Notes: generated by a model from the sequence alone, not told the origin. A stretch of DNA of 63,964 bases, filler included, from Reclinomonas americana ATCC 50394 (GCA_048213135.1; 9 parts of 9 records of this genome joined end to end with filler, not necessarily neighbours in it), one strand, 5' to 3'. Positions 1-63,964 are shown, numbered from the whole stretch's first letter. Numbers and translations are program-made.

Positions 1-3000
1 ACGGGATCGCTCACCGCAATCTCTGTTGCACTCAACTCGCTGGCCATCTGCGCCATCCAGAGTGATCCATGTGTTGTCGCGTGTGTCGAGCGCAAAGGTA
101 CACTGGCCGACCACCAAGCGCAACGAGTACTCGTCGCCGAGGATGGTCGAAAAGACACTGTCCAACTGTGCCATGAGCTCCGCCTTTTCCGTATCGCACT
201 CTGCACACGCGTACAAGTGAGAACAACGCCACTCTCTGCTTGAGGCAACCAACCGCAAGCCACTACGTAACTTGCAATTTTCTGCTGCACATTATCGAGT
301 TCACAGTCCACCAGCTGGGCAGTCACTTGCAGATCAGCGTTGCCTTGGAAGCCACCGCTCTCGCAATACTGCTTCACTCCCTCCAAGAAGACTTGACGCT
401 GGAGCAGCTTGCTTGATGGCGGCACACCAGCATGAATTCTCTGCATCTCGAAGTGAGGCAAAAAGTTTCAATATATAGGGCCGCTGCTTCAGCTTTTTTC
501 ACACACCTCACATGCCATCGGCAAACGCAACACCCTTGTCTTGCGATCCTCGCACGCTTGTATCCTACTGTAGATGGAGGCGGCCTCCAGGAAGCATGCC
601 TCCACGTCGCCCACAGCGTCGGCCGTGTAGCGGCGCATGTGAAGCAGCTGCTCAAACGCAAACTCGCGGATGGCTTCACCCTTGCCACACTGCCGATCGA
701 TCATCAGTCAGTCAGTCAGTCAGGCAACTCAGGTCCCCTTCGTGAAACATACATTCCGACACTGCGACTCACATGCAACGAGACCACCAGCATCGGCGGC
801 AGTCTCGTGATGGCGCGCGAGCCGATCGGCATCGGCGACGGCGAGCCCGTGTGATCCACGGTCAACGGCAACAACTGGCGATCGAGCGCAGCCTGCACGC
901 AGGCACAGTTCTTCACGTCGACGCCCAACTGTGCAAGAGTCTGTGCCAGGCAATCCAGCATTGGTCACAGTCAGCGCGTGACAAAGACCAGCACGGCCTG
1001 TTTTTCACTCACCGTGGACTCGTCGGTGCCGAGCCGGGTGGACCGAATGGTGACAGTACTGGATACACAAATATCTGTGAGCAATCGAACCAAGCAGACA
1101 TGGACACAAGCATATGGCGCGTACTCTTCCACTGCCGCCGCCACCGGCACGCTGCTGCATTGTTGCAGAGTGTGCAACACAACCTCGTACAATCGCTCCC
1201 ACACAAGCGCCACGTCTGTCAGGCAAGTGCAGAACGTGAGAGACCACGTGGGGAACTGCAAAACGAGTCACAAAGAGACTACAAACCAGATTGCCGCTCT
1301 GCTGCGATCCGGCTCACGGTGATGAAGCTGTCGAACAGCGCCTCGCTTGTAAGCTCCACGGCCTCGCCGGTGCACATCAGATTGGCAAACAGATTCTGCA
1401 CGAGAAGCACAACTGCAACACCCCCAGCTCAGCACAGCGACAGTGTTCACCGCACAACACAACCACGCACACTCAATGCGCTGGAAATCGCGAAGCACGG
1501 CGTTGCTGTCGGCACGCTCGTCGACAGCCTTCACGGAATCTGCAGATGCCACAAAGACGCAGTGAGTAATGCGCGCAGGAGTCAGTGCATGGACACATCG
1601 CAGTCGCCGCACCACGAATGTGCAGCGGGGTCGATGTCACCGGACGTGCCGGCACAAAAGCAAAAATGGCACGTCGCATCGGCAGAATCCAGAATGCCAT
1701 CAACAAGCACGCATTCAGTGCCGCGTGTCCTCTCTTGGTCGGTTGCGACACGAGATGATGCAGAGTGGAGGGATAGTATTGCTGGGTGGCGTCGGAGTCC
1801 AGAGAGAAATTCTCCAGTACGCTCGCTGGGCAACAGATGCAACTAGTAAGTTAGGAGTTGATACCAAAGTGCTCGGTTTTTCTCACACCATCCACACAGC
1901 GCATCAACTCCTCGGATCCACGGGCCTCCGCAATGACCGACAGACAGATCAACAGGCGTTCGGCCTGATCCGGGAAGAGCGACAGTCTGTTTTTACCCAG
2001 GATTGCAACAGGCGTGGGAAGCGAGTCACAGAGGACCACATGCACAAAAGTGTCTCTGCGCTTCATACCGATTACGTGCAGCCAGCAGCACCGCAGTGTC
2101 GCTGCTGGACGACAGCGCACCGAGGATAGTGAAAGCAGTTTCCACTTCCGGCACATCGTCCACCTCTGCAATTCACATGCATGCATTCAGCACCGTGACA
2201 CGGGTAGTAGATGGACACGACACAACAAAGAACCTTCCACCATGGCGGCAACATCAGCACTCAAACCGAGCATGCGTCTGAGGTACGAGACGAGCCGTTC
2301 GGGGCGCGTCGGTGATCTAGAACCTGAGGGCGAGACTGTGCCGGACTGGAAGCGGAGCGGCTCAGCACATCCGCGATCCACATCTGTACACCCGGCGTCG
2401 GGCATAGGCAACACGATTATTGAGCCCCGTGAGCGCCTTATTTTTTTCTCGTTTCCACATAACACGCACCTCGCTGACGCAAAACTCCAGTGATGAGTGG
2501 CATGACCGGGTCCCACTTGCTCTCGCCACTCAAACATCCGCTCGGAGTTCCGACATCCTTGCTGTCGAGGTGCGCCAAAAGAGAGTCGACAAACTCGAAC
2601 AGATCGGGAGAAAGACTCTGGCGGAACACGTGGCTGCACTTGTGCACAACTGCGTGCACCTCGTCAAGAATGCGACAGACGATGCTCGTGGGACGGACGA
2701 CTTCTTCCGGCTTGCCATCCGACGTCTCCTTCGGCAGGTAATACGCCATACCCACACCCGGCCGTTCCACTCGACGGAAGCCAGTCAACTGCGAGAATAC
2801 AGCTCGTGAGTGTCCACTTTCCACATTCGTGACTCGCATGCAACCGCGCACCTCGAGTGCCTTGGCCAGACGCGGCAGCGACCGAATGTCTGGTGACGAC
2901 AAAGGAACCCATCGCAATCTACATTCGACACGCAAACAAGCGCATGAGACACACAGCACCAGGCGAGTGAGCTGTAGAGGTGATGACGAAACTCGTCGGC

Positions 3001-3848
3001 GTCAGGGTTCTCCACGATGGCGGTGAGAATTTGATGCATGGCTCTGGACAGTCGCACCAGCATCTGCATGCACTCGTGTGAGAAGACGTGTGGCGGTGGG
3101 AGTCGCGTTGCAGCGCACACAACATCATACTGCATGTCCTCAAACAGCGGCACAAGAATGTGCGAGATCAGCAAGGCGGCCTTGGTCTGTGCGTGGATCT
3201 CGACATGCGAGTTGTCGCAGCGGAAAATCTTGCGTCGCTCCGACGACGCGCTCAGCACTCGCCACGAATGCCCCTGCACTCCGCACTCTGCACGGTGAGA
3301 AGCTGCAAAGAAGAAGAAGAAGAAGAAGAACCACAAGCAACATCACGCACCGTGTTCGCCTTGAGTTCCACCACCTCGTCGTGCGGCACTCGCACCTCCA
3401 CGGTCAAATTCTCGAAATACTTGGTACTCACAAACACATGCAAGGTGGTGGTGTACTTGCGCGAGTACGGCACAGGCGACTCGGGCAAATAGTCGACCAT
3501 GATGGTCTGCACGGTATACAGTGAGTCGATGCATCGTCTAGTCTATTTGCGACACTTGGTGTGCCTCACCTCCACAGACGAGTACCCATCCACAGGGCTC
3601 ACACGCACATACAGCAAGTCGTTGGCACAATGGAACGCCGTTCCCTGACAACACAAAGTTGTGTGTAAGCGCACGCGCACGCACACGAGCGAGAAGAGAG
3701 CAGGCAAGCACCAGTGTATGATAGAGACCAGAGGGCGTGTAGTGTCCACTGCGACTGGACGATGCAGCTGGGAGGCACGAGAGACGAGGATGAGTTGTTG
3801 CGCGTGACAAATATAGCTGCACAGGCATTCAAGAGTGATACCTCCCAG

Positions 3849-3879
<31 letters not shown>

Positions 3880-4077
3880 AGCAAGGCTTGCAGGTCTGAC
3901 AACCGGATTGTCATCGAGAGGGGACAGCAACAACACAACACGCGCGTACAAAGAAAATGCGACAAGACTTGTCTGCTTGTCCGTCGCATTCGCGATCGAT
4001 GGAATCACGTCCTCCACATCACACACAAGCGTGAGTGCGTCGTCAAGCTCACACGCTCTGCCGTCTGCGATCTGCAT
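1..4077 (-). CDS. Large multi-exon hypothetical protein; 3' end not resolved and probably outside the window
   Basis: Chain of minus-strand ORF segments (MQIADGRACELDD..., TIMVDYLPESPVPYSRKY..., HAQTKAALLISHILVPLF...) joined by GT-AG introns. No family recognised. Confidence 0.55.
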
Positions 4078-4109
4078 TTCCCACTCCCTCTTCCCTTCTC
4101 TTCAGAGAC

Positions 4110-4669
4110 ATGTTCTTGCTTGGACGAGTGCGCTCCACAGCAGGATCCCTGTTGTCGCATCTGCGACGCCGCACCTTGGCTGCAGAAGCCGCCACGGTTT
4201 GTCTGTCAACAGCAAGTCGACGATATGTGTGTGTGAAGAGAGAAAGAGACTGAGATGCGGCGCGTGTGTGGCGAGGGAGAGCGAGAGGGAGAGAGAGAGA
4301 GACAAGTGGCCATGTGCGCGCAATGTGCTGACCGCACCTCTCTGCTGCAGCCGGCACCCAAGCCAGCGCCTGCTCCTGCTGCGCCTGCTGCTCCATCGTC
4401 TTCTTCTTCTTCATCATCATCATCATCTTCGTCATCGTCCAAGCCACTGCTGCGACCACTGCGTACGTGGTTGCTGGGAGCAGTGGTCGGTGGCTCGCTG
4501 GCGGCGGTGGCCTACAACCGCGAGCAGTCGCTGCTGTATCGCGAATGGTGTGTGCATCTCTGTGTGTGGAGTCGCGAGCCGACTCGCATTCGTGAGCTGA
4601 TGATGATGCATTGCAGGTACAAGGTGGCGGAACAGCTGGTGCCGACACTCGCGACCGTAGAGCCCGTCA

Positions 4670-4711
<42 letters not shown>

Positions 4712-4907
4712 ACACAAGGACGTGCTGATGTGGCTGGCGATTCACACCCTCGCGCCACAGAGAATAGACTGGGAGGATCCCGTGTTCAGCGAGCGCTTTA
4801 ATGACTTCTTGCGTGAGGCGTGGAACTACCCGTGGCTGCAGGTGCACGAGTGGGTGGTACAGCGGCAAGAGAGCCGCAAGGCCGGCTCCGAGCAGCAGCA
4901 ACAGTGA
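4110..4907 (+). CDS. Small, probably mitochondrial single-pass membrane protein (4 exons)
   Basis: N-terminus MFLLGRVRSTAGSLLSHLRRRTLAAEA is Arg/Ser/Leu-rich like a transit peptide. One hydrophobic segment (WLLGAVVGGSLAAVAY). GT-AG introns keep the frame to TGA at 4907. Confidence 0.55.
4672..4709 (+). repeat. (GT)n microsatellite making up most of a 47-nt intron (4672-4718)
   Basis: Direct reading; AAG|GTGTGT...CACACAAG|GAC keeps the frame. Confidence 0.85.
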
Positions 4908-5025
4908 GCTGTTGTTGTTGGTGGTGGCTTCGTGGGCGTTTTGCGCTGCAAAGCATGCGGCAGCAGGGATTGAAACGCTAACAACAATTTGCATTGCTTT
5001 AATGAGGGACGTTCTTCTCTCTGTC

Positions 5026-8000
5026 TCACGAGTCGAGCATGCCGACGTAGAAGGGCTCTTTGGCGCTGTTGGCCAGTCGGCGGATGTGGGTGCCGGCGAG
5101 CTCTTGGTTGAGGAAGCGGAGCATGTGGGAGTACTCGCGGTCGGTGGTCGGCGGCACCGAGCGCACGTACCACTCGAGCGCCTGGATCATGCGCACGCCT
5201 TCTTCCGTGCGATCACTCTGCGATTTGACATCCACGCGCGAGTTGTACAGCAACTGGTACAGGATGCCTGCGTGCACAGCGAGAGAGAAAGAGAGAGAGA
5301 ATGAGTTGTCAGTAGCGATACGTTTTTGCCGTCGCGTAGCGCGCGTACCGAGATTCTTCATCAGCGGCGGCACGTTGTCCCTTTCGCCGTACCGTGCAAT
5401 CGGCAGCATCTCCAGTACTCGTTGGGCGGCATCTTCCAGGAAGTTCATGTACCGAACGGGATCGGCTGAGGAGCAAGCACGTCAGTAGTCGTCTCCCAAT
5501 CCGCGTTGGTTGTGTGGCTCCAGCACTCACCAGCATACATCTCCTGCGCCCGAGTGATCCAGTAGGCCACGCGATTGACCGTGGCCGTGATGTACGTGGT
5601 CACCATCACAAACTCCCACATGTCGCGCCCGTACAGACGCAAGTCCGGCAGCCAGCGATACTCGCTGATGGGTCTCACCGCCGGCCACGTCTGGTCCAGC
5701 CACTCGAACACTGGAATGCGCGACACGTGGCCCTTCGCCACCGCCTGCTTCGACAGGCCAAAGTCGACCACATCGTAGTGCATCTCCACCTCCAGCTTGT
5801 CTGCCGGTCGCACGGTGGTGGCAAAGAAGATCTTGTGGCCCTTCTTGATGTTGGCGTCGACAAATCCAATCAGCGACGTCCGGCTCCACTGCGGATCGTT
5901 GTTGTAGCGCTTGCCCGAGGACTCCAGCGGCCACAGGACATCGGGCATGTGCGACTTGCGCAGCGCCGTGTACCACTTGTACGACATGAGCTCCTGGTCC
6001 ACTACATGCACATCGGTGCGATACTGTTCCGAGTATTGTACGTAGCGCACACTGTTGCTGACAATGTCGCCAGTTGTCATGAGAATGGCGTTGGGTGGCA
6101 GTGGTCGCAACACCTCCTCCGCCAGTCGACTGAGGATATCGTTCTCGCTCTGGTCCGCCAACGGGTACGTCTGCACCAGCAACAACACGGCGGCCAGCAC
6201 AAATACCAAGCGCCATCCCCACGTCCACTGGCGGCTCCACGGTCCGAGCATCACCAACGACGAGGGGGCGTTGACGAGCGCATGCATACCCACCGCCACC
6301 AGCGCGCACAGCAGCACATTTGGCTGCATCCAGAAGCGAGCACTGACTCCGAAGTCTGTGGACGCACGAGAAAAAAACAGCCAAAGAGTCAGCGACCGCA
6401 CACACAGTTCGCAGAAGTAGGGAGAGAGAATGAGACACGCAACAGATCTCCTTGCTCAAGTCGAGATTGGCGCGACTGTGGAAGAACACGAGGTAGCCGA
6501 TGAGTGAGCTGAAAAATGGCGTCGCCACGCGCGTCAGGAACGAGCGGTACGCCGCCGTTGGCGTGACAAGGGAGGCGGTCGATGCGTCGGCTGCCGAGGT
6601 CGCCGCCGCCGCCGCCTTATTCGAGTTGACAGCGATTGGCGGATCGTGCTTCTTCGACGAGTCGCGGAGCCACGGTAGTAGTCGGCGACTCAACAGCTGT
6701 GTGCGCCGGATGAGAATGCAAGAAACAAGTGGACTGCTGCATGCGCGAGCATGTATGCACTCCACCTTCGGCCACACGTACGGCACCGACAACAGCAGCA
6801 GTGGCAGGCCCAGGTGGTAGGTGTACAGACTGACGTGCGTCGCGTAGTGCATGAGTCCGCCCAGCAGGTCAGGTTCGTCGTCACTGGCTGCGAGCCGAAA
6901 CGTGCCGTACTCGGAGCGCAGCAAGTGTCGCAGGAAACCCTCGATCGTTCGCTGGTCGCCTGTGTTGTATGTGCGATGCGTCAGAAGGCAAGGAGATCGT
7001 CACGCACAGCACGAGTCTCCGTACCCCACGTGTGAGCCGGCCCCATCATGGTGGCAATCGGCATTTGCGCGTACGGCAGCAAGCCAAGGAAGAAGAGGAG
7101 GAGCCAGTCGAGAACTCGCAGAAGAGTAAAGTGTGAACGCAGGCTCCACAACACCCACAGAATGATCGGTATCTCGAAGAGGATGATGGTGTGCTGGTTG
7201 CACAGAAAGAAGCCGCAGGCGAATGCACCCCATCGAGACAGAGACAGCGCACGGCTTTGATCGCCCTCCTCCAACGCCCGTGCAAACGAGGCACACAGCA
7301 GCAGCAACAAGGCCGTGAAGAGATTGTTGAGCGAGAACACCTCCGAGGTCACCGCATGAAGCCACGTCAACTGGCTACACAGGAGGGAACGCATAGACAC
7401 TCTCGTCAGCAAGCGAATGGGCGCACGAAGAGAAGGCGGGAGGGAAAACCGCGCTCAACTTGAACGTGTAGAATCCCGCGGCCGCAGCCGACACCATCAC
7501 ATCATGCTGCGTCAGCTGCAAGCACAACACAAACAGGCACACACTGGCTGCAGTGGCCACAAGCGCATTGACAAAGTTGGCGCGCTACAAACCCCGTCGT
7601 CGTTGTCAGCATCGCAGGGAAATCACCCGACAAGACAGAGACAACAGGCATACCCACGCCGCAGTTGGCCCAAACGGAATCCAATCCAGCGCCGCCTTGG
7701 TGATCATGCAGTACAGCGGGTAACCCGGAGGATGCGCCACACCACCCGAATGCGCTGCCACAAACGCAAGCATATCAATGCATGCATGCATTCTCTCATC
7801 ACTCTCTCTCTCCGTCACTCACCAGCCGCAATCAACTCTCCACTATCGCCTCCCGCCAAGCCCAGCTGCAACGTGCACATGTACACCACGCCCACCACCA
7901 CCATCCACATCACCGCCAGCAGCAGCGTGCGACGCGACACGCAGGCGCCTGCCGCCGACAAGGCCGCGCCCACTGGCATGCATGCCTCGCGATCGACAAG

Positions 8001-8108
8001 AGCACCAGCCGCCGATGCACGAGACGCCGTCGGAGCTGCAACTCCGGCGGAGACAGTCGCAGAGGGTGGCGGCGATGCCGAGACTGCTGTGCGCTGCCCT
8101 CGTCGCAT
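5026..8108 (-). CDS. TMEM260: TMEM260/DUF2723-family protein O-mannosyltransferase, paralogue 1
   Basis: Family motifs GGDSGEL, GGVAHPPGYPLY, EVFSLNNLF, NQHT, LLRSEYGTFRL, RFWMQPN; many transmembrane segments; about 9 exons. Confidence 0.9.
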
Positions 8109-8213
8109 TTATGGTGAGTGGGACAGCGAGACGGAGTTGTCCTCCTTCGCGTTTTTCCTTTCTCTCTTATCTCTTCGTCCGTCGTGGCAGTCTGGCATAT
8201 AGAGCGCGTCGTG

Positions 8214-9345
8214 ATGCGGTACTTGGTGTGCAGTGATGGTGTGTCTTGCTGCGTGTCTGTGTGTGTGTGTGTGGAACCGCGCTAATGTTTCCTTTTCATC
8301 GAATATAGGTTCAAAGTTCGCCAAGCGCGGTGAGTGTGTCTCTTTCTCTCTCACACACACGCGCATTGTGAGCGTGTGTTTGTGTGCGTCTTGTGAGAGG
8401 AGAGCGTGAGAGAGGAAAGGGGGTGGAAAAAAGATGCGTCGCTCACAAAAAGATTCCGAACACCGCAGCGGTGGAGAAGGTTGCCACATTGGTCGCCCCC
8501 GGTGCGTCTCTCCTTTTGTGCGTGTGTGTGCTCTATGGAGTGTGTATCTGACTTGTGTGTTTATACAGGTGACGAGGTGGTGCTGGTCGCGGTGATTGAT
8601 CAGGTGCGTGTGCTCATTGAGTGATTGCTTGGCGGATCGTTGCTCACATGATTGTTTGCAGGCCATCATGCCACCAGCGGTACGCGTGAATGAGAAAAGA
8701 AAGAAAGAGCAATCTTGTGTGTGTGCTTAACAGCATGGTTTGCAGGTCGGACCTGCGGCTGTCATGCTGGTCGATGCGATCGCACCGCCACCAACGTCGG
8801 AGGAGCTCACCGCCGCGGCTGGTTGGTTGTCGGAGGAGGCGCTGCTGTTGGACGGCTTGCTTCCGCACGACGAGGCCGGGGCGCCGACGGTGTCGATTGT
8901 GGAGCGCGTGCAGGCAGGAGACGTGCGCGAAATCATTCCGCACCTGGCTGCTGTTGCGTTGTCGTCGTCGATGGTTGCTGGTCTCGCCCTGCGTTCACAA
9001 CTCACTGACACGTGGCTGGCTGCGCAGGAGCTCAAAAGCGATGTGATTGTGGTGGGATCGCGCGGTCACGGCAAGTTCCGTGTCGATCCGCCCTCGTCTC
9101 TTGTTCTCGAGTGTGTCATGCTTATCGTTTGTCACAGGGTCAAGCGACTTCTTCTCGGCAGTGTGGCCGACTACCTCTTGCACCACTCAGTTGCGCAGCA
9201 CTTGTGTAGTGCTCTTTTCTCCCTTTTCGCCTCTCACGTGTCTCCACACCAGCCGTGCTCGGTGCTGGTGGTGCGACCTGGCGATCCGAGTGTGGCCGCC
9301 GTCGAGCGGCAGCTGGCCAGCTCGAGCGGAATGGGACCGGTATGA
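8214..9345 (+). CDS. Universal stress protein (UspA domain), 9 short exons
   Basis: Spliced product MRYLVCSDGSKFAKRAVE...GDVREIIPHLAAELKSDVIVVGSRGHGKVKRLLLGSVADYLLHHSPCSVLVVRP contains the UspA G-x2-G-x9-GS motif. Confidence 0.88.
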
Positions 9346-9424
9346 GGTGCCAGCGTAGTCACAGTGTAGATGGTTGTCGAGCGCAGAGTGAAACACAGCT
9401 GCTGCGGTCGTGATATTATTATTT

Positions 9425-12193
9425 TCATTCGATGAGGGGCAGTCCGCGGTGCTGCCGCTCTAATACGGTTTGCATGGCGGCCAGCACATCTCCGGCACCG
9501 TACTCCTTCTCCCACCTTTCGAGTCGCCGCACGTGTGCCGCCGGCTTCTTCTTCGCCGTGTGGGAGGCGACAAATTGTTGCACATCGGCGCCTGTCAGCG
9601 TCTCCGTTCCCGGCTGACCGAGCAGCGCAAGGTACGCGCGGTAGGCCAGCAGCATGTGCGCGCCGTCTTCGATGTGCTCCTCGTCGCTGCGTTCCTCCTC
9701 CAGTGCCCACAGATTCTGGTACGCCAATGCGAGCTGCACAGCATGTGATGAGTGAGAAGGGGAGGAAGTGGCGAGGCAGGTTGGGCGGCACGCACATTCT
9801 TGTAAATGGTGCTGCGGTGGTAGGCCGTGCCGTGGCGGAAAATGTGCGCCAATCCACGCAGGCGCGTCAGGACCATGTTGCCCACCAGCACCTTGTCGCG
9901 CGGCGACACCAATTGTGGCAGCAGTGTCAGCAGCTTGCTGGCAAAGTTGTAGTCCTTGGTGGCGTACGAGTCGGCCATCTCATACTCAAACGTCTCCGGT
10001 CCGTAGCGCTGAATGTTGGGCCACGCACTGGACACTTGTAGGCACGGCAATAGGCGCTGAAAGGAGGAGCAGGTGTGTCAGTGTCTAAAACTCGCCGACC
10101 TTGTCAGCAATACACACCTCGTTGGCCAGCGGCAACCACTCGCCAAGCTCCAGGTCCTTCTCGCCGGCTGTCAGCACGCGTTCGGCCACACCGTACGCAC
10201 CAAAGGGTGTGGCCAGGTGAAGTCCTTTGGAGGTGAAATCCCTCTCTTGCAGGTTCAGTTGGGGCAACAGGAAAACGCCGTCGGTGAACAAGTGCGGGTT
10301 GTCGTCGAGGAACGAGCGCACGGTACGCCCTTCGTCGTTGCGAATCACATTGACGCCCGGCACAGCGGCCGGCATGGTCACGTCGGGCATGTACGGTGCG
10401 AGTGACTTGCTGTACCATTCGTACGTGAGCAGCGACTGATCAATGAGGCGCACATCCGGTCGCACGCCCTCGGAGAATTGGACATCTGTGTCCTTGCGCG
10501 GTGAGATCAATGATGCAAGGCATGATGTGCGACAGCCACCCGCAACATCGCACAGCATTGGTCCACTGATCGCCAAACAAGAACACCGTGGCTTTCGGCG
10601 GCAACGACTCCAGTGCCTGTCGCGACACGTCGCGCAAGAACGTGTTGCGCGACTCGTTGCAGTGCTGCGAGTTGTGCGCCACCAGCGCGACAAGGGCCAC
10701 CACACACGCCACACGCACGGCAATGCGCATCGGCGACGGCAGAGCACACCGTCGACTCCTTCGCAGCTGCGTTTGCGATCCCACATCGTGAGCCGCACCG
10801 TGTTTGCCACTGGTAGGTGGTGGCTGAGGAGCGAGAGCGGATGCAGTGAAGTGTCCAGTCAGTTCATGCAGTCCGACCGCGGCCAGCGCACACACGATCA
10901 TGTTTGGCTGCATGGAGAAACGATCGGCAATCGCTGGTATACCAGAAACAGGAACGATCAGTGTCGCTCTCACTCTCTCCTACTCTCAAACCACAAGTGC
11001 ATACGCACCACGAAAGAGCGGCTCGTGGACGCGCAAGTTGGCAAGAGAATGGAATGCCAGCAGGTAGAAGCCGAGCGACGCCAACAGCGGAGTCACCGAC
11101 GGACAGCGCGAGCGCAGCAGACGGAAGCCACCGTAGATGGCCAGCAGCAGCGAAACGCCAAACGTCGACACCGTCACATCGTGCACGTAGCGGAACACGC
11201 CTGTGCACGCAACGCAAGGGTGTAAGGAAGATAACAGATGATGGCAGAGATGGAGGGGGAGGCGTACCACCAATGAGATCGGCGCCACCACCAATCTGCT
11301 CACTGCCGAGCGCAAATGTGCCGTACTCGCGTCGCAGCAGGTGTGTCAGGAAGCCGCTGACGGTCGTGAAATCGCCCCACGTGTGCATCGGCTGGCTGTG
11401 CGCGGTCCACGGCAGGTACGCGTACGGCAGCAGCCCAAGCACGAACAAGGCTGCGAGTTGCACCAACAGCAGCTGCCGCAGCTGCCGTCGCAGCGTCCAC
11501 AGCACCCACACGGCAATCGGAATCACGAAAAACACCAGCGTGTGCTGATTGGCGAGCCCGAGACCACACAGCAAGGCGCCGAGTCGCGCCCGATTCACCG
11601 TCGGCTGCCGAGCAAACGACACTCCCACCAGAAAGATCGCCGCGACAAACACATTGTTCAACGGGAACACCTCCAACGACGTGGCCTGCCGCCACGTGAG
11701 CCGATCAAACGCAAAGAAGCCGGCACCGACCACCGACGCCACCGCATCGCCGTCGGTGAGTCGCCAACACAACAGCAGCAGCAGCGTGGCAGCCGCAGCA
11801 GCCAGCAGCGCCGACATGAAATTGAGCAGATAGGCCGCATTACCGCCAGCGCCGCCACCGCCAAGGCACCACAACCACACACGACCCATGATCACCAGGA
11901 GCGGATAGCCGGGCGGATGCGCGACACCGCCTGCATCAATCGTCACCGCCAATTCACCACTGTCGCCTACACACGCACAATGGATGATCAGCGGTGCTTC
12001 ATTCACCTCTCTCCTCTTCTCTCTCCTCACCTGGGCCGACACTCGGATACACATGCGTCACATACACCACCGCGCAGACAACTCCAAATGTCACTGCAAT
12101 CACCCACTGAGTGAGCGCGCTGCTCTTCTCCCCGCTCTCCGCAGGCGCCTGCGAGGAGGACGGCGCAGCAGCCACGGCGGCTGGTCGGCGCAT
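9425..12193 (-). CDS. TMEM260: TMEM260/DUF2723-family protein O-mannosyltransferase, paralogue 2
   Basis: Motifs PGDSGEL, GGVAHPPGYPL, EVFPLNN, NQHT, LLRREYGTFAL, RFSMQPN, IDQSLLTYEWY; multiple transmembrane helices. Confidence 0.9.
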
Positions 12194-12210
12194 CGCACTT
12201 GAACACAAAA

Positions 12211-12220
12211 GTGACGTCAC
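12211..12220. promoter_or_regulatory. Palindromic CRE/ATF-like site GTGACGTCAC in the 62-nt divergent intergenic region
   Basis: Perfect 10-bp palindrome between ATG 12193(-) and ATG 12256(+). Function is inferred only. Confidence 0.35.
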
Positions 12221-12255
12221 CGCGTGCATTTTGTCCACTATCACTTCACACAAAA

Positions 12256-15285
<3,030 letters not shown>

Positions 15286-15797
15286 CATTCGAGAGCGCGT
15301 GGACACCAATGCTGCTCCGTCTTGACGTGGACGTGGTGCCCATTTGCGTGCGAGCATGTGTATGTTTACCAAAAGAAAGGAGTGAGTGCGAGAGAGAAAA
15401 AATGAAACACAACTGCGGAGGAGATGAGATGGTGATAATGTGAGCGACAACACCTCTTACACTTTAACAATCGATTGATGGATACCACAAGCACACCACA
15501 CGGGGGAAGGCCGACAGGGAGAGTAGGCTACACCGAAACCGGAGAGAGAAGGAGAAAAGCAAGACAAAAAAAGAATAGCACTACCCGCACCATCAGCACC
15601 ACCACCACGGTGACCACCACCTTATGAGAAGCAAAACACATATACACGTCGGTAGGAAAAACACAACACGGTCCAGATATATAAGGGGAAAAGACAAGAA
15701 GAGATTTGTGAACTACAAGAAACGACAAAGGACACAGGTTGCTGATGTATGAAGCACCGACGGATTCGCAGCGACGACTGCCCCTCAAGACCACGCC

Positions 15798-17838
15798 TTA
15801 CTGGAACTTAACAGTGGCCTTGAGACGCAGCTCAGCCAAACCAACCAAATCATGCTCGCACATGGACAGGTCCACGGAGCGCAACAGAGGGCACGCCAAC
15901 AAGCCGGAGACATCATGCAAATTGGGGCATCCCTGCAGCATCAGCATCGTCAGCAAGTGGCCAGCAGCAAATGTTTGCGTGTAAGCAGATGATGGCACCT
16001 TCAAAACGACTTTTCTCAGCGTCTTGCACTTGCCAAATGGTTGGCAGTTCTCGATGAACGAGTTGGACGACACCACGACACCCTCCAACACCGGACAGCG
16101 ACCGACCGGCTCGAACGATTCGATCTTGCCGCAGTCGCTCAGGTTCAGTCTGCCACACGCATACATGATAAGTGAGAAGTTCTCCTATCCTTCTGTTATC
16201 ATGCTACACACCTTGTTAGCTTTGGCAGAGCCACCACAGCGGCAATGCTCACCAAATTGGAGCACTTGGAGACATTGATGCTCTCGAGCCGCACGCATCC
16301 ACTCAAAAAGTCGAGATCGACAATACTCTCAATGCTCGACATGTTGATGCTGACCAATCGTGGCAATTCGCGGAGCACCACAAAACTCTCGATTTGTCTG
16401 CACCCTCCAATGTTCAACTGCAAAAAATGGGCGATGTGAGTTCAGTCACGTGGTCGACCGGACTCCCCCACTCGTCTCACATACCCGCTTGATGGCCGTG
16501 CACTGACCGAGAGGCTCAATAGACCGGATCTGAGTGCAGCCGGACAAGTTGACTTTCTGCAGTGGGCACGCGGCCAACGCAGAAATGTCGTGCAGGTAGC
16601 GGCACATCTTCAGATTGAGGCGGAACAGATGCTTGCAGTTGCGCACAAAGTCAATACTGTCAATGTTGCGCGTGCGCTTGAGATTTAGTCGCTGCAGATT
16701 GGTGCACTCGGCCAGACTGCGCACGGTCGGCAGATGGGGGCAATTGGCTGTACAGAGGACAGACACACACACATGCTGTTAGTTCACGAGCGACCTCCCC
16801 GTTCCGTCCCCTCTCTCCTTCTCGACAACTCACCCAGAATCAAATGTCGCAACAGGGTGCACTTCTCCAACGGCGCCACCGACGTCAGTTGCACGCACGA
16901 GCGCAGGTCCAATCCGCGCAAGTTGACGCACGCCGCCAGCGGAGAGATATCCGGCACATTCACACACCAGCTCATGTTTAGCGATTTGAGGTTGGTGCAG
17001 CTCGCCAGTGGCGACACGTCGGTGATGTGTGGGCACTCGCTCAGCACGAGATACTTGAGGTTGACGCAGCCGGCCAGTCCCTGAATGTTGTCCAGCATCG
17101 CACACCCTCGCATATCGATTTCCTGCGCGGTGGGATGAGCGAACAGGAGAGAGAGAGAGGGAGAGAGAGAGAGAGCGCGCAACGCACCATGAGCTCCTCG
17201 CAGTTTCGCAGTGGTGTGACGTCGGTCAGCGCCATGCACTTGGACATGCGCAGCTTGCGGAGCTGTGTTAGACCCTCCATGCCGGCGAGCGACACCAGCG
17301 TCGTGCAGCCACTAATGTCCACCGAGCGCAGCGACCTGGCAGTCTCCAGCGCACTGATGCTGGTCAGCATCGGGCAGCCAGACACCGATAGCTGTGTCGN
17401 NNNNNNNNNNNNNNNNNNNNNNNNNNNNNNNNNNNNNNNNNNNTTAATTAATTAANNNNNNNNNNNNNNNNNNNNNNNNNNNNNNNNNNNNNNNNNNNNA
17501 CGAATGTCACTTGAGACAAAAATCCATCCCAACAACTCACACACGCTCACACTGCTGGCGTCATGTACAACAGCATGAACGTGGCGCTTCACCGCACAAA
17601 CCACCCATGTACAAGAGGGAGAGATATATCGCACACACAATACCCTCTACCGCCGACAATCATTGCTTTGTGTGTGTGTGTGTGTTGTGTGCGTGTGTGA
17701 ACGGCTTGGTGACCATCTCGCGCCCCGCGCCTGTCTCTTCGCACCACCCTTCACTTTTTCTCTCCCTCTCCCACACGCAACTCGCTTGGCCAGAATCTTC
17801 TTTGCCGAGCGCTGAGCCTTTGACGAGGAAGATCCCAT
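15798..17838 (-). CDS. Cys-containing leucine-rich repeat protein with N-myristoylation motif, possibly F-box/LRR; spans a gap
   Basis: Many LxxLxLSxCxxIxDVSPLxxC repeats (15798-17399). Likely first exon MGSSSSKAQRSAKKILAKR starts at 17838. Confidence 0.78.
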
Positions 17839-18040
17839 ATCACGCTCACCAACAAAATCGGGTCGATAAACAGGGTGAATTTGTCGCAAATTGAAAGAGA
17901 CAGCATGCTTCGAGTTTTCCTGAATTTGTGTTTTTAATGCACCACCACAAGCACGCACGAAGAGAGACGGAGGAGATTATCACGACGATCAAGGCACAAC
18001 AGTGCGCCGGTCGACCGAGAAAACGCACCAACCATCAGGC

Positions 18041-19800
18041 TTATGCAGTCTTGCCCTTCTTCTTCTTCTGCAGCTTGCGCTCGTAGAACTCGAGCTCAGC
18101 TCCCTCGAGGATGTAGCCGTCGGCACGACCGCACTGGCCGGGGCGCGAGGAGATGGCAGCGTACAAGCGGCCGCTGACAAACTGCTCCTGCACCTTCGGG
18201 TCGATCACGCGGTTCGCCTGGCGATCAGCCACTCTGTGCACACAATCGCCGAGCGAGTGAGTCACACCGCACTCGCATGCGCACTTTCCCCACTCTCACA
18301 GTCGTCATGAGACGAGACACACAAAAAATCAGAAACTTAGTACGATAGTGACTTCATCGGGTGCAAGCACCCTGCACTGTTAAAAAAGTTCTCATCACGC
18401 ATTGCAGAAGGGCACTACACACCGACACCCACGGACATGCACTTCCCATCTCTTCCTCCTTCACCACCACCACCACAACCACCATCCCCACTAACCGCTT
18501 CTTGGCCTCAGCCGAGTTCTTGACAGTCCAGTCGGTCTCACCCTCCTTCTTCTTGCCGAGCACAATTCCGTAGTGCTTCTCGTACCACTGGCGGAATGGT
18601 GTGGCGTCGATCTGCACAATGCAGCCCTTCACCAGGGTCTTGGTGCGGACGAGCTCATTGTCTGTGGCGTTGTACTTCACAGCGAGGATCCTGCTCTTGG
18701 AGGTGGTGCCTGGAACAACAACAACAACAATGAGCATCTCCCTTCGACGAGAGATTGCAACAACAGCAATGACGCACTCTCAGACGGCCAGGCAAAGTTG
18801 CCGACTTCGAGGCGCAGCGCGCGGTACTTGGTCGAACCGCCACGAGTGCGGACCTGCCGGGCGACAGATAACAATAACATCGTGAGCTACGTCTGCCTGC
18901 CACCCAGAGCTGTAGATACCAAACAAACAAACAAACCGTGTGGATGCGCTTGTGGCCAATCTTGGTCATGGCAGCCGGGCGGCCCAGCTCGTACTTGCGC
19001 TTCTTCTGGTGAATCTGGAGAGCGAAACCACAGCACGGAAGTCAGTCAGTCATCCGCCAGCAGCGCCACCACTACCACCACCACCACTGCACCAACCTTG
19101 CGCTTTCCGCCGGTCAATCGGCGCTTGTAGCGGGAGGCACGGCTGATGCCTGCATGAGGAAGAAGAAAAAAGAAAGGACGTGAGTGTCACTACCACCAAG
19201 CAGACATGACACGCACACCATCCACTCTGCCCTCCTCATCACAACGGGAACACGTCTTCTGCAGCTGCGTCTCTTGCTGTCCTCTCACTGCATGACGGCG
19301 TGCGAGTGTGTGGCGCAGTGTGCGAGTGGGGGAAAAGGGAGTGGGCATGTCACTCGCTCATCGTCGCCTCCACTCCCGCGAGACGCGACTCACAAACAGC
19401 TGCTCGGTGCTCCTTCTCTCTCTCTCTCTCTCCCTCACTCACATATACGCACACACAAACACAGCAGTGCTCTCTTTCCACACTATAGAGAACACAAAAT
19501 CCCCTGCCAAAGTCACACATGGAAAAGAGAAAGGCCACTCGTTCCCCCGCCACACACACATCCTGCATTGGGCGCACAGCACACGCGGATGCCATCGCAC
19601 AAAAGCGGGGCGCAGCAAGGGGGAGGCGGCGACAAACACAGGCACATGCACATTCGTGACATGACCATGGACACCACGCACACGCACGCGCACATACACT
19701 CACTCTCCCCCGTCCACCTCTCTACCCCACTGGGCTGCGATGACAGACACGGCGACGCGGCCGCAGTGACCATTCTCTGTGGCGATTTCGACTTACCCAT
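18041..19800 (-). CDS. RPS8: 40S ribosomal protein S8 (eS8), 6 coding exons; exon 1 codes only ATGG
   Basis: ATGG|GTAAGT at 19800-19791, then [19 protein letters not shown]...[15 protein letters not shown]...[22 protein letters not shown]. Confidence 0.97.
18325..18402 (-). ncRNA. Candidate intronic box C/D snoRNA in the last RPS8 intron
   Basis: Box C GTGATGA (18398-18392) and box D CTGA (18332-18329). The 12 nt before box D (18345-18334) are complementary to LSU rRNA AACUUAGUACGA. Host intron (18234-18495, 262 nt) is about three times the usual length. Confidence 0.75.
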
Positions 19801-19879
19801 TCTCTTGTGTGCAGTGGTGGGATGGATGTATGGGACAATCGTGCGTCACCCGTGGTGGACAAACAGTCCATCAACGGCA

Positions 19880-20631
19880 ATGGCTGCACGCCCTGCGCCC
19901 CCCGCTGGTCGTCAGGACCCTGCCAAACTGCTGGCCAGGTTACCCAAGCGCGAGTTTGTGCGCGTCAAAGTGCTCTCTGTGGGCGATGGGGCCGTGGGCA
20001 AGAGCTGTCTGATCAAGCGCTACTGTGAGGAAAGAGTTGCGGCTCACACACACGCACTCACGCACGCTCGCGTCACTCTCCTCGCGCTCCCCGCTCACCT
20101 CCACAATGTGATCAGTTTGTGGCCAAGTACGTGCCGACCATTGGCGTCGACTATGGCGTGAAGGCGTTGGATGTGGTCGGACAGGAGGTTCGCGTGAACT
20201 TTTGGGATCTGAGCGGCCGCGCCGAGTACTTTGAGGTGCGCAACGAGTTCTACAAGGACACACAAGCAGTTGCGTTATCATGTGCGATCGCGCTGTGTTG
20301 AGCGGGGAGCGTGGACGTTGACACATAAGCGCAGGTGATCTTTGTGTACGAGGTCGGCAAGAGAGCCACGTTTGAGGCCCTGGACGGGTGGCTGGAGGAG
20401 GCGACCAAGTACGGTCTGGCCGACACAGCGGTGGTGGCCGTGGTGGCCAACAAGACCGATCTGCACAAGGGCGGAGGCTCGAAGCCACGCGCTGTCTCCG
20501 AGGACGAGGGTCGCTCGTGGGCCACGCAGCACGGCTTCTCGTACTACGAGACGTCGGCGAATAGTGGCGAGGGAGTGACGGAGCTGTTTGAGGGACTGCT
20601 CGGCGTGCTCATGCGTGGACGTAACTCATGA
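19880..20631 (+). CDS. RJL: RJL-family (DNAJC27 GTPase-domain-like) Ras-related GTPase without J domain
   Basis: GDGAVGKSCLIKRYCEERFVAKYVPTIGVDYG, FWDLSG, EVRNEFYKD, ANKTD, YETSA; no CAAX motif. Introns at 20036-20115 and 20269-20334. Confidence 0.9.
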
Positions 20632-20666
20632 AAAAACAATTAAAAAAGTCCTGTTTGTGTACAATC

Positions 20667-22432
20667 ATGGATCGGAGAGTGGTGCTTCTCTTGTTTGCGG
20701 CTGTTGTGGCTCTCTGCGCAGTGGCGCATGCGCATCCGGTTCGTCTTCTCTTTCTCTCACTCTCTGTGGCCACTCTTGACACACTCACGCGGTTGTTTGC
20801 AGACACTGCGGGGGTCGTGGATGGACTCGCTCGACAGCGACCTGCACTTTTCTGCCTCGCGTCTCCACCGCCAGTGGGACGAGGAGATTGTGCGGTCGGG
20901 GCGGCGACTGCGCACTCCCTCGGTGAGCACCCCAAAGCAGGTGGTGCCGGCGGCCAATCTGCCTCCGCTGGTCGCCGACACCATTCAGCCCTCGAACAAC
21001 TGCGTGGCCATTCATTACAGTCCGCTGATGGGACGTCTGTTTATGGGCTGGCGCAGTGCACCGTCGGTGCGTTTGCGCAAAGAGGGCAGGGTGCGTGATG
21101 CATTATGAGAGTCTGATGAATTTCTCCGCCAGCACTTTGCCTCCAGCAAGACCGACATGTGGATCATTAGCTCGCCCAACAACGGCACCACGTGGGACCT
21201 GGAGCATCACATTCATCTCGGGTCTGACGTGCGCGAACCGGTGCGTGTTAATGTGACGCGGGGGAACCTGTCGACGATGAATTCATTGTATTGCATTGGT
21301 GTGCAGTTCTTCTTGGAGCTCGCCGGGCGTTTCGTGTTCAGCTTCTTCGAGGCCGGCACCGATCCACTCGGTTTCACCCCACACAAGCTGTACCGCATCT
21401 ATCGGCACGGCCTCGGCCAGTGGGACAACCCGCCGCAGGAGTGGGGTCACCCGACAGAAATCGTGTGGCAGATTGGTGCGCGCTCCTTCTCCTCCTCCTC
21501 CTCCTCCTCCTGCTCCTTCACGCACACTCGCTCATGTGCACGTGTATGTAATGCAGGAACGCACACGTTTGCCAATGGCACCACCGCGGCCTTTGCGTCC
21601 TCGTACTCGGGCGATCATTACTCGCCGAAAGAGGCGCGCGTTAATGTGTTCCTCAACGTGTCGACCGATGCCGTGAACTGGGTGAGTTCATCCGTCGTCA
21701 TCACCATCGTTGCGTCGTTGTGCCTCACACCTCCACCACAGTACCCGTACAATGGCGACACGGGCATCATGTACAACGGTGGCGTGTCGGAGGTCGGCCA
21801 CGAGTTCGACTTGAACGACGGATGGTGGGGTGTGCTGCGCAACGAGGACGGAGATGAGTCGCGCTGGGGCTCGCGCATCGCCTACATGCCAGCCAACGGA
21901 CCGAAGAAGTGGCAGCTGTTCCCGAGCGCCCTTTCCGATCCGTGGATCTACGAGAGCCCACGCATGTTCCGCCACGGCGACGACTTGTATCTGGTGGCAC
22001 GGCGCGATATCGACGGGCCGTACGACTGGGTGCGTGGCAAGCCCGAGGCCGACCTCGGCTACGACGTGCAAAAGGGCCTCATTATGGGCAGCTACTCGCT
22101 GCGACCGCACACCACCTCGCTGTGGCGCATCAACCAGGACACCAAGTCGCTGATTCTCGTCACCGATCTGTGGGGCTGCGGCGACACTGCATTCCCCAGC
22201 ATCGTACGTCTCGGACCGCACAAGTACATGAGTTGCGCGCACACGCCAAGTGGTTCTCTTGCTGCACTTGAGTTGTCTCATGATGATCACTCCATCCGGC
22301 TATGCAGTCGCCAATTATTCCTCGCCCTTCCCGTGCGACTGGAGCTGGCTGCACGGCCAGACGTCGGAGAAAGGCACGCAGATCTCCACGGTGATTGTGG
22401 ACTTTGAGGACCCCGCCTCGCACTCCGCCTGA
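20667..22432 (+). CDS. Secreted Asp-box/BNR beta-propeller (sialidase-like) protein
   Basis: Signal peptide MDRRVVLLLFAAVVALCAVAHA; Asp-box-like SSPNNGTTW and STDAVNW; GDTAFPSIV near the C-terminus; 7 exons. Confidence 0.65.
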
Positions 22433-22520
22433 GAAGCAAGCGCAGCATATGTTGTCGGAGTTTAAGTCAACAAAGCAATCGATTTTGTTTTATTCCTTTG
22501 TGCGAGAGGGAGAGAGAGAG

Positions 22521-23615
22521 ATGGGAAGCAGCAGCAGTGCCGCCGGCTCTCCTTCCGCCTCCGCTGCAGTGCGCACCCTCACGCGACCGACGTACAGCAC
22601 CGCAGGCGCGCTCTATCAGAACGTGGTGTGCGCTCGCTCATACATGCGCGAGACGCAATTCGAGCCCGTCGACACCGATCTCTCCGGCCGCGTGTACGTG
22701 GTCACCGGAGGCTCGCGAGGCATCGGGCGGTGCGTGGTCGAGTCCCTCGCCCGCCTCAACGCCACCGTGCACGTGCTGTCGCGCAGTCGCGACACCATGG
22801 AGGCCCTGGCCGCGCAGTTCTCCGACGGTCGCGTTGTGCCGCACGAGTGCGATGTGTCGGATGTGTCGAGCCTGCGCCGCTTTGCCGACGAGTTTGTGCG
22901 TGACGGACACGCGTGCGATGGATTGGTGAACAATGCCGGTGCGCTGGCGACCAAGCTGGAGGTGAATGCCGACGGGAGTGCCGAGGTGACAATCGCGGCT
23001 CACTTGGTCGGTCCGTACGCGCTGACGGCGATGCTGGCACCGGCGTTGGCGGCTCGGCGTGGACGAGTGGTGATGGTGTCCTCGGCGGGCCTCTACAACG
23101 GCAAGCTCTGCAACGACTACGTGATGCACTCGGCCGAGCAGGCGGCCGAGGGCTTCAGCGGTCTCATGGCGTACGTGCAGGCCAAGCGCGCCCAGTTGCA
23201 CGTGGCGGAGCGCATGGCCGAGGAGCTGCGGCCGGCCGGCGTGCTGGTCGCGGCCATGCACCCGGGTTGGGTCAAGAGCGACGGGTTGCAGCCGTTGGCC
23301 GAGAGCAGCGGCTTTTACAAGCGGCTGATTGAGAGGTTCCGCTCGGTGGAGTCCGGCGCCGACACCATTCTGTGGATGCTGACCACCGACACTCCCCTGA
23401 CCGCCGGCGGCTTTTACTTTGAGCGGTGCGATGTCCTTACTCTTCCTGCCTGTTGTTGGGTGATGCTCATTCCGATCGCACGCAGAGCCGAGGTCCGCAA
23501 GCACGCCCCCATGGCGCGCACCAAGGCCAGCGAGGCCGAAGTCGACGAACTGTGGCAATGGATACAGGAGAGCACGGGCGTGCCGTGCACGTGCCCCCCA
23601 CAAGCCGCCTTGTAA
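22521..23615 (+). CDS. Short-chain dehydrogenase/reductase, DHRS12-like, with MGSSSS myristoylation motif
   Basis: VTGGSRGIG, LVNNAG, VSSAG, catalytic YVQAK, MHPGWV; one intron near 23426. Confidence 0.88.
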   Translation: MGSSSSAAGSPSASAAVRTLTRPTYSTAGALYQNVVCARSYMRETQFEPVDTDLSGRVYVVTGGSRGIGRCVVESLARLNATVHVLSRSRDTMEALAAQFSDGRVVPHECDVSDVSSLRRFADEFVRDGHACDGLVNNAGALATKLEVNADGSAEVTIAAHLVGPYALTAMLAPALAARRGRVVMVSSAGLYNGKLCNDYVMHSAEQAAEGFSGLMAYVQAKRAQLHVAERMAEELRPAGVLVAAMHPGWVKSDGLQPLAESSGFYKRLIERFRSVESGADTILWMLTTDTPLTAGGFYFERCDVLTLPACCWVMLIPIARRAEVRKHAPMARTKASEAEVDELWQWIQESTGVPCTCPPQAAL

Positions 23616-23721
23616 AATAGANNNNNNNNNNNNNNNNNNNNNNNNNNNNNNNNNNNNNNNNNNNNTTAATTAATTAANNNNNNNNNNNNNNNNNNNNNNN
23701 NNNNNNNNNNNNNNNNNNNNN

Positions 23722-24227
23722 ACCGATGAGTGAGCAGGAGAGAGACGCATGAGCGCATGCAGCGGAGAAACAGAACACACTACTGACCTCGTCATTCTCC
23801 GCCGCCGACGACGACGACGGTGCCTCCTGTGCACGCGCAGTGAGCAATCCATTGACACAGATCCACATGTTCTCTCCATGGCCACTCACCGTCTTGGTGC
23901 GCCTCTGCTCATGCTCCGCCAGCAGCTCTTGTGCCTTTTTATCATCACACTCATGTTATTCTCCGCACTGCGCCGCCTCAACACACACCGACGCCCCCAC
24001 TCACCCTCGCGGTCTTGCGCGCCTCCTCGCGCTCCTGCCGCCGCTGCATGCGCTCGCGTCCCTGCTCCACACTCGCCGTCGGACCAATGCCCAGCGACCC
24101 CGCAATCAATCGTCTCGCCACCACACGCTGCTCATCGTCACCTGCACAGGAAACACACACACACACACACTGCTGTCAGGCACACGAAACAGAGACATGA
24201 GGCGCACAACGACGCGCAACGTTGCAT
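23722..24227 (-). CDS. Small coiled-coil protein resembling the C-terminus of R3HCC1-like proteins; 3' end in gap
   Basis: ATGCAAC|GTTGCG, then RDDEQRVVARRLIAGSLGIG...RQEREEARKTAR, AQELLAEHEQRRTKT, EAPSSSSAAENDE, joined in frame by GT-AG introns. Confidence 0.5.
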
Positions 24228-24298
24228 CGATTGTTTTTTCGCGCGCGATTTGTTGCGCGAGTCGGTGTCGTTTTCTGTACACAATTCATCAAAACACG

Positions 24299-26340
24299 AT
24301 GCCGCGCGGCGGTCGTCAAGCCCGTCGCGAGTACTACGATGGTGAGGGTGTCGGAGATGGAGAGGTGTCGGCGGCCGCGGAAGGCTCGCGTGGTCCACGC
24401 GGCGGACGCCATCATCATCAGTCTCGCAAGGCAGATGCGGGGATTCCCGAGTCGCGATCGCGCAAGAACAGTGGTGGCAATGGTGCGCGCGATCGCCGCC
24501 GCTCTCAGCGTGCCTTCCAGCTGTCGTACACGGCCGGTGTGGTGCAACAGATCAGCGAGACTGAGTTGCGTCGCGAAAAACCAAATCTGGCTCCCTCTCT
24601 TTTGTGACCACTCTCTCTCTCTCTCTTTCTCGCTTCTCGGTGATCCACACCGTGCTTTGATCGTTCCTGTGCTCCGCCTCTCTCCTCCACTGTCGTCATC
24701 GCCTTTATATCATCATCGATTGTCGCGACTGATGCACCGTCTCCCTCCTCTTTCCGTCAACGATTCTTGTCGGTTTTGTGTCTTGCTGTTGCACTCTTTT
24801 CCATCTCCGAGAGCACATCTCGGTGCGTGAGCGAGCGGGTTTGTTTGGTGGTGTGGCGGAGTTGTGAACGCGCGCGCGCGCGCGATCGCCCGCCAAACCC
24901 CAACTCACACTCCATCATGCCCCGAAATGCACTTGCTCTGGGTTTGCCACGCTCGCCCAAGAGAGCAGCAGTTGGAGGCGATTTGGGCGATCTCACTCCT
25001 TTGCTGCGCGCAGTTGGCTCGTCCCCAGCGAGTCGCTTCCGGGAGTGCTCTACACCATCTCGCTGGCGTCGCTCGCAGCGTCGGGTGTGGTCTCCGGCCA
25101 CGCCCGATGCTCGTGCCCTGCCTACGAAGCGAGTTCGCGCCACCCGTGTAAGCACATTCAGGCACTGTGCAGCCTGGTACGTCTGTGCGAGGAGGCGGGG
25201 GGGAGTCTCTTTTTTTTAACCTCACACTGATGCACACGCCAGTTGGTGGAACTGGAGGCGCCGATCATGGATGGTGTGCGACGGGGTCGTGCGGCGAGTC
25301 GCCGACAGCGGCTATACCGTGCCGAGGGGCCGCCAGTGAGCAGCGCGGTGTCCGGCTCGTCGTCGTCGTCTTCGAGTTCGTCGACGGCTTCGCGTCGTGC
25401 GGCGGCCGTGGTATCCCTGGCCGCGCAGATGCGAGCACTGGCTGTCGATGGTGAGTGATCCGAGAGAGAGGGTGTATGGCCGGTGCGTTGCGTTGCATTT
25501 AACTGACGCGAATGACGACACAGTGGACGAGGATCAGTGGGGCGACATGGACTATGTGGAGAGTCTCATGCTCGACTACAATGACGACGACGACGAGCCG
25601 GCGGTGGACTATGTGGAGCAGCGGCGTCGTGAGTACCACCAGCAGTTGGTGGATCGGATGCCAGAGTGGTGCGTCGGGCACGTGTGCGCGTACGCCGTGT
25701 GCTCCACGTGGCTGACTCTTTACTTATTTTTGTGCAGGTCTCCCGAGTTCAAGAGCGAGGACGAACCGTGCTCCATTTGCCACGAACCACTATCGTCGGC
25801 CTCGGCGGTGGTGCTGCCGTGCACGCACGTGTTGCACCGCGAGTGCATGAGCATGTTGCGTTGCCGTGTGAGGACCTATCTTCTTTTTTGTATTCTGTTG
25901 AGAGTGTTGACAATCGGAATAGGTGGCTGGCGACGCTGACGGCTCGCACGTGCCCACTGTGCCGCACATTTGTGGGCTCACCGGTGCACTGCTACGACGA
26001 CGCGCACCACGATCACGGCGGTGATGAAGCGGAAGAACTGCGCGATGTGTTGCGTGCGGTCGCCGAATTCGAGGCCGCCGAGGCTGTGCGGCATCGTGGG
26101 TCGGAGTCCTCGAGTGACGAGTACCCGATCACCATGCTGCCGCCGAGTCGCGCACGCAATCGTGAGCGCAAGCGCCAACGTCGCATGGAGCGCCGTGCAT
26201 GGGGAGGCGGTGACAGCCAAGCGGCTGCCGAAGTGAGTGATGGTGACGAGGGTGGTCCCAGTGGCGTGTTGGCCGCGGAGCGCGATGCCGTCGAGTGGCT
26301 GTCGCCACCGACTGGTGCCCCTGTGCCGTCGTCGCCCTGA
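24299..26340 (+). CDS. SWIM zinc finger plus RING-H2 protein, putative E3 ligase (ZSWIM2/MEKK1-like architecture)
   Basis: SWIM CSCPAYEASSRHPCKH (~25106-25156); RING CSICHEPL...LPCTHVLHRECMSMWL...TCPLCR; long first intron 24565-25013. Confidence 0.8.
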
Positions 26341-26605
26341 AAACACACACACACCCTCTCCCCCCTGTACAGTTTTTGTGCTGATTTTTCCCCCCTGTTC
26401 TCAGCAGCCTCACTCCTTACACTATTGTTGCTGCTGCCGCTGTACTTAGACCCTGTACATATGTGTGCATAGACTCCACCCCAACAAGAGAGAGAAAAAC
26501 CTATCTAAACCCCACAAAAAACACCTTGTCTACCCCTGCTGTCTGTCGTAATTAAATAACAACAAACATATACTGTTTTATCTGCCCTCGTTTCTGATCG
26601 AGTGC

Positions 26606-27461
26606 TCATGCTGGTGGCCGGAGAATGCCTAGCTCCTGCAACATTTCGCTAAACTCGCTCACCGTCGGCTCCTCGCCGACCTCGTCGGTGAGACGCAACA
26701 GTGTGTGCACGAGATCGCCCTCGCGATAGAACAGCAAGCCCGGCAGCGTCGACAGTTCAAACCCGTCGGGGAAGGCCTCCTCCACCGGCACCTCGGCAAA
26801 CTGGCACTCGCGATGCTGCGGCGCCATGGCATGAAACAGCCGCCTAAAGTACCGACACGCCGGCAACGCCTCCTCGTGCAAAAACAGCAACAGCGGCAGC
26901 TCCGACTGCTCCGGGTCCATGTAATCAAGCAGCGTGTCGCGCGAACACAGCGCCACCTTGCCACCCGACTCGTGTCGCCGCGCCTCCGCCTGCTCCCGCA
27001 TGTGCGCCTCCAGCGCCGCATGCAACTCCTCCTCGGTCACGTGCACCAGGCCCGAGTTGGCCTCCAGCAGACGCCGCCGCTCGCGCTCATAGTCGTTGAG
27101 GACGCCCTTGGGACCGGTCTGCTCAGTGCCGCGCACCTGCCGCTTGTGTCGCTGCGACGCGCTGGCTCGTTCCGGAAGCGGTCTCGTCTCCTGCGCAGCG
27201 ATCAACACGCACGCTTTCTTCCCCTCCCTCTCTCTGTTACACCCACACACTCACCTGTCGACTCCGCGCCAACTCCTCATCATCGGCGTCGCGTCCACGC
27301 CGATCAACCTCGCGCTCCACTCGCTCATCCTCTCGCTCTCCGTCCGACTCCACATCCTCCTCGTCCGGCCGCTCGTCCCGCTCCTGCGCACGCAGCTCAC
27401 TCGCACGCTGCTCCCGCAGCTCCGCCACCGCCTTGACTGTCAAGTCTTCCCCGTTGTACAT
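26606..27461 (-). CDS. Phosducin-like protein (PhLP1/PDCL subgroup); start codon uncertain
   Basis: Subgroup I motif TGPKGVLNDY followed by a thioredoxin-like domain (LLLFLHEEALPAC...LPGLLFYREGDLV). Confidence 0.8.
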
Positions 27462-27580
27462 TGGTGTGAAGGTCGGTGTGACAGACAGATTGTGTGTGCA
27501 GGACACATCGCTTGTGCACTGTCGGCGTGTGCGTGTGGATTTGCAAGCCCTTGGCATCCTCTGCAACAGAACTAGCAACA

Positions 27581-28327
27581 ATGGTGCGTTGGGATGCGTG
27601 AGCGAGTGTGCGAGTGAGTGCACATGGCCATGCTCGACCTGCCTCGCTCGCTCACTCCCTCTCCCTCGTGCCTCTCTCTCTCGTGGCTCTCTGCGCATGC
27701 CCACAGGAGTCATCAGCGGTGAGTGTCGGCACGGTGGCGATCGCCCAGAGTTGTCTCCATTCGCTCTCTTTCTCTATGTCTCACACACTCTGGCGTGATG
27801 ATGGTGCAGGCGGGTGGTGCAGGTGGTATGCCCTCACAGGGCCAGATGGAGGAGGCAAAGCGGAAAGCCGATCAACAACAGTTTCGTGTGTGTGAAAGGG
27901 GGTGTTTCGTCACTTGTCGATCGTTGACGTTGATTGTGTGCGTGTGCGTGTGTGCGCGTAGGGCCATGGAGGAGCAAAGGCAGGCGATCCTGACGGCCAT
28001 TCTCACAGCCGAGGCCAAGGAAAGATGTTGCGCTCCGAGACTTGCCAGAGTGTGCTTGTGTGTGTGTGTCGCTGATATCGCGTCGGTGTGGCAGTGAATC
28101 GAATCGGCATGGTCAAGCCGGAGAAGGCGCGGCAGGTGGAGAACTCGCTGCTGATGATGGCGCAATCGGGGCAGATTGGTGGCTCGAAGATCTCGGAGGA
28201 CAGGCTCATCAACATGCTTGAGCAATACAATGAGAAGAAGGAGAAGAAGACCAAAATCACGGTGCGTCGCCGACGGACACTCGACTCCGACGACGAGGAG
28301 GATGACATCAATGACGACGACTGGTGA
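27581..28327 (+). CDS. PDCD5: Programmed cell death protein 5
   Basis: Spliced MESSAAGGAGG...AMEEQRQAILTAILTAEAKERLNRIGMVKPEKARQVENSLLMMAQSGQI...ISEDRLINMLEQ...ITVRRRR-acidic tail. Exon 1 codes ATG only; exon 2 is 12 nt. Confidence 0.92.
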
Positions 28328-28596
28328 GGCGAGCTTGCGCGTGGGCAATACACCGGCACTTGAGAGGGGGACGGACGGAAGATTAAACAAATGCATCTTC
28401 CTTTGTACGCGTCTACCGCGAGCCACAGGCGTTTTCACCATATTACAAACGCGAGCAGCAAAGCCGAACCTGTGTGTGCACGTGCCAATACTCTCACGCG
28501 CACACGCCTCACCGCGTTCACCAACGCGGCCGTTTTTCTCCCGGTTCTGAGCTCGCTCCCCCTCCTCCGGAGTCGGTTGCCGTTTTGATTGCGCCA

Positions 28597-31089
28597 ATGT
28601 CGCGGCCGCAGACCAGGTCGACTGCCGCGGACACGTATGATCCGCGGCAGTGGGGCAGCAGCACCACACGCAGTGGTTCCATGGCCTACGACAGTTTCGG
28701 TGCGTTTTCTGACGATGCGCCCGCACGACACCAATCACATCGCCGTTGTGTTTCACGAGTGACATCGCACAGACGGAGCCTCGAGCGCTGACCCTCTTTC
28801 CGATTGGCAAAGCGGTGAGTCCCTCTCTCTGTCTGTTGTGTGGATTGCGCTTGACAAAAAGACGCGGTGAAACGCAGTGGCCACCGAGGAGCAAGAGCGA
28901 GTGAAACGCGCAGGTGGCATGCTGTCGGAAAGGTCTGTGTGCTCGTGCACCCAGAGGTGTGCCACTGTCTCCCTCTCTCACCCTCCCTCTCTCTCGCTTG
29001 CCTTCACAGTCGTGTGCAGCAGCTGCTGCGCGCGCATTCCCGCAACGGATCGCGTGGTGCAAGTGAATCGGTGAATCTCAGTCAGTCTCTCATGCTCTTG
29101 TTTCTCCCTCCTCCTCCTCACCGCCGTGTGGAGCAGCCGGTACAGAGACCGTGGTCACGTGGGAGTGGAGAAGGGCCTCGCGCTCTGTCGCCGTTGCCGG
29201 GCACGCAGCGCAGCTTGTCGCCGCTGTCAACGTCGACAGTGCCCGAGTCTGCGAATATCGGAGTGGGTGAGTGCTTCTCGTCACACTCAGCGCGAACACT
29301 CACGCCCCGCCTGCTCACCCGTGAATGTGCCACCTCTCTCGTGCGTCAGGCGTCGACGATCCCTCTCTCTACTCGCGCAATCGGCGATCGCCATACGGTC
29401 GCGTACATCGTATCGGAGTGGATGAGCGTTTCGTCTCACCTGTCGCGCTCCCTCCCCTTCATTCTTTTTTTGCGCCCTCACATCGCGTGGCAGAGAACTT
29501 TCTGGCAGAGATGAACATGCGCAAGGCCGAGGTGGAGCGAGAGCGAGAGATGGAGCGGCACTCGTTGCAGTCGACGCTGAACCGCACCGACTTGTTTCTC
29601 CGCTCGCTGAGTTCCGACACGGCAATCGGGGCTGGAGTGAAGCCGACCGCCACCACCACCGCCACCACTCTGTCGTCCTCGCAACACCAACAGAGGGGCA
29701 TGTTGACGCAGCCCACACCCGACGTTGGATCACCGTTGCGACTGCCGACTCCGGGTGGAGAAGATGAGTCGCGACGACGACACCGCAGCCGCTCCCGCGA
29801 CGGCCGTGAGTCGTCGGCGTCGGCAGCACCAGCCGAGGAGAAAGAACACCACCACCACCACCATCATCATCGCCATCACCGCCATCATCGACATCAGCAC
29901 GATGAGGAGGAGGGCGAGGAGGAGCGCCGCCATCGTCATCACCACCGACACCGTCATCACCGCGACGAGGAGGACTCGCTGACAGAGAGCGATAGCGACG
30001 GTGGCGTTGGTGGTGGCGGTGGTGCTGCCGCCGATGGTCGTCGGCATCGTCGGCACCGGCATCGCCACAGTCGACGTCATCATCACAGTCGTGATGGGTC
30101 ACGCCACAGCGGTCATCTGACATCTGGCGATGATAACACGCTGCAGTTGCCACCGGCGTCGCCCGATTTGCAGGCAGGCGATACGCAGTCGCATGGCGAG
30201 GTGGGTGGCAAATGGGATGAAGCCGAGTTGAAACAGGGCACTCACCGATAATGAGTGCGTCGTGCAGGGTGGTGTGCCGCGAACTCCAACGTTGCCCCAG
30301 ATTAGCAAATCGCGCGGCCGCGATGCGTCTGGAGCCGACGAACATGTGGATGATGCAGCACTGGAGAGCACAGAAAGTGTCGATGGCAGCAGTGCAGGTG
30401 CCGGTGATGTGGAGGAGATGGATAGCGCCGAAGTTGGTGCGACGACCCAGCAGTCACAAACGCAGCAGCAGCCGCAGCATCAGCAGTCGCACCAGCAGAG
30501 CAGGCAGCAGCGTCCGCCTCCCGAGGTCCTCGAACTGGCGCGTACGTTGGCCCGCAATGTGGAGATTGAGTACGAGCGGCAGCGATTCCTGGACGTGGTG
30601 ACGAATCCCAACATTCGGTTCGGCTTCTGCAACTTTCAAAATCACTTGTGCTTCGATTGCAACTCTCACCCCGTACACGATGTAGTGCCGCACGTGAGAA
30701 TCCAAGCCCCAACAAACGGTTCTGCCAAAAGCCGTCGGTGAATCCGGTTATTAATCTGGATGGTGAGCACATGCTTGCTTCACGCTCCCGTCACTGTTGC
30801 CACTGCGCGCTGACATCCTACTATCGCAGCCGATCACATTCCACTGAACAATCGGCGCATTATCGAGCAGTTGCGTCGGCGCCGACGATTCGGCTGTGTT
30901 CCGTGGGCGTGCGTACTCACCAAATCACTCGCTTGCAGGATCGGACCGTGGTGGGGCACGAAGGAGTCGCTGCAGTCCACCATGCCTCGGCGGGTTCAGC
31001 GACGACCCACGCCCAGCATTCCTTCGGTGCATCAGCTGCAGGACGACGATCTTTCTCTGTTCGGCTCGCAGTACGGTCATTCGCGCTAG
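28597..31089 (+). CDS. Multi-exon low-complexity hypothetical protein with His/Arg-rich tracts
   Basis: Long + ORFs (29325-30251, 30262-30741) with poly-His, Gln and acidic tracts, linked by GT-AG introns. No domain recognised. Confidence 0.55.
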
Positions 31090-31234
31090 AGATGTGTGTG
31101 AGAGCAGATATGGAGAAAGGAGGGAGAGAGAAAGACGACCGTGGCGCATTGTAGTGTCCTTGTACCATCCAACAGCACACGAAACAAAAGCGAAACAATT
31201 AGTCTTTACAGCGAATATTAGTTTTAAAGAGCTG

Positions 31235-34200
31235 TCAGTGGCCGTCGGGTTCGTCCAGTGTGGAGAGCGGTGTGGCAAGGGAGCGGTTCGGTGTGGGGAG
31301 CGCATGTGCACTCGTCGACGGCATCGGCAGGCCGCTGCTGCTGCTGGCCTGCTCGTACCACGACGACCGTTCCTGATCCGTGCGCTGACTCCTCTTCATT
31401 CGCACCTTGCGCATCCAACGACGCTGCAGAGCCGAGAAACACATCAGCCGATCACCACATCGCAGCACAAGAAAAGAGCAACTCACCATCTTGCGGTACG
31501 TCTCGATCGTCACTCGGACCGCCATCACCAACACGATCAGAGAAATGCCGATGAGGAAGATAATGACTCCTGTGCGTGCGAGGCCACGAGTTAATTGCAA
31601 CGCATACACACATGAAAAAGACAAGCCAATGAACGCAACTGGCGAGCAGCAAAGCTTGTTGCCACGAGGTGCTCGATGTCGGCTCGGCAATGAGGGTGGT
31701 CAGCAACACCAGGAACAGCAACGACATCAACTCCAGCACATTATCACGCCGCCGACTGTACGGCCGCACCATGACCGACAGTGTTAGGAATCCCAGCGAC
31801 TGCAACCGTGGTGGCGTGAGTCCAACAGAACATGCGACATGCGATCACGGACAATGACGACTCGTACCAACAGCCAAATGACCAGATGCAACGAGCTGAG
31901 ATCGTCACCGCGCGCGAGAACGACGAATACGGCCACCAGAACCACTCGGCGGAAGAGCTGAATCGGCTCGTAGAACCACAGAGTGCTGGACCAATAATCA
32001 ACACGTATCAGCATTCCCCTCTCTACAGAACAGCACATAGGCGGCGGAGTGGTACTCACGGTCGATAAATGGCCACGACACCGCCAAAGCGCTTCCAGTT
32101 GCGCGACTGTGCGCGAGCCAGAGGGCTCGTGGTGACATCGGAATCCACTTGCGTCGACAGCGGTGGCTCGGGCGAGTGGAACAGGAGGAGCTCACGCAAG
32201 CCATCGGCCTGTTGCACCTGGTCCTCCGGGTGCAAATTCTTCTTCACCACCGCCAGTGCGTCACCGACAAACAGCTCGCCACGCCGGTGTTGCAGCCAGA
32301 GAAGAATGAAGAGACCAAAGGGTAGGATGGACAGGAACACGGCGAATGGGATGAAGAATATCTTCAGCCACGAGTGGTAGAAGCAGGTGTTGAGACCGGA
32401 TGGTGAGCCTGCAAAGGGCAGAGCACAGCAGTCAGCAACAGCAGCAGTGCGAACGCGGAGGGGCGCAACGACTGACCGTCACAGCCGGTGCACTGAAGAC
32501 TTGGGATGAGCACGTTGAAGGTGCCGAGGTTGCCGACGGGCTTGCAGTCGAAGAACACAAACGTGGAAAACAGCTGTAGCGCGCGCGCGCGTGAGACACG
32601 CATGGCGCTACCACGACAGTGCTCGCTGAATGGGCACGCAACAAGAGTCCAGTAGATGCCAATCATGATCAGCACAGTGCTGCGCACGTAGTATCGTCGC
32701 AGTGCCCATCGCTTGAAAGAGTGATAGAAGAACGGGTATCTCTGCACCGTTGCCGTGAGTGAAGGACTGCGCCAACCATGACGATCACAGCAAACACGAC
32801 GAGAGGGCACACCTCCCGAATGCCGGTGCACTTGAACAGCTCCACCAGCAACTTGTGCGCAAAGTACATGATCCACAGTGTCGCCACATACAACGCCGGC
32901 TTGATGATGTTGCCGACAATCTGGCCGGCGCCCGACACCGGGAACGGACACTCGTTGTCGATGGCGAACAGCGTGAAATCGAAGAAGCGCAGCAGTGAAC
33001 CGAGTTCGGTGGACGGGTAAAACGTCAGCGACGCCGTTTGCACAAAGAAGAGCAAGATACTGTGCGTCCACAGCAGCGAGTGAGTGGGGGGGAGGCAGGA
33101 GCACCTCGGCCTCCGCTGATGTACGCACCGCACTTCCGTGTTGACTGAACCCTGCGACAAAATGTGCAACAGCAGTGTGTACAAGAAGATCTCCATGGCA
33201 AGTCCAAAGACAATGAGCGGCCGAACGCGTCCGTCACATTGGAGGCACTGGAGCAAGGTGTGAGCGACAAAAACAAGAACCCCACCCGAACAAAAACGAA
33301 CAAACCTGGTGGTTCCACTCGTTGTAGCCCTCGTTGCAGACACCGCACAGTACCGAAGAGGAGTTGCGATTGAGACCGGGCGCACACAGATTGCCTGTCG
33401 GCATGAACTGCACTGAGGCGGCCGCGGTGGAGACGTCGCGCACCGTCACTTGCGTGGAGAGCACTGGTTGTGCCACAAACGTGCGGTTGTCGCCGCCGGA
33501 GGTGTCGGAGCAAAAGTTGTACGGGCACAACGATGCTTGCATGGAGCCGTCGGGCATAATCACTGGCCAGTACTGGCTGTCGACGCGGACTTGCGAGCCG
33601 CCGAGGCACACGAAATGGTCGGGACACACAGAACACCGGTCCAGCGCCTGCACTACGTCATATGTGTCCACTGAGCAGCTCGTACACCGCTGCGTAAGAG
33701 GGTTGTAGCCCGTCCCGACACCACACTCTCCCATCGTGGCAAAGTAGGTGAAAGAATCCGTGTCCAGCAACGGCGACGAGACCTCCACCGTAAAATTACC
33801 TGGCACACCAGCTGTAACCAGTGTGCCATTGGCAATACCGCGCACAGTGGTCAACAGTTGTGTGGAGTCCGTGCAGTTGGAGCAACTGAGCTCAATGGGG
33901 AAATCCCACTGTGTGCGAATCAAGTTGTCCATGGCATCCAACAGGCCGACGCTGAACTGAAGCGTGGAGCCTGGTGTAACGGTGATCCCTACACGGGCGA
34001 GCAAAACAACAACGATGAACAACAAAACATGGATGGGTGCACTCTAGTGAGGAAACGACGCAACCTTGCGCAGGTGTGATAAGCTGGAGCGATAGCGGAG
34101 CCGTGGCCATGTTGGATCCGTAGGTGGCGGTGTTGTTGCGGAACTGAATAGACCACGAGCTCTCGTCTCCACCACCACTGATGACACGATCATTGCCGGC

Positions 34201-37200
34201 GTCGTTGACGCTCATCAATCCACATGTTTCCTGCAAAATCGCCAATTCATCGGGCGTGCCCTGCCAATAGACTGCGCCACCACCGCCATACTGAGGCGGC
34301 GCACCCTGATTGTTTACATGAGTTGAGCACAACTGACGAGACGTACGAAGAGAGAGATGTTCGCGGGAAAAAAACGCACCATGCTGAATGCCCAGCTGTC
34401 GGCAATCTCCATCACGCATCCTTGACTCCAGTACACACCACACCCCGAGTTGACGGCAGACATCCAGATGCCTCCACCCAGCGCAGCCGCACACGAGCTC
34501 AGCGTAACTCGGCCACTCATGGAGACGAGCCCCGTAGATGTCGTATACAGCGCACCGCCACTCTGCGCAGCTGTCGCATTGTAGATGCTGACATCGATCA
34601 AGTCGAGAGTGACGGCATCTTGCATGTAGATGCACCCTACTCACACAAAAATGTACATTGCGAGTGAGCAAGGCAACGTGCTAGCACCACGGAGGAGAAA
34701 AGCCACAAGTACCTGCGTCGACGCCGGCAGTGGCACCAGAGAACGCCGTGCGGGTCACCGTTGCTTGCGCAGAGATGCTCATATCGATGCAGCCGCCGTG
34801 CTGTCCCGCTTGCACATCTGCGCACCACGACGTCAGAGAGTGCACATCGAAACAGAGGGCCGATGCAGCGATTGCGCACTTGAGATGGTACTGTCCGACA
34901 CAGTCGCCACACCAGCGCCAGTGAGGCTCGCCAGTCCGCCACCACTAGCCGCCTCAGCACTCTGCACCACCATATGGCGCATGACGCCCGTGGCCAGGTC
35001 CATCACTCGCAGCACGCCACCCGAGTCGCTGGCAACGCTGCTGTAGACGGTACTATACTCCATCACCATGGTGCCGAGAAGCTCCGAACTCGCCGCTGCA
35101 GCAGCACATGGACGTCGGCAACCATGAAGCGGAAGTGCTCACAAACAGCTGTGCACCACGCAACTGCCACCCCACGCTGCCTGATTGCCGAGGAATTCGC
35201 TGTGCGACAAGGTGCACACAGCGAGATCCTCCACGGCGACGGCGCCACCAGACCACAGGCACTGATTGTACCAGAAGTTGCACTTGCTGAATGTCACAGC
35301 GGCCGATCTGCAGAACGAGAAAAGAGTCAACGGTGAGAAAACACAGCCAGGAATCTTACCGTGGATGCACACACGCAGACAGACCCGGAGACGAATGCAG
35401 CACCGCCGCTCGAGCCGTGAGCTGTGTGCGATGCAACGGTGAGTCGTTACAGCGGGAAAAAGTACGCGGACAACAACACTTGCCGTCATTTGAGGTGAAA
35501 AAGCTGGAAAGGATGGTGCCGCCGCCGGCATGAATCAGCGATAGAGCGCCACCGAAATCGGCATGATTGCTGGTGAATGAGCAGCCGTCAATATACGTGT
35601 CGTATACCAACAGGTCGACCGCGCCTCCCGAAACCACCGCCCAGTTCTGCGTGAATGTGCTTCCCTGCATCGAGAGAGGAGACAGAAGAAACTAACTTTG
35701 AGCACAGTCGACATGCACAGGAGACTGCGTGTGCAACAGAGGAGCACAGCGCGCACCGTAATCGACAACGTATTGCCAGTAGCACTCTGCATGTACGATG
35801 AAATACAAGGTCAGCCATGCGGCAGCAAAATAAAGAGATAGATAAGTGGCAACGCACCACAGCGCCGCCCTGCTGCAATACCCTGTTGCCGGAGAACTGC
35901 GAGTCGCTGATGGTGCAATCAACCAGCGAGTACAAACAGCCGCCGCGTGACACCGACGTATTGTTGTAGCATTGGCTGTCGGAGAAGACGAGATTCCTGC
36001 GGCAGAAAGTGTCAATCGGGGCAATGATACCACTGTGCGACTGCGCAACAGCAACAAACCCCTCAGCAACCACAGCACCACCACTGGTGGCCGAGATGTT
36101 GTTGATGAATTCCGTGTCGGTGATGTGAGTATCAGTCGATACCGAAGCAAACACACCGCCACCGTACTGCCCAACATTCAACTGGAACACGCTTCCACGG
36201 ATGAAGAGACGCATGAGCTTTGCCAGCACTCCTCCGCCCAATGCTACATTTCCAAGAGTCAGTTGTGCACCTTTCACTGATGTGGAAGGACGAGAGAAAC
36301 TATGGACGCAACTGGCGGCAAATGTCGGCGGCGAGGTGTTGTACACGTAGTTGCTGAAGAAAGAGCAACCCTCGATAATCGCTGTCGAGGCGTTTGTCGC
36401 AGTGTACGAGGTTGCGGTCTGCCGACAAAGTGTGTCAGGTGCAGAAACATACAGACACTTTTACCGCAGCTGATGGGAAAAACTTACCGCGGTGAGTGCC
36501 AGTGCTCCACCTCCAAACGCAATGTCTTCGACACCTTCGGGGACGACAGGTACCGCGGGAGTACTCAGCGAATTGCGACTGAATAGACACGTGTCGATGG
36601 TGATTGAGGCGATGGGGAGGTCGGCTGTCGGCAACACGCCAACAATTGCGCCGCCACCAGCGACACTGACACCAAGCGGAAGGTAGCCACTGCCAATGGT
36701 GACAAAGTTGGTCACGAAGAGAGAGAGTCGCACATCGAGCTCCAACGCAGCGTCCGTAAGCGACCGCGATACCACTGTGCGGCACGGCATCGAGTTAGCG
36801 CCATAAAAACACACAGCCGCAACCCAGCGCACACCAACCGTACAAGGCACCACCACCGGCCACCGAGTTCGGAGTGCTCTCCGTCATGTTGCCGCTGACA
36901 CCGTTGGCACGAAGCACAGAGTCCGACATGGTAAGCGAGTTGGAGACGGCACCCGACTGGACGTCTTCGGTGAGTGCAAACTGCACCGTGTGTGTTAGGC
37001 AATCAATCAATCATACGAGGCAACAATCGACAGCAGCGAGGGATGCGCACCAATCCACCACCACCGAAAAATGCAGTGAGCGGGCAGCTCAGCGGCCCGT
37101 TGACCACATTGCTGATGAAATCGGTGCTGCGTACATCCTGCACACACACACACACGAAAGCATCACTCGCGGTCATCAATCAGCCACACAAGCAAGCATC

Positions 37201-40200
37201 ATCATCAATGGCACGCACAGTGGAAAGCGAGCCAGTCGAGTCGCCGCCAACCTTGGTGGGCGGCAGCGTGCCGTGCGAGTGTGAGTTGAGAAAGAACGCT
37301 GTCACGAATGACAAGCAGTGAGAGGACGGAGAAGTGAGTGCGCTTCTGTCACAATGCGAACACACCGCCACCACCACCGTAGCACGCTGAAGTTGCAAGC
37401 GTCGACGACGCACGCAGTAGAATGCTGTTGTACATGACCCCGGAGTCGAGCAACGAGAGCGCCACTTGCGACGACTTGGAGGCAGACCATCTGATGCAAG
37501 AAAAGATATTGGTCACTCTGGTCCGTCACCAGTGTCTTCTTGTGACAAGAGGGCGACAACAACAACAACAACAACGCACCCACTCATGTAGAATGAGCCG
37601 CCACCAGACACGTTGGTGTCAGTGGCAAACGCATTTGTTGTGTCGGCGCTGTTGTACTTGACTTGGACCAGAATCAGTTGTGCGTTCACCGAGACCTGCA
37701 GTCCGTTGCGGGCAGTGATGTAGACGGCGCCACCGCCGATTTCGTTGCGCGAAACCGGTCCAGTGGCCACATTGTTGACGACCGACAGGGTGTTGTTCAG
37801 CAGTTGCACGTCGGTCATGCGGATGCGCGCCGCGCTCGATCCCGAGACAGTGCTCTGCGAATAGGCCAGCACGTACAAACCGGCGCCTGCATGCAACAAT
37901 GTCAGCTAGGGAGAGAGCAGGGTGCGGAAGCACAGCGCGAACTCTCACCTCCGTTCTGGTTGCGCGACCCCGCTCCACTGACGACGTTGTCGTCGAAGTT
38001 GCCGCGATTCAGCGAGAAAATGCCTCCAATGACGGTGACATTGAGTGCCGCCAAGTTGTTGCTACTGAGCGACACCAGCATGACGCTCCCTACGCGTGTG
38101 TGCATGAGGCTCTTGGTACGTTTGTGTAATTTAAAAGACAGAAAACGCACGCACCACCGCAATTATTCACGCCCGCCGAGCCGAGCACAATGGCAGAACG
38201 GCCGTCCACCACGTTGCCGTTGAATTGTGAGTATCGCGACACCAGAGACACCTGCGTGGGATTCGAACTGATGGCATGTGCGTACATGGCAGCACCTGGA
38301 AGACAACAACAAAGGAAAGTGATTAGCTGTCAACATCGAAATGCCACACCACATGAGACGGAGAGAGCGTACCGCCGTTTGCGTTGGCTGCAGGGGGGGA
38401 AGCGATAAGTGATGCAGTCGATGAAGAGTACACGTAAAGGAAGAGCCAACGCAACATTCGACAGCAGTGACACCCGCGACGTGGGCCGTGTTGTTGAAGA
38501 ACAGCGCGTTCTTATCCTGCAGCTCCACCGAGGCAGACCCAGTACCGTAGCTGCGCAGTCATGCACGTGTGTCAGTCATCCAACACAATAGCGTGAAGAG
38601 AAGCAAGAGTAATCTCGCCTGATCGACAAGGCATAGACAGCGCCACCGCCACAATAGTTACCCGACTGTGCCACACTGGACGAGGCCTCGACAGAGTTGG
38701 TGAGCATATTCGAGCCGGTCATAGTGATGGCATTGCTGGTCTGAATCGCCAGGGCCACGGCCAGGATACCACCGCCTGCCACAGATGGCTCAGGATGAAG
38801 ACACGGAGGGGAAGAACAAGGGCAGGAGTAGCACACCTCCATTCAGATTGTTGCCCAGGGACACGTTGGAGCTGGCGTCCACTGCGTTTTGTTGCAGTAT
38901 GCCTGCCGCCAGGGTCGTTTGCAGCGTCGCGCTACCGGTTACTGAGACGGCGACCAGCAGGATGGCCCCTCCTCCTGCTCAAGGCGATGAGGATATATAT
39001 TCTCAGCGGCAGCCCAGCCCTGCACTGCATCGCCTCTCACCGTTGAGATTGCCACTGGCCTGTGCGTTATTGTGTCGCACGTCTGCTCGATTCGAGTGCA
39101 TCTCCACCGTCTGCAACGTCGCATTGACGATGGCCAGTGAGCTCGCCGAGAGTGCCAGCATGTACACGGCACCTGCGCCCAACAAATCAGTCAGCCACCA
39201 CAGAGAGAGGGAGAGAGAGCGCGAGAGCGAGGAATGAGAATGCATACCGCCTACGTGATGCACGAGTGTGCAATAGACAGCAAGCAACATGTGGTCAGTC
39301 GCGGGACAGCAAAACAAAAGGAAATTCGATCATCGCTCAACGCACCGCCTGCAATCGCAAAACACACGTGAGACAAAGGAGTGTGACGACGGAACACCAA
39401 CTGATCGTACCATTCACGTTCGACAGCGCAGCATCAGAGAAATCGGCAACCACTGTGTTGTTGGCGAATGTGGTGTTGACCATTATGAGCACAATTGACC
39501 CCGTGGATGAATGACTGTAGCTGGTGATCGATCTGGCTCGAGGTGCACAACGTGTGTGAGTTCGAGACTCTCACATCCAAGCACACAGCGGCACATCGAG
39601 ACGCAACAGGGCACCACCTGTCGCGAGTGCCGGATACACACAGTCAGCAGCAAACAAGCAAGTAAGTACATATAGACTCTATAGATCATCAGTCGTCATC
39701 GGCGAGCACGCTTACCGCCTGCACCAAAAAGGGGAAGCAAATCAGTCACACTACACATGCAAAAGCGATACAATGCGCATGCACACTGACCGTTGTAGTT
39801 GCTAGCATCCGAAGCAGTAGCATTGGAGTGCCGACTGGTGAACCGATTGTTGTCAAAAATGCACTGTGTAACGTTACTCTCCACCATAGCCGCCTGTGCG
39901 ACATTGTCGACAAGCATGAGAATCGCACCGCCGCTTGAGTTGTCCACGTCACCGCCACTCTGCGGACAGCGTGTGAGAAGGTAGGTGGCAATCAAAAGAG
40001 CTCAGGCGCACAAGCTGCGCTGCACCTGTGTCACACTATAATCCGCGTTCACCTACAAGCAGAACATTATAAACACACGCGCATTTGATACATGAATACG
40101 AGGGGACAGCAACGAACCACGCCAGAACTGAAGGTTGAGTTGGTGGCCGTCACGACGAGGCTCACCTGCGGAGGCACAGCGGTCGCACTCTGCGACTTGG

Positions 40201-43200
40201 AGTTCACGTACACGTGCGCACCACCTGATACGAGGAATCGACAGAGACAAGTCAACAAGGACGAACAGCAGTTGGAACACGAGAACAGGTCGAACCATTG
40301 ACGTTGCCGAGACCTCCTGTGGAATTGGTGACGTCGACGTGCCCGTTGATCATTGTCGTGTTGAAAATGCCGACCGTGGCCTTGGCGCACGCTAGTCAGA
40401 AGAGACACGCGTGCCAACAAGTACGCAAACGATGTTCAGGCCAGGAAACACACACCGTGGCAGGACTTGTGCTGATGGCGAGAATGTAGAGGCCAGCGCC
40501 GCCGTTCACATTGACGCCATTGATTGCCACAGCCGACGGCACATGCACATCGTGGTCCACAAACGTACAGTTGGAGACAGCAAAGCCGCCAACAGCTGGA
40601 CCCACAGCAAACGACTGCGGATCGACCGACACATACTGGTAGACACCGGCACCTGAGCGTAGAGAGAGAGTCAGTCAGTGAGTGGGTGAGTTAAAGGCAG
40701 GAGTGAGTGACATGTAAAAGGCACCTCCAATAGCGTTGACAGCCAGCGGCCCACCAGTGGCCACGCAACCGAGCGCCTCGATTCGATTTCGCGCAAACAA
40801 CGATTGCGCCACCTCCACCAGCATGGAGGAGCCGCCAACGTTGGAGCCACGGACCACGGAGCCGAAAATGACCACGGCGCCTGCAAAAAAATAAAAAAAG
40901 TGAGCCTCTGTGCGCTGTGGCTACGACCAGCAAACTTGCTCTGCCTATATCTATAGTTGTCACCTCCGCCAAACACACTCGATGCCACAATATCCGACAG
41001 CTCCACAGAGTTGTCGGTGACAATGTTGTACCGGAAATCAGCTTGCGTCTCCTGCAGACCAATGGCCGACGACTCAAAGTACACGGCGCTGCCACCGAAC
41101 AACGCGATTCCGGTGCCAGTGTTCACTGCACCGGCACGGAGCCGATTGCGGAGGAACTGGCAGCCGGCTACCACCACCGAGGTGACGGATGGCGCCGATT
41201 CGGCGTGGGCCTGTATAGACTATCAGCAGGTGCACTCAGCGCAACGGTCACTGTCTCTCCCCCGCTCCGTACCTGGTTGGTGGACGAAAACACTCGAAGG
41301 CCACCGCTGAGGCCACCATACTGCGTCGATGTCTGTCGGTAACCGGTGACCAGCGTGTCGGTGAGGGTCAGCTGGCCCACCAAGATGGTGTTCTCCACCG
41401 CACTTGCATTGTACATGCCATTTGAAAAGAGCGCGACAATGCCACCTGGCCACGCACACACTCGTCAGTCAGTCATCGCAGAGTGTGACAAAGATAAATG
41501 CACGGCATACGCACCATTGACATTGTACTGGGCGGTGGAGTCGCTGACATCCAGTGTAATGTTGCTACATTGCACGTTGGTGATGAGACTTGTCAGCTGC
41601 CGCAACGATCCGCACAGAACTGAGTGAGGTAGCGTCAATTGTACCACCACAAAACAATGCCCACTGCACCTGACTTGGGCCGAGAGCGGCATCGGCGGCA
41701 ATGGCCAGTGCACCACCACTGTTCACGTTGGTGCCATTAACACACATGGCGCCTGCCGCGGCCACTGTTGCATTAAAGAACGACGAGTCGGTCACATCGC
41801 TGACCAGATTGACAGCGTAGGCGCTGGTGCCGTGATGCAAGACGGGTTGGGCGGCCAGCACGTACACAAATCCACCACTGCGGTAGGAGGTCGTGAGCCA
41901 TGAACGGGAAACAAGCGCGGTCACGTCCGTCTGTGTGTCCGTACCCATTAAAGTTGATAAAGCTGGCTGTCATGTTTTGCGCCGAGAGCAGTGCATTGGA
42001 GAACGAGCACTGTTTTATCGCCAGCTCCACATTGTCGTTCGATGCGCTGCGACAAAAACGAGAACGCGTAAGCCACATCCACGCACACATAACAATCAGA
42101 AATGTGTGGAATACTACGAAACATAAACACCGACCCGCCACCAGCAAAGTTAGTCTCCGCATTGGCAAAGTCCAAGAGGGTAGTGGATCCCTCAAATGTG
42201 CTGTTCCCGAGACCAGCAATTGAATTGCCGACACCGCCGTTTGACGAAGCGTACGTGAAGACGTCGGCACCTACGCGGATCTGGGTCAGAACGTTGGGCC
42301 TGTACCAGCAAAACAGGAGAGAGTGCATGTACCTCCGAGCACATTGCGCCCGATGGCGCCTGCAGAGCGCGCCGATACCCGCTGTCCTCGGAACGTGCAG
42401 CCGCGAATGACACTGGTCACTTGCGAGACGCCGTTGTTGGTGTTGAACACTGACGAGTGCACAGCGCCGCCGAGCGAGTTCTCCAGCGCAGCGCTGCAAC
42501 GACGGCCACAGTCATGTGACGCAATGTAGGCAACATACATACGGTTCATGGAAATGTACGACGCAACAAGCTATTGTCGTGCACAGAAGCGCAGTTCACG
42601 ACGGTCGAATTGAGTACCGTGGTCTGCACTACCACCGAGTCCGTGCAAGCAAAGCATGCGCCGGATACAAACAGCGCCGCGCCACCCGCAATATTCTGCA
42701 CACGGAATGAGTGAACCACGGGCAGCCAAACCAAGAAGAACACGAATCCGACATACCGAAGCCACAGATCCTGCCCCCGACGCATTGATTGTGTTCCCGA
42801 TGAACGAACATCCTATCGAACTGCTCGACAGTGTGCGTTAGCAGACGCAAATGGTGGCCAAGAAATTGAAAGGCATACTCAACGTATGAGCAATGGTCGG
42901 CGGTGTGGTGCCGTATGCAATCGCATACTGGTGCAGAGTTCCGCCACCTGCGTCATGCCAAACACATTAGTGTCTTACGCCGATGCGAGCAGAGTAGCAA
43001 ACACTTTCTTTCGTACACGACACTCACCGATAAAGTTCATGAGCAAGGCAGCGATATTGACGGCCGTCAGCGTGTTGTTCTCGCTGTGCACGGACTGCAG
43101 TTCCAGGGTGACTGCGATGGAGTCTCCTTGTGCCATTACCATCAGTGCACCACCTGCATCGCGCACTCCATAATCATCAGCATCCACTCAAGCTGTCATT

Positions 43201-45001
43201 CAACACACACTCCCAGCAACAGAGCACGCCGCACCAATGGCATTGATAAGTGAGTTCATCAACGTCGCCTGCACACTGTTGTTGGAGACCACCGTGTCCT
43301 CCATCGTCAGCTGCACAAGCACCGGCTCCGTGCCTTTGACGGGATCCGAATACAACGCCTCTTCGACCACCAGTTGCAGCGCAGCTGCATCGACCGCGGA
43401 TTGCGAATGAGAGCGTGCACGGGAGTGAAGGAAGGACTACGTGGGAGCACACACCACCGCCGATGCCAGCAAGCTTCTCCGTCGCGATGTTGGTGTTGAA
43501 CCAGAAGGAGTTGCGCAGGAGCTGGCAGTTGGTCACCGACGCCGTGACATTGGAGGCACTGTAGCGGGACACCAGCCAGACGGTGAGCGCGCCACCAACA
43601 TACAAGTCAGCTGCCACCGCCGGCATCTGGTTCACGTTGACCACATTGTCGGTCACATTGACCGAATTCAGTTGTATCGACCACAAAAACGATGCAGCGG
43701 TCGGTACTGCGGCTAGCCGTGCACGACAACAAGTGTGAGTGAGCGTGAGGACAAAGCAAGTAGACTCCACAAACCGGCGGTAGTGAAATTGCTGCAGAGG
43801 ATGAACATGGCGGCACCTCCGTAGATGGTGGCATCCGGCAGGACCGTCGCACTCGGCTGGAAGCCCGGCGAGCCCACCACGACAACGTTGCCTTGAAACA
43901 CCGAGTTGGAGACGGAGACTTGTTGCACGTGACCGGCTGCGGTGACGGCCAAGCCGGCACCACCAACCGTGGTCACGTTGGCAGCGAGAGGCGACGACGA
44001 CAGCACATGCACAGTGTTGTTGACAAAGTGCGTGCCGTCCACCGTCAGCACCTGCACCGTGTCGATCCACACACCGGCGCCGGCAATGACTGAGCCGACC
44101 AACTGCGACGAACTCGCCGCAGACGCCGGCTGCGACACGGTGTTGCGAGCAAACAGCGAGGAGCGCACATCGACCAGCGCTGCACCGCCACTGACAGCCA
44201 CACCTGCGCCACGCACAGCCGTATTGTCGGCAAAGGTGCAGCTGTCCACGTGCAGTTCGGCGGCACTGCCTGTGAACTGCACGGCGACGGCGCCTGCTGC
44301 GGCTCCCTGGACCTGCACACGCTCCATACTGCACGACTGCGAGGCTTGCACCTGTATGGCAGGGACGGTCGCACTCGCCGCCGCCGTCAGCGACAACCCG
44401 GAGAGCACAACATTTGCCGCCCCCGACACCGACAGCGCCGATGCCGCACTTCCGCCCAAACTCAGCTCGGCTACACCCATGGAACAAGACAAGGTGACGT
44501 TGGCCACGCTGGCAAAACTCAGCGGCGCCGTCAGTGCAGGATACACGCCCGGCGACAGCACCAGCTGCAAGTGCGCGAGTGTCAACACATAGAAAAAAAC
44601 GAACACACAGTGGACACACGCACCTCCACTGCCGACAGGGGACTCGTTGGTGTCGGCGAGCACAGCGTGGCAGCGCGGGTCAGTGAGCACGGATCAACTG
44701 CTGTGCACATGGCGGTCGAAGCCGACGACCCCGACGCAGATGCATAGGCCACACATGCTGGCGCCAGCATCGCCTCTCCACTCCGTATCCTCGTCCTGCT
44801 CCGCCTCCTCCCCTCCTCCTCCTCCAGCCGCGCAACGCCACGCTGCGGCGGCGGCGCAGCAGACCGCCTCTCTGCCGCGGCCTCATTCATCATCATCGTC
44901 ATCATCAGCATCATCATTACCATCATCGACACCAGCACCAGCAGCAACAGCGGTAATCTTCGCTGCCGCCGGCCGCCAGCAGCCGCAGCCGCCGCAGGCA
45001 T
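31235..45001 (-). CDS. Giant cell-surface protein: signal/anchor, GGA(I/V)..FxxN (PMP-like beta-helix) repeats, Cys-rich region, multi-pass C-terminal membrane domain
   Basis: Dozens of GGA/FxxN motifs (FTQNWAVVSGGAV, FTSNHADFGGAL, FINNISATSGGAV). Cys-rich CGVGTGY..CTSC..CSVCP..LCGVCNEGY. Several hydrophobic helices in 31480-33230. Many exons. Confidence 0.8.
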
Positions 45002-45298
45002 CGGTGCGTGGGGGTGAATGTGGGAGTGTGAAAGAGGACAGTGGAAGTGGACAGAGGGCGGCTCACTCGCGCGTTCCCGCAATTCATTCACGCGCACAGA
45101 CGCAGAGCGATGCCTCGATGACGGTTTGCGTGCGAGTTGAACTCACTGTGTGTATGTGTGTGCATGTGCTCACTTGTGTTCTCTCCCTCCCTCTTGTGCC
45201 AGCTACGGCGTGGAAGTCGAGGTGTGTATCATTTGAGTGACGCGCGCGCCACCACAGAGTCACTTGCAGTGGCATCGACGATTACCACCGCTGTGGCT

Positions 45299-48200
45299 AT
45301 GCCGGTGGATGTGGAGGCGGTGGTGGCAACATCAGCAGCGGCACCGGTGTCGCTGTTGGCGCGCCGGGCGGTGACCACCAACAGCCATTCACTGTCGCCG
45401 AGGTGAGTGCGTGACTGTGTGTGCGTGTGCGTCTGTGTGCGACTGTGCATTGATGAGTGCTGTGTGCGCAGTGCATCTTCGCGGTCTCGGTTGAGCACGC
45501 TGCGCAGCGTCACTCGTGATGTGATGATGGTGGACGATGATGAAGAAGATGAGCAGGTCGATATCGATTGTCGACCTCTCTCGTCTCCTCTGTGCCTTCC
45601 CTCCTCTGTCGTGTCGCGTGTGCCGCTGAGTGAGGCTGAGGTGGTGGACTTGCTGCAAGAGTCCGCTGCCCTGTCATCGCCACCGCCGCGACCACCAGCA
45701 CCTCCTGTGCAGTCCATGTTTGTGGACGGCGCCGGCAACGACGGCTCTGTTGACGAGTCCGACCTGTTGCTCTGTCTCAGCGACTTGGCGACCGAGCATG
45801 TGAACATGTCACCGCCGGTGGACGATGACCTTGGCACTCCTCCTCCGCCCCTTCCTCCGCCACCGCCACCGCCACCGCCACCAGCTGCGGTGTTGCCGCG
45901 TCAGTTGGGCGACTACTTGGGAGTGGATGCGCCGGAGATTGTGGAAAAGTACGCCGCCATGGGCATCGTGGAGTTGCACCCGTGGCAGCGCGAGGCGCTG
46001 AGCTCGCCCGGTGTGCTCGATCGCCATCGCAGCCTGGTGTACACGGCGCCAACCAGTGGTGGCAAGACTCTCGGTTGCGTGCTCGCCTGGCACTGCGATC
46101 GGTGACCACTCGCTCACGTACTCACACGACACAGTGGCCGAGATCCTTCTCCTCCGCCGCCTGCTGCTCACGGGTCACAAGGCGCTCGTCATCTTGCCGT
46201 TTGTCAGCATTGTGCGCGAAAAGGCAAAACAGCTGTCTCGAGTTGCGTGGAACTCCTCTCGCTCCCTGTGTTCACTCACTCACCCACTCATCCGCCGACA
46301 GATCCTGAAGCCCGACGGCTTCACCGTCTCGGCGCATTACAACGTGGTTGGCGGCTCACTCGGCGAGGATGAGCACGTGGCGGTGGCCACCATTGAAAAG
46401 GCCGCCGGCATGGTGAATCGTCTCATTGAGGAGGGTCGTGTGCGCGAGCTCGGCACGGTGGTGGTGGACGAGGCGCACATGATGGGCGATCCATCACGCG
46501 GCTTTCAGATTGAGTGCACGCTGACCAAGCTCCGCCACGCCGTCGGCGCTCAGCTGCAGGTGGTGGCCATGAGTGCCACGCTGCCCAACATGCCCGACAT
46601 TGCGCACTGGCTCGACGCCGTGCTGTACCAGACGTCGTTTCGACCCACGCAACTTGACGAGTGCTTTGCCATGGAGGGACGAGGCGAAACCGACGGTGGG
46701 CAGGAGTACTTGGTGTTGCACGATCGAGTTCCGTGTGGTTGTTTGCTTTTTTCTTTCATTGACTTGTTGACCAGCTCTGACCGGGTGGCAACACACACAC
46801 ACACAGAGTGGCCAACCGAGTCAGTACGTGAACCCGAGCGACGGACAACTGTGCACTCGTCGGCTGCCGGTGTTGCCTGTCAGCCAAACCACAACTGTGT
46901 TCAGCAACAACATCCACCAGTTCCTCTTCCGTGCAGTTGCGCACCGGCCAACATTTCCCTTTTTTCCTCCCCTTGCTGGCCTTTCTGCTTACCACGCAGC
47001 GCAGGGTTTCAACACGATTCACGACAGTGTGCTTCGGGGCGAGGGTGTGCTGGTGTTTTGTGCGACCAAGAACAATTGCATCGAGTTTGCGCGCGGTTTT
47101 GCGCAGAGGGCCAATGGAGTTGGTGCGTGGTGACGCGACATGAACACTGTGTGCCACGATGTTGACCCCCTCCCNNNNNNNNNNNNNNNNNNNNNNNNNN
47201 NNNNNNNNNNNNNNNNNNTTAATTAATTAANNNNNNNNNNNNNNNNNNNNNNNNNNNNNNNNNNNNNNNNNNNNACTCCACCCGATCTCCGAGGTGTGTA
47301 TTGTTTCGTTGGGGAGAAAGTCCCGTGGTTCTTCCTCGCTTATGTCGTTTACACACAGATGCCGCGGCGAGGTATCTACGGCCGGATCCCGCATGCCTGG
47401 CTCGCATCGAGAAGCTGCAGCGCAAGCTGCGTCTGGCCTCGGCAGGTGGTCCCGACTCGATGTTTCTGTTGGAGTGCATCGGTCGTCGGGCGGCCTGGCA
47501 TCACGCCGGCCTCACCCTGGAGGAGCGTGCACTGGTGGAGCGCGCCTTTCTCAAGGGCACTATCCTGGTCATTTTTGCCACCACCACACTGTCGGCCGGC
47601 GTCAACCTGCCTGGTGTGTGTGCCACTGTGTGTTTCGTGAAGGAAAATCTCCTACTGACGGTGGGACACAGCGCGCAAGGTCGTGTTTCTCGGCATGAAT
47701 AGCGGCATCCAACCGCTGTCTCGCGTGGTGTACCAGCAAGCTCGAGGGCGCGCCGGTCGCGGTCCGCTCTCTGGCGAGTCCATCCTCATTGTGCCGCGCC
47801 AGCAGCACCGAAACAAGCAGGACGCCATTATCGAGCTGATGACTGCAGGCCTCGACCCGCTCGCCAGTGCACTGGCGAATGCCGTCACCGGTACTGCTGC
47901 CGCCGCCGCCGCCGCGGCTGCTGCTGCCTCCAGTAGCAGACGAGAGCAGTCAACTGAAGCCGCGCCTCGGTTGCTGCTGGATGTCATTGGCTGTGAACTG
48001 GTGCGCACCGTGGAGGCCGCATGCGAGCTGTTTGCCACCACCTTTCTGGCGTACGAGAGGTACTGATAGTGCGCCAGGCGGCACGCGAAAAAATGCTTGT
48101 TATAACGCTGCGTGTCGCATGCAGGCGCGATCAGGGCGACCAGTACGTGAAGTCGCTGGTCGAGTGCTCGGTTGACACTCTCCAGCGACGCGGCCTGCTC

Positions 48201-49613
48201 GACGTGGACGCGGACGGGCGGTCACTCAAAGTCACACCCCAAGGCTATGCGGTCTTTGCGAGTGGCATGGCGCCCGCCGATGCAGAGGTCGTGTGTTCGC
48301 ACTTGCGCGAGGCCATGAACGGATTGGTGCTGTCCACCGAGTTGCACCTGGTGTACCTGGCCACTCCCGTGCCGATCCCGGCCGAGATCATCTCCTCGTG
48401 CTCGTGGAGCCGCTTGGATTCGGCGCTGAAGCGCCTCAACCGCGACGAGCTGAATGTGGCCGAGCGGTGTGGTGTGCGCCTCGGCTACGTTTTCAGCAAG
48501 TCGTCGTCGGCCAACGATGCACCTGGGGTGCGTCGCGCAGTGCTGGCTGACCAGCTACGATCGAAGCCCTGCTAACCACCATCCTTCGTGTCGCAGATCG
48601 TGTACCAGCGCTTCTGGGTCGCTCTCATTCTGCACGATATCATTCGAGAAAAGCCGCTGGCGAGCATCACCAAGGAGTTGCGTGCATGCCACTGGAGAGA
48701 AAAGTCGCGGACGTTTGTGCTCACGCCGCACAACGTGTCTCGCACCAGCTACGGAATCGATGGTGGCGCACTGCAGAGCCTGCAAGTCCGAGCCGGCTCG
48801 TTTTGCAGCAGTGTGCAAGCGCTGTGCGAGCGCATCGGCAACGGCACCAACATCTTCGGCTACAAGTGTCTGGCCAGCACTCTCAGTACCTACAAGGACC
48901 GCATCAGCTTTGCCGCGCGTGCCGACATTCTCGCTCTGTGCCAGGTACCATACGTGGGCCCTCATCGTGCACGGTCTGTCGTTCAAGTCTCTGTGCAGTA
49001 GCCACCCGCACTCTGCTGACGTTCGTCACATCACAGCATTCTCATTGGCGACTTCAAGACGCCACAAGAGCTGGCAGTGGCGGACCCCGAAAGGGTGGCC
49101 GAGCTGCTGGTGCGTTTTTGTCATCCCCACGACGCGGTAACGATAGGCCTGCACTCAAATGCGTGCAACCATTTGCAGGAGCGCGACGAAGGTGGCGACC
49201 GTGAGTTTTACCGCCGCATTGCCATGAAAATTGTCAGTGGTGCGGCGCGCGTGGCGGAGCAGGTGTTGACGGAGAAGCGCGACGAATGGAAGCGCGTCAA
49301 AGCGCAGCTGATCGGCGACAAGCGCAAGAAGCAGCAACAGCAGCAGCAGAAGAACAAGAAGAAGAGACCGGCTGCGAAGCGAGGAGTGGCTGTCGCACGT
49401 GCTGTGCGCGGCAAGGCTGCGACGGCGTCTGGCGGCAAGCGTGGTACAAGGAGCGACAAGTCACCCCGCCCGTCCATGTCCGCCTCCTCGCGGGCCGCCA
49501 GCCAGCTACTGATGCGCAGTGTGGCCGTCTCTGCTTCTTCGCCATCGCGCAAGTCGCTCAAGAAGCTGCTGCTGACCCCGCCGTCGTCGCCACTCCCGCT
49601 TCGGACGGCGCCA

Positions 49614-49645
<32 letters not shown>

Positions 49646-52600
49646 GCCAGCAGCGTCGTCATCCATGTCAGTCGCCGACCGTGCACTGTTGCGTTGTTTC
49701 CCAACTTTCTTTGGTTCACTCATGTCTGACACACTTGTCGCTGCGCAGCAGGGAAACCGTCATCTCAGGCAAGCGGTCGGCCGCGGAGCAATCCCTTGCC
49801 GTTGTCGACGACGATGCTCTCGGTGTGGAGGACGACGACGATGATGATGACGACGCGGAAATGCTGCGCTTGCTGCACGACTTGTCGTCGATTCGTCCAT
49901 GTGACAGTGACCATGACGACGGACCGCCTCGTAAGCGTCCGTGCATTGCTGTTGACGAGATGCAATCTGTTTCTATTACGACGACAACAACGACCACTAC
50001 CACCACCACCACACCCACGACACCGCCACGGTCAGCTGCCGCTGCTACCGACTCAGCGCCCACTTTTGTCGTGCCCTCGAGTGCGTACGTGTACGTGATA
50101 CATGAGTTCCATGGCCGTCGATTGACCCTTGTGTTGTTGCAGCACTCACGGGAACCAGTCCATCATCTCGTGTGCCGCTGCATGGCGGCTCGGCATCTCG
50201 GTCGATGAAAGCGATTCTTGCAGCCATGGACATGGTGGATGATGACGACGGCAGCGGCGTCGATGGAGTGGCCACAGGTCGTGGTCCGAGCGACAAGCAC
50301 TCTGCCGTGCAGATGCTGCAGGAGTTGCGTGGACAAGGTACACAAACCCGTTTCCGTGCCCATGGGCAGGCCGCAGCGCCGGCTCGTCGGACCGGTGGCG
50401 CACAAAAGGTACGTCTGTACATGCATTGCTGTGTGACTGAAGTTGGTGCCCACCATCTGTGGTGTGTAGAAACTGACTACGGTGCCGGTGAAACTCGCCA
50501 CCTCGTCGTCGTCGCCATCCAAGTCGCCGGCGGGTGACGGGCCGGCGGTATCGTTGCGTTGTGTGTGTGGGAGGAATATGTGCCGCGCAGTGTGGTGCCG
50601 ACCTTTTTCACTCTCTTGCAGGGTGTTCATGGTGGACTCGGCGGAGAAGTTGGCTCGCTTTGTTGCGCGGTGGTCGTCACAGTCGTCGTTTGCCATCCTG
50701 ATGGATGTGGAGGTGCCGCGACGTGCACAGGCCACTGCCACGGTCTGCAATCAGGAAATTTGATTGCTTTACACACCTCCGCCACGAGGCTCACTGATTT
50801 CGTACAGGCTGATCGAGTCGCGCGCATTCACGTCTGTTGGGAGGACTCGGCCGTGTACACATGTCCGCTGTTGGCCGACAGTGACCGCGATAGTGCCGTA
50901 GACGCTGCTGCGGTGTGGGCCGCCATCGCCACGGTCCTTGAGAAGCCCGACACGACCAAGGTGATGGCCAGCTGCAGCACCCACATGCATCACTTGCTGG
51001 AGAAGGGAGTAGCTGGTGAGCGAGCGCAAAAAAATGCGTCTGTTGAGTTCACCAAGCTGACCGAAAAAATGCAGTGGCGGGTTCGTATCACGATCCTCTG
51101 GTGGCTGCATGGCTGGTGGCACCGGAGATCACCGCCAAGAGTGTGGATGCGCTGTTTCTTCGATTGCATGCTCACTTTGACGATCAGTTCACGCCCTCCT
51201 TCTCCGTCGCCGGCGGCTTCCACCTCGGGGCGCGACATGTTGCGTGCATGCTTGTGCACAGTCACTTACTTTTTGTCAGCGCGCGCAATGCTAATCGCCG
51301 CCGGCATCTGTATAGTGTCTGTACTCGTGGCGACTGATGCAAGTGTTGCGTGGCCGGCTGGAGGAGACGCAGCAGTTGCGCCTGTTCTGCGAGGTGGAGA
51401 TGCCCGTGTGCACTGTCCTCGCACGCATGCAACTGGTGGGCGTCGGTTTCGACGCTCAGGTGAGGCTTCGCGCCTGTTGCGCAATCCGTGGTCAGGAGTT
51501 AGCTCTGCACTAACACTCGATGGTTTTTTGTGACCAGCATTGCACATCGTCGGCGGAGATGTTGCGGCAGTCGATTCGTCGTCTCGAAGCCGAGGCGCAC
51601 GCCCTGGTCGGGTACACCTTCAACTTCCGCACCCCCAAGGATGTGAAACTGGCACTGCACCGCTCCGGTTGTGCCATCTCGCTCGATGCGAAGCGTGGCA
51701 CCGACGCCAAGACTCTGCGTGCGCTCGCCGCCTCCGGTTCACGCATGGCCACGTTGGTGCTGCAGCTGCGCACGCAAGCGTATTTGTTGCGCAAGGTAGA
51801 CGACCTGCCAAGGTGAGAGGGCGTGCATGTGCACTTGTTTCGGTACGCTTGTAACCAACCTGTGTGGGGCGGGGGAGTGTAGAAAAGTGCGTGCCACCAC
51901 TGGCCGTCTGCATCCGCGGTTCCTGTCGGCCAGCTGCATCACGGGGCGAGTGCAGAGTGAGGCACCGAGCTTGCGTTCGATTGCGAATCCCGTCACATTC
52001 GATGCCATGGTGGCGGACAGGTGCGAATGGTGGCGCAGTGTGCGAGGAGTGGCCTGCTGGTTTCTGACTGCTCGTTGCAGTGCACAACCAGTGTCGCGAA
52101 CAATTGCGCTGCGGTGTGCGTTTGCGGCCACCGCAGACCACACGCTGGTGGCGATCGATTATGCACAAGTCGAGTTGCGCCTGCTGGCACAGCTGTCGCG
52201 TGACCCGTACTTGCTGGCGATTTTTGCAGCCGAACGGTACCAGCTCACGTAATAGAATAATGTTTTCTTCGCCGTAGACTCACTGTGGCAATGGCAGATC
52301 CACCGTGCCTGTGGCTGGCATGGGCTTTGTCGGTGAGGACGTGTACTGCCGTATTGCGCGTCGTGTGTTCCGTGTGGCAGACGCGGCCGCTGTGCCGACG
52401 CCCGTGCGCGCTCGTACTCGTCGAGTGGTGTCGGCCATTCTGCAAGGTGAGCGAGAAGAGAACAGGGTTGCCATGCACATGCAGTTATTCATTCTTCTTG
52501 TGTGAGTACAGGGCAATCTGAGTTTTCGCTGCGGTCGCGCCTGCCGGGCTCCGACGCCGAGATTCAGGAGACATTCCGCGGCTTCTATCGCTCCTTCCCG

Positions 52601-53366
52601 CAAGTCGCCGCCTTTCTGACCGAGCAGCAGCAGTTCTGCCGCACTCACGGCTACGTGCAGACGCTGTTTGGTGTGCACGTGTCCTCCCTTCGTGGAACGT
52701 GTTGGTGGTGCCTGCTTTTTTTCACACCACCACACTCGTCGTCTGTGCACAGGACGTCGGCGACCGCTGCCCGAGATTGAGAGCAGCGACTGGAAAGAGC
52801 GCATGGCGGCCGAGCGGCAGGTCACGTGCACGATTGTGCAGGGCTCGACGGCCGACCTGCTCAAGCTGGCCCTGTTGCGCGTTCAGCGAGCAGTGAGCGT
52901 CCTGGGCAGTGTCGACAGCGACGACGAGAGCGCAAGGCTGTGGCCGCACGAGGATGCCGCCGACGACCGCCGCGCTGTGGCCGGTGTGTGTTGGCACGAT
53001 GACGACGACGACTCTTGTGCGTGTGCATGTCGTTGACTAATCTCCTGTGCACAGCGGCCACGGTGAGACTCGGACGGTCGCCGGTGCATCTGGTGGCGCA
53101 GGTGCACGACGAGCTGCTTCTCGACGTGCACGACTCGTGTCTCGAACCGGTGATGGTACGCGCTGTGTTGCTCATGTTTCCCCCGCTCTCCCACATCGCG
53201 CTGACAATGCTTCGCGCAGCGACTGCTTCGCACGCAAATGGAACTGGTTCTGACGCAAGACACGGGCGACATTCAGTGGCAATGCGAGGTACCGGTTCGC
53301 CTGGCCGTCGGCAAGTCGTGGGGCGAGCTGCAGAGCACCAGCCAAGCAGGCGGTGCCATGGGGTGA
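45299..53366 (+). CDS. POLQ: DNA polymerase theta (SF2 helicase plus family A polymerase); spans a gap
   Basis: Helicase motifs LHPWQ, APTSGGKT, ATIEKA, VVDEAH, MSATL, HHAGL, TLSAGVNLP, GRAGR. Polymerase motifs DYAQVELR, GYVQTLFGRRR, AERQ, QGSTADL, QVHDELL, GKSWG. About 26 exons. Confidence 0.93.
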
Positions 53367-53611
53367 CGTGTCCTCCCACCTCGTCATCATGATGATGATG
53401 ATTGATGCTCACCTGCGTGCGCGACAGTGGCGACGACGTACCGGACCCCCTGGAGGTCGACGACGAGCAAGGCGACGATGACGACGATTAGTCTGCGTGC
53501 CAGACACACACACGCGCGCTGCATTACGATTTTTCGAGGCGGAGGAGAAAAAAGCCAGGAGCAGGGGCGGGTCGCCATTCGCGATCGCCACCCCCCACGA
53601 CCTATGTGGCA

Positions 53612-54508
53612 TCAGTGGCCCTTCTTCTTCTTGAGGCCTTTTGTGCTGGTGCTGGCACGCTTCTCCCACTTGCTCTTCTTGAGCTTCACCGGCCGGTTGG
53701 CAATGTACTTGCCTGCAGAGACGCAATGATGAGTGTGTGTGCGTTCCAGTGCGAGAAAGGGAGCGGAAAAAGAAAGTCACCAAACCATTCATCTCTGTCA
53801 GCGCCGCCAAAAAGTCCTTGGGATCGAGGAACGACACAAAGCCGTAGCCACGAGTCTTTCCTGAGCGCTTGTCGCGCACCACACGCGCCTTGACAAAGCT
53901 CTTGTAGCGCGAAAAGGCCTCGGTCAAGTTGGCATCGGTGCACTCGTTGCCGAGATCGCCGACAAAGATGCGGAAGTCGTTGTCGGGCCAGTCGGCCAGC
54001 GAGTCGTCCTCCCACACCTGCCCGGCCACGCGCCGAATGTACCGCTTCTTGCCGTCCTCGTCCACACCATCATCGTCATCGTCGTCTCCTCTCGACGCTG
54101 CCGACGATTGCGATGGCGGTGGTGGCGGTGGCGGTGGCGGTGGTGGAGGCGGCGGAGGTGGTGGTGGCGGAGGAGGCACAGGGAAGCCATACATTGCCGC
54201 CTGATTCATGAGGAATGCCGGCATGCCTGGTGGCGGCGCCGGTCGCGGCGGAGGCGGTGGGGGTACGGCTATCGACAGCAAAGCGAGTCAGAATGCATGC
54301 ATGCATATATGCAGCGAAGAAGAAGAGAGGAGCGCAACGATAGTGCACTGGCATCATGTTCACTCGCTGCGCGGCCATTTGCGCAGCTGCCACGGCCGCT
54401 TGCACTTGTCCCGGCGGCGGAGGTGCCGCTGGTGCTGCTGCTGCTGCTGCAGGCTGCTATTCTGTGATAAGAAAACATGCACACAGCGCGGGAACACACA
54501 GCAGACAG
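53612..54508 (-). CDS. RBM42: RNA-binding protein 42 (tri-snRNP RRM protein); 5' end in gap
   Basis: WEDDSLADWPDNDFRIFVGDLGNE...ARVVRDKRSGKTRGYGFVSF...EMNGKYIANRPVKLKKSKW. Confidence 0.93.
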
Positions 54509-54630
54509 NNNNNNNNNNNNNNNNNNNNNNNNNNNNNNNNNNNNNNNNNNNNTTAATTAATTAANNNNNNNNNNNNNNNNNNNNNNNNNNNNNNNNNNNN
54601 NNNNNNNNACCGCCATCGCGAGCGTCGCCG

Positions 54631-57213
54631 GTGGCACAGCGGTCGGCAGCGTCGCCGGCCAGAACCACCGCCACCAATGGTGCCTCGAGCACGTACTATT
54701 CCAGTGCTAACATGACTACAAGGTATGGTGGAGTGACCGACACCTCGCTGTCGTCTGCGCATGCGCTCACGCTGGTGGATAGACCACAATCGTCGACGAG
54801 GACACGACCGGTGGCGGCGGTACAGGGTCGTGCGCCGTCACCGCTGTCGAGTGCGAGAGGTGGAGCGAGTCCGCGGGTGCCGCTGTCGTCGTCGCAGCAG
54901 CAGCAGCCGCCTGTCGTGGTTCCTGTGTCGTCGGGAGACCGACCGCTGTCGCGGTCGAACTCGCGTCTGCGGCATCAGTTGGGCAGCTCGGGGCTGCCGA
55001 CCATGACGGATTCGTATGGTGTGAGGGGTGGTGGTGGTGGTGGTGAGCGAGTCGCGTCGGCTGGTCTGCGAGCGGCACCCGTCAGCAGCAGCAGTGTCAG
55101 CAGCAGTGTTAATAGCAGTCTGGGAAGCAGCATCGGCAGTGGTGGAATCGCGTCGTCACAGCGAGGCGCCATTAGTAGCAGCAGCGTGACGTCGTCGATG
55201 GACTCGCTAATGTCGACTCGAATCGCCGGCTCGCAGTCGTCGTCCACGCGATCATCGTCCAGCTCACTCCTGTCGGGAACTGTCGGCTTGCCGTCGCCAC
55301 CACAACCACCTCCTGCGCCATCGCCAGCCGTGGTGAGTTCGGCAGAATGTCTCTTTGTGTGTGTGTACGTCCTCCGCCCTCACGTGCCCGCAGTATGCAC
55401 ACCATCGTGGCGATCTGGTCACCGACTCGTCTCCGTCCTCGTCGTCCTCATCGTCGTCAATGGCGCTGGCGCGCGACAGCAGCGACGTGTTGGCTGTTGG
55501 CGGATCAAGCAGCGCATCACGACGGCTCTTCCCCGTGGCGACAAATGGGGTGGCCACCGACCGTGATTATGTGCCGGAGAGGTACGGGACCACGGCGGCA
55601 AAGACGCTAGCCGGGGCCACCACGGTGGCCGCCTCGTCGGCACAGAACAGTCGGGTGTCATCGGCGTCTGCCACTGCGGCGGCCGGTGGTGCTTCGCGGT
55701 CGGTGTCGACGGGGGGCGCCAGTGGGAGTACGGTGCGCGGTTCGCTCGCCGGACTGCGCAATCTCGGCAACACGGTGCGGAAAATTGTGCCACGCAGTCT
55801 GCATCGCGGTCGCTCATCCTCTCGTGCTGTAGTGCTTCATGAATGCCACACTGCAATGCCTGATGAATCTGCGAGACCTGTGCGACTGCTTCACCCGCGG
55901 CTGTCATCGCCAAGAAATCAATCGGCGCAACAGGATGAAGGGCCAGTTTGTCAGTGGTACGCGATACTACTACATTCAAGGATCACTGGTCGCGAGTCGC
56001 TCACTCTGTTCTCGCAGCCTTTGCGGACCTGGCGGTGGAGATGATTGGCGCGGCAGGATCGGTGGTGTCACCGACTGCATTCAAGCAGGGGGTGGCGAGG
56101 TGGGCGTCGCAGTTCGAGGGCTACGCTCAGCACGATGCACACGAGTTCCTCCGCTTCGTGCTCGACGGTCTCCACGAAGATCTCAATCGGATTGTGGAGA
56201 AGCCGCCATACCAGGAGCTGAAGGACATTGCGGGTGAGGACGAGATGGCCAAGTCGGATCGCTACTGGGAGTACTACCGCGCACGCAACGACTCGTTCAT
56301 CTACGATGTGTTCGGTGGGCAGCTGAAGAGCTGCGTCACCTGTTCGGTGTGCAACACGCGGTCGACGGCCTTTGATACGTTTCTGGACATTTCCTTGCCA
56401 ATACCAGCAGTACGTCCTCCTCCTCCCCTTCTCTCCTCGCCCCCCTCTTGCAGCTCCCTCACTGTCCTTGTGAAACACAGGCGTTCCGCAACTCTCGTTC
56501 GTCCTACTACGGCAGCAGTGCGGGTCGTTCGTCTCTGTGGTCCGGCTCGTCGTCGGCCAGCGGAAGTGGCGCATCGGCCAGCGCCGGCTCGCAGCAGTGC
56601 ACGCTCGAGGACTGCCTCAACGAATTTGTACAGGAGGAGGTTCTCAGCGGCAACGAAAAATACCACTGGTGCGTGCGCGTTCGTGCGACTTCTCCGCTCT
56701 CCACACCCCGCTCAGCTGACATGCATACACAGTGCCAAGTGCAAGAAACTCCAATCGTGCTCCAAGAAAATGTCCGTGTTCAGATGGCCCCGCGTGCTGG
56801 TGGTACAACTGAACCGTTTCGTGTACACCTCGGTGATTCGGCAAAAGCTCGACACCTCGGTGCGGTTGCCGACCGAGGCCATTGATCTGTCGCCCTACGA
56901 GGACCCCGACGCCTCGGTATTGCGGCAGACGCCCATTTACGAACTGTGTGGTGCGTTGTGAAGAGAGCGGGAAGGAAGGCGGGAAGAGAATCGCAGCAGC
57001 AGCTTCTTCTTACACACACGCATACTTGTACTACGCGCCGCAGGTGTCGTAAATCACGGTGGCAGCATGACGGGCGGGCATTATACGTCGAACGCCAAAT
57101 CACCGGCCGACGGCAAATGGTACACCTTTAATGATTCGCATGTGAGCCCCAGCTCGGCATCCTCAATCAGCGGATCGGCGGCCTACGTCTTGTTCTTTGA
57201 GCGGAAAAAGTGA
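54631..57213 (+). CDS. Ubiquitin-specific protease, USP2/USP21-like (peptidase C19), with Ser-rich N-terminus; start uncertain
   Basis: Cys box GLRNLGNTCFMNATLQCL, QHDAHEFLRFVLDGLHEDLN, His box GVVNHGGSMTGGHYTS, WYTFNDSHV, AYVLFF. Confidence 0.92.
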
Positions 57214-57752
57214 ATGAACTTCGAAGAAGGACAACCGCGAGCGTCCGATAGCGCAGCTCATCAACGAAACAACCGATTGGCACCACTCTTTACGTGCGAG
57301 AAAGGAGGCGTCGTCGACGAGGCGAACTGCGTCGATCAGCGAATCAAGCAAGCACGCGTGACCAAGAGAGAGACACGCAGAGAGAAAGAGAGAGAGATCG
57401 CGTGGCCATGCCTGCCATGCCCGTCGTCGCGACACGGTTTGCCTTCACTCACACGCACATGTACATGGAGGGCACACACGCACACACGCGCGTACCTTCT
57501 CTCTCCGTTTCGCTCGCTTGCTTTCGTCACGCGCGCGTGCGTGCTGGACTTGTTTTATCGATATCCTGTGTGTGTGTTGGCTGCGGTGGTCGCTCAAGCA
57601 CACATCGCGCGTGTGTGTGTACGTGTCGCACTCTTGCAGGAGAGTGTGTGTANNNNNNNNNNNNNNNNNNNNNNNNNNNNNNNNNNNNNNNNNNNNTTAA
57701 TTAATTAANNNNNNNNNNNNNNNNNNNNNNNNNNNNNNNNNNNNNNNNNNNN

Positions 57753-57967
57753 GAGGAGAGAGGGGAGGGAAGAGGGGGGTGGGAAAAGGGTGTGAGGCGA
57801 TTGACGATAGTCCGTTCAAGGAATTGGTTTTTGGCTCTTCCTTCTCTGCGTCACTCTAAAAGAATTATGCTGCGCTGTAAAGATTTGTCTGTGTGGTTGT
57901 GTTATGGCGAAGAGGAGAGAGGGGAGGGGTGGGAAAAGGGTGTGAGGTGATTGACGATAGTCCGTTC
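57753..57967 (+). repeat. Imperfect direct repeat of ~55-65 bp (57753-57817 and 57912-57967)
   Basis: GAGGAGAGAGGGGAGGG...GTGGGAAAAGGGTGTGAGGYGATTGACGATAGTCCGTTC occurs twice. Confidence 0.8.
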
Positions 57968-58155
57968 TTTCTGCATCCCTCTCTCCGTTTCCCGGTATTC
58001 TCCTGGTATTGTCATATGAGCGGCTTGGTTGCGAAGAGATACGTGCATTCTATCGCCTGTTTGGTGATATCTGTTTTGGGAGGCTCGATGCGTTCACTCA
58101 TTACATTACACAGTCGTGCGCGCACTCGCGTATCGATTAGTGGATGTCTAAGTTT

Positions 58156-58600
58156 CTATGGAGTGGCCGCAGCGTCTTCTCTTGCCTCGTCAGCAACAGT
58201 GCGCTGTGCAGAAGAAGAGAGAGAGAGAGAGTCAGTATTCAGTTTCGTCACAGGAGGCTGCACGCCGCGCACCTTCATGAACTGCATTTCCTCATTCACG
58301 ATGCTGCGAAGTCTGAGCACGAGGTGCACAGTGGCGTTGTGGCTGATGCCGTACTCCTGGAAGGTGTGGCCGCACTGAAGCTCCTTTCCGGCATAGTTCA
58401 GGCGCATCTCGTGGAGAGGGATGTGCTCCCTGTAGAAGACGGCCTGGAACAGAGTGTCGACCAGCGCGTCCTGCTCCATGGCATACACCACCGACTTGCC
58501 AGCCTGCGCAGTCGTGATCGTGAGGGAATGCATCAACACAGGGGGAGTGATGGCATGGATCATGATCATGACGCACCAGGTTGCGTACAAAGATGATCAT
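58156..58600 (-). CDS. Ubiquitin-like protein without diglycine, with a short C-terminal extension
   Basis: Spliced MIIFVRNL|AGKSVVYAMEQDALVDTLFQAVFYREHIPLHEMRLNYAGKELQCGHTFQEYGISHNATVHLVLRLRSIVNEEM aligns colinearly with ubiquitin. Confidence 0.82.
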
Positions 58601-58894
58601 TGTGCTGTTTGTATTGAAGAGCGGTATGAAAGATGTGGGGGGTTGTGGGTAGTGAGAGAGTTTGAGAGAGGAGGTCGGCTCCCCAGATATGTCAAAAGTG
58701 TTGATGATTTCACGCCAGTGTTTGCCGGGTTTAAATTGTCGGATTTGTGACAGGACTGTCCGACGGGAGAACCCATTTTGGAAACACACAATTTGCGTGG
58801 ACAACAGTGATTCGCATCCTGTCCGCGGGATCGTGCCAGGTGTCTTTTTTTGGTCGCAGAGATGCGAAATTCAGAAGCGAGGCAATGATTTCCA

Positions 58895-60640
58895 AACAAA
58901 TCGATATCACTGCACAGGGCTTTTTAACCGTGCATTCGGCGCCGTTTCTCCATACATTGGCATAGAGCAATGACGTATTTGCACCATCGACACAAGCAGC
59001 CAAGCATAGCGGCTCCAGGACGCTCCAGGACCGCAGATTTCATCCGTCAAACATGAGCGTGGGCGCACTGGATGCCGCCCTAACCACTCTCACAGCACAT
59101 AGTGCACGCCCCTTGACAGCCGCCTCTGCCGCAGCCGCAGCAGCAGCCGCAGATAGCCAGTATGACAGCCTGGCCTATGCACATGTACAAAGCACCGCAG
59201 GCAATGTCACTGCCTTCCTGCACGACCTGCAACGCGGAGTCACCGCAGGCGAAGTCGCCGAGCAGCAGCAGGGAGAAGTGAATGATCACCGCGCAGTTTG
59301 TAACGCTGCTCAGAAGGCGAAGAAAGCTGTCGTCGATTTCAGTGATTTCCGAACAAATCACTGCTCTGCTCTTTCTAACCGTGCGTTCGACGCCGTTTCT
59401 TCACGCACCACCGGCGTATAACAATGTGTAAGAGAAGTATACGCGTCATCGACACTTGCAGCCAAGCATACGGGCTGCAGGACGCATCAGGACCGCACGA
59501 TTTCATCAATCAAACATGAGTGCAGGCGCACTAGACGCCGCACTCACCACACTCACAGCACATAGTGCACGACCATTGACAGCTGCCTCTGCCGCCGCCG
59601 CCGCCGCAGCAGCAGATAGCCAGTACGACAGCTTGGCCTATGCACAAAGCACCGCAGGCAATGTCACTGCTTTCCTGCGCCACCTGCAACGCGGAGTCAC
59701 CGCGGGCGGAGTCGCCGAGCAGCAGCAAGGAGAATTGAGTGATCGCCGTGCAGTTTGTAACGCTGCTCAGAAGGCGAAGAGAGCTGTCGTCGATTTCAGT
59801 GATATCCGAACAAATCACTGCTCAGCTCTTTCCAACCGTGCATTCGACGCCGTTTCTTCACGCACCGGCGTATAACTTTGTCTTAGAGAAGTATACGCAT
59901 CATTGACACTTGCAACGAAGCATACGGGCTGCAGGACCGTCCAGGACCGCACGATTTCATCAATCAAACATGTCTGTGGGCGCACTGGATGCCGCGCTCA
60001 CCACTCTAACCGCCCACAGTGCACGTCCTCTCACTGCTGCCTCTGCAGCAGCCGCCGCAGCAGCCGCAGACAGTCAATACGACAGCTTGGCCTACGCACA
60101 AAGCACCGCAGGCAATGTTACTGCCTTTCTCCGCGACCTGCAACGCGGAGTCACCGCGGGCGGAGTCGCCGAGCAGCAGCAAGGAGAAGTGAATGATCAC
60201 CGCGCAGTTTGCAACGCTGCTCAGAAGGCGAAGAAAGCTGTCGTCGATTTCAGTGATTTCGAACAAATCACTGCTCAGCTCTTTCCAACCGTGCATTCGA
60301 CGCCGTTTCTTCACGCGCCGGCGTATAACTATGTAGTAGCGGCGTATGCGCACCATCGACACTTGCAGCCAAGCATACGGGCTGCAGGACGCTCCAGGAC
60401 CGCACGATTTCATCAATCAAACATGTCTATGGGCGCGCTGGATGCCGCCCTAACCACTCTAACCGCCCACAGTGCTCGACCGCTCACTGCTGCTTCTGCA
60501 GCAGCCGCAGCAGCCGCAGCAGACAGTCAATACGACAGCTTGGCCTATGCACAAAGCACCGCAGGCAATGTCGCTGCCTTCCTGCGCGACCTGCAACGCG
60601 GAGTCACCGCGGGCGGAGTCGCCGAGCAGCAGCAAGGAGG
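58895..60640 (+). repeat. Tandem array of a ~453-bp coding unit, about four copies (ATGs at 59053, 59516, 59970, 60423)
   Basis: Each copy encodes MS(V/A/M)GALDAALTTLTAHSARPLTAASAAAAAAAADSQYDSLAYA...QQQG. Periods are 463, 454 and 453 bp. Confidence 0.92.
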
Positions 60641-61198
60641 CTCTTCCTCGACTGCTGCTGCATCAGTGGGAGGCTCCTCCTCCTCCTCCTCAGTGCAACA
60701 GGCATCATCATCATTGGCGACTGCACCAGTGACGATTGCGGCGGCGGTGGCGGCGGCCACTGCAAGTGTGGGAATGGAGAGAGTGGTGAGTGTGAGAAGA
60801 GAGTGAGAGAAGAGAGAGAGAGAGAGAGAAGAGAAAGAGAGAGGAGACTGCATGCATGTGCTCATTCGTCTCTCTCTCTCTCTCACACACTCTCTCACCC
60901 ACTCTCTCTCTCTCTCTCACACACTCTCTCTCACACGCTCTTGTTCCTCATGCACGATCACATTTGCATGTTTCCTCTCACTCTCCTCTCTNNNNNNNNN
61001 NNNNNNNNNNNNNNNNNNNNNNNNNNNNNNNNNNNTTAATTAATTAANNNNNNNNNNNNNNNNNNNNNNNNNNNNNNNNNNNNNNNNNNNNCTCTCTCTC
61101 TCTACACACCTACTCCTTACCTCCTACCGTACCGTACCGTTCCGTTTCCGTTTCCGTTACTACGTACGACGACGTACTACACTTACTTCTACTCTTCT

Positions 61199-61234
<36 letters not shown>

Positions 61235-61245
61235 TCTCTCTCCTC

Positions 61246-61295
<50 letters not shown>

Positions 61296-61780
61296 ACCTC
61301 ATGCTCTTTCATTTAGAGTCCGTCGACCTCATGTCTTTGCTCTCACTCTCATTCTCACAGTCACTCTCGCACACAGACGCACTCTCCTCCACTCGTCTTC
61401 TGTTGCTCCTCTTATTGCTTGCTTCTGTTCTCCTTCTCTCAATCCTTCTCACTCCCTTCGCTTCCTTCTTCCTCTCCCTTCCCTTCCTTTCCTTCCCCTT
61501 CACCTCTTACATTTCCTCCTCCTCCACTGTCTCTCCCTCTCGCTCGCCCTTTCCCCCTTCCTCTTCTTCTCCTCCGCTGTCTGTCCCTCTCACTCGCCCT
61601 TCTTTCTTTCCTCTTCTTCTCCTCCGCTTCCTGTCACTGTCTCTCTCCCCGTTTCTCTCCCTTGCTTTCCTTCTCTTCGATCCTCCTTCTCCTCTCACTC
61701 TCTTCACTTCCTTCTCCTTCCCCTCTTCCACTCTCGTCCTCATTCACTCTCCCCCTTCCCCCTCCCCTCCTCCCTCGCAG

Positions 61781-62232
61781 GGAAGTTCCGGCTCGTTCAA
61801 ACGCACTGGCAGCAGCAGCAGCCTGCCTCCAGCCACTCACATTGGCTCGGTGCCGTCGTTTTCCTCGTTGGAGGACGGGTCGGCGGGAGGTTTGTGCGCT
61901 CTCCTACTTGCTCCCTGCTGTCATATGTCGTTGCTCACGTGCGAGAATAGATATGAAGTACCCACCACCGCCTGCTGTCACCCCCGCCGGCGCGCTGTCT
62001 GCGTCGCGATTGCAGAATGCGTTGGTGACCATTGAGGAAAACTGGGATTTGGCGCTGGAGCAGGGCCGGTTTGTGTGGCGACCCCTGCTCGTTGCCCTGC
62101 ATGCTCGCCTCATTTGTTGTTCTCTCTCTCTCTCTCGGTTGCAGCACGATGGAAGTGTGGCGCGCACTCTGGGAGCTGCACGGTCTTATCGAGAACAATC
62201 CGCACGCGAGAATGATTGCCTTGCGTGGACGG
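61781..62232 (+). CDS. Three internal exons of an unidentified gene between pyrimidine-rich introns
   Basis: GSSGSFKRTG..., DMKYPPPPAV...EENWDLALEQGR and TMEVWRALWELHGLIENNPHARMIALRGR are bounded by AG/GT sites. Confidence 0.5.
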
Positions 62233-62689
62233 GTGCGTTACTCGCCACTTTCTTCGTGCATTCTGTTGCTCTCAGAATTGTTGTTCTGCTTCCCTCCCGC
62301 CGTCCTCCTGTCCCTCTGACTCTCTCTCACGCCTTCCGTTGTCCTTCGCTCTCTTGCATTCCGTGATACTGCGTCTTGCACGCCCCGTTATCCTTTTTTC
62401 GCTCCGACTGTGTCTCCGTGGCTTACTCTCTCTCATTCTATCATTCTGCATGCTCTCCGCTCTCTGTCTCTCCCTCTCGCGCCCCTCTCTTTCCCACCAA
62501 CCCGCGGTCCCCTCCATTGCTTCCTCCCTGTCTTATTTTCCGTCACTCTCGCGCGCTCACACAGTTCAACACACTCTCGTTTCCTTTCTCACCTTCCCAC
62601 CCCTTTGTTTTCTGTGTCTTGCTTCTACCGTGCCTTGCCGTTCTCCTCCTTTGCTTGACTCTCTCGCTTCGCCACCGTAACTGAGTTAC

Positions 62690-62832
62690 CCCTTCCCCTT
62701 CTGCCCTCCCTTCCCCCTTCCGCCCTCCCTTCCCCTTCCGCCCTCCTTTCCCCTTCCGCCCTCCCTTCCCCTTCCGCCCTCCCTTCCCCTTCCGCCCTCC
62801 GTTCCCCTTCCGCCCTCACTTCCCCTCTCGCC
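62690..62832 (+). repeat. 18-bp minisatellite CCCTTCCCCTTCCGCCCT, about 8 copies, running into a gap
   Basis: Direct reading. Confidence 0.85.
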
Positions 62833-63107
62833 NNNNNNNNNNNNNNNNNNNNNNNNNNNNNNNNNNNNNNNNNNNNTTAATTAATTAANNNNNNNNNNNN
62901 NNNNNNNNNNNNNNNNNNNNNNNNNNNNNNNNACACACACACAGTTACACACACACCCGTCACACTGCACACACAGAGACACACTCCCACCTTTCTTCCA
63001 TCAACCTCTGCTCAGCAAGCCCAGACATTGCGTCGATGCGTGTCGATGTCGACATGGACAGAGACAATCACTGACGTCATCGTGATTGTAACGTTGCATA
63101 CCGGGCA

Positions 63108-63964
63108 ATGAACGAGCGGCGATCTCCGCGTCGCGTGGCCTCGGCCTCCGGTGGCTCCGTGGCCATGCTGCTCTCTGTGGTCGGCTCCAACGCCATGCCC
63201 TCGCGCGTGGCAGTGGCAGTGGAGAGCGCAGCGTCGCCGGCGGCGCAGAGGAAGCTGTGGGCGCAGATGCAGGCGTATCAGCAGAGCAAGGCCGGGTCTG
63301 CGGCATCGTCGGCGTCCCCAGTGGTGATGGAGAGTGAGGCGATGTTGGTGAACCGACTGATCCGCTCGCGTCAGCGCGCGTTGATTGATGAGCTGGTGGT
63401 CGACGTGGATGAGGTTCAGTGATTCGCTTTTTTCTTTTTGCTCTGTGTGAGTGTGAGGCTCATTCTCTCCGTGTGTGTGTGGCAAAGGCGGTGGACGCGT
63501 TGTGTGCGTTGTTTACGGTGGCGAGTGGGCTGGTGCGGGAGGTGGAGACGCAGCGGGGGCGCACGGAGCAGGCGGTGCAGGAGGTGGCGCGGTTGCAGAC
63601 AAGCATGCAACAGACTGATGCTGTTGCGTAACTCTCACACACTCGCCTCTGGTCATGGTTGTTGATTGTCTCGCGTGTGTGTGCGTAGGAGAATGCGCGG
63701 CTGGCGGGGGAGCTGGCGCGGCATCAGGAGGCGATTGTTAGAATACTCGGCGTGTGTCGTGCGTTCGGACACGCTGACACGAGCAAGCTGGTGCGCGATG
63801 ATGAGCCGATTCATGACCCAGAGGTGCGTCCCCCCTCCTGTCTCTCTCTCTCTCCCTCGCTCGTTCGCTGCTGACGTGCCTTTGTGTCAGTCGGTGGCCA
63901 CGATTGCACGGCAGTGTTTCGAGCGATTGGGCCGTGAGGCGACCGAGTTGCGGAGTGAGCGCAA
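63108..63964 (+). CDS. Coiled-coil hypothetical protein, runs off the window
   Basis: MNERRSPRRVASAS...ALIDELVVDVDE, then exons AVDALCALF...ARLQTS and ENARLAGELARHQE with GT-AG introns. Confidence 0.55.

Follow-up and report, generated by a model that had tools for sequence, protein, structure and literature searches.

Base pairing of U1 in a register moved by one base is said to have been described by Roca and Krainer in 2009 (Nat Struct Mol Biol) for a few human sites, at which the GU is reportedly cleaved with all U1 pairs slid by one. PMC4856993 and PMC9311317 describe such human shifted-register 5′ splice sites, with Roca and Krainer 2009 cited, and PMC4856993 puts all validated non-canonical registers together at 1.5% of 201,541 human sites. 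Only 68 sites are predicted there for another human register, bulge +2/+3 (Tan et al, 2016, PMC4856993; see also Roca et al, 2012). Here we analyse a single 64-kb window made of nine joined contigs from Reclinomonas americana ATCC 50394, from which most class counts below are drawn, and describe predicted donors that share with the human shifted-register sites a G+1 in place of the exon G at −1, a +5G moved to +6, and a U after the GU. As in the human register, the −1G preference is lost, G is conserved at +6, and the bases on either side follow the normal profile after a one-base slide. However, the core is GCGU here and AAGU in the human sites, and only a handful of human sites are shifted, whereas the class accounts for 15–20% of modelled introns in the window and includes the top donor hexamer. 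What sets the window apart from the human case, judging from sequence, is a shifted-type donor as a routine class, in about 1 in 6 introns.

The C. elegans allele unc-73(e936) reportedly activates a cryptic site one base upstream, and compensatory U1 suppressors of it are said to exist. In PMC6140464, unc-73(e936) changes intron position 1 from G to U and neighbouring GUs are used, while snrp-27 illustrates that factors acting at the hand-over from U1 to U6 decide the exact cut, with +6G among the sites promoted by the mutant. The donors described here likewise look like ordinary ones whose first intron G has become U, with a neighbouring GU used instead. In contrast to unc-73(e936), a mutant allele with inefficient cryptic sites, such donors are standard for about one-sixth of the introns here, including introns of conserved housekeeping genes. 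For Ostreococcus, Irimia and Roy are said to have reported in 2008 that donors conform strictly to GTGCG(T/C) and that the branch motif is ACTGAC, a grammar that the ordinary donors of the window (GTGCG in 39 of 138) and their CTGAC/CTCAC branch motifs resemble. The present genome differs from Ostreococcus in being intron-rich, the gene finder placing approximately 190 introns within 37.9 kb of coding sequence, and in its proteins, which are at most 46% identical to any match found, and we know of no shifted donor class in Ostreococcus.

Most counts come from a self-trained gene finder used in single-PWM, two-class, donor-blind ("GT" only), and flat runs, in which every intron modelled has to be GT..AG. 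The main class table of the ~190 modelled donors comprises 39 shifted-type donors (GTT with G at +6), 138 ordinary donors, and 12 GTT donors with G at +5. Homologue-guided spliced alignment required only GT..AG of introns.

The sequence analysis confirms the earlier observation that a GTT..+6G class of putative donors exists. The original prediction listed 27 such sites, all of which carry the motif assigned to them (23 GTTGCG, 2 GTTCCG, 1 GTTTCG, and 1 GTTGAG) with the −1 base correctly given (A 13, T 9, C 3, and G 2). The gene finder recovered 23 of the 27 and added a further 16 (Table 1), leaving 8953 and 24565 on the plus strand and 24220 and 17781 on the minus strand as candidates, and its model of POLQ agrees with the predicted eight introns of the class, out of 28. 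The possibility that a common hexamer was picked up by manual rebuilding and by the gene finder, the true donors being conventional GTs nearby, draws on the four missed sites, on the capacity of self-training to reinforce motifs, and on the frequency of GTTGCG. With 90 copies on both strands against ~79 expected, the word is common but not over-represented, and its count alone is therefore no proof of donor use. Nevertheless, such an artefact is very improbable. GTTGCG is the first or second commonest donor hexamer, with 21–29 of 184–244 introns, and the commonest in the donor-blind run (27 of 244 or 28 of 200). Forbidding it costs that parse 99 log-odds units, compared with 64 for GTGCGT, 41 for GTGAGT, and 0–3.6 for four control words. 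In a test that uses no gene model, a branch motif and YAG follow at intron distance after 30 of 89 GTTGCG copies but only 1185 of 8490 GTs overall (p = 1.7e-6), with 6 of 70 for GTTGCA, 6 of 54 for GTTGCC, and 3 of 48 for GTTGCT. Homologue colinearity places ten donors to the residue. Alignment restricted only to GT..AG chooses 46074, 46242, and 48677 in POLQ and 6443, 7459, and 10546 in the TMEM260-like genes, with scores dropping by 57, 40, and 20 units when GTT donors are forbidden, and the exon pieces of the RJL GTPase, the SNF1/AMPK-like kinase, and the PDCD5-like protein join up seamlessly when laid along solved homologues, which sets donors 20036, 20269, 13091, and 28027. Sense exons hold 21 unused copies of GTTGCG, and likewise 18 of GTGCGT, so the motif alone is insufficient for donor use.

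Table 1. Predicted shifted-type introns of the window, with candidate sites marked. Listed, in the original prediction; added, newly added here. Run names refer to the gene finder.
Coordinates	Strand	Donor	Gene	Source	Evidence
201..271	-	a|GTTACG		added	single-PWM, two-class, donor-blind
3064..3123	-	t|GTTGTG		added	two-class, donor-blind
6356..6443	-	t|GTTGCG	TMEM260-like A	listed	homologue profile alignment (GT..AG only); gene finder
7375..7459	-	a|GTTGAG	TMEM260-like A	listed	homologue profile alignment; among runs, two-class only
8953..9027	+	t|GTTGCG	Usp-domain	listed	candidate in-frame 75-base intron; ACTCACTGAC branch motif, GCGCAG end; plausible but read through by gene finder
9075..9137	+	a|GTTCCG	Usp-domain	listed	every run except flat
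9190..9252	+	a|GTTGCG	Usp-domain	listed	two-class, donor-blind
10486..10546	-	t|GTTGCG	TMEM260-like B	listed	homologue profile alignment; gene finder
13091..13153	+	t|GTTGCG	SNF1/AMPK-like kinase	listed	exons colinear on 2yza_A, 4red_A; all runs
14472..14537	+	c|GTTGCG	kinase	added	gene finder
14610..14674	+	g|GTTGCG	kinase	listed	gene finder
17776..17781	-	a|GTTGCG		listed	candidate donor; motif present; beside assembly joint, outside gene models
20036..20115	+	a|GTTGCG	RJL GTPase	listed	6jmg_A: exon 1 to residue 40, exon 2 from 41
20269..20334	+	a|GTTGCG	RJL GTPase	listed	6jmg_A: exon 2 = residues 41-90/91, exon 3 from 92/93
22232..22307	+	a|GTTGCG		listed	gene finder
24215..24220	-	c|GTTGCG		listed	candidate donor; motif present; outside every gene model
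24565..24570	+	a|GTTGCG		listed	candidate donor; motif present; within poorly modelled 275-base predicted intron
25855..25922	+	t|GTTGCG	RING-finger	listed	flat, two-class
27881..27961	+	a|GTTTCG	PDCD5-like	listed	gene finder only, two-class run only; no match in homologue test
28027..28094	+	t|GTTGCG	PDCD5-like	listed	colinear on 8i25_A (exon 2 ends at residue 54, residue 2 of exon 3 = 57, one split codon between), likewise 6iqc_A
29428..29493	+	c|GTTTCG		added	gene finder
30870..30938	+	a|GTTGCG		added	gene finder
31570..31639	-	a|GTTGCG	giant repeat gene	added	gene finder
32574..32642	-	t|GTTGCG	giant repeat gene	listed	two-class, donor-blind
33989..34064	-	g|GTTGCG		added	gene finder
35096..35164	-	a|GTTGCG		added	gene finder
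36244..36312	-	a|GTTGCG		added	gene finder
38388..38455	-	t|GTTGCG		added	gene finder
39533..39607	-	t|GTTGCG		added	two-class only
42047..42122	-	t|GTTTCG		added	gene finder
42494..42567	-	t|GTTGCG		added	gene finder
42821..42883	-	c|GTTGAG		added	two-class only
46074..46134	+	g|GTTGCG	POLQ, helicase domain	listed	interrupts Walker A ...GKTL|V AEIL; homologue alignments
46242..46301	+	a|GTTGCG	POLQ	listed	in frame, no stop; homologue alignments; tblastn reads through
46728..46806	+	a|GTTCCG	POLQ	listed	two-class, donor-blind; homologue P0013 uses same donor, different acceptor
46936..47004	+	a|GTTGCG	POLQ	listed	two-class, donor-blind; homologue profile favours a different parse
48677..48748	+	a|GTTGCG	POLQ	listed	homologue alignments
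49688..49748	+	t|GTTGCG	POLQ, central region	listed	gene finder
50553..50621	+	c|GTTGCG	POLQ, central region	listed	gene finder
51239..51315	+	t|GTTGCG	POLQ, polymerase domain	listed	single homologue P0008; gene finder; profile alignment merely begins at 51316, first exon base past intron
54269..54338	-	c|GTTGCG	RRM protein	listed	two-class, donor-blind
63414..63487	+	g|GTTCAG		added	gene finder; weakest motif
63623..63688	+	t|GTTGCG		added	gene finder

Apart from their donors, the shifted-type introns look like the others. Their median length is 69 bases (68.5 for ordinary introns), a CTNAY branch motif is found in 26 of 39 (104 of 139 ordinary short introns) at a median of 19 bases from the 3′ end (17.5 in ordinary introns, ~18 for the two classes together), and both kinds have a [GA]CAG acceptor. 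With a GT start, an AG end, and a branch motif near the acceptor, the predicted shifted-type introns are ordinary-sized GT-AG introns of the major (U2-type) spliceosome. U12-type donors are of the long conserved RTATCCTT type, with a matching branch box. Assignment to the minor spliceosome was rejected, the donors being GTTGCG and the branch motifs CTGAC/CTCAC as in other introns. Many introns of the class share a GTTGCGT(G/T) start and a narrow length range, as introner-like elements, a recently copied intron family, might do. However, when each of the 190 modelled introns was compared with all the others, the matches were microsatellites only, with one 15-base match that included a shifted-type intron, rather than whole-intron similarity between copies, and lengths, branch motifs, and acceptors equal those of all other introns, leaving the probability of such a family close to negligible.

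Changing the first intron G to U turns the main ordinary motif nG|GUGCGU into n|GUUGCGU, the motif of the shifted class, and both sides of the donor prefer a profile slid by one base, in keeping with the proposed register. On the intron side, positions +4 to +9 fit the ordinary +3 to +8 profile with a log likelihood of −214 (natural log), compared with −469 in the same register, and the advantage of the slid profile is 131–255 ln units across runs. On the exon side, the ordinary profile slid by one gives −158, the unslid, bulge-type profile −211, and exon background −169. G precedes 4 of 39 donors of the shifted class but 118 of 138 ordinary ones (p = 1.8e-18; gene finder), which agrees with the remark in the original prediction that ordinary donors mostly follow G, and the homologue-checked subset gives 1 of 10 and 14 of 14, respectively (p = 7.6e-6). 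GTT donors provide an internal contrast, since those with +5G are preceded by G in 11 of 12 cases. In the donor-blind parse with an intron penalty of −5, the −1 base of shifted-type donors is T in 14, A in 14, C in 5, and G in 4, while −1G occurs in 12 of 15 GTT donors with +5G and 75 of 94 ordinary donors. The predicted loss of −1G therefore stands, but not the specific excess of A, which at 16 of 39 is close to T at 14. The four motifs first grouped together are unequal: the GCG core dominates, in 29 of 39 shifted donors compared with 39 of the ordinary donors that have +5G (p = 1.1e-5), and GTTCCG, GTTTCG, and GTTGAG are minor. Of the shifted donors, 35 of 39 have C at +5, compared with 64 of 138 ordinary ones that have it at +4 (p = 8.7e-7), and this stricter remainder of the motif is expected if one base pair is lost.

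These counts bear on a bulged-U register, in which U1 would keep G+1, U+2, and the exon end in the normal register while the U at +2 or +3 is bulged and GCGU pairs one step further on. The motif is indeed GUGCGU with one additional U, and human bulge +2/+3 sites resemble the class in being a normal donor with an extra U after the GU; such registers have been demonstrated by experiment at human sites (PMC4856993). However, a bulge keeps −1 opposite C9 of U1 and so predicts the usual −1G, which the −1 counts contradict, and pairing of the exon end (−1 and −2) in the normal register is not seen. The exon-side likelihood of the bulged register is 28 (single-PWM run) to 53 (two-class run) ln units below that of the shifted register and falls below exon background as well, which the slid profile exceeds by 7–11 ln units. 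A bulge is therefore improbable, and we infer that shifted-register base pairing is the cause of the class.

Which molecule reads this register is a separate matter. In duplexes folded with a human-type U1 5′ end, 15 of the 39 shifted donors have +6 paired to C4 and none has +5 so paired, while C9 has +1 as its partner in 10 and −1 in 4. Mean duplex energies with human-type U1, from which the host U1 may differ, are −1.7 kcal/mol in the shifted class, −2.95 at GTs left unused in exons, and −6.45 in ordinary donors. The human-type end fits ordinary donors well (AUC 0.86) and gives an AUC of 0.31 for shifted sites against unused exonic GTs in any register. Because shifted sites pair below decoys, slippage of standard U1 fails to explain the choice of site, and this weak pairing suggests that the likely reader is a cofactor or a U1 of variant or altered form, which may thus differ from that of the human case. 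The modelling favours the part of the original prediction that invoked variant snRNAs or cofactors over plain slippage of standard U1. Shifted sites are well separated (AUC 0.82–0.95) once the modelled U1 is given A at position 8, a hypothetical change. Candidate readers are an ordinary U1 that tolerates a C8.U mismatch, a U1 with a non-human-type 5′ end, and a second U1 with A8; no U1, U5, or U6 gene lies within the 64-kb window. Alternatively, recognition could be independent of U1 pairing, with a protein or a later U6/U5-Prp8 contact reading UGCGU together with a GU close by, the spacing of which may vary by one base, so that flexible spacing and not a pair of U1 registers would underlie the two classes. 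The inferior pairing of standard U1 with shifted sites suits this explanation, as does the demand for +5C, which human-type U1, with pseudouridine opposite, does not explain. However, it is unlikely given the good match of ordinary donors to standard U1, the absence of further spacing classes (for example, with two extra bases) among the 190 modelled donors, and the depletion of G at −1 of shifted donors, which resembles that at −2 of ordinary donors, as expected of one frame slid.

The best explanation, and probably the correct one, is that these are real introns of the major spliceosome with the donor read in a register slid by one base and cut at the remaining GU. In this process, the first intron G of a G|GUGCGU heptamer would be replaced by U, the only GU left would lie one base upstream, and cleavage there would yield N|GUUGCGU. 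In the slid register, intron G+1 would occupy the usual place of the exon G at −1 and +6G that of +5G, while the position of the cut would be fixed later by the GU itself, at take-over by U6, U5, and Prp8. A register that is very rare in humans would thereby be routine here. A further, tentative possibility is that the organism maintains two parallel donor codes, with standard U1 serving G|GUGCGU and a dedicated second U1 (A for C at position 8, perhaps with G5) serving N|GUUGCGU, the offset being routinely fitted by U6 and the catalytic core. If true, this two-code reading would be an equivalent, occurring in nature and across a whole genome, of the suppressor U1s built in the laboratory.

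The original prediction had described 27 introns in the window that begin N/GTTGCG (with the cut marked by a slash) or a close relative, with the usual +5G displaced to +6, and a direct check of the sequence found the proposed words and preceding bases at all 27 positions. GTTGCG is present in 90 copies, with ~79 expected, and is not over-represented by itself, so that the question becomes its use as a donor. To place introns from homology we used our own protein-profile-to-DNA spliced aligner, which requires GT..AG introns and knows nothing of donors beyond the GT. The TMEM260 profile, from 23 homologues, placed introns at three of the proposed donors, with its remaining introns identical to those in the gene models apart from two weak ones, and a POLQ helicase-domain profile from 17 homologues placed three more. 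Barring GTT donors lowered the TMEM260 scores from 555 to 535 and from 502 to 463, and the POLQ helicase score from 677 to 620. The first of the three POLQ introns interrupts the Walker A loop (...GKTL/VAEIL) and can be read directly in the sequence. The alignment of the POLQ polymerase-domain profile starts only at 51316, the first base past the intron that begins at 51239, and so misses this donor, which is supported by the alignment to P0008, a single homologue.

Solved structures of homologues fixed four further donors. In the RJL-type GTPase the exons abut on 6jmg_A, with exon 1 extending to residue 40, exon 2 covering 41-90 (91), and exon 3 starting from 92/93, and because the translations run end to end both RJL donors are fixed; exon 3 as a homologue query gave zero matches. 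The alternative that these introns start with UU and are cut one base later is ruled out here, since the expected 6jmg_A residue opens RJL exon 2 only under the GT cut. In an AMPK-like kinase, residues 3-53 of exon 1 correspond to 35-84 of 2yza_A and residues 1-44 of exon 2 to 87-130, so that the interval has room for just the final exon 1 codon and the split codon, one residue each; this spacing, seen likewise on 4red_A, fixes the kinase donor. In PDCD5, residues 2-21 of exon 2 match 8i25_A 35-54 (a weak match of a 21-residue piece, E 0.26) and residues 2-66 of exon 3 match 57-122 (E 2.8e-7), with exactly one split codon between them on 8i25_A and 6iqc_A alike, which fixes the PDCD5 donor. 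PDCD5 exon 1 had no match among solved structures, nor did the exon of the Usp-domain gene with proposed donors at 8953, 9075, and 9190, which gave one match (E 8e-4) in a representative library. Ten proposed donors are thus residue-exact by homologues and an eleventh has one homologue behind it, with shifted-type introns in POLQ, RJL, TMEM260, the kinase, and PDCD5.

For a census of donors we built a self-training hidden-Markov gene finder that combines GT..AG introns of explicitly modelled length with a three-periodic coding model, the seed for which was a set of exon pieces supported by Pfam. GTTGCG was already the top donor hexamer (9/45) in a first pass with flat signals. A single donor matrix, which penalises non-G at -1, gave 184 introns (GTG 109, GTT 44, GTA 26, GTC 5), 21 of them starting GTTGCG, and missed 46242 and 48677, both confirmed by homologues. 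With a separate matrix for +3T donors, this two-class run gave 190 introns in 22 genes, with GTTGCG (29) and GTGCGT (28) as donors, and recovered 23 of the 27 proposed donors. In a donor-blind control that retained the coding, acceptor, and length models and reduced the donor to "GT" alone, GTTGCG again came first (28/200 or 27/244), and barring it cost 99.3 in log-odds, compared with 63.8 for GTGCGT, 41.3 for GTGAGT, and 0-3.6 for four control words of similar abundance. In a test free of gene models, CT[ACG]A[CT] and then YAG occur downstream of 30/89 GTTGCG copies at a total length of 55-100 bases, the highest share of any GT hexamer present 25 times or more (1185/8490 for GT sites overall; p 1.7e-6); the neighbouring words GTTGCA (6/70), GTTGCC (6/54), and GTTGCT (3/48) fall well below it. 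Chance word frequency as the source of the pattern is ruled out by the donor-blind census, the model-free test, and the word-barring costs. As judged from sequence with our own gene finder in this one window, the shifted class is real and frequent, at an estimated 15-20% of modelled introns. Unused GTTGCG occurs 21 times in sense exons, a proportion like that of GTGCGT (18 unused, 28 used). Within modelled introns the word lies 11 times on the sense strand and only once antisense, and these sense copies could be alternative donors, decoys, or mis-set borders.

The base before the cut sets the two classes apart. Ordinary donors (n=138) carry -1G in 86%, +3G in 75%, +4C in 46%, +5G in 86%, and +6T in 57%, while shifted donors (GTT lacking +5G and having +6G; n=39) carry +4G in 82%, +5C in 90%, and +7T in 74%; GTT donors with +5G (n=12) are ordinary-like, with -1G in 11/12. 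The expected depletion of -1G among GTT donors with +6G was strong in every version of the analysis: 4/39 shifted against 118/138 ordinary donors in the two-class run (p 1.8e-18), 4/28 against 112/140 in the single-matrix run, 4/37 against 75/94 in the donor-blind run, and 1/10 against 14/14 in the homologue-checked subset (p 7.6e-6). The shifted class is almost restricted to the strongest core, with GCG in 29/39 against 39 of the ordinary +5G donors (p 1.1e-5), and C precedes the conserved G in 35/39 shifted and 64/138 ordinary donors (p 8.7e-7). The ordinary consensus in the window is G/GT[GA]CGT, in which C, not A, is commonest at +4; human-type U1 pairing does not explain this preference, which rises to 90% at the equivalent position, +5, of shifted donors.

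Aligned with each other, the two motifs (nG/GUGCGU and n/GUUGCGU) differ at a single position, and the site of cutting moves with the GU. On the intron side, the ordinary profile matches the shifted class much better once slid by one base than in its unslid form (-214 and -469 ln in the two-class run; -161 and -292 ln in the single-matrix run). A slid profile might reflect either a helix moved by one base or an unslid exon end with one U looped out, and the exon-side fit is what separates these readings. There, the slid profile scored -158 ln, the unslid, bulge-type profile -211 ln, and the exon background -169 ln in the two-class run (-114, -142, and -121 ln in the single-matrix run). Position -1 of the shifted class (A 16, T 14, C 5, G 4) resembles ordinary -2 (T 44, A 41, C 38, G 15), unlike ordinary -1. 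The -1 counts and the exon-side profile fit together argue against the bulged-U register, which was rejected on these grounds. The original prediction that G+1 takes the place of -1G is supported statistically by both exon and intron profile fits, without the special excess of A at -1 that accompanied it; what is seen at that position is a depletion of G. The shifted class is best described as the usual donor recognised with a displacement of one base.

To ask what might read these sites, we folded positions -4 to +10 of each donor against the human-type U1 5' end (PMC4856993), which may differ from the organism's own U1. Folding energies leave out pseudouridine and proteins, and the shifted class is defined by sequence, so the mean energies of -6.45 kcal/mol for ordinary, -5.55 for GTT+5G, and -1.71 for shifted donors serve as a pointer. 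With this U1 end, C4 pairs with +6 in 15/39 shifted donors and never with +5. Against 600 unused exonic GT sites, ordinary donors reached an AUC of 0.86 and the shifted class scored under the decoys (AUC 0.31). Of 32 hypothetical U1 5' ends, the variants carrying an A at position 8 gave AUCs of 0.82-0.95 for shifted and 0.59-0.73 for ordinary donors; none was good for both classes, the best compromise being 0.85 and 0.65. These scores point to a U1 that differs in this organism, to a second U1 species, or to other factors that may bear much of the recognition. No Rfam family, snRNA genes included, reached the gathering threshold in the window, and at E <= 1 the only matches were of microRNA type, most likely spurious, in CT/GA-rich low-complexity sequence. 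The window's RRM gene encodes a small protein with a long proline-rich N-terminus, for which the Pfam match is RRM_1 only; its RRM region presumably resembles that of RBM42, a tri-snRNP-associated protein.

Features beyond the donor are common to both classes. Branch motifs CTGAC (42 times) and CTCAC (51 times) are enriched in intron tails over what intron bodies predict (6.4 and 10.3), and are shared by shifted and ordinary introns, as is the [GA]CAG acceptor. Median distance from branch to 3' end is 19 bases in shifted and 17.5 in ordinary introns, and median intron lengths are 69 and 68.5. The donor pattern and branch motifs rule out U12-type introns. An introner family is likewise ruled out: an all-against-all intron comparison returned microsatellite matches only, and the shifted introns are thus not copies of a mobile intron. 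The ordinary donors of this window and its branch motifs resemble the strict grammar reported for Ostreococcus.

The window (63,964 bases, G+C 58%) is a pseudomolecule of nine contigs, and since POLQ runs on over the joint at 47175-47274 the contig order is correct at that joint at least. Pfam matches on open frames identified eukaryotic genes: POLQ with both helicase and polymerase domains, two TMEM260-like genes, the RJL-type GTPase, a short-chain dehydrogenase, a UCH protease, an RRM protein, a phosducin-like protein, ribosomal protein S8e, Usp-domain, LRR, and RING genes, and a giant beta-helix/PMP-repeat gene. TMEM260-like proteins belong to a protein O-mannosyltransferase family; in a quick tree the pair groups together, weakly sister to animal TMEM260 (SH-aLRT 84), a hint and not a placement. 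Intron density is very high (~190 introns per 37.9 kb of modelled coding sequence in the two-class run of 22 genes), and modelled intron lengths are very uniform, mostly 56-99 bases. The best protein relatives are 42-46% identical and a metagenome scan yielded four loci at 41-46%; no near relative appeared in the collections searched, and all relatives found (41-46% identity) were too distant for comparison of orthologous introns.

Features of the window and sites of the shifted type
Feature	Position	Strand	Observation
Artificial spacers	12373-12472, 17400-17499, 23622-23721, 47175-47274, 54509-54608, 57653-57752, 60992-61091, 62833-62932		Eight identical, 100 bases, six-frame stop: 44 N, TTAATTAATTAA, 44 N
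TMEM260-like gene pair	5029-7979, 9428-12193	-	Neighbours; mutual identity only 34%
Giant gene	31238-44770	-	Modelled with 58 exons, ~3,100 residues; right-handed beta-helix and Chlamydia-PMP-type repeat matches; holds 10 of 16 shifted-type donors newly added by the gene finder
RRM gene	53615-54378	-	GTTGCG donor in first intron
Low-complexity sequence	60766-60990	both	Many sub-threshold microRNA-type Rfam matches, most likely spurious
TMEM260 donors	6443, 7459, 10546	-	Profile
POLQ helicase donors	46074, 46242, 48677		Profile
POLQ donor	51239		P0008 alignment alone
RJL donors	20036, 20269		6jmg_A
Kinase donor	13091		2yza_A, 4red_A
PDCD5 donor	28027		8i25_A, 6iqc_A
Candidate donor, PDCD5 exon 1	27881		Two-class run only
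Candidate donor	24565	+	Poorly modelled stretch beside contig joint
Candidate donors	24220, 17781	-	Poorly modelled stretches beside contig joints
Candidate intron	8953-9027	+	Well-formed, 75 bases (a multiple of three), in frame, stop-free; ACTCACTGAC branch motif, GCGCAG end
POLQ intron	46242-46301	+	Length a multiple of three, no in-frame stop
Intronic GTTGCG, examples	13300, 25487, 51476	+	
Intronic GTTGCG, examples	36823, 41245	-	

Such introns affect annotation. The gene finder treated the candidate intron at 8953 as coding, and both tblastn and the single-matrix finder took the POLQ intron at 46242 as coding; reading through either adds 20-25 spurious residues. Finders and scorers that expect -1G and +5G will mis-model ~1/6 of the introns in this genome.

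The founding study of the shifted register is reportedly that of Roca and Krainer in 2009. Validated non-canonical U1 registers are put at 1.5% of 201,541 human 5' splice sites and the bulge +2/+3 register is predicted at 68 (PMC4856993), and shifted or bulged registers are established in a small minority of human sites (PMC4856993; PMC9311317). Whereas such pairing is treated as a rare exception in humans, the shifted type is apparently one of two main intron starts here. Full-text searches of a limited library returned nothing relevant on splicing at GTTGCG or GUUGCG sites and nothing on point on variant U1 in intron-rich protists. In Caenorhabditis elegans, the unc-73(e936) mutation turns the G at intron position 1 into U and switches on adjacent cryptic GUs, and SNRP-27 is proposed to hold the 5' site through the U1-to-U6 hand-over (PMC6140464). 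Should RNA data and the snRNA genes confirm the class, it would be of high interest to the splicing field, and the organism would offer a natural system in which to ask how the cut is positioned at the U1-to-U6 hand-over, how far the spacing of the GU and the U6 helix can vary within the catalytic core, and whether variant U1 snRNAs can carry a distinct splice-site code.
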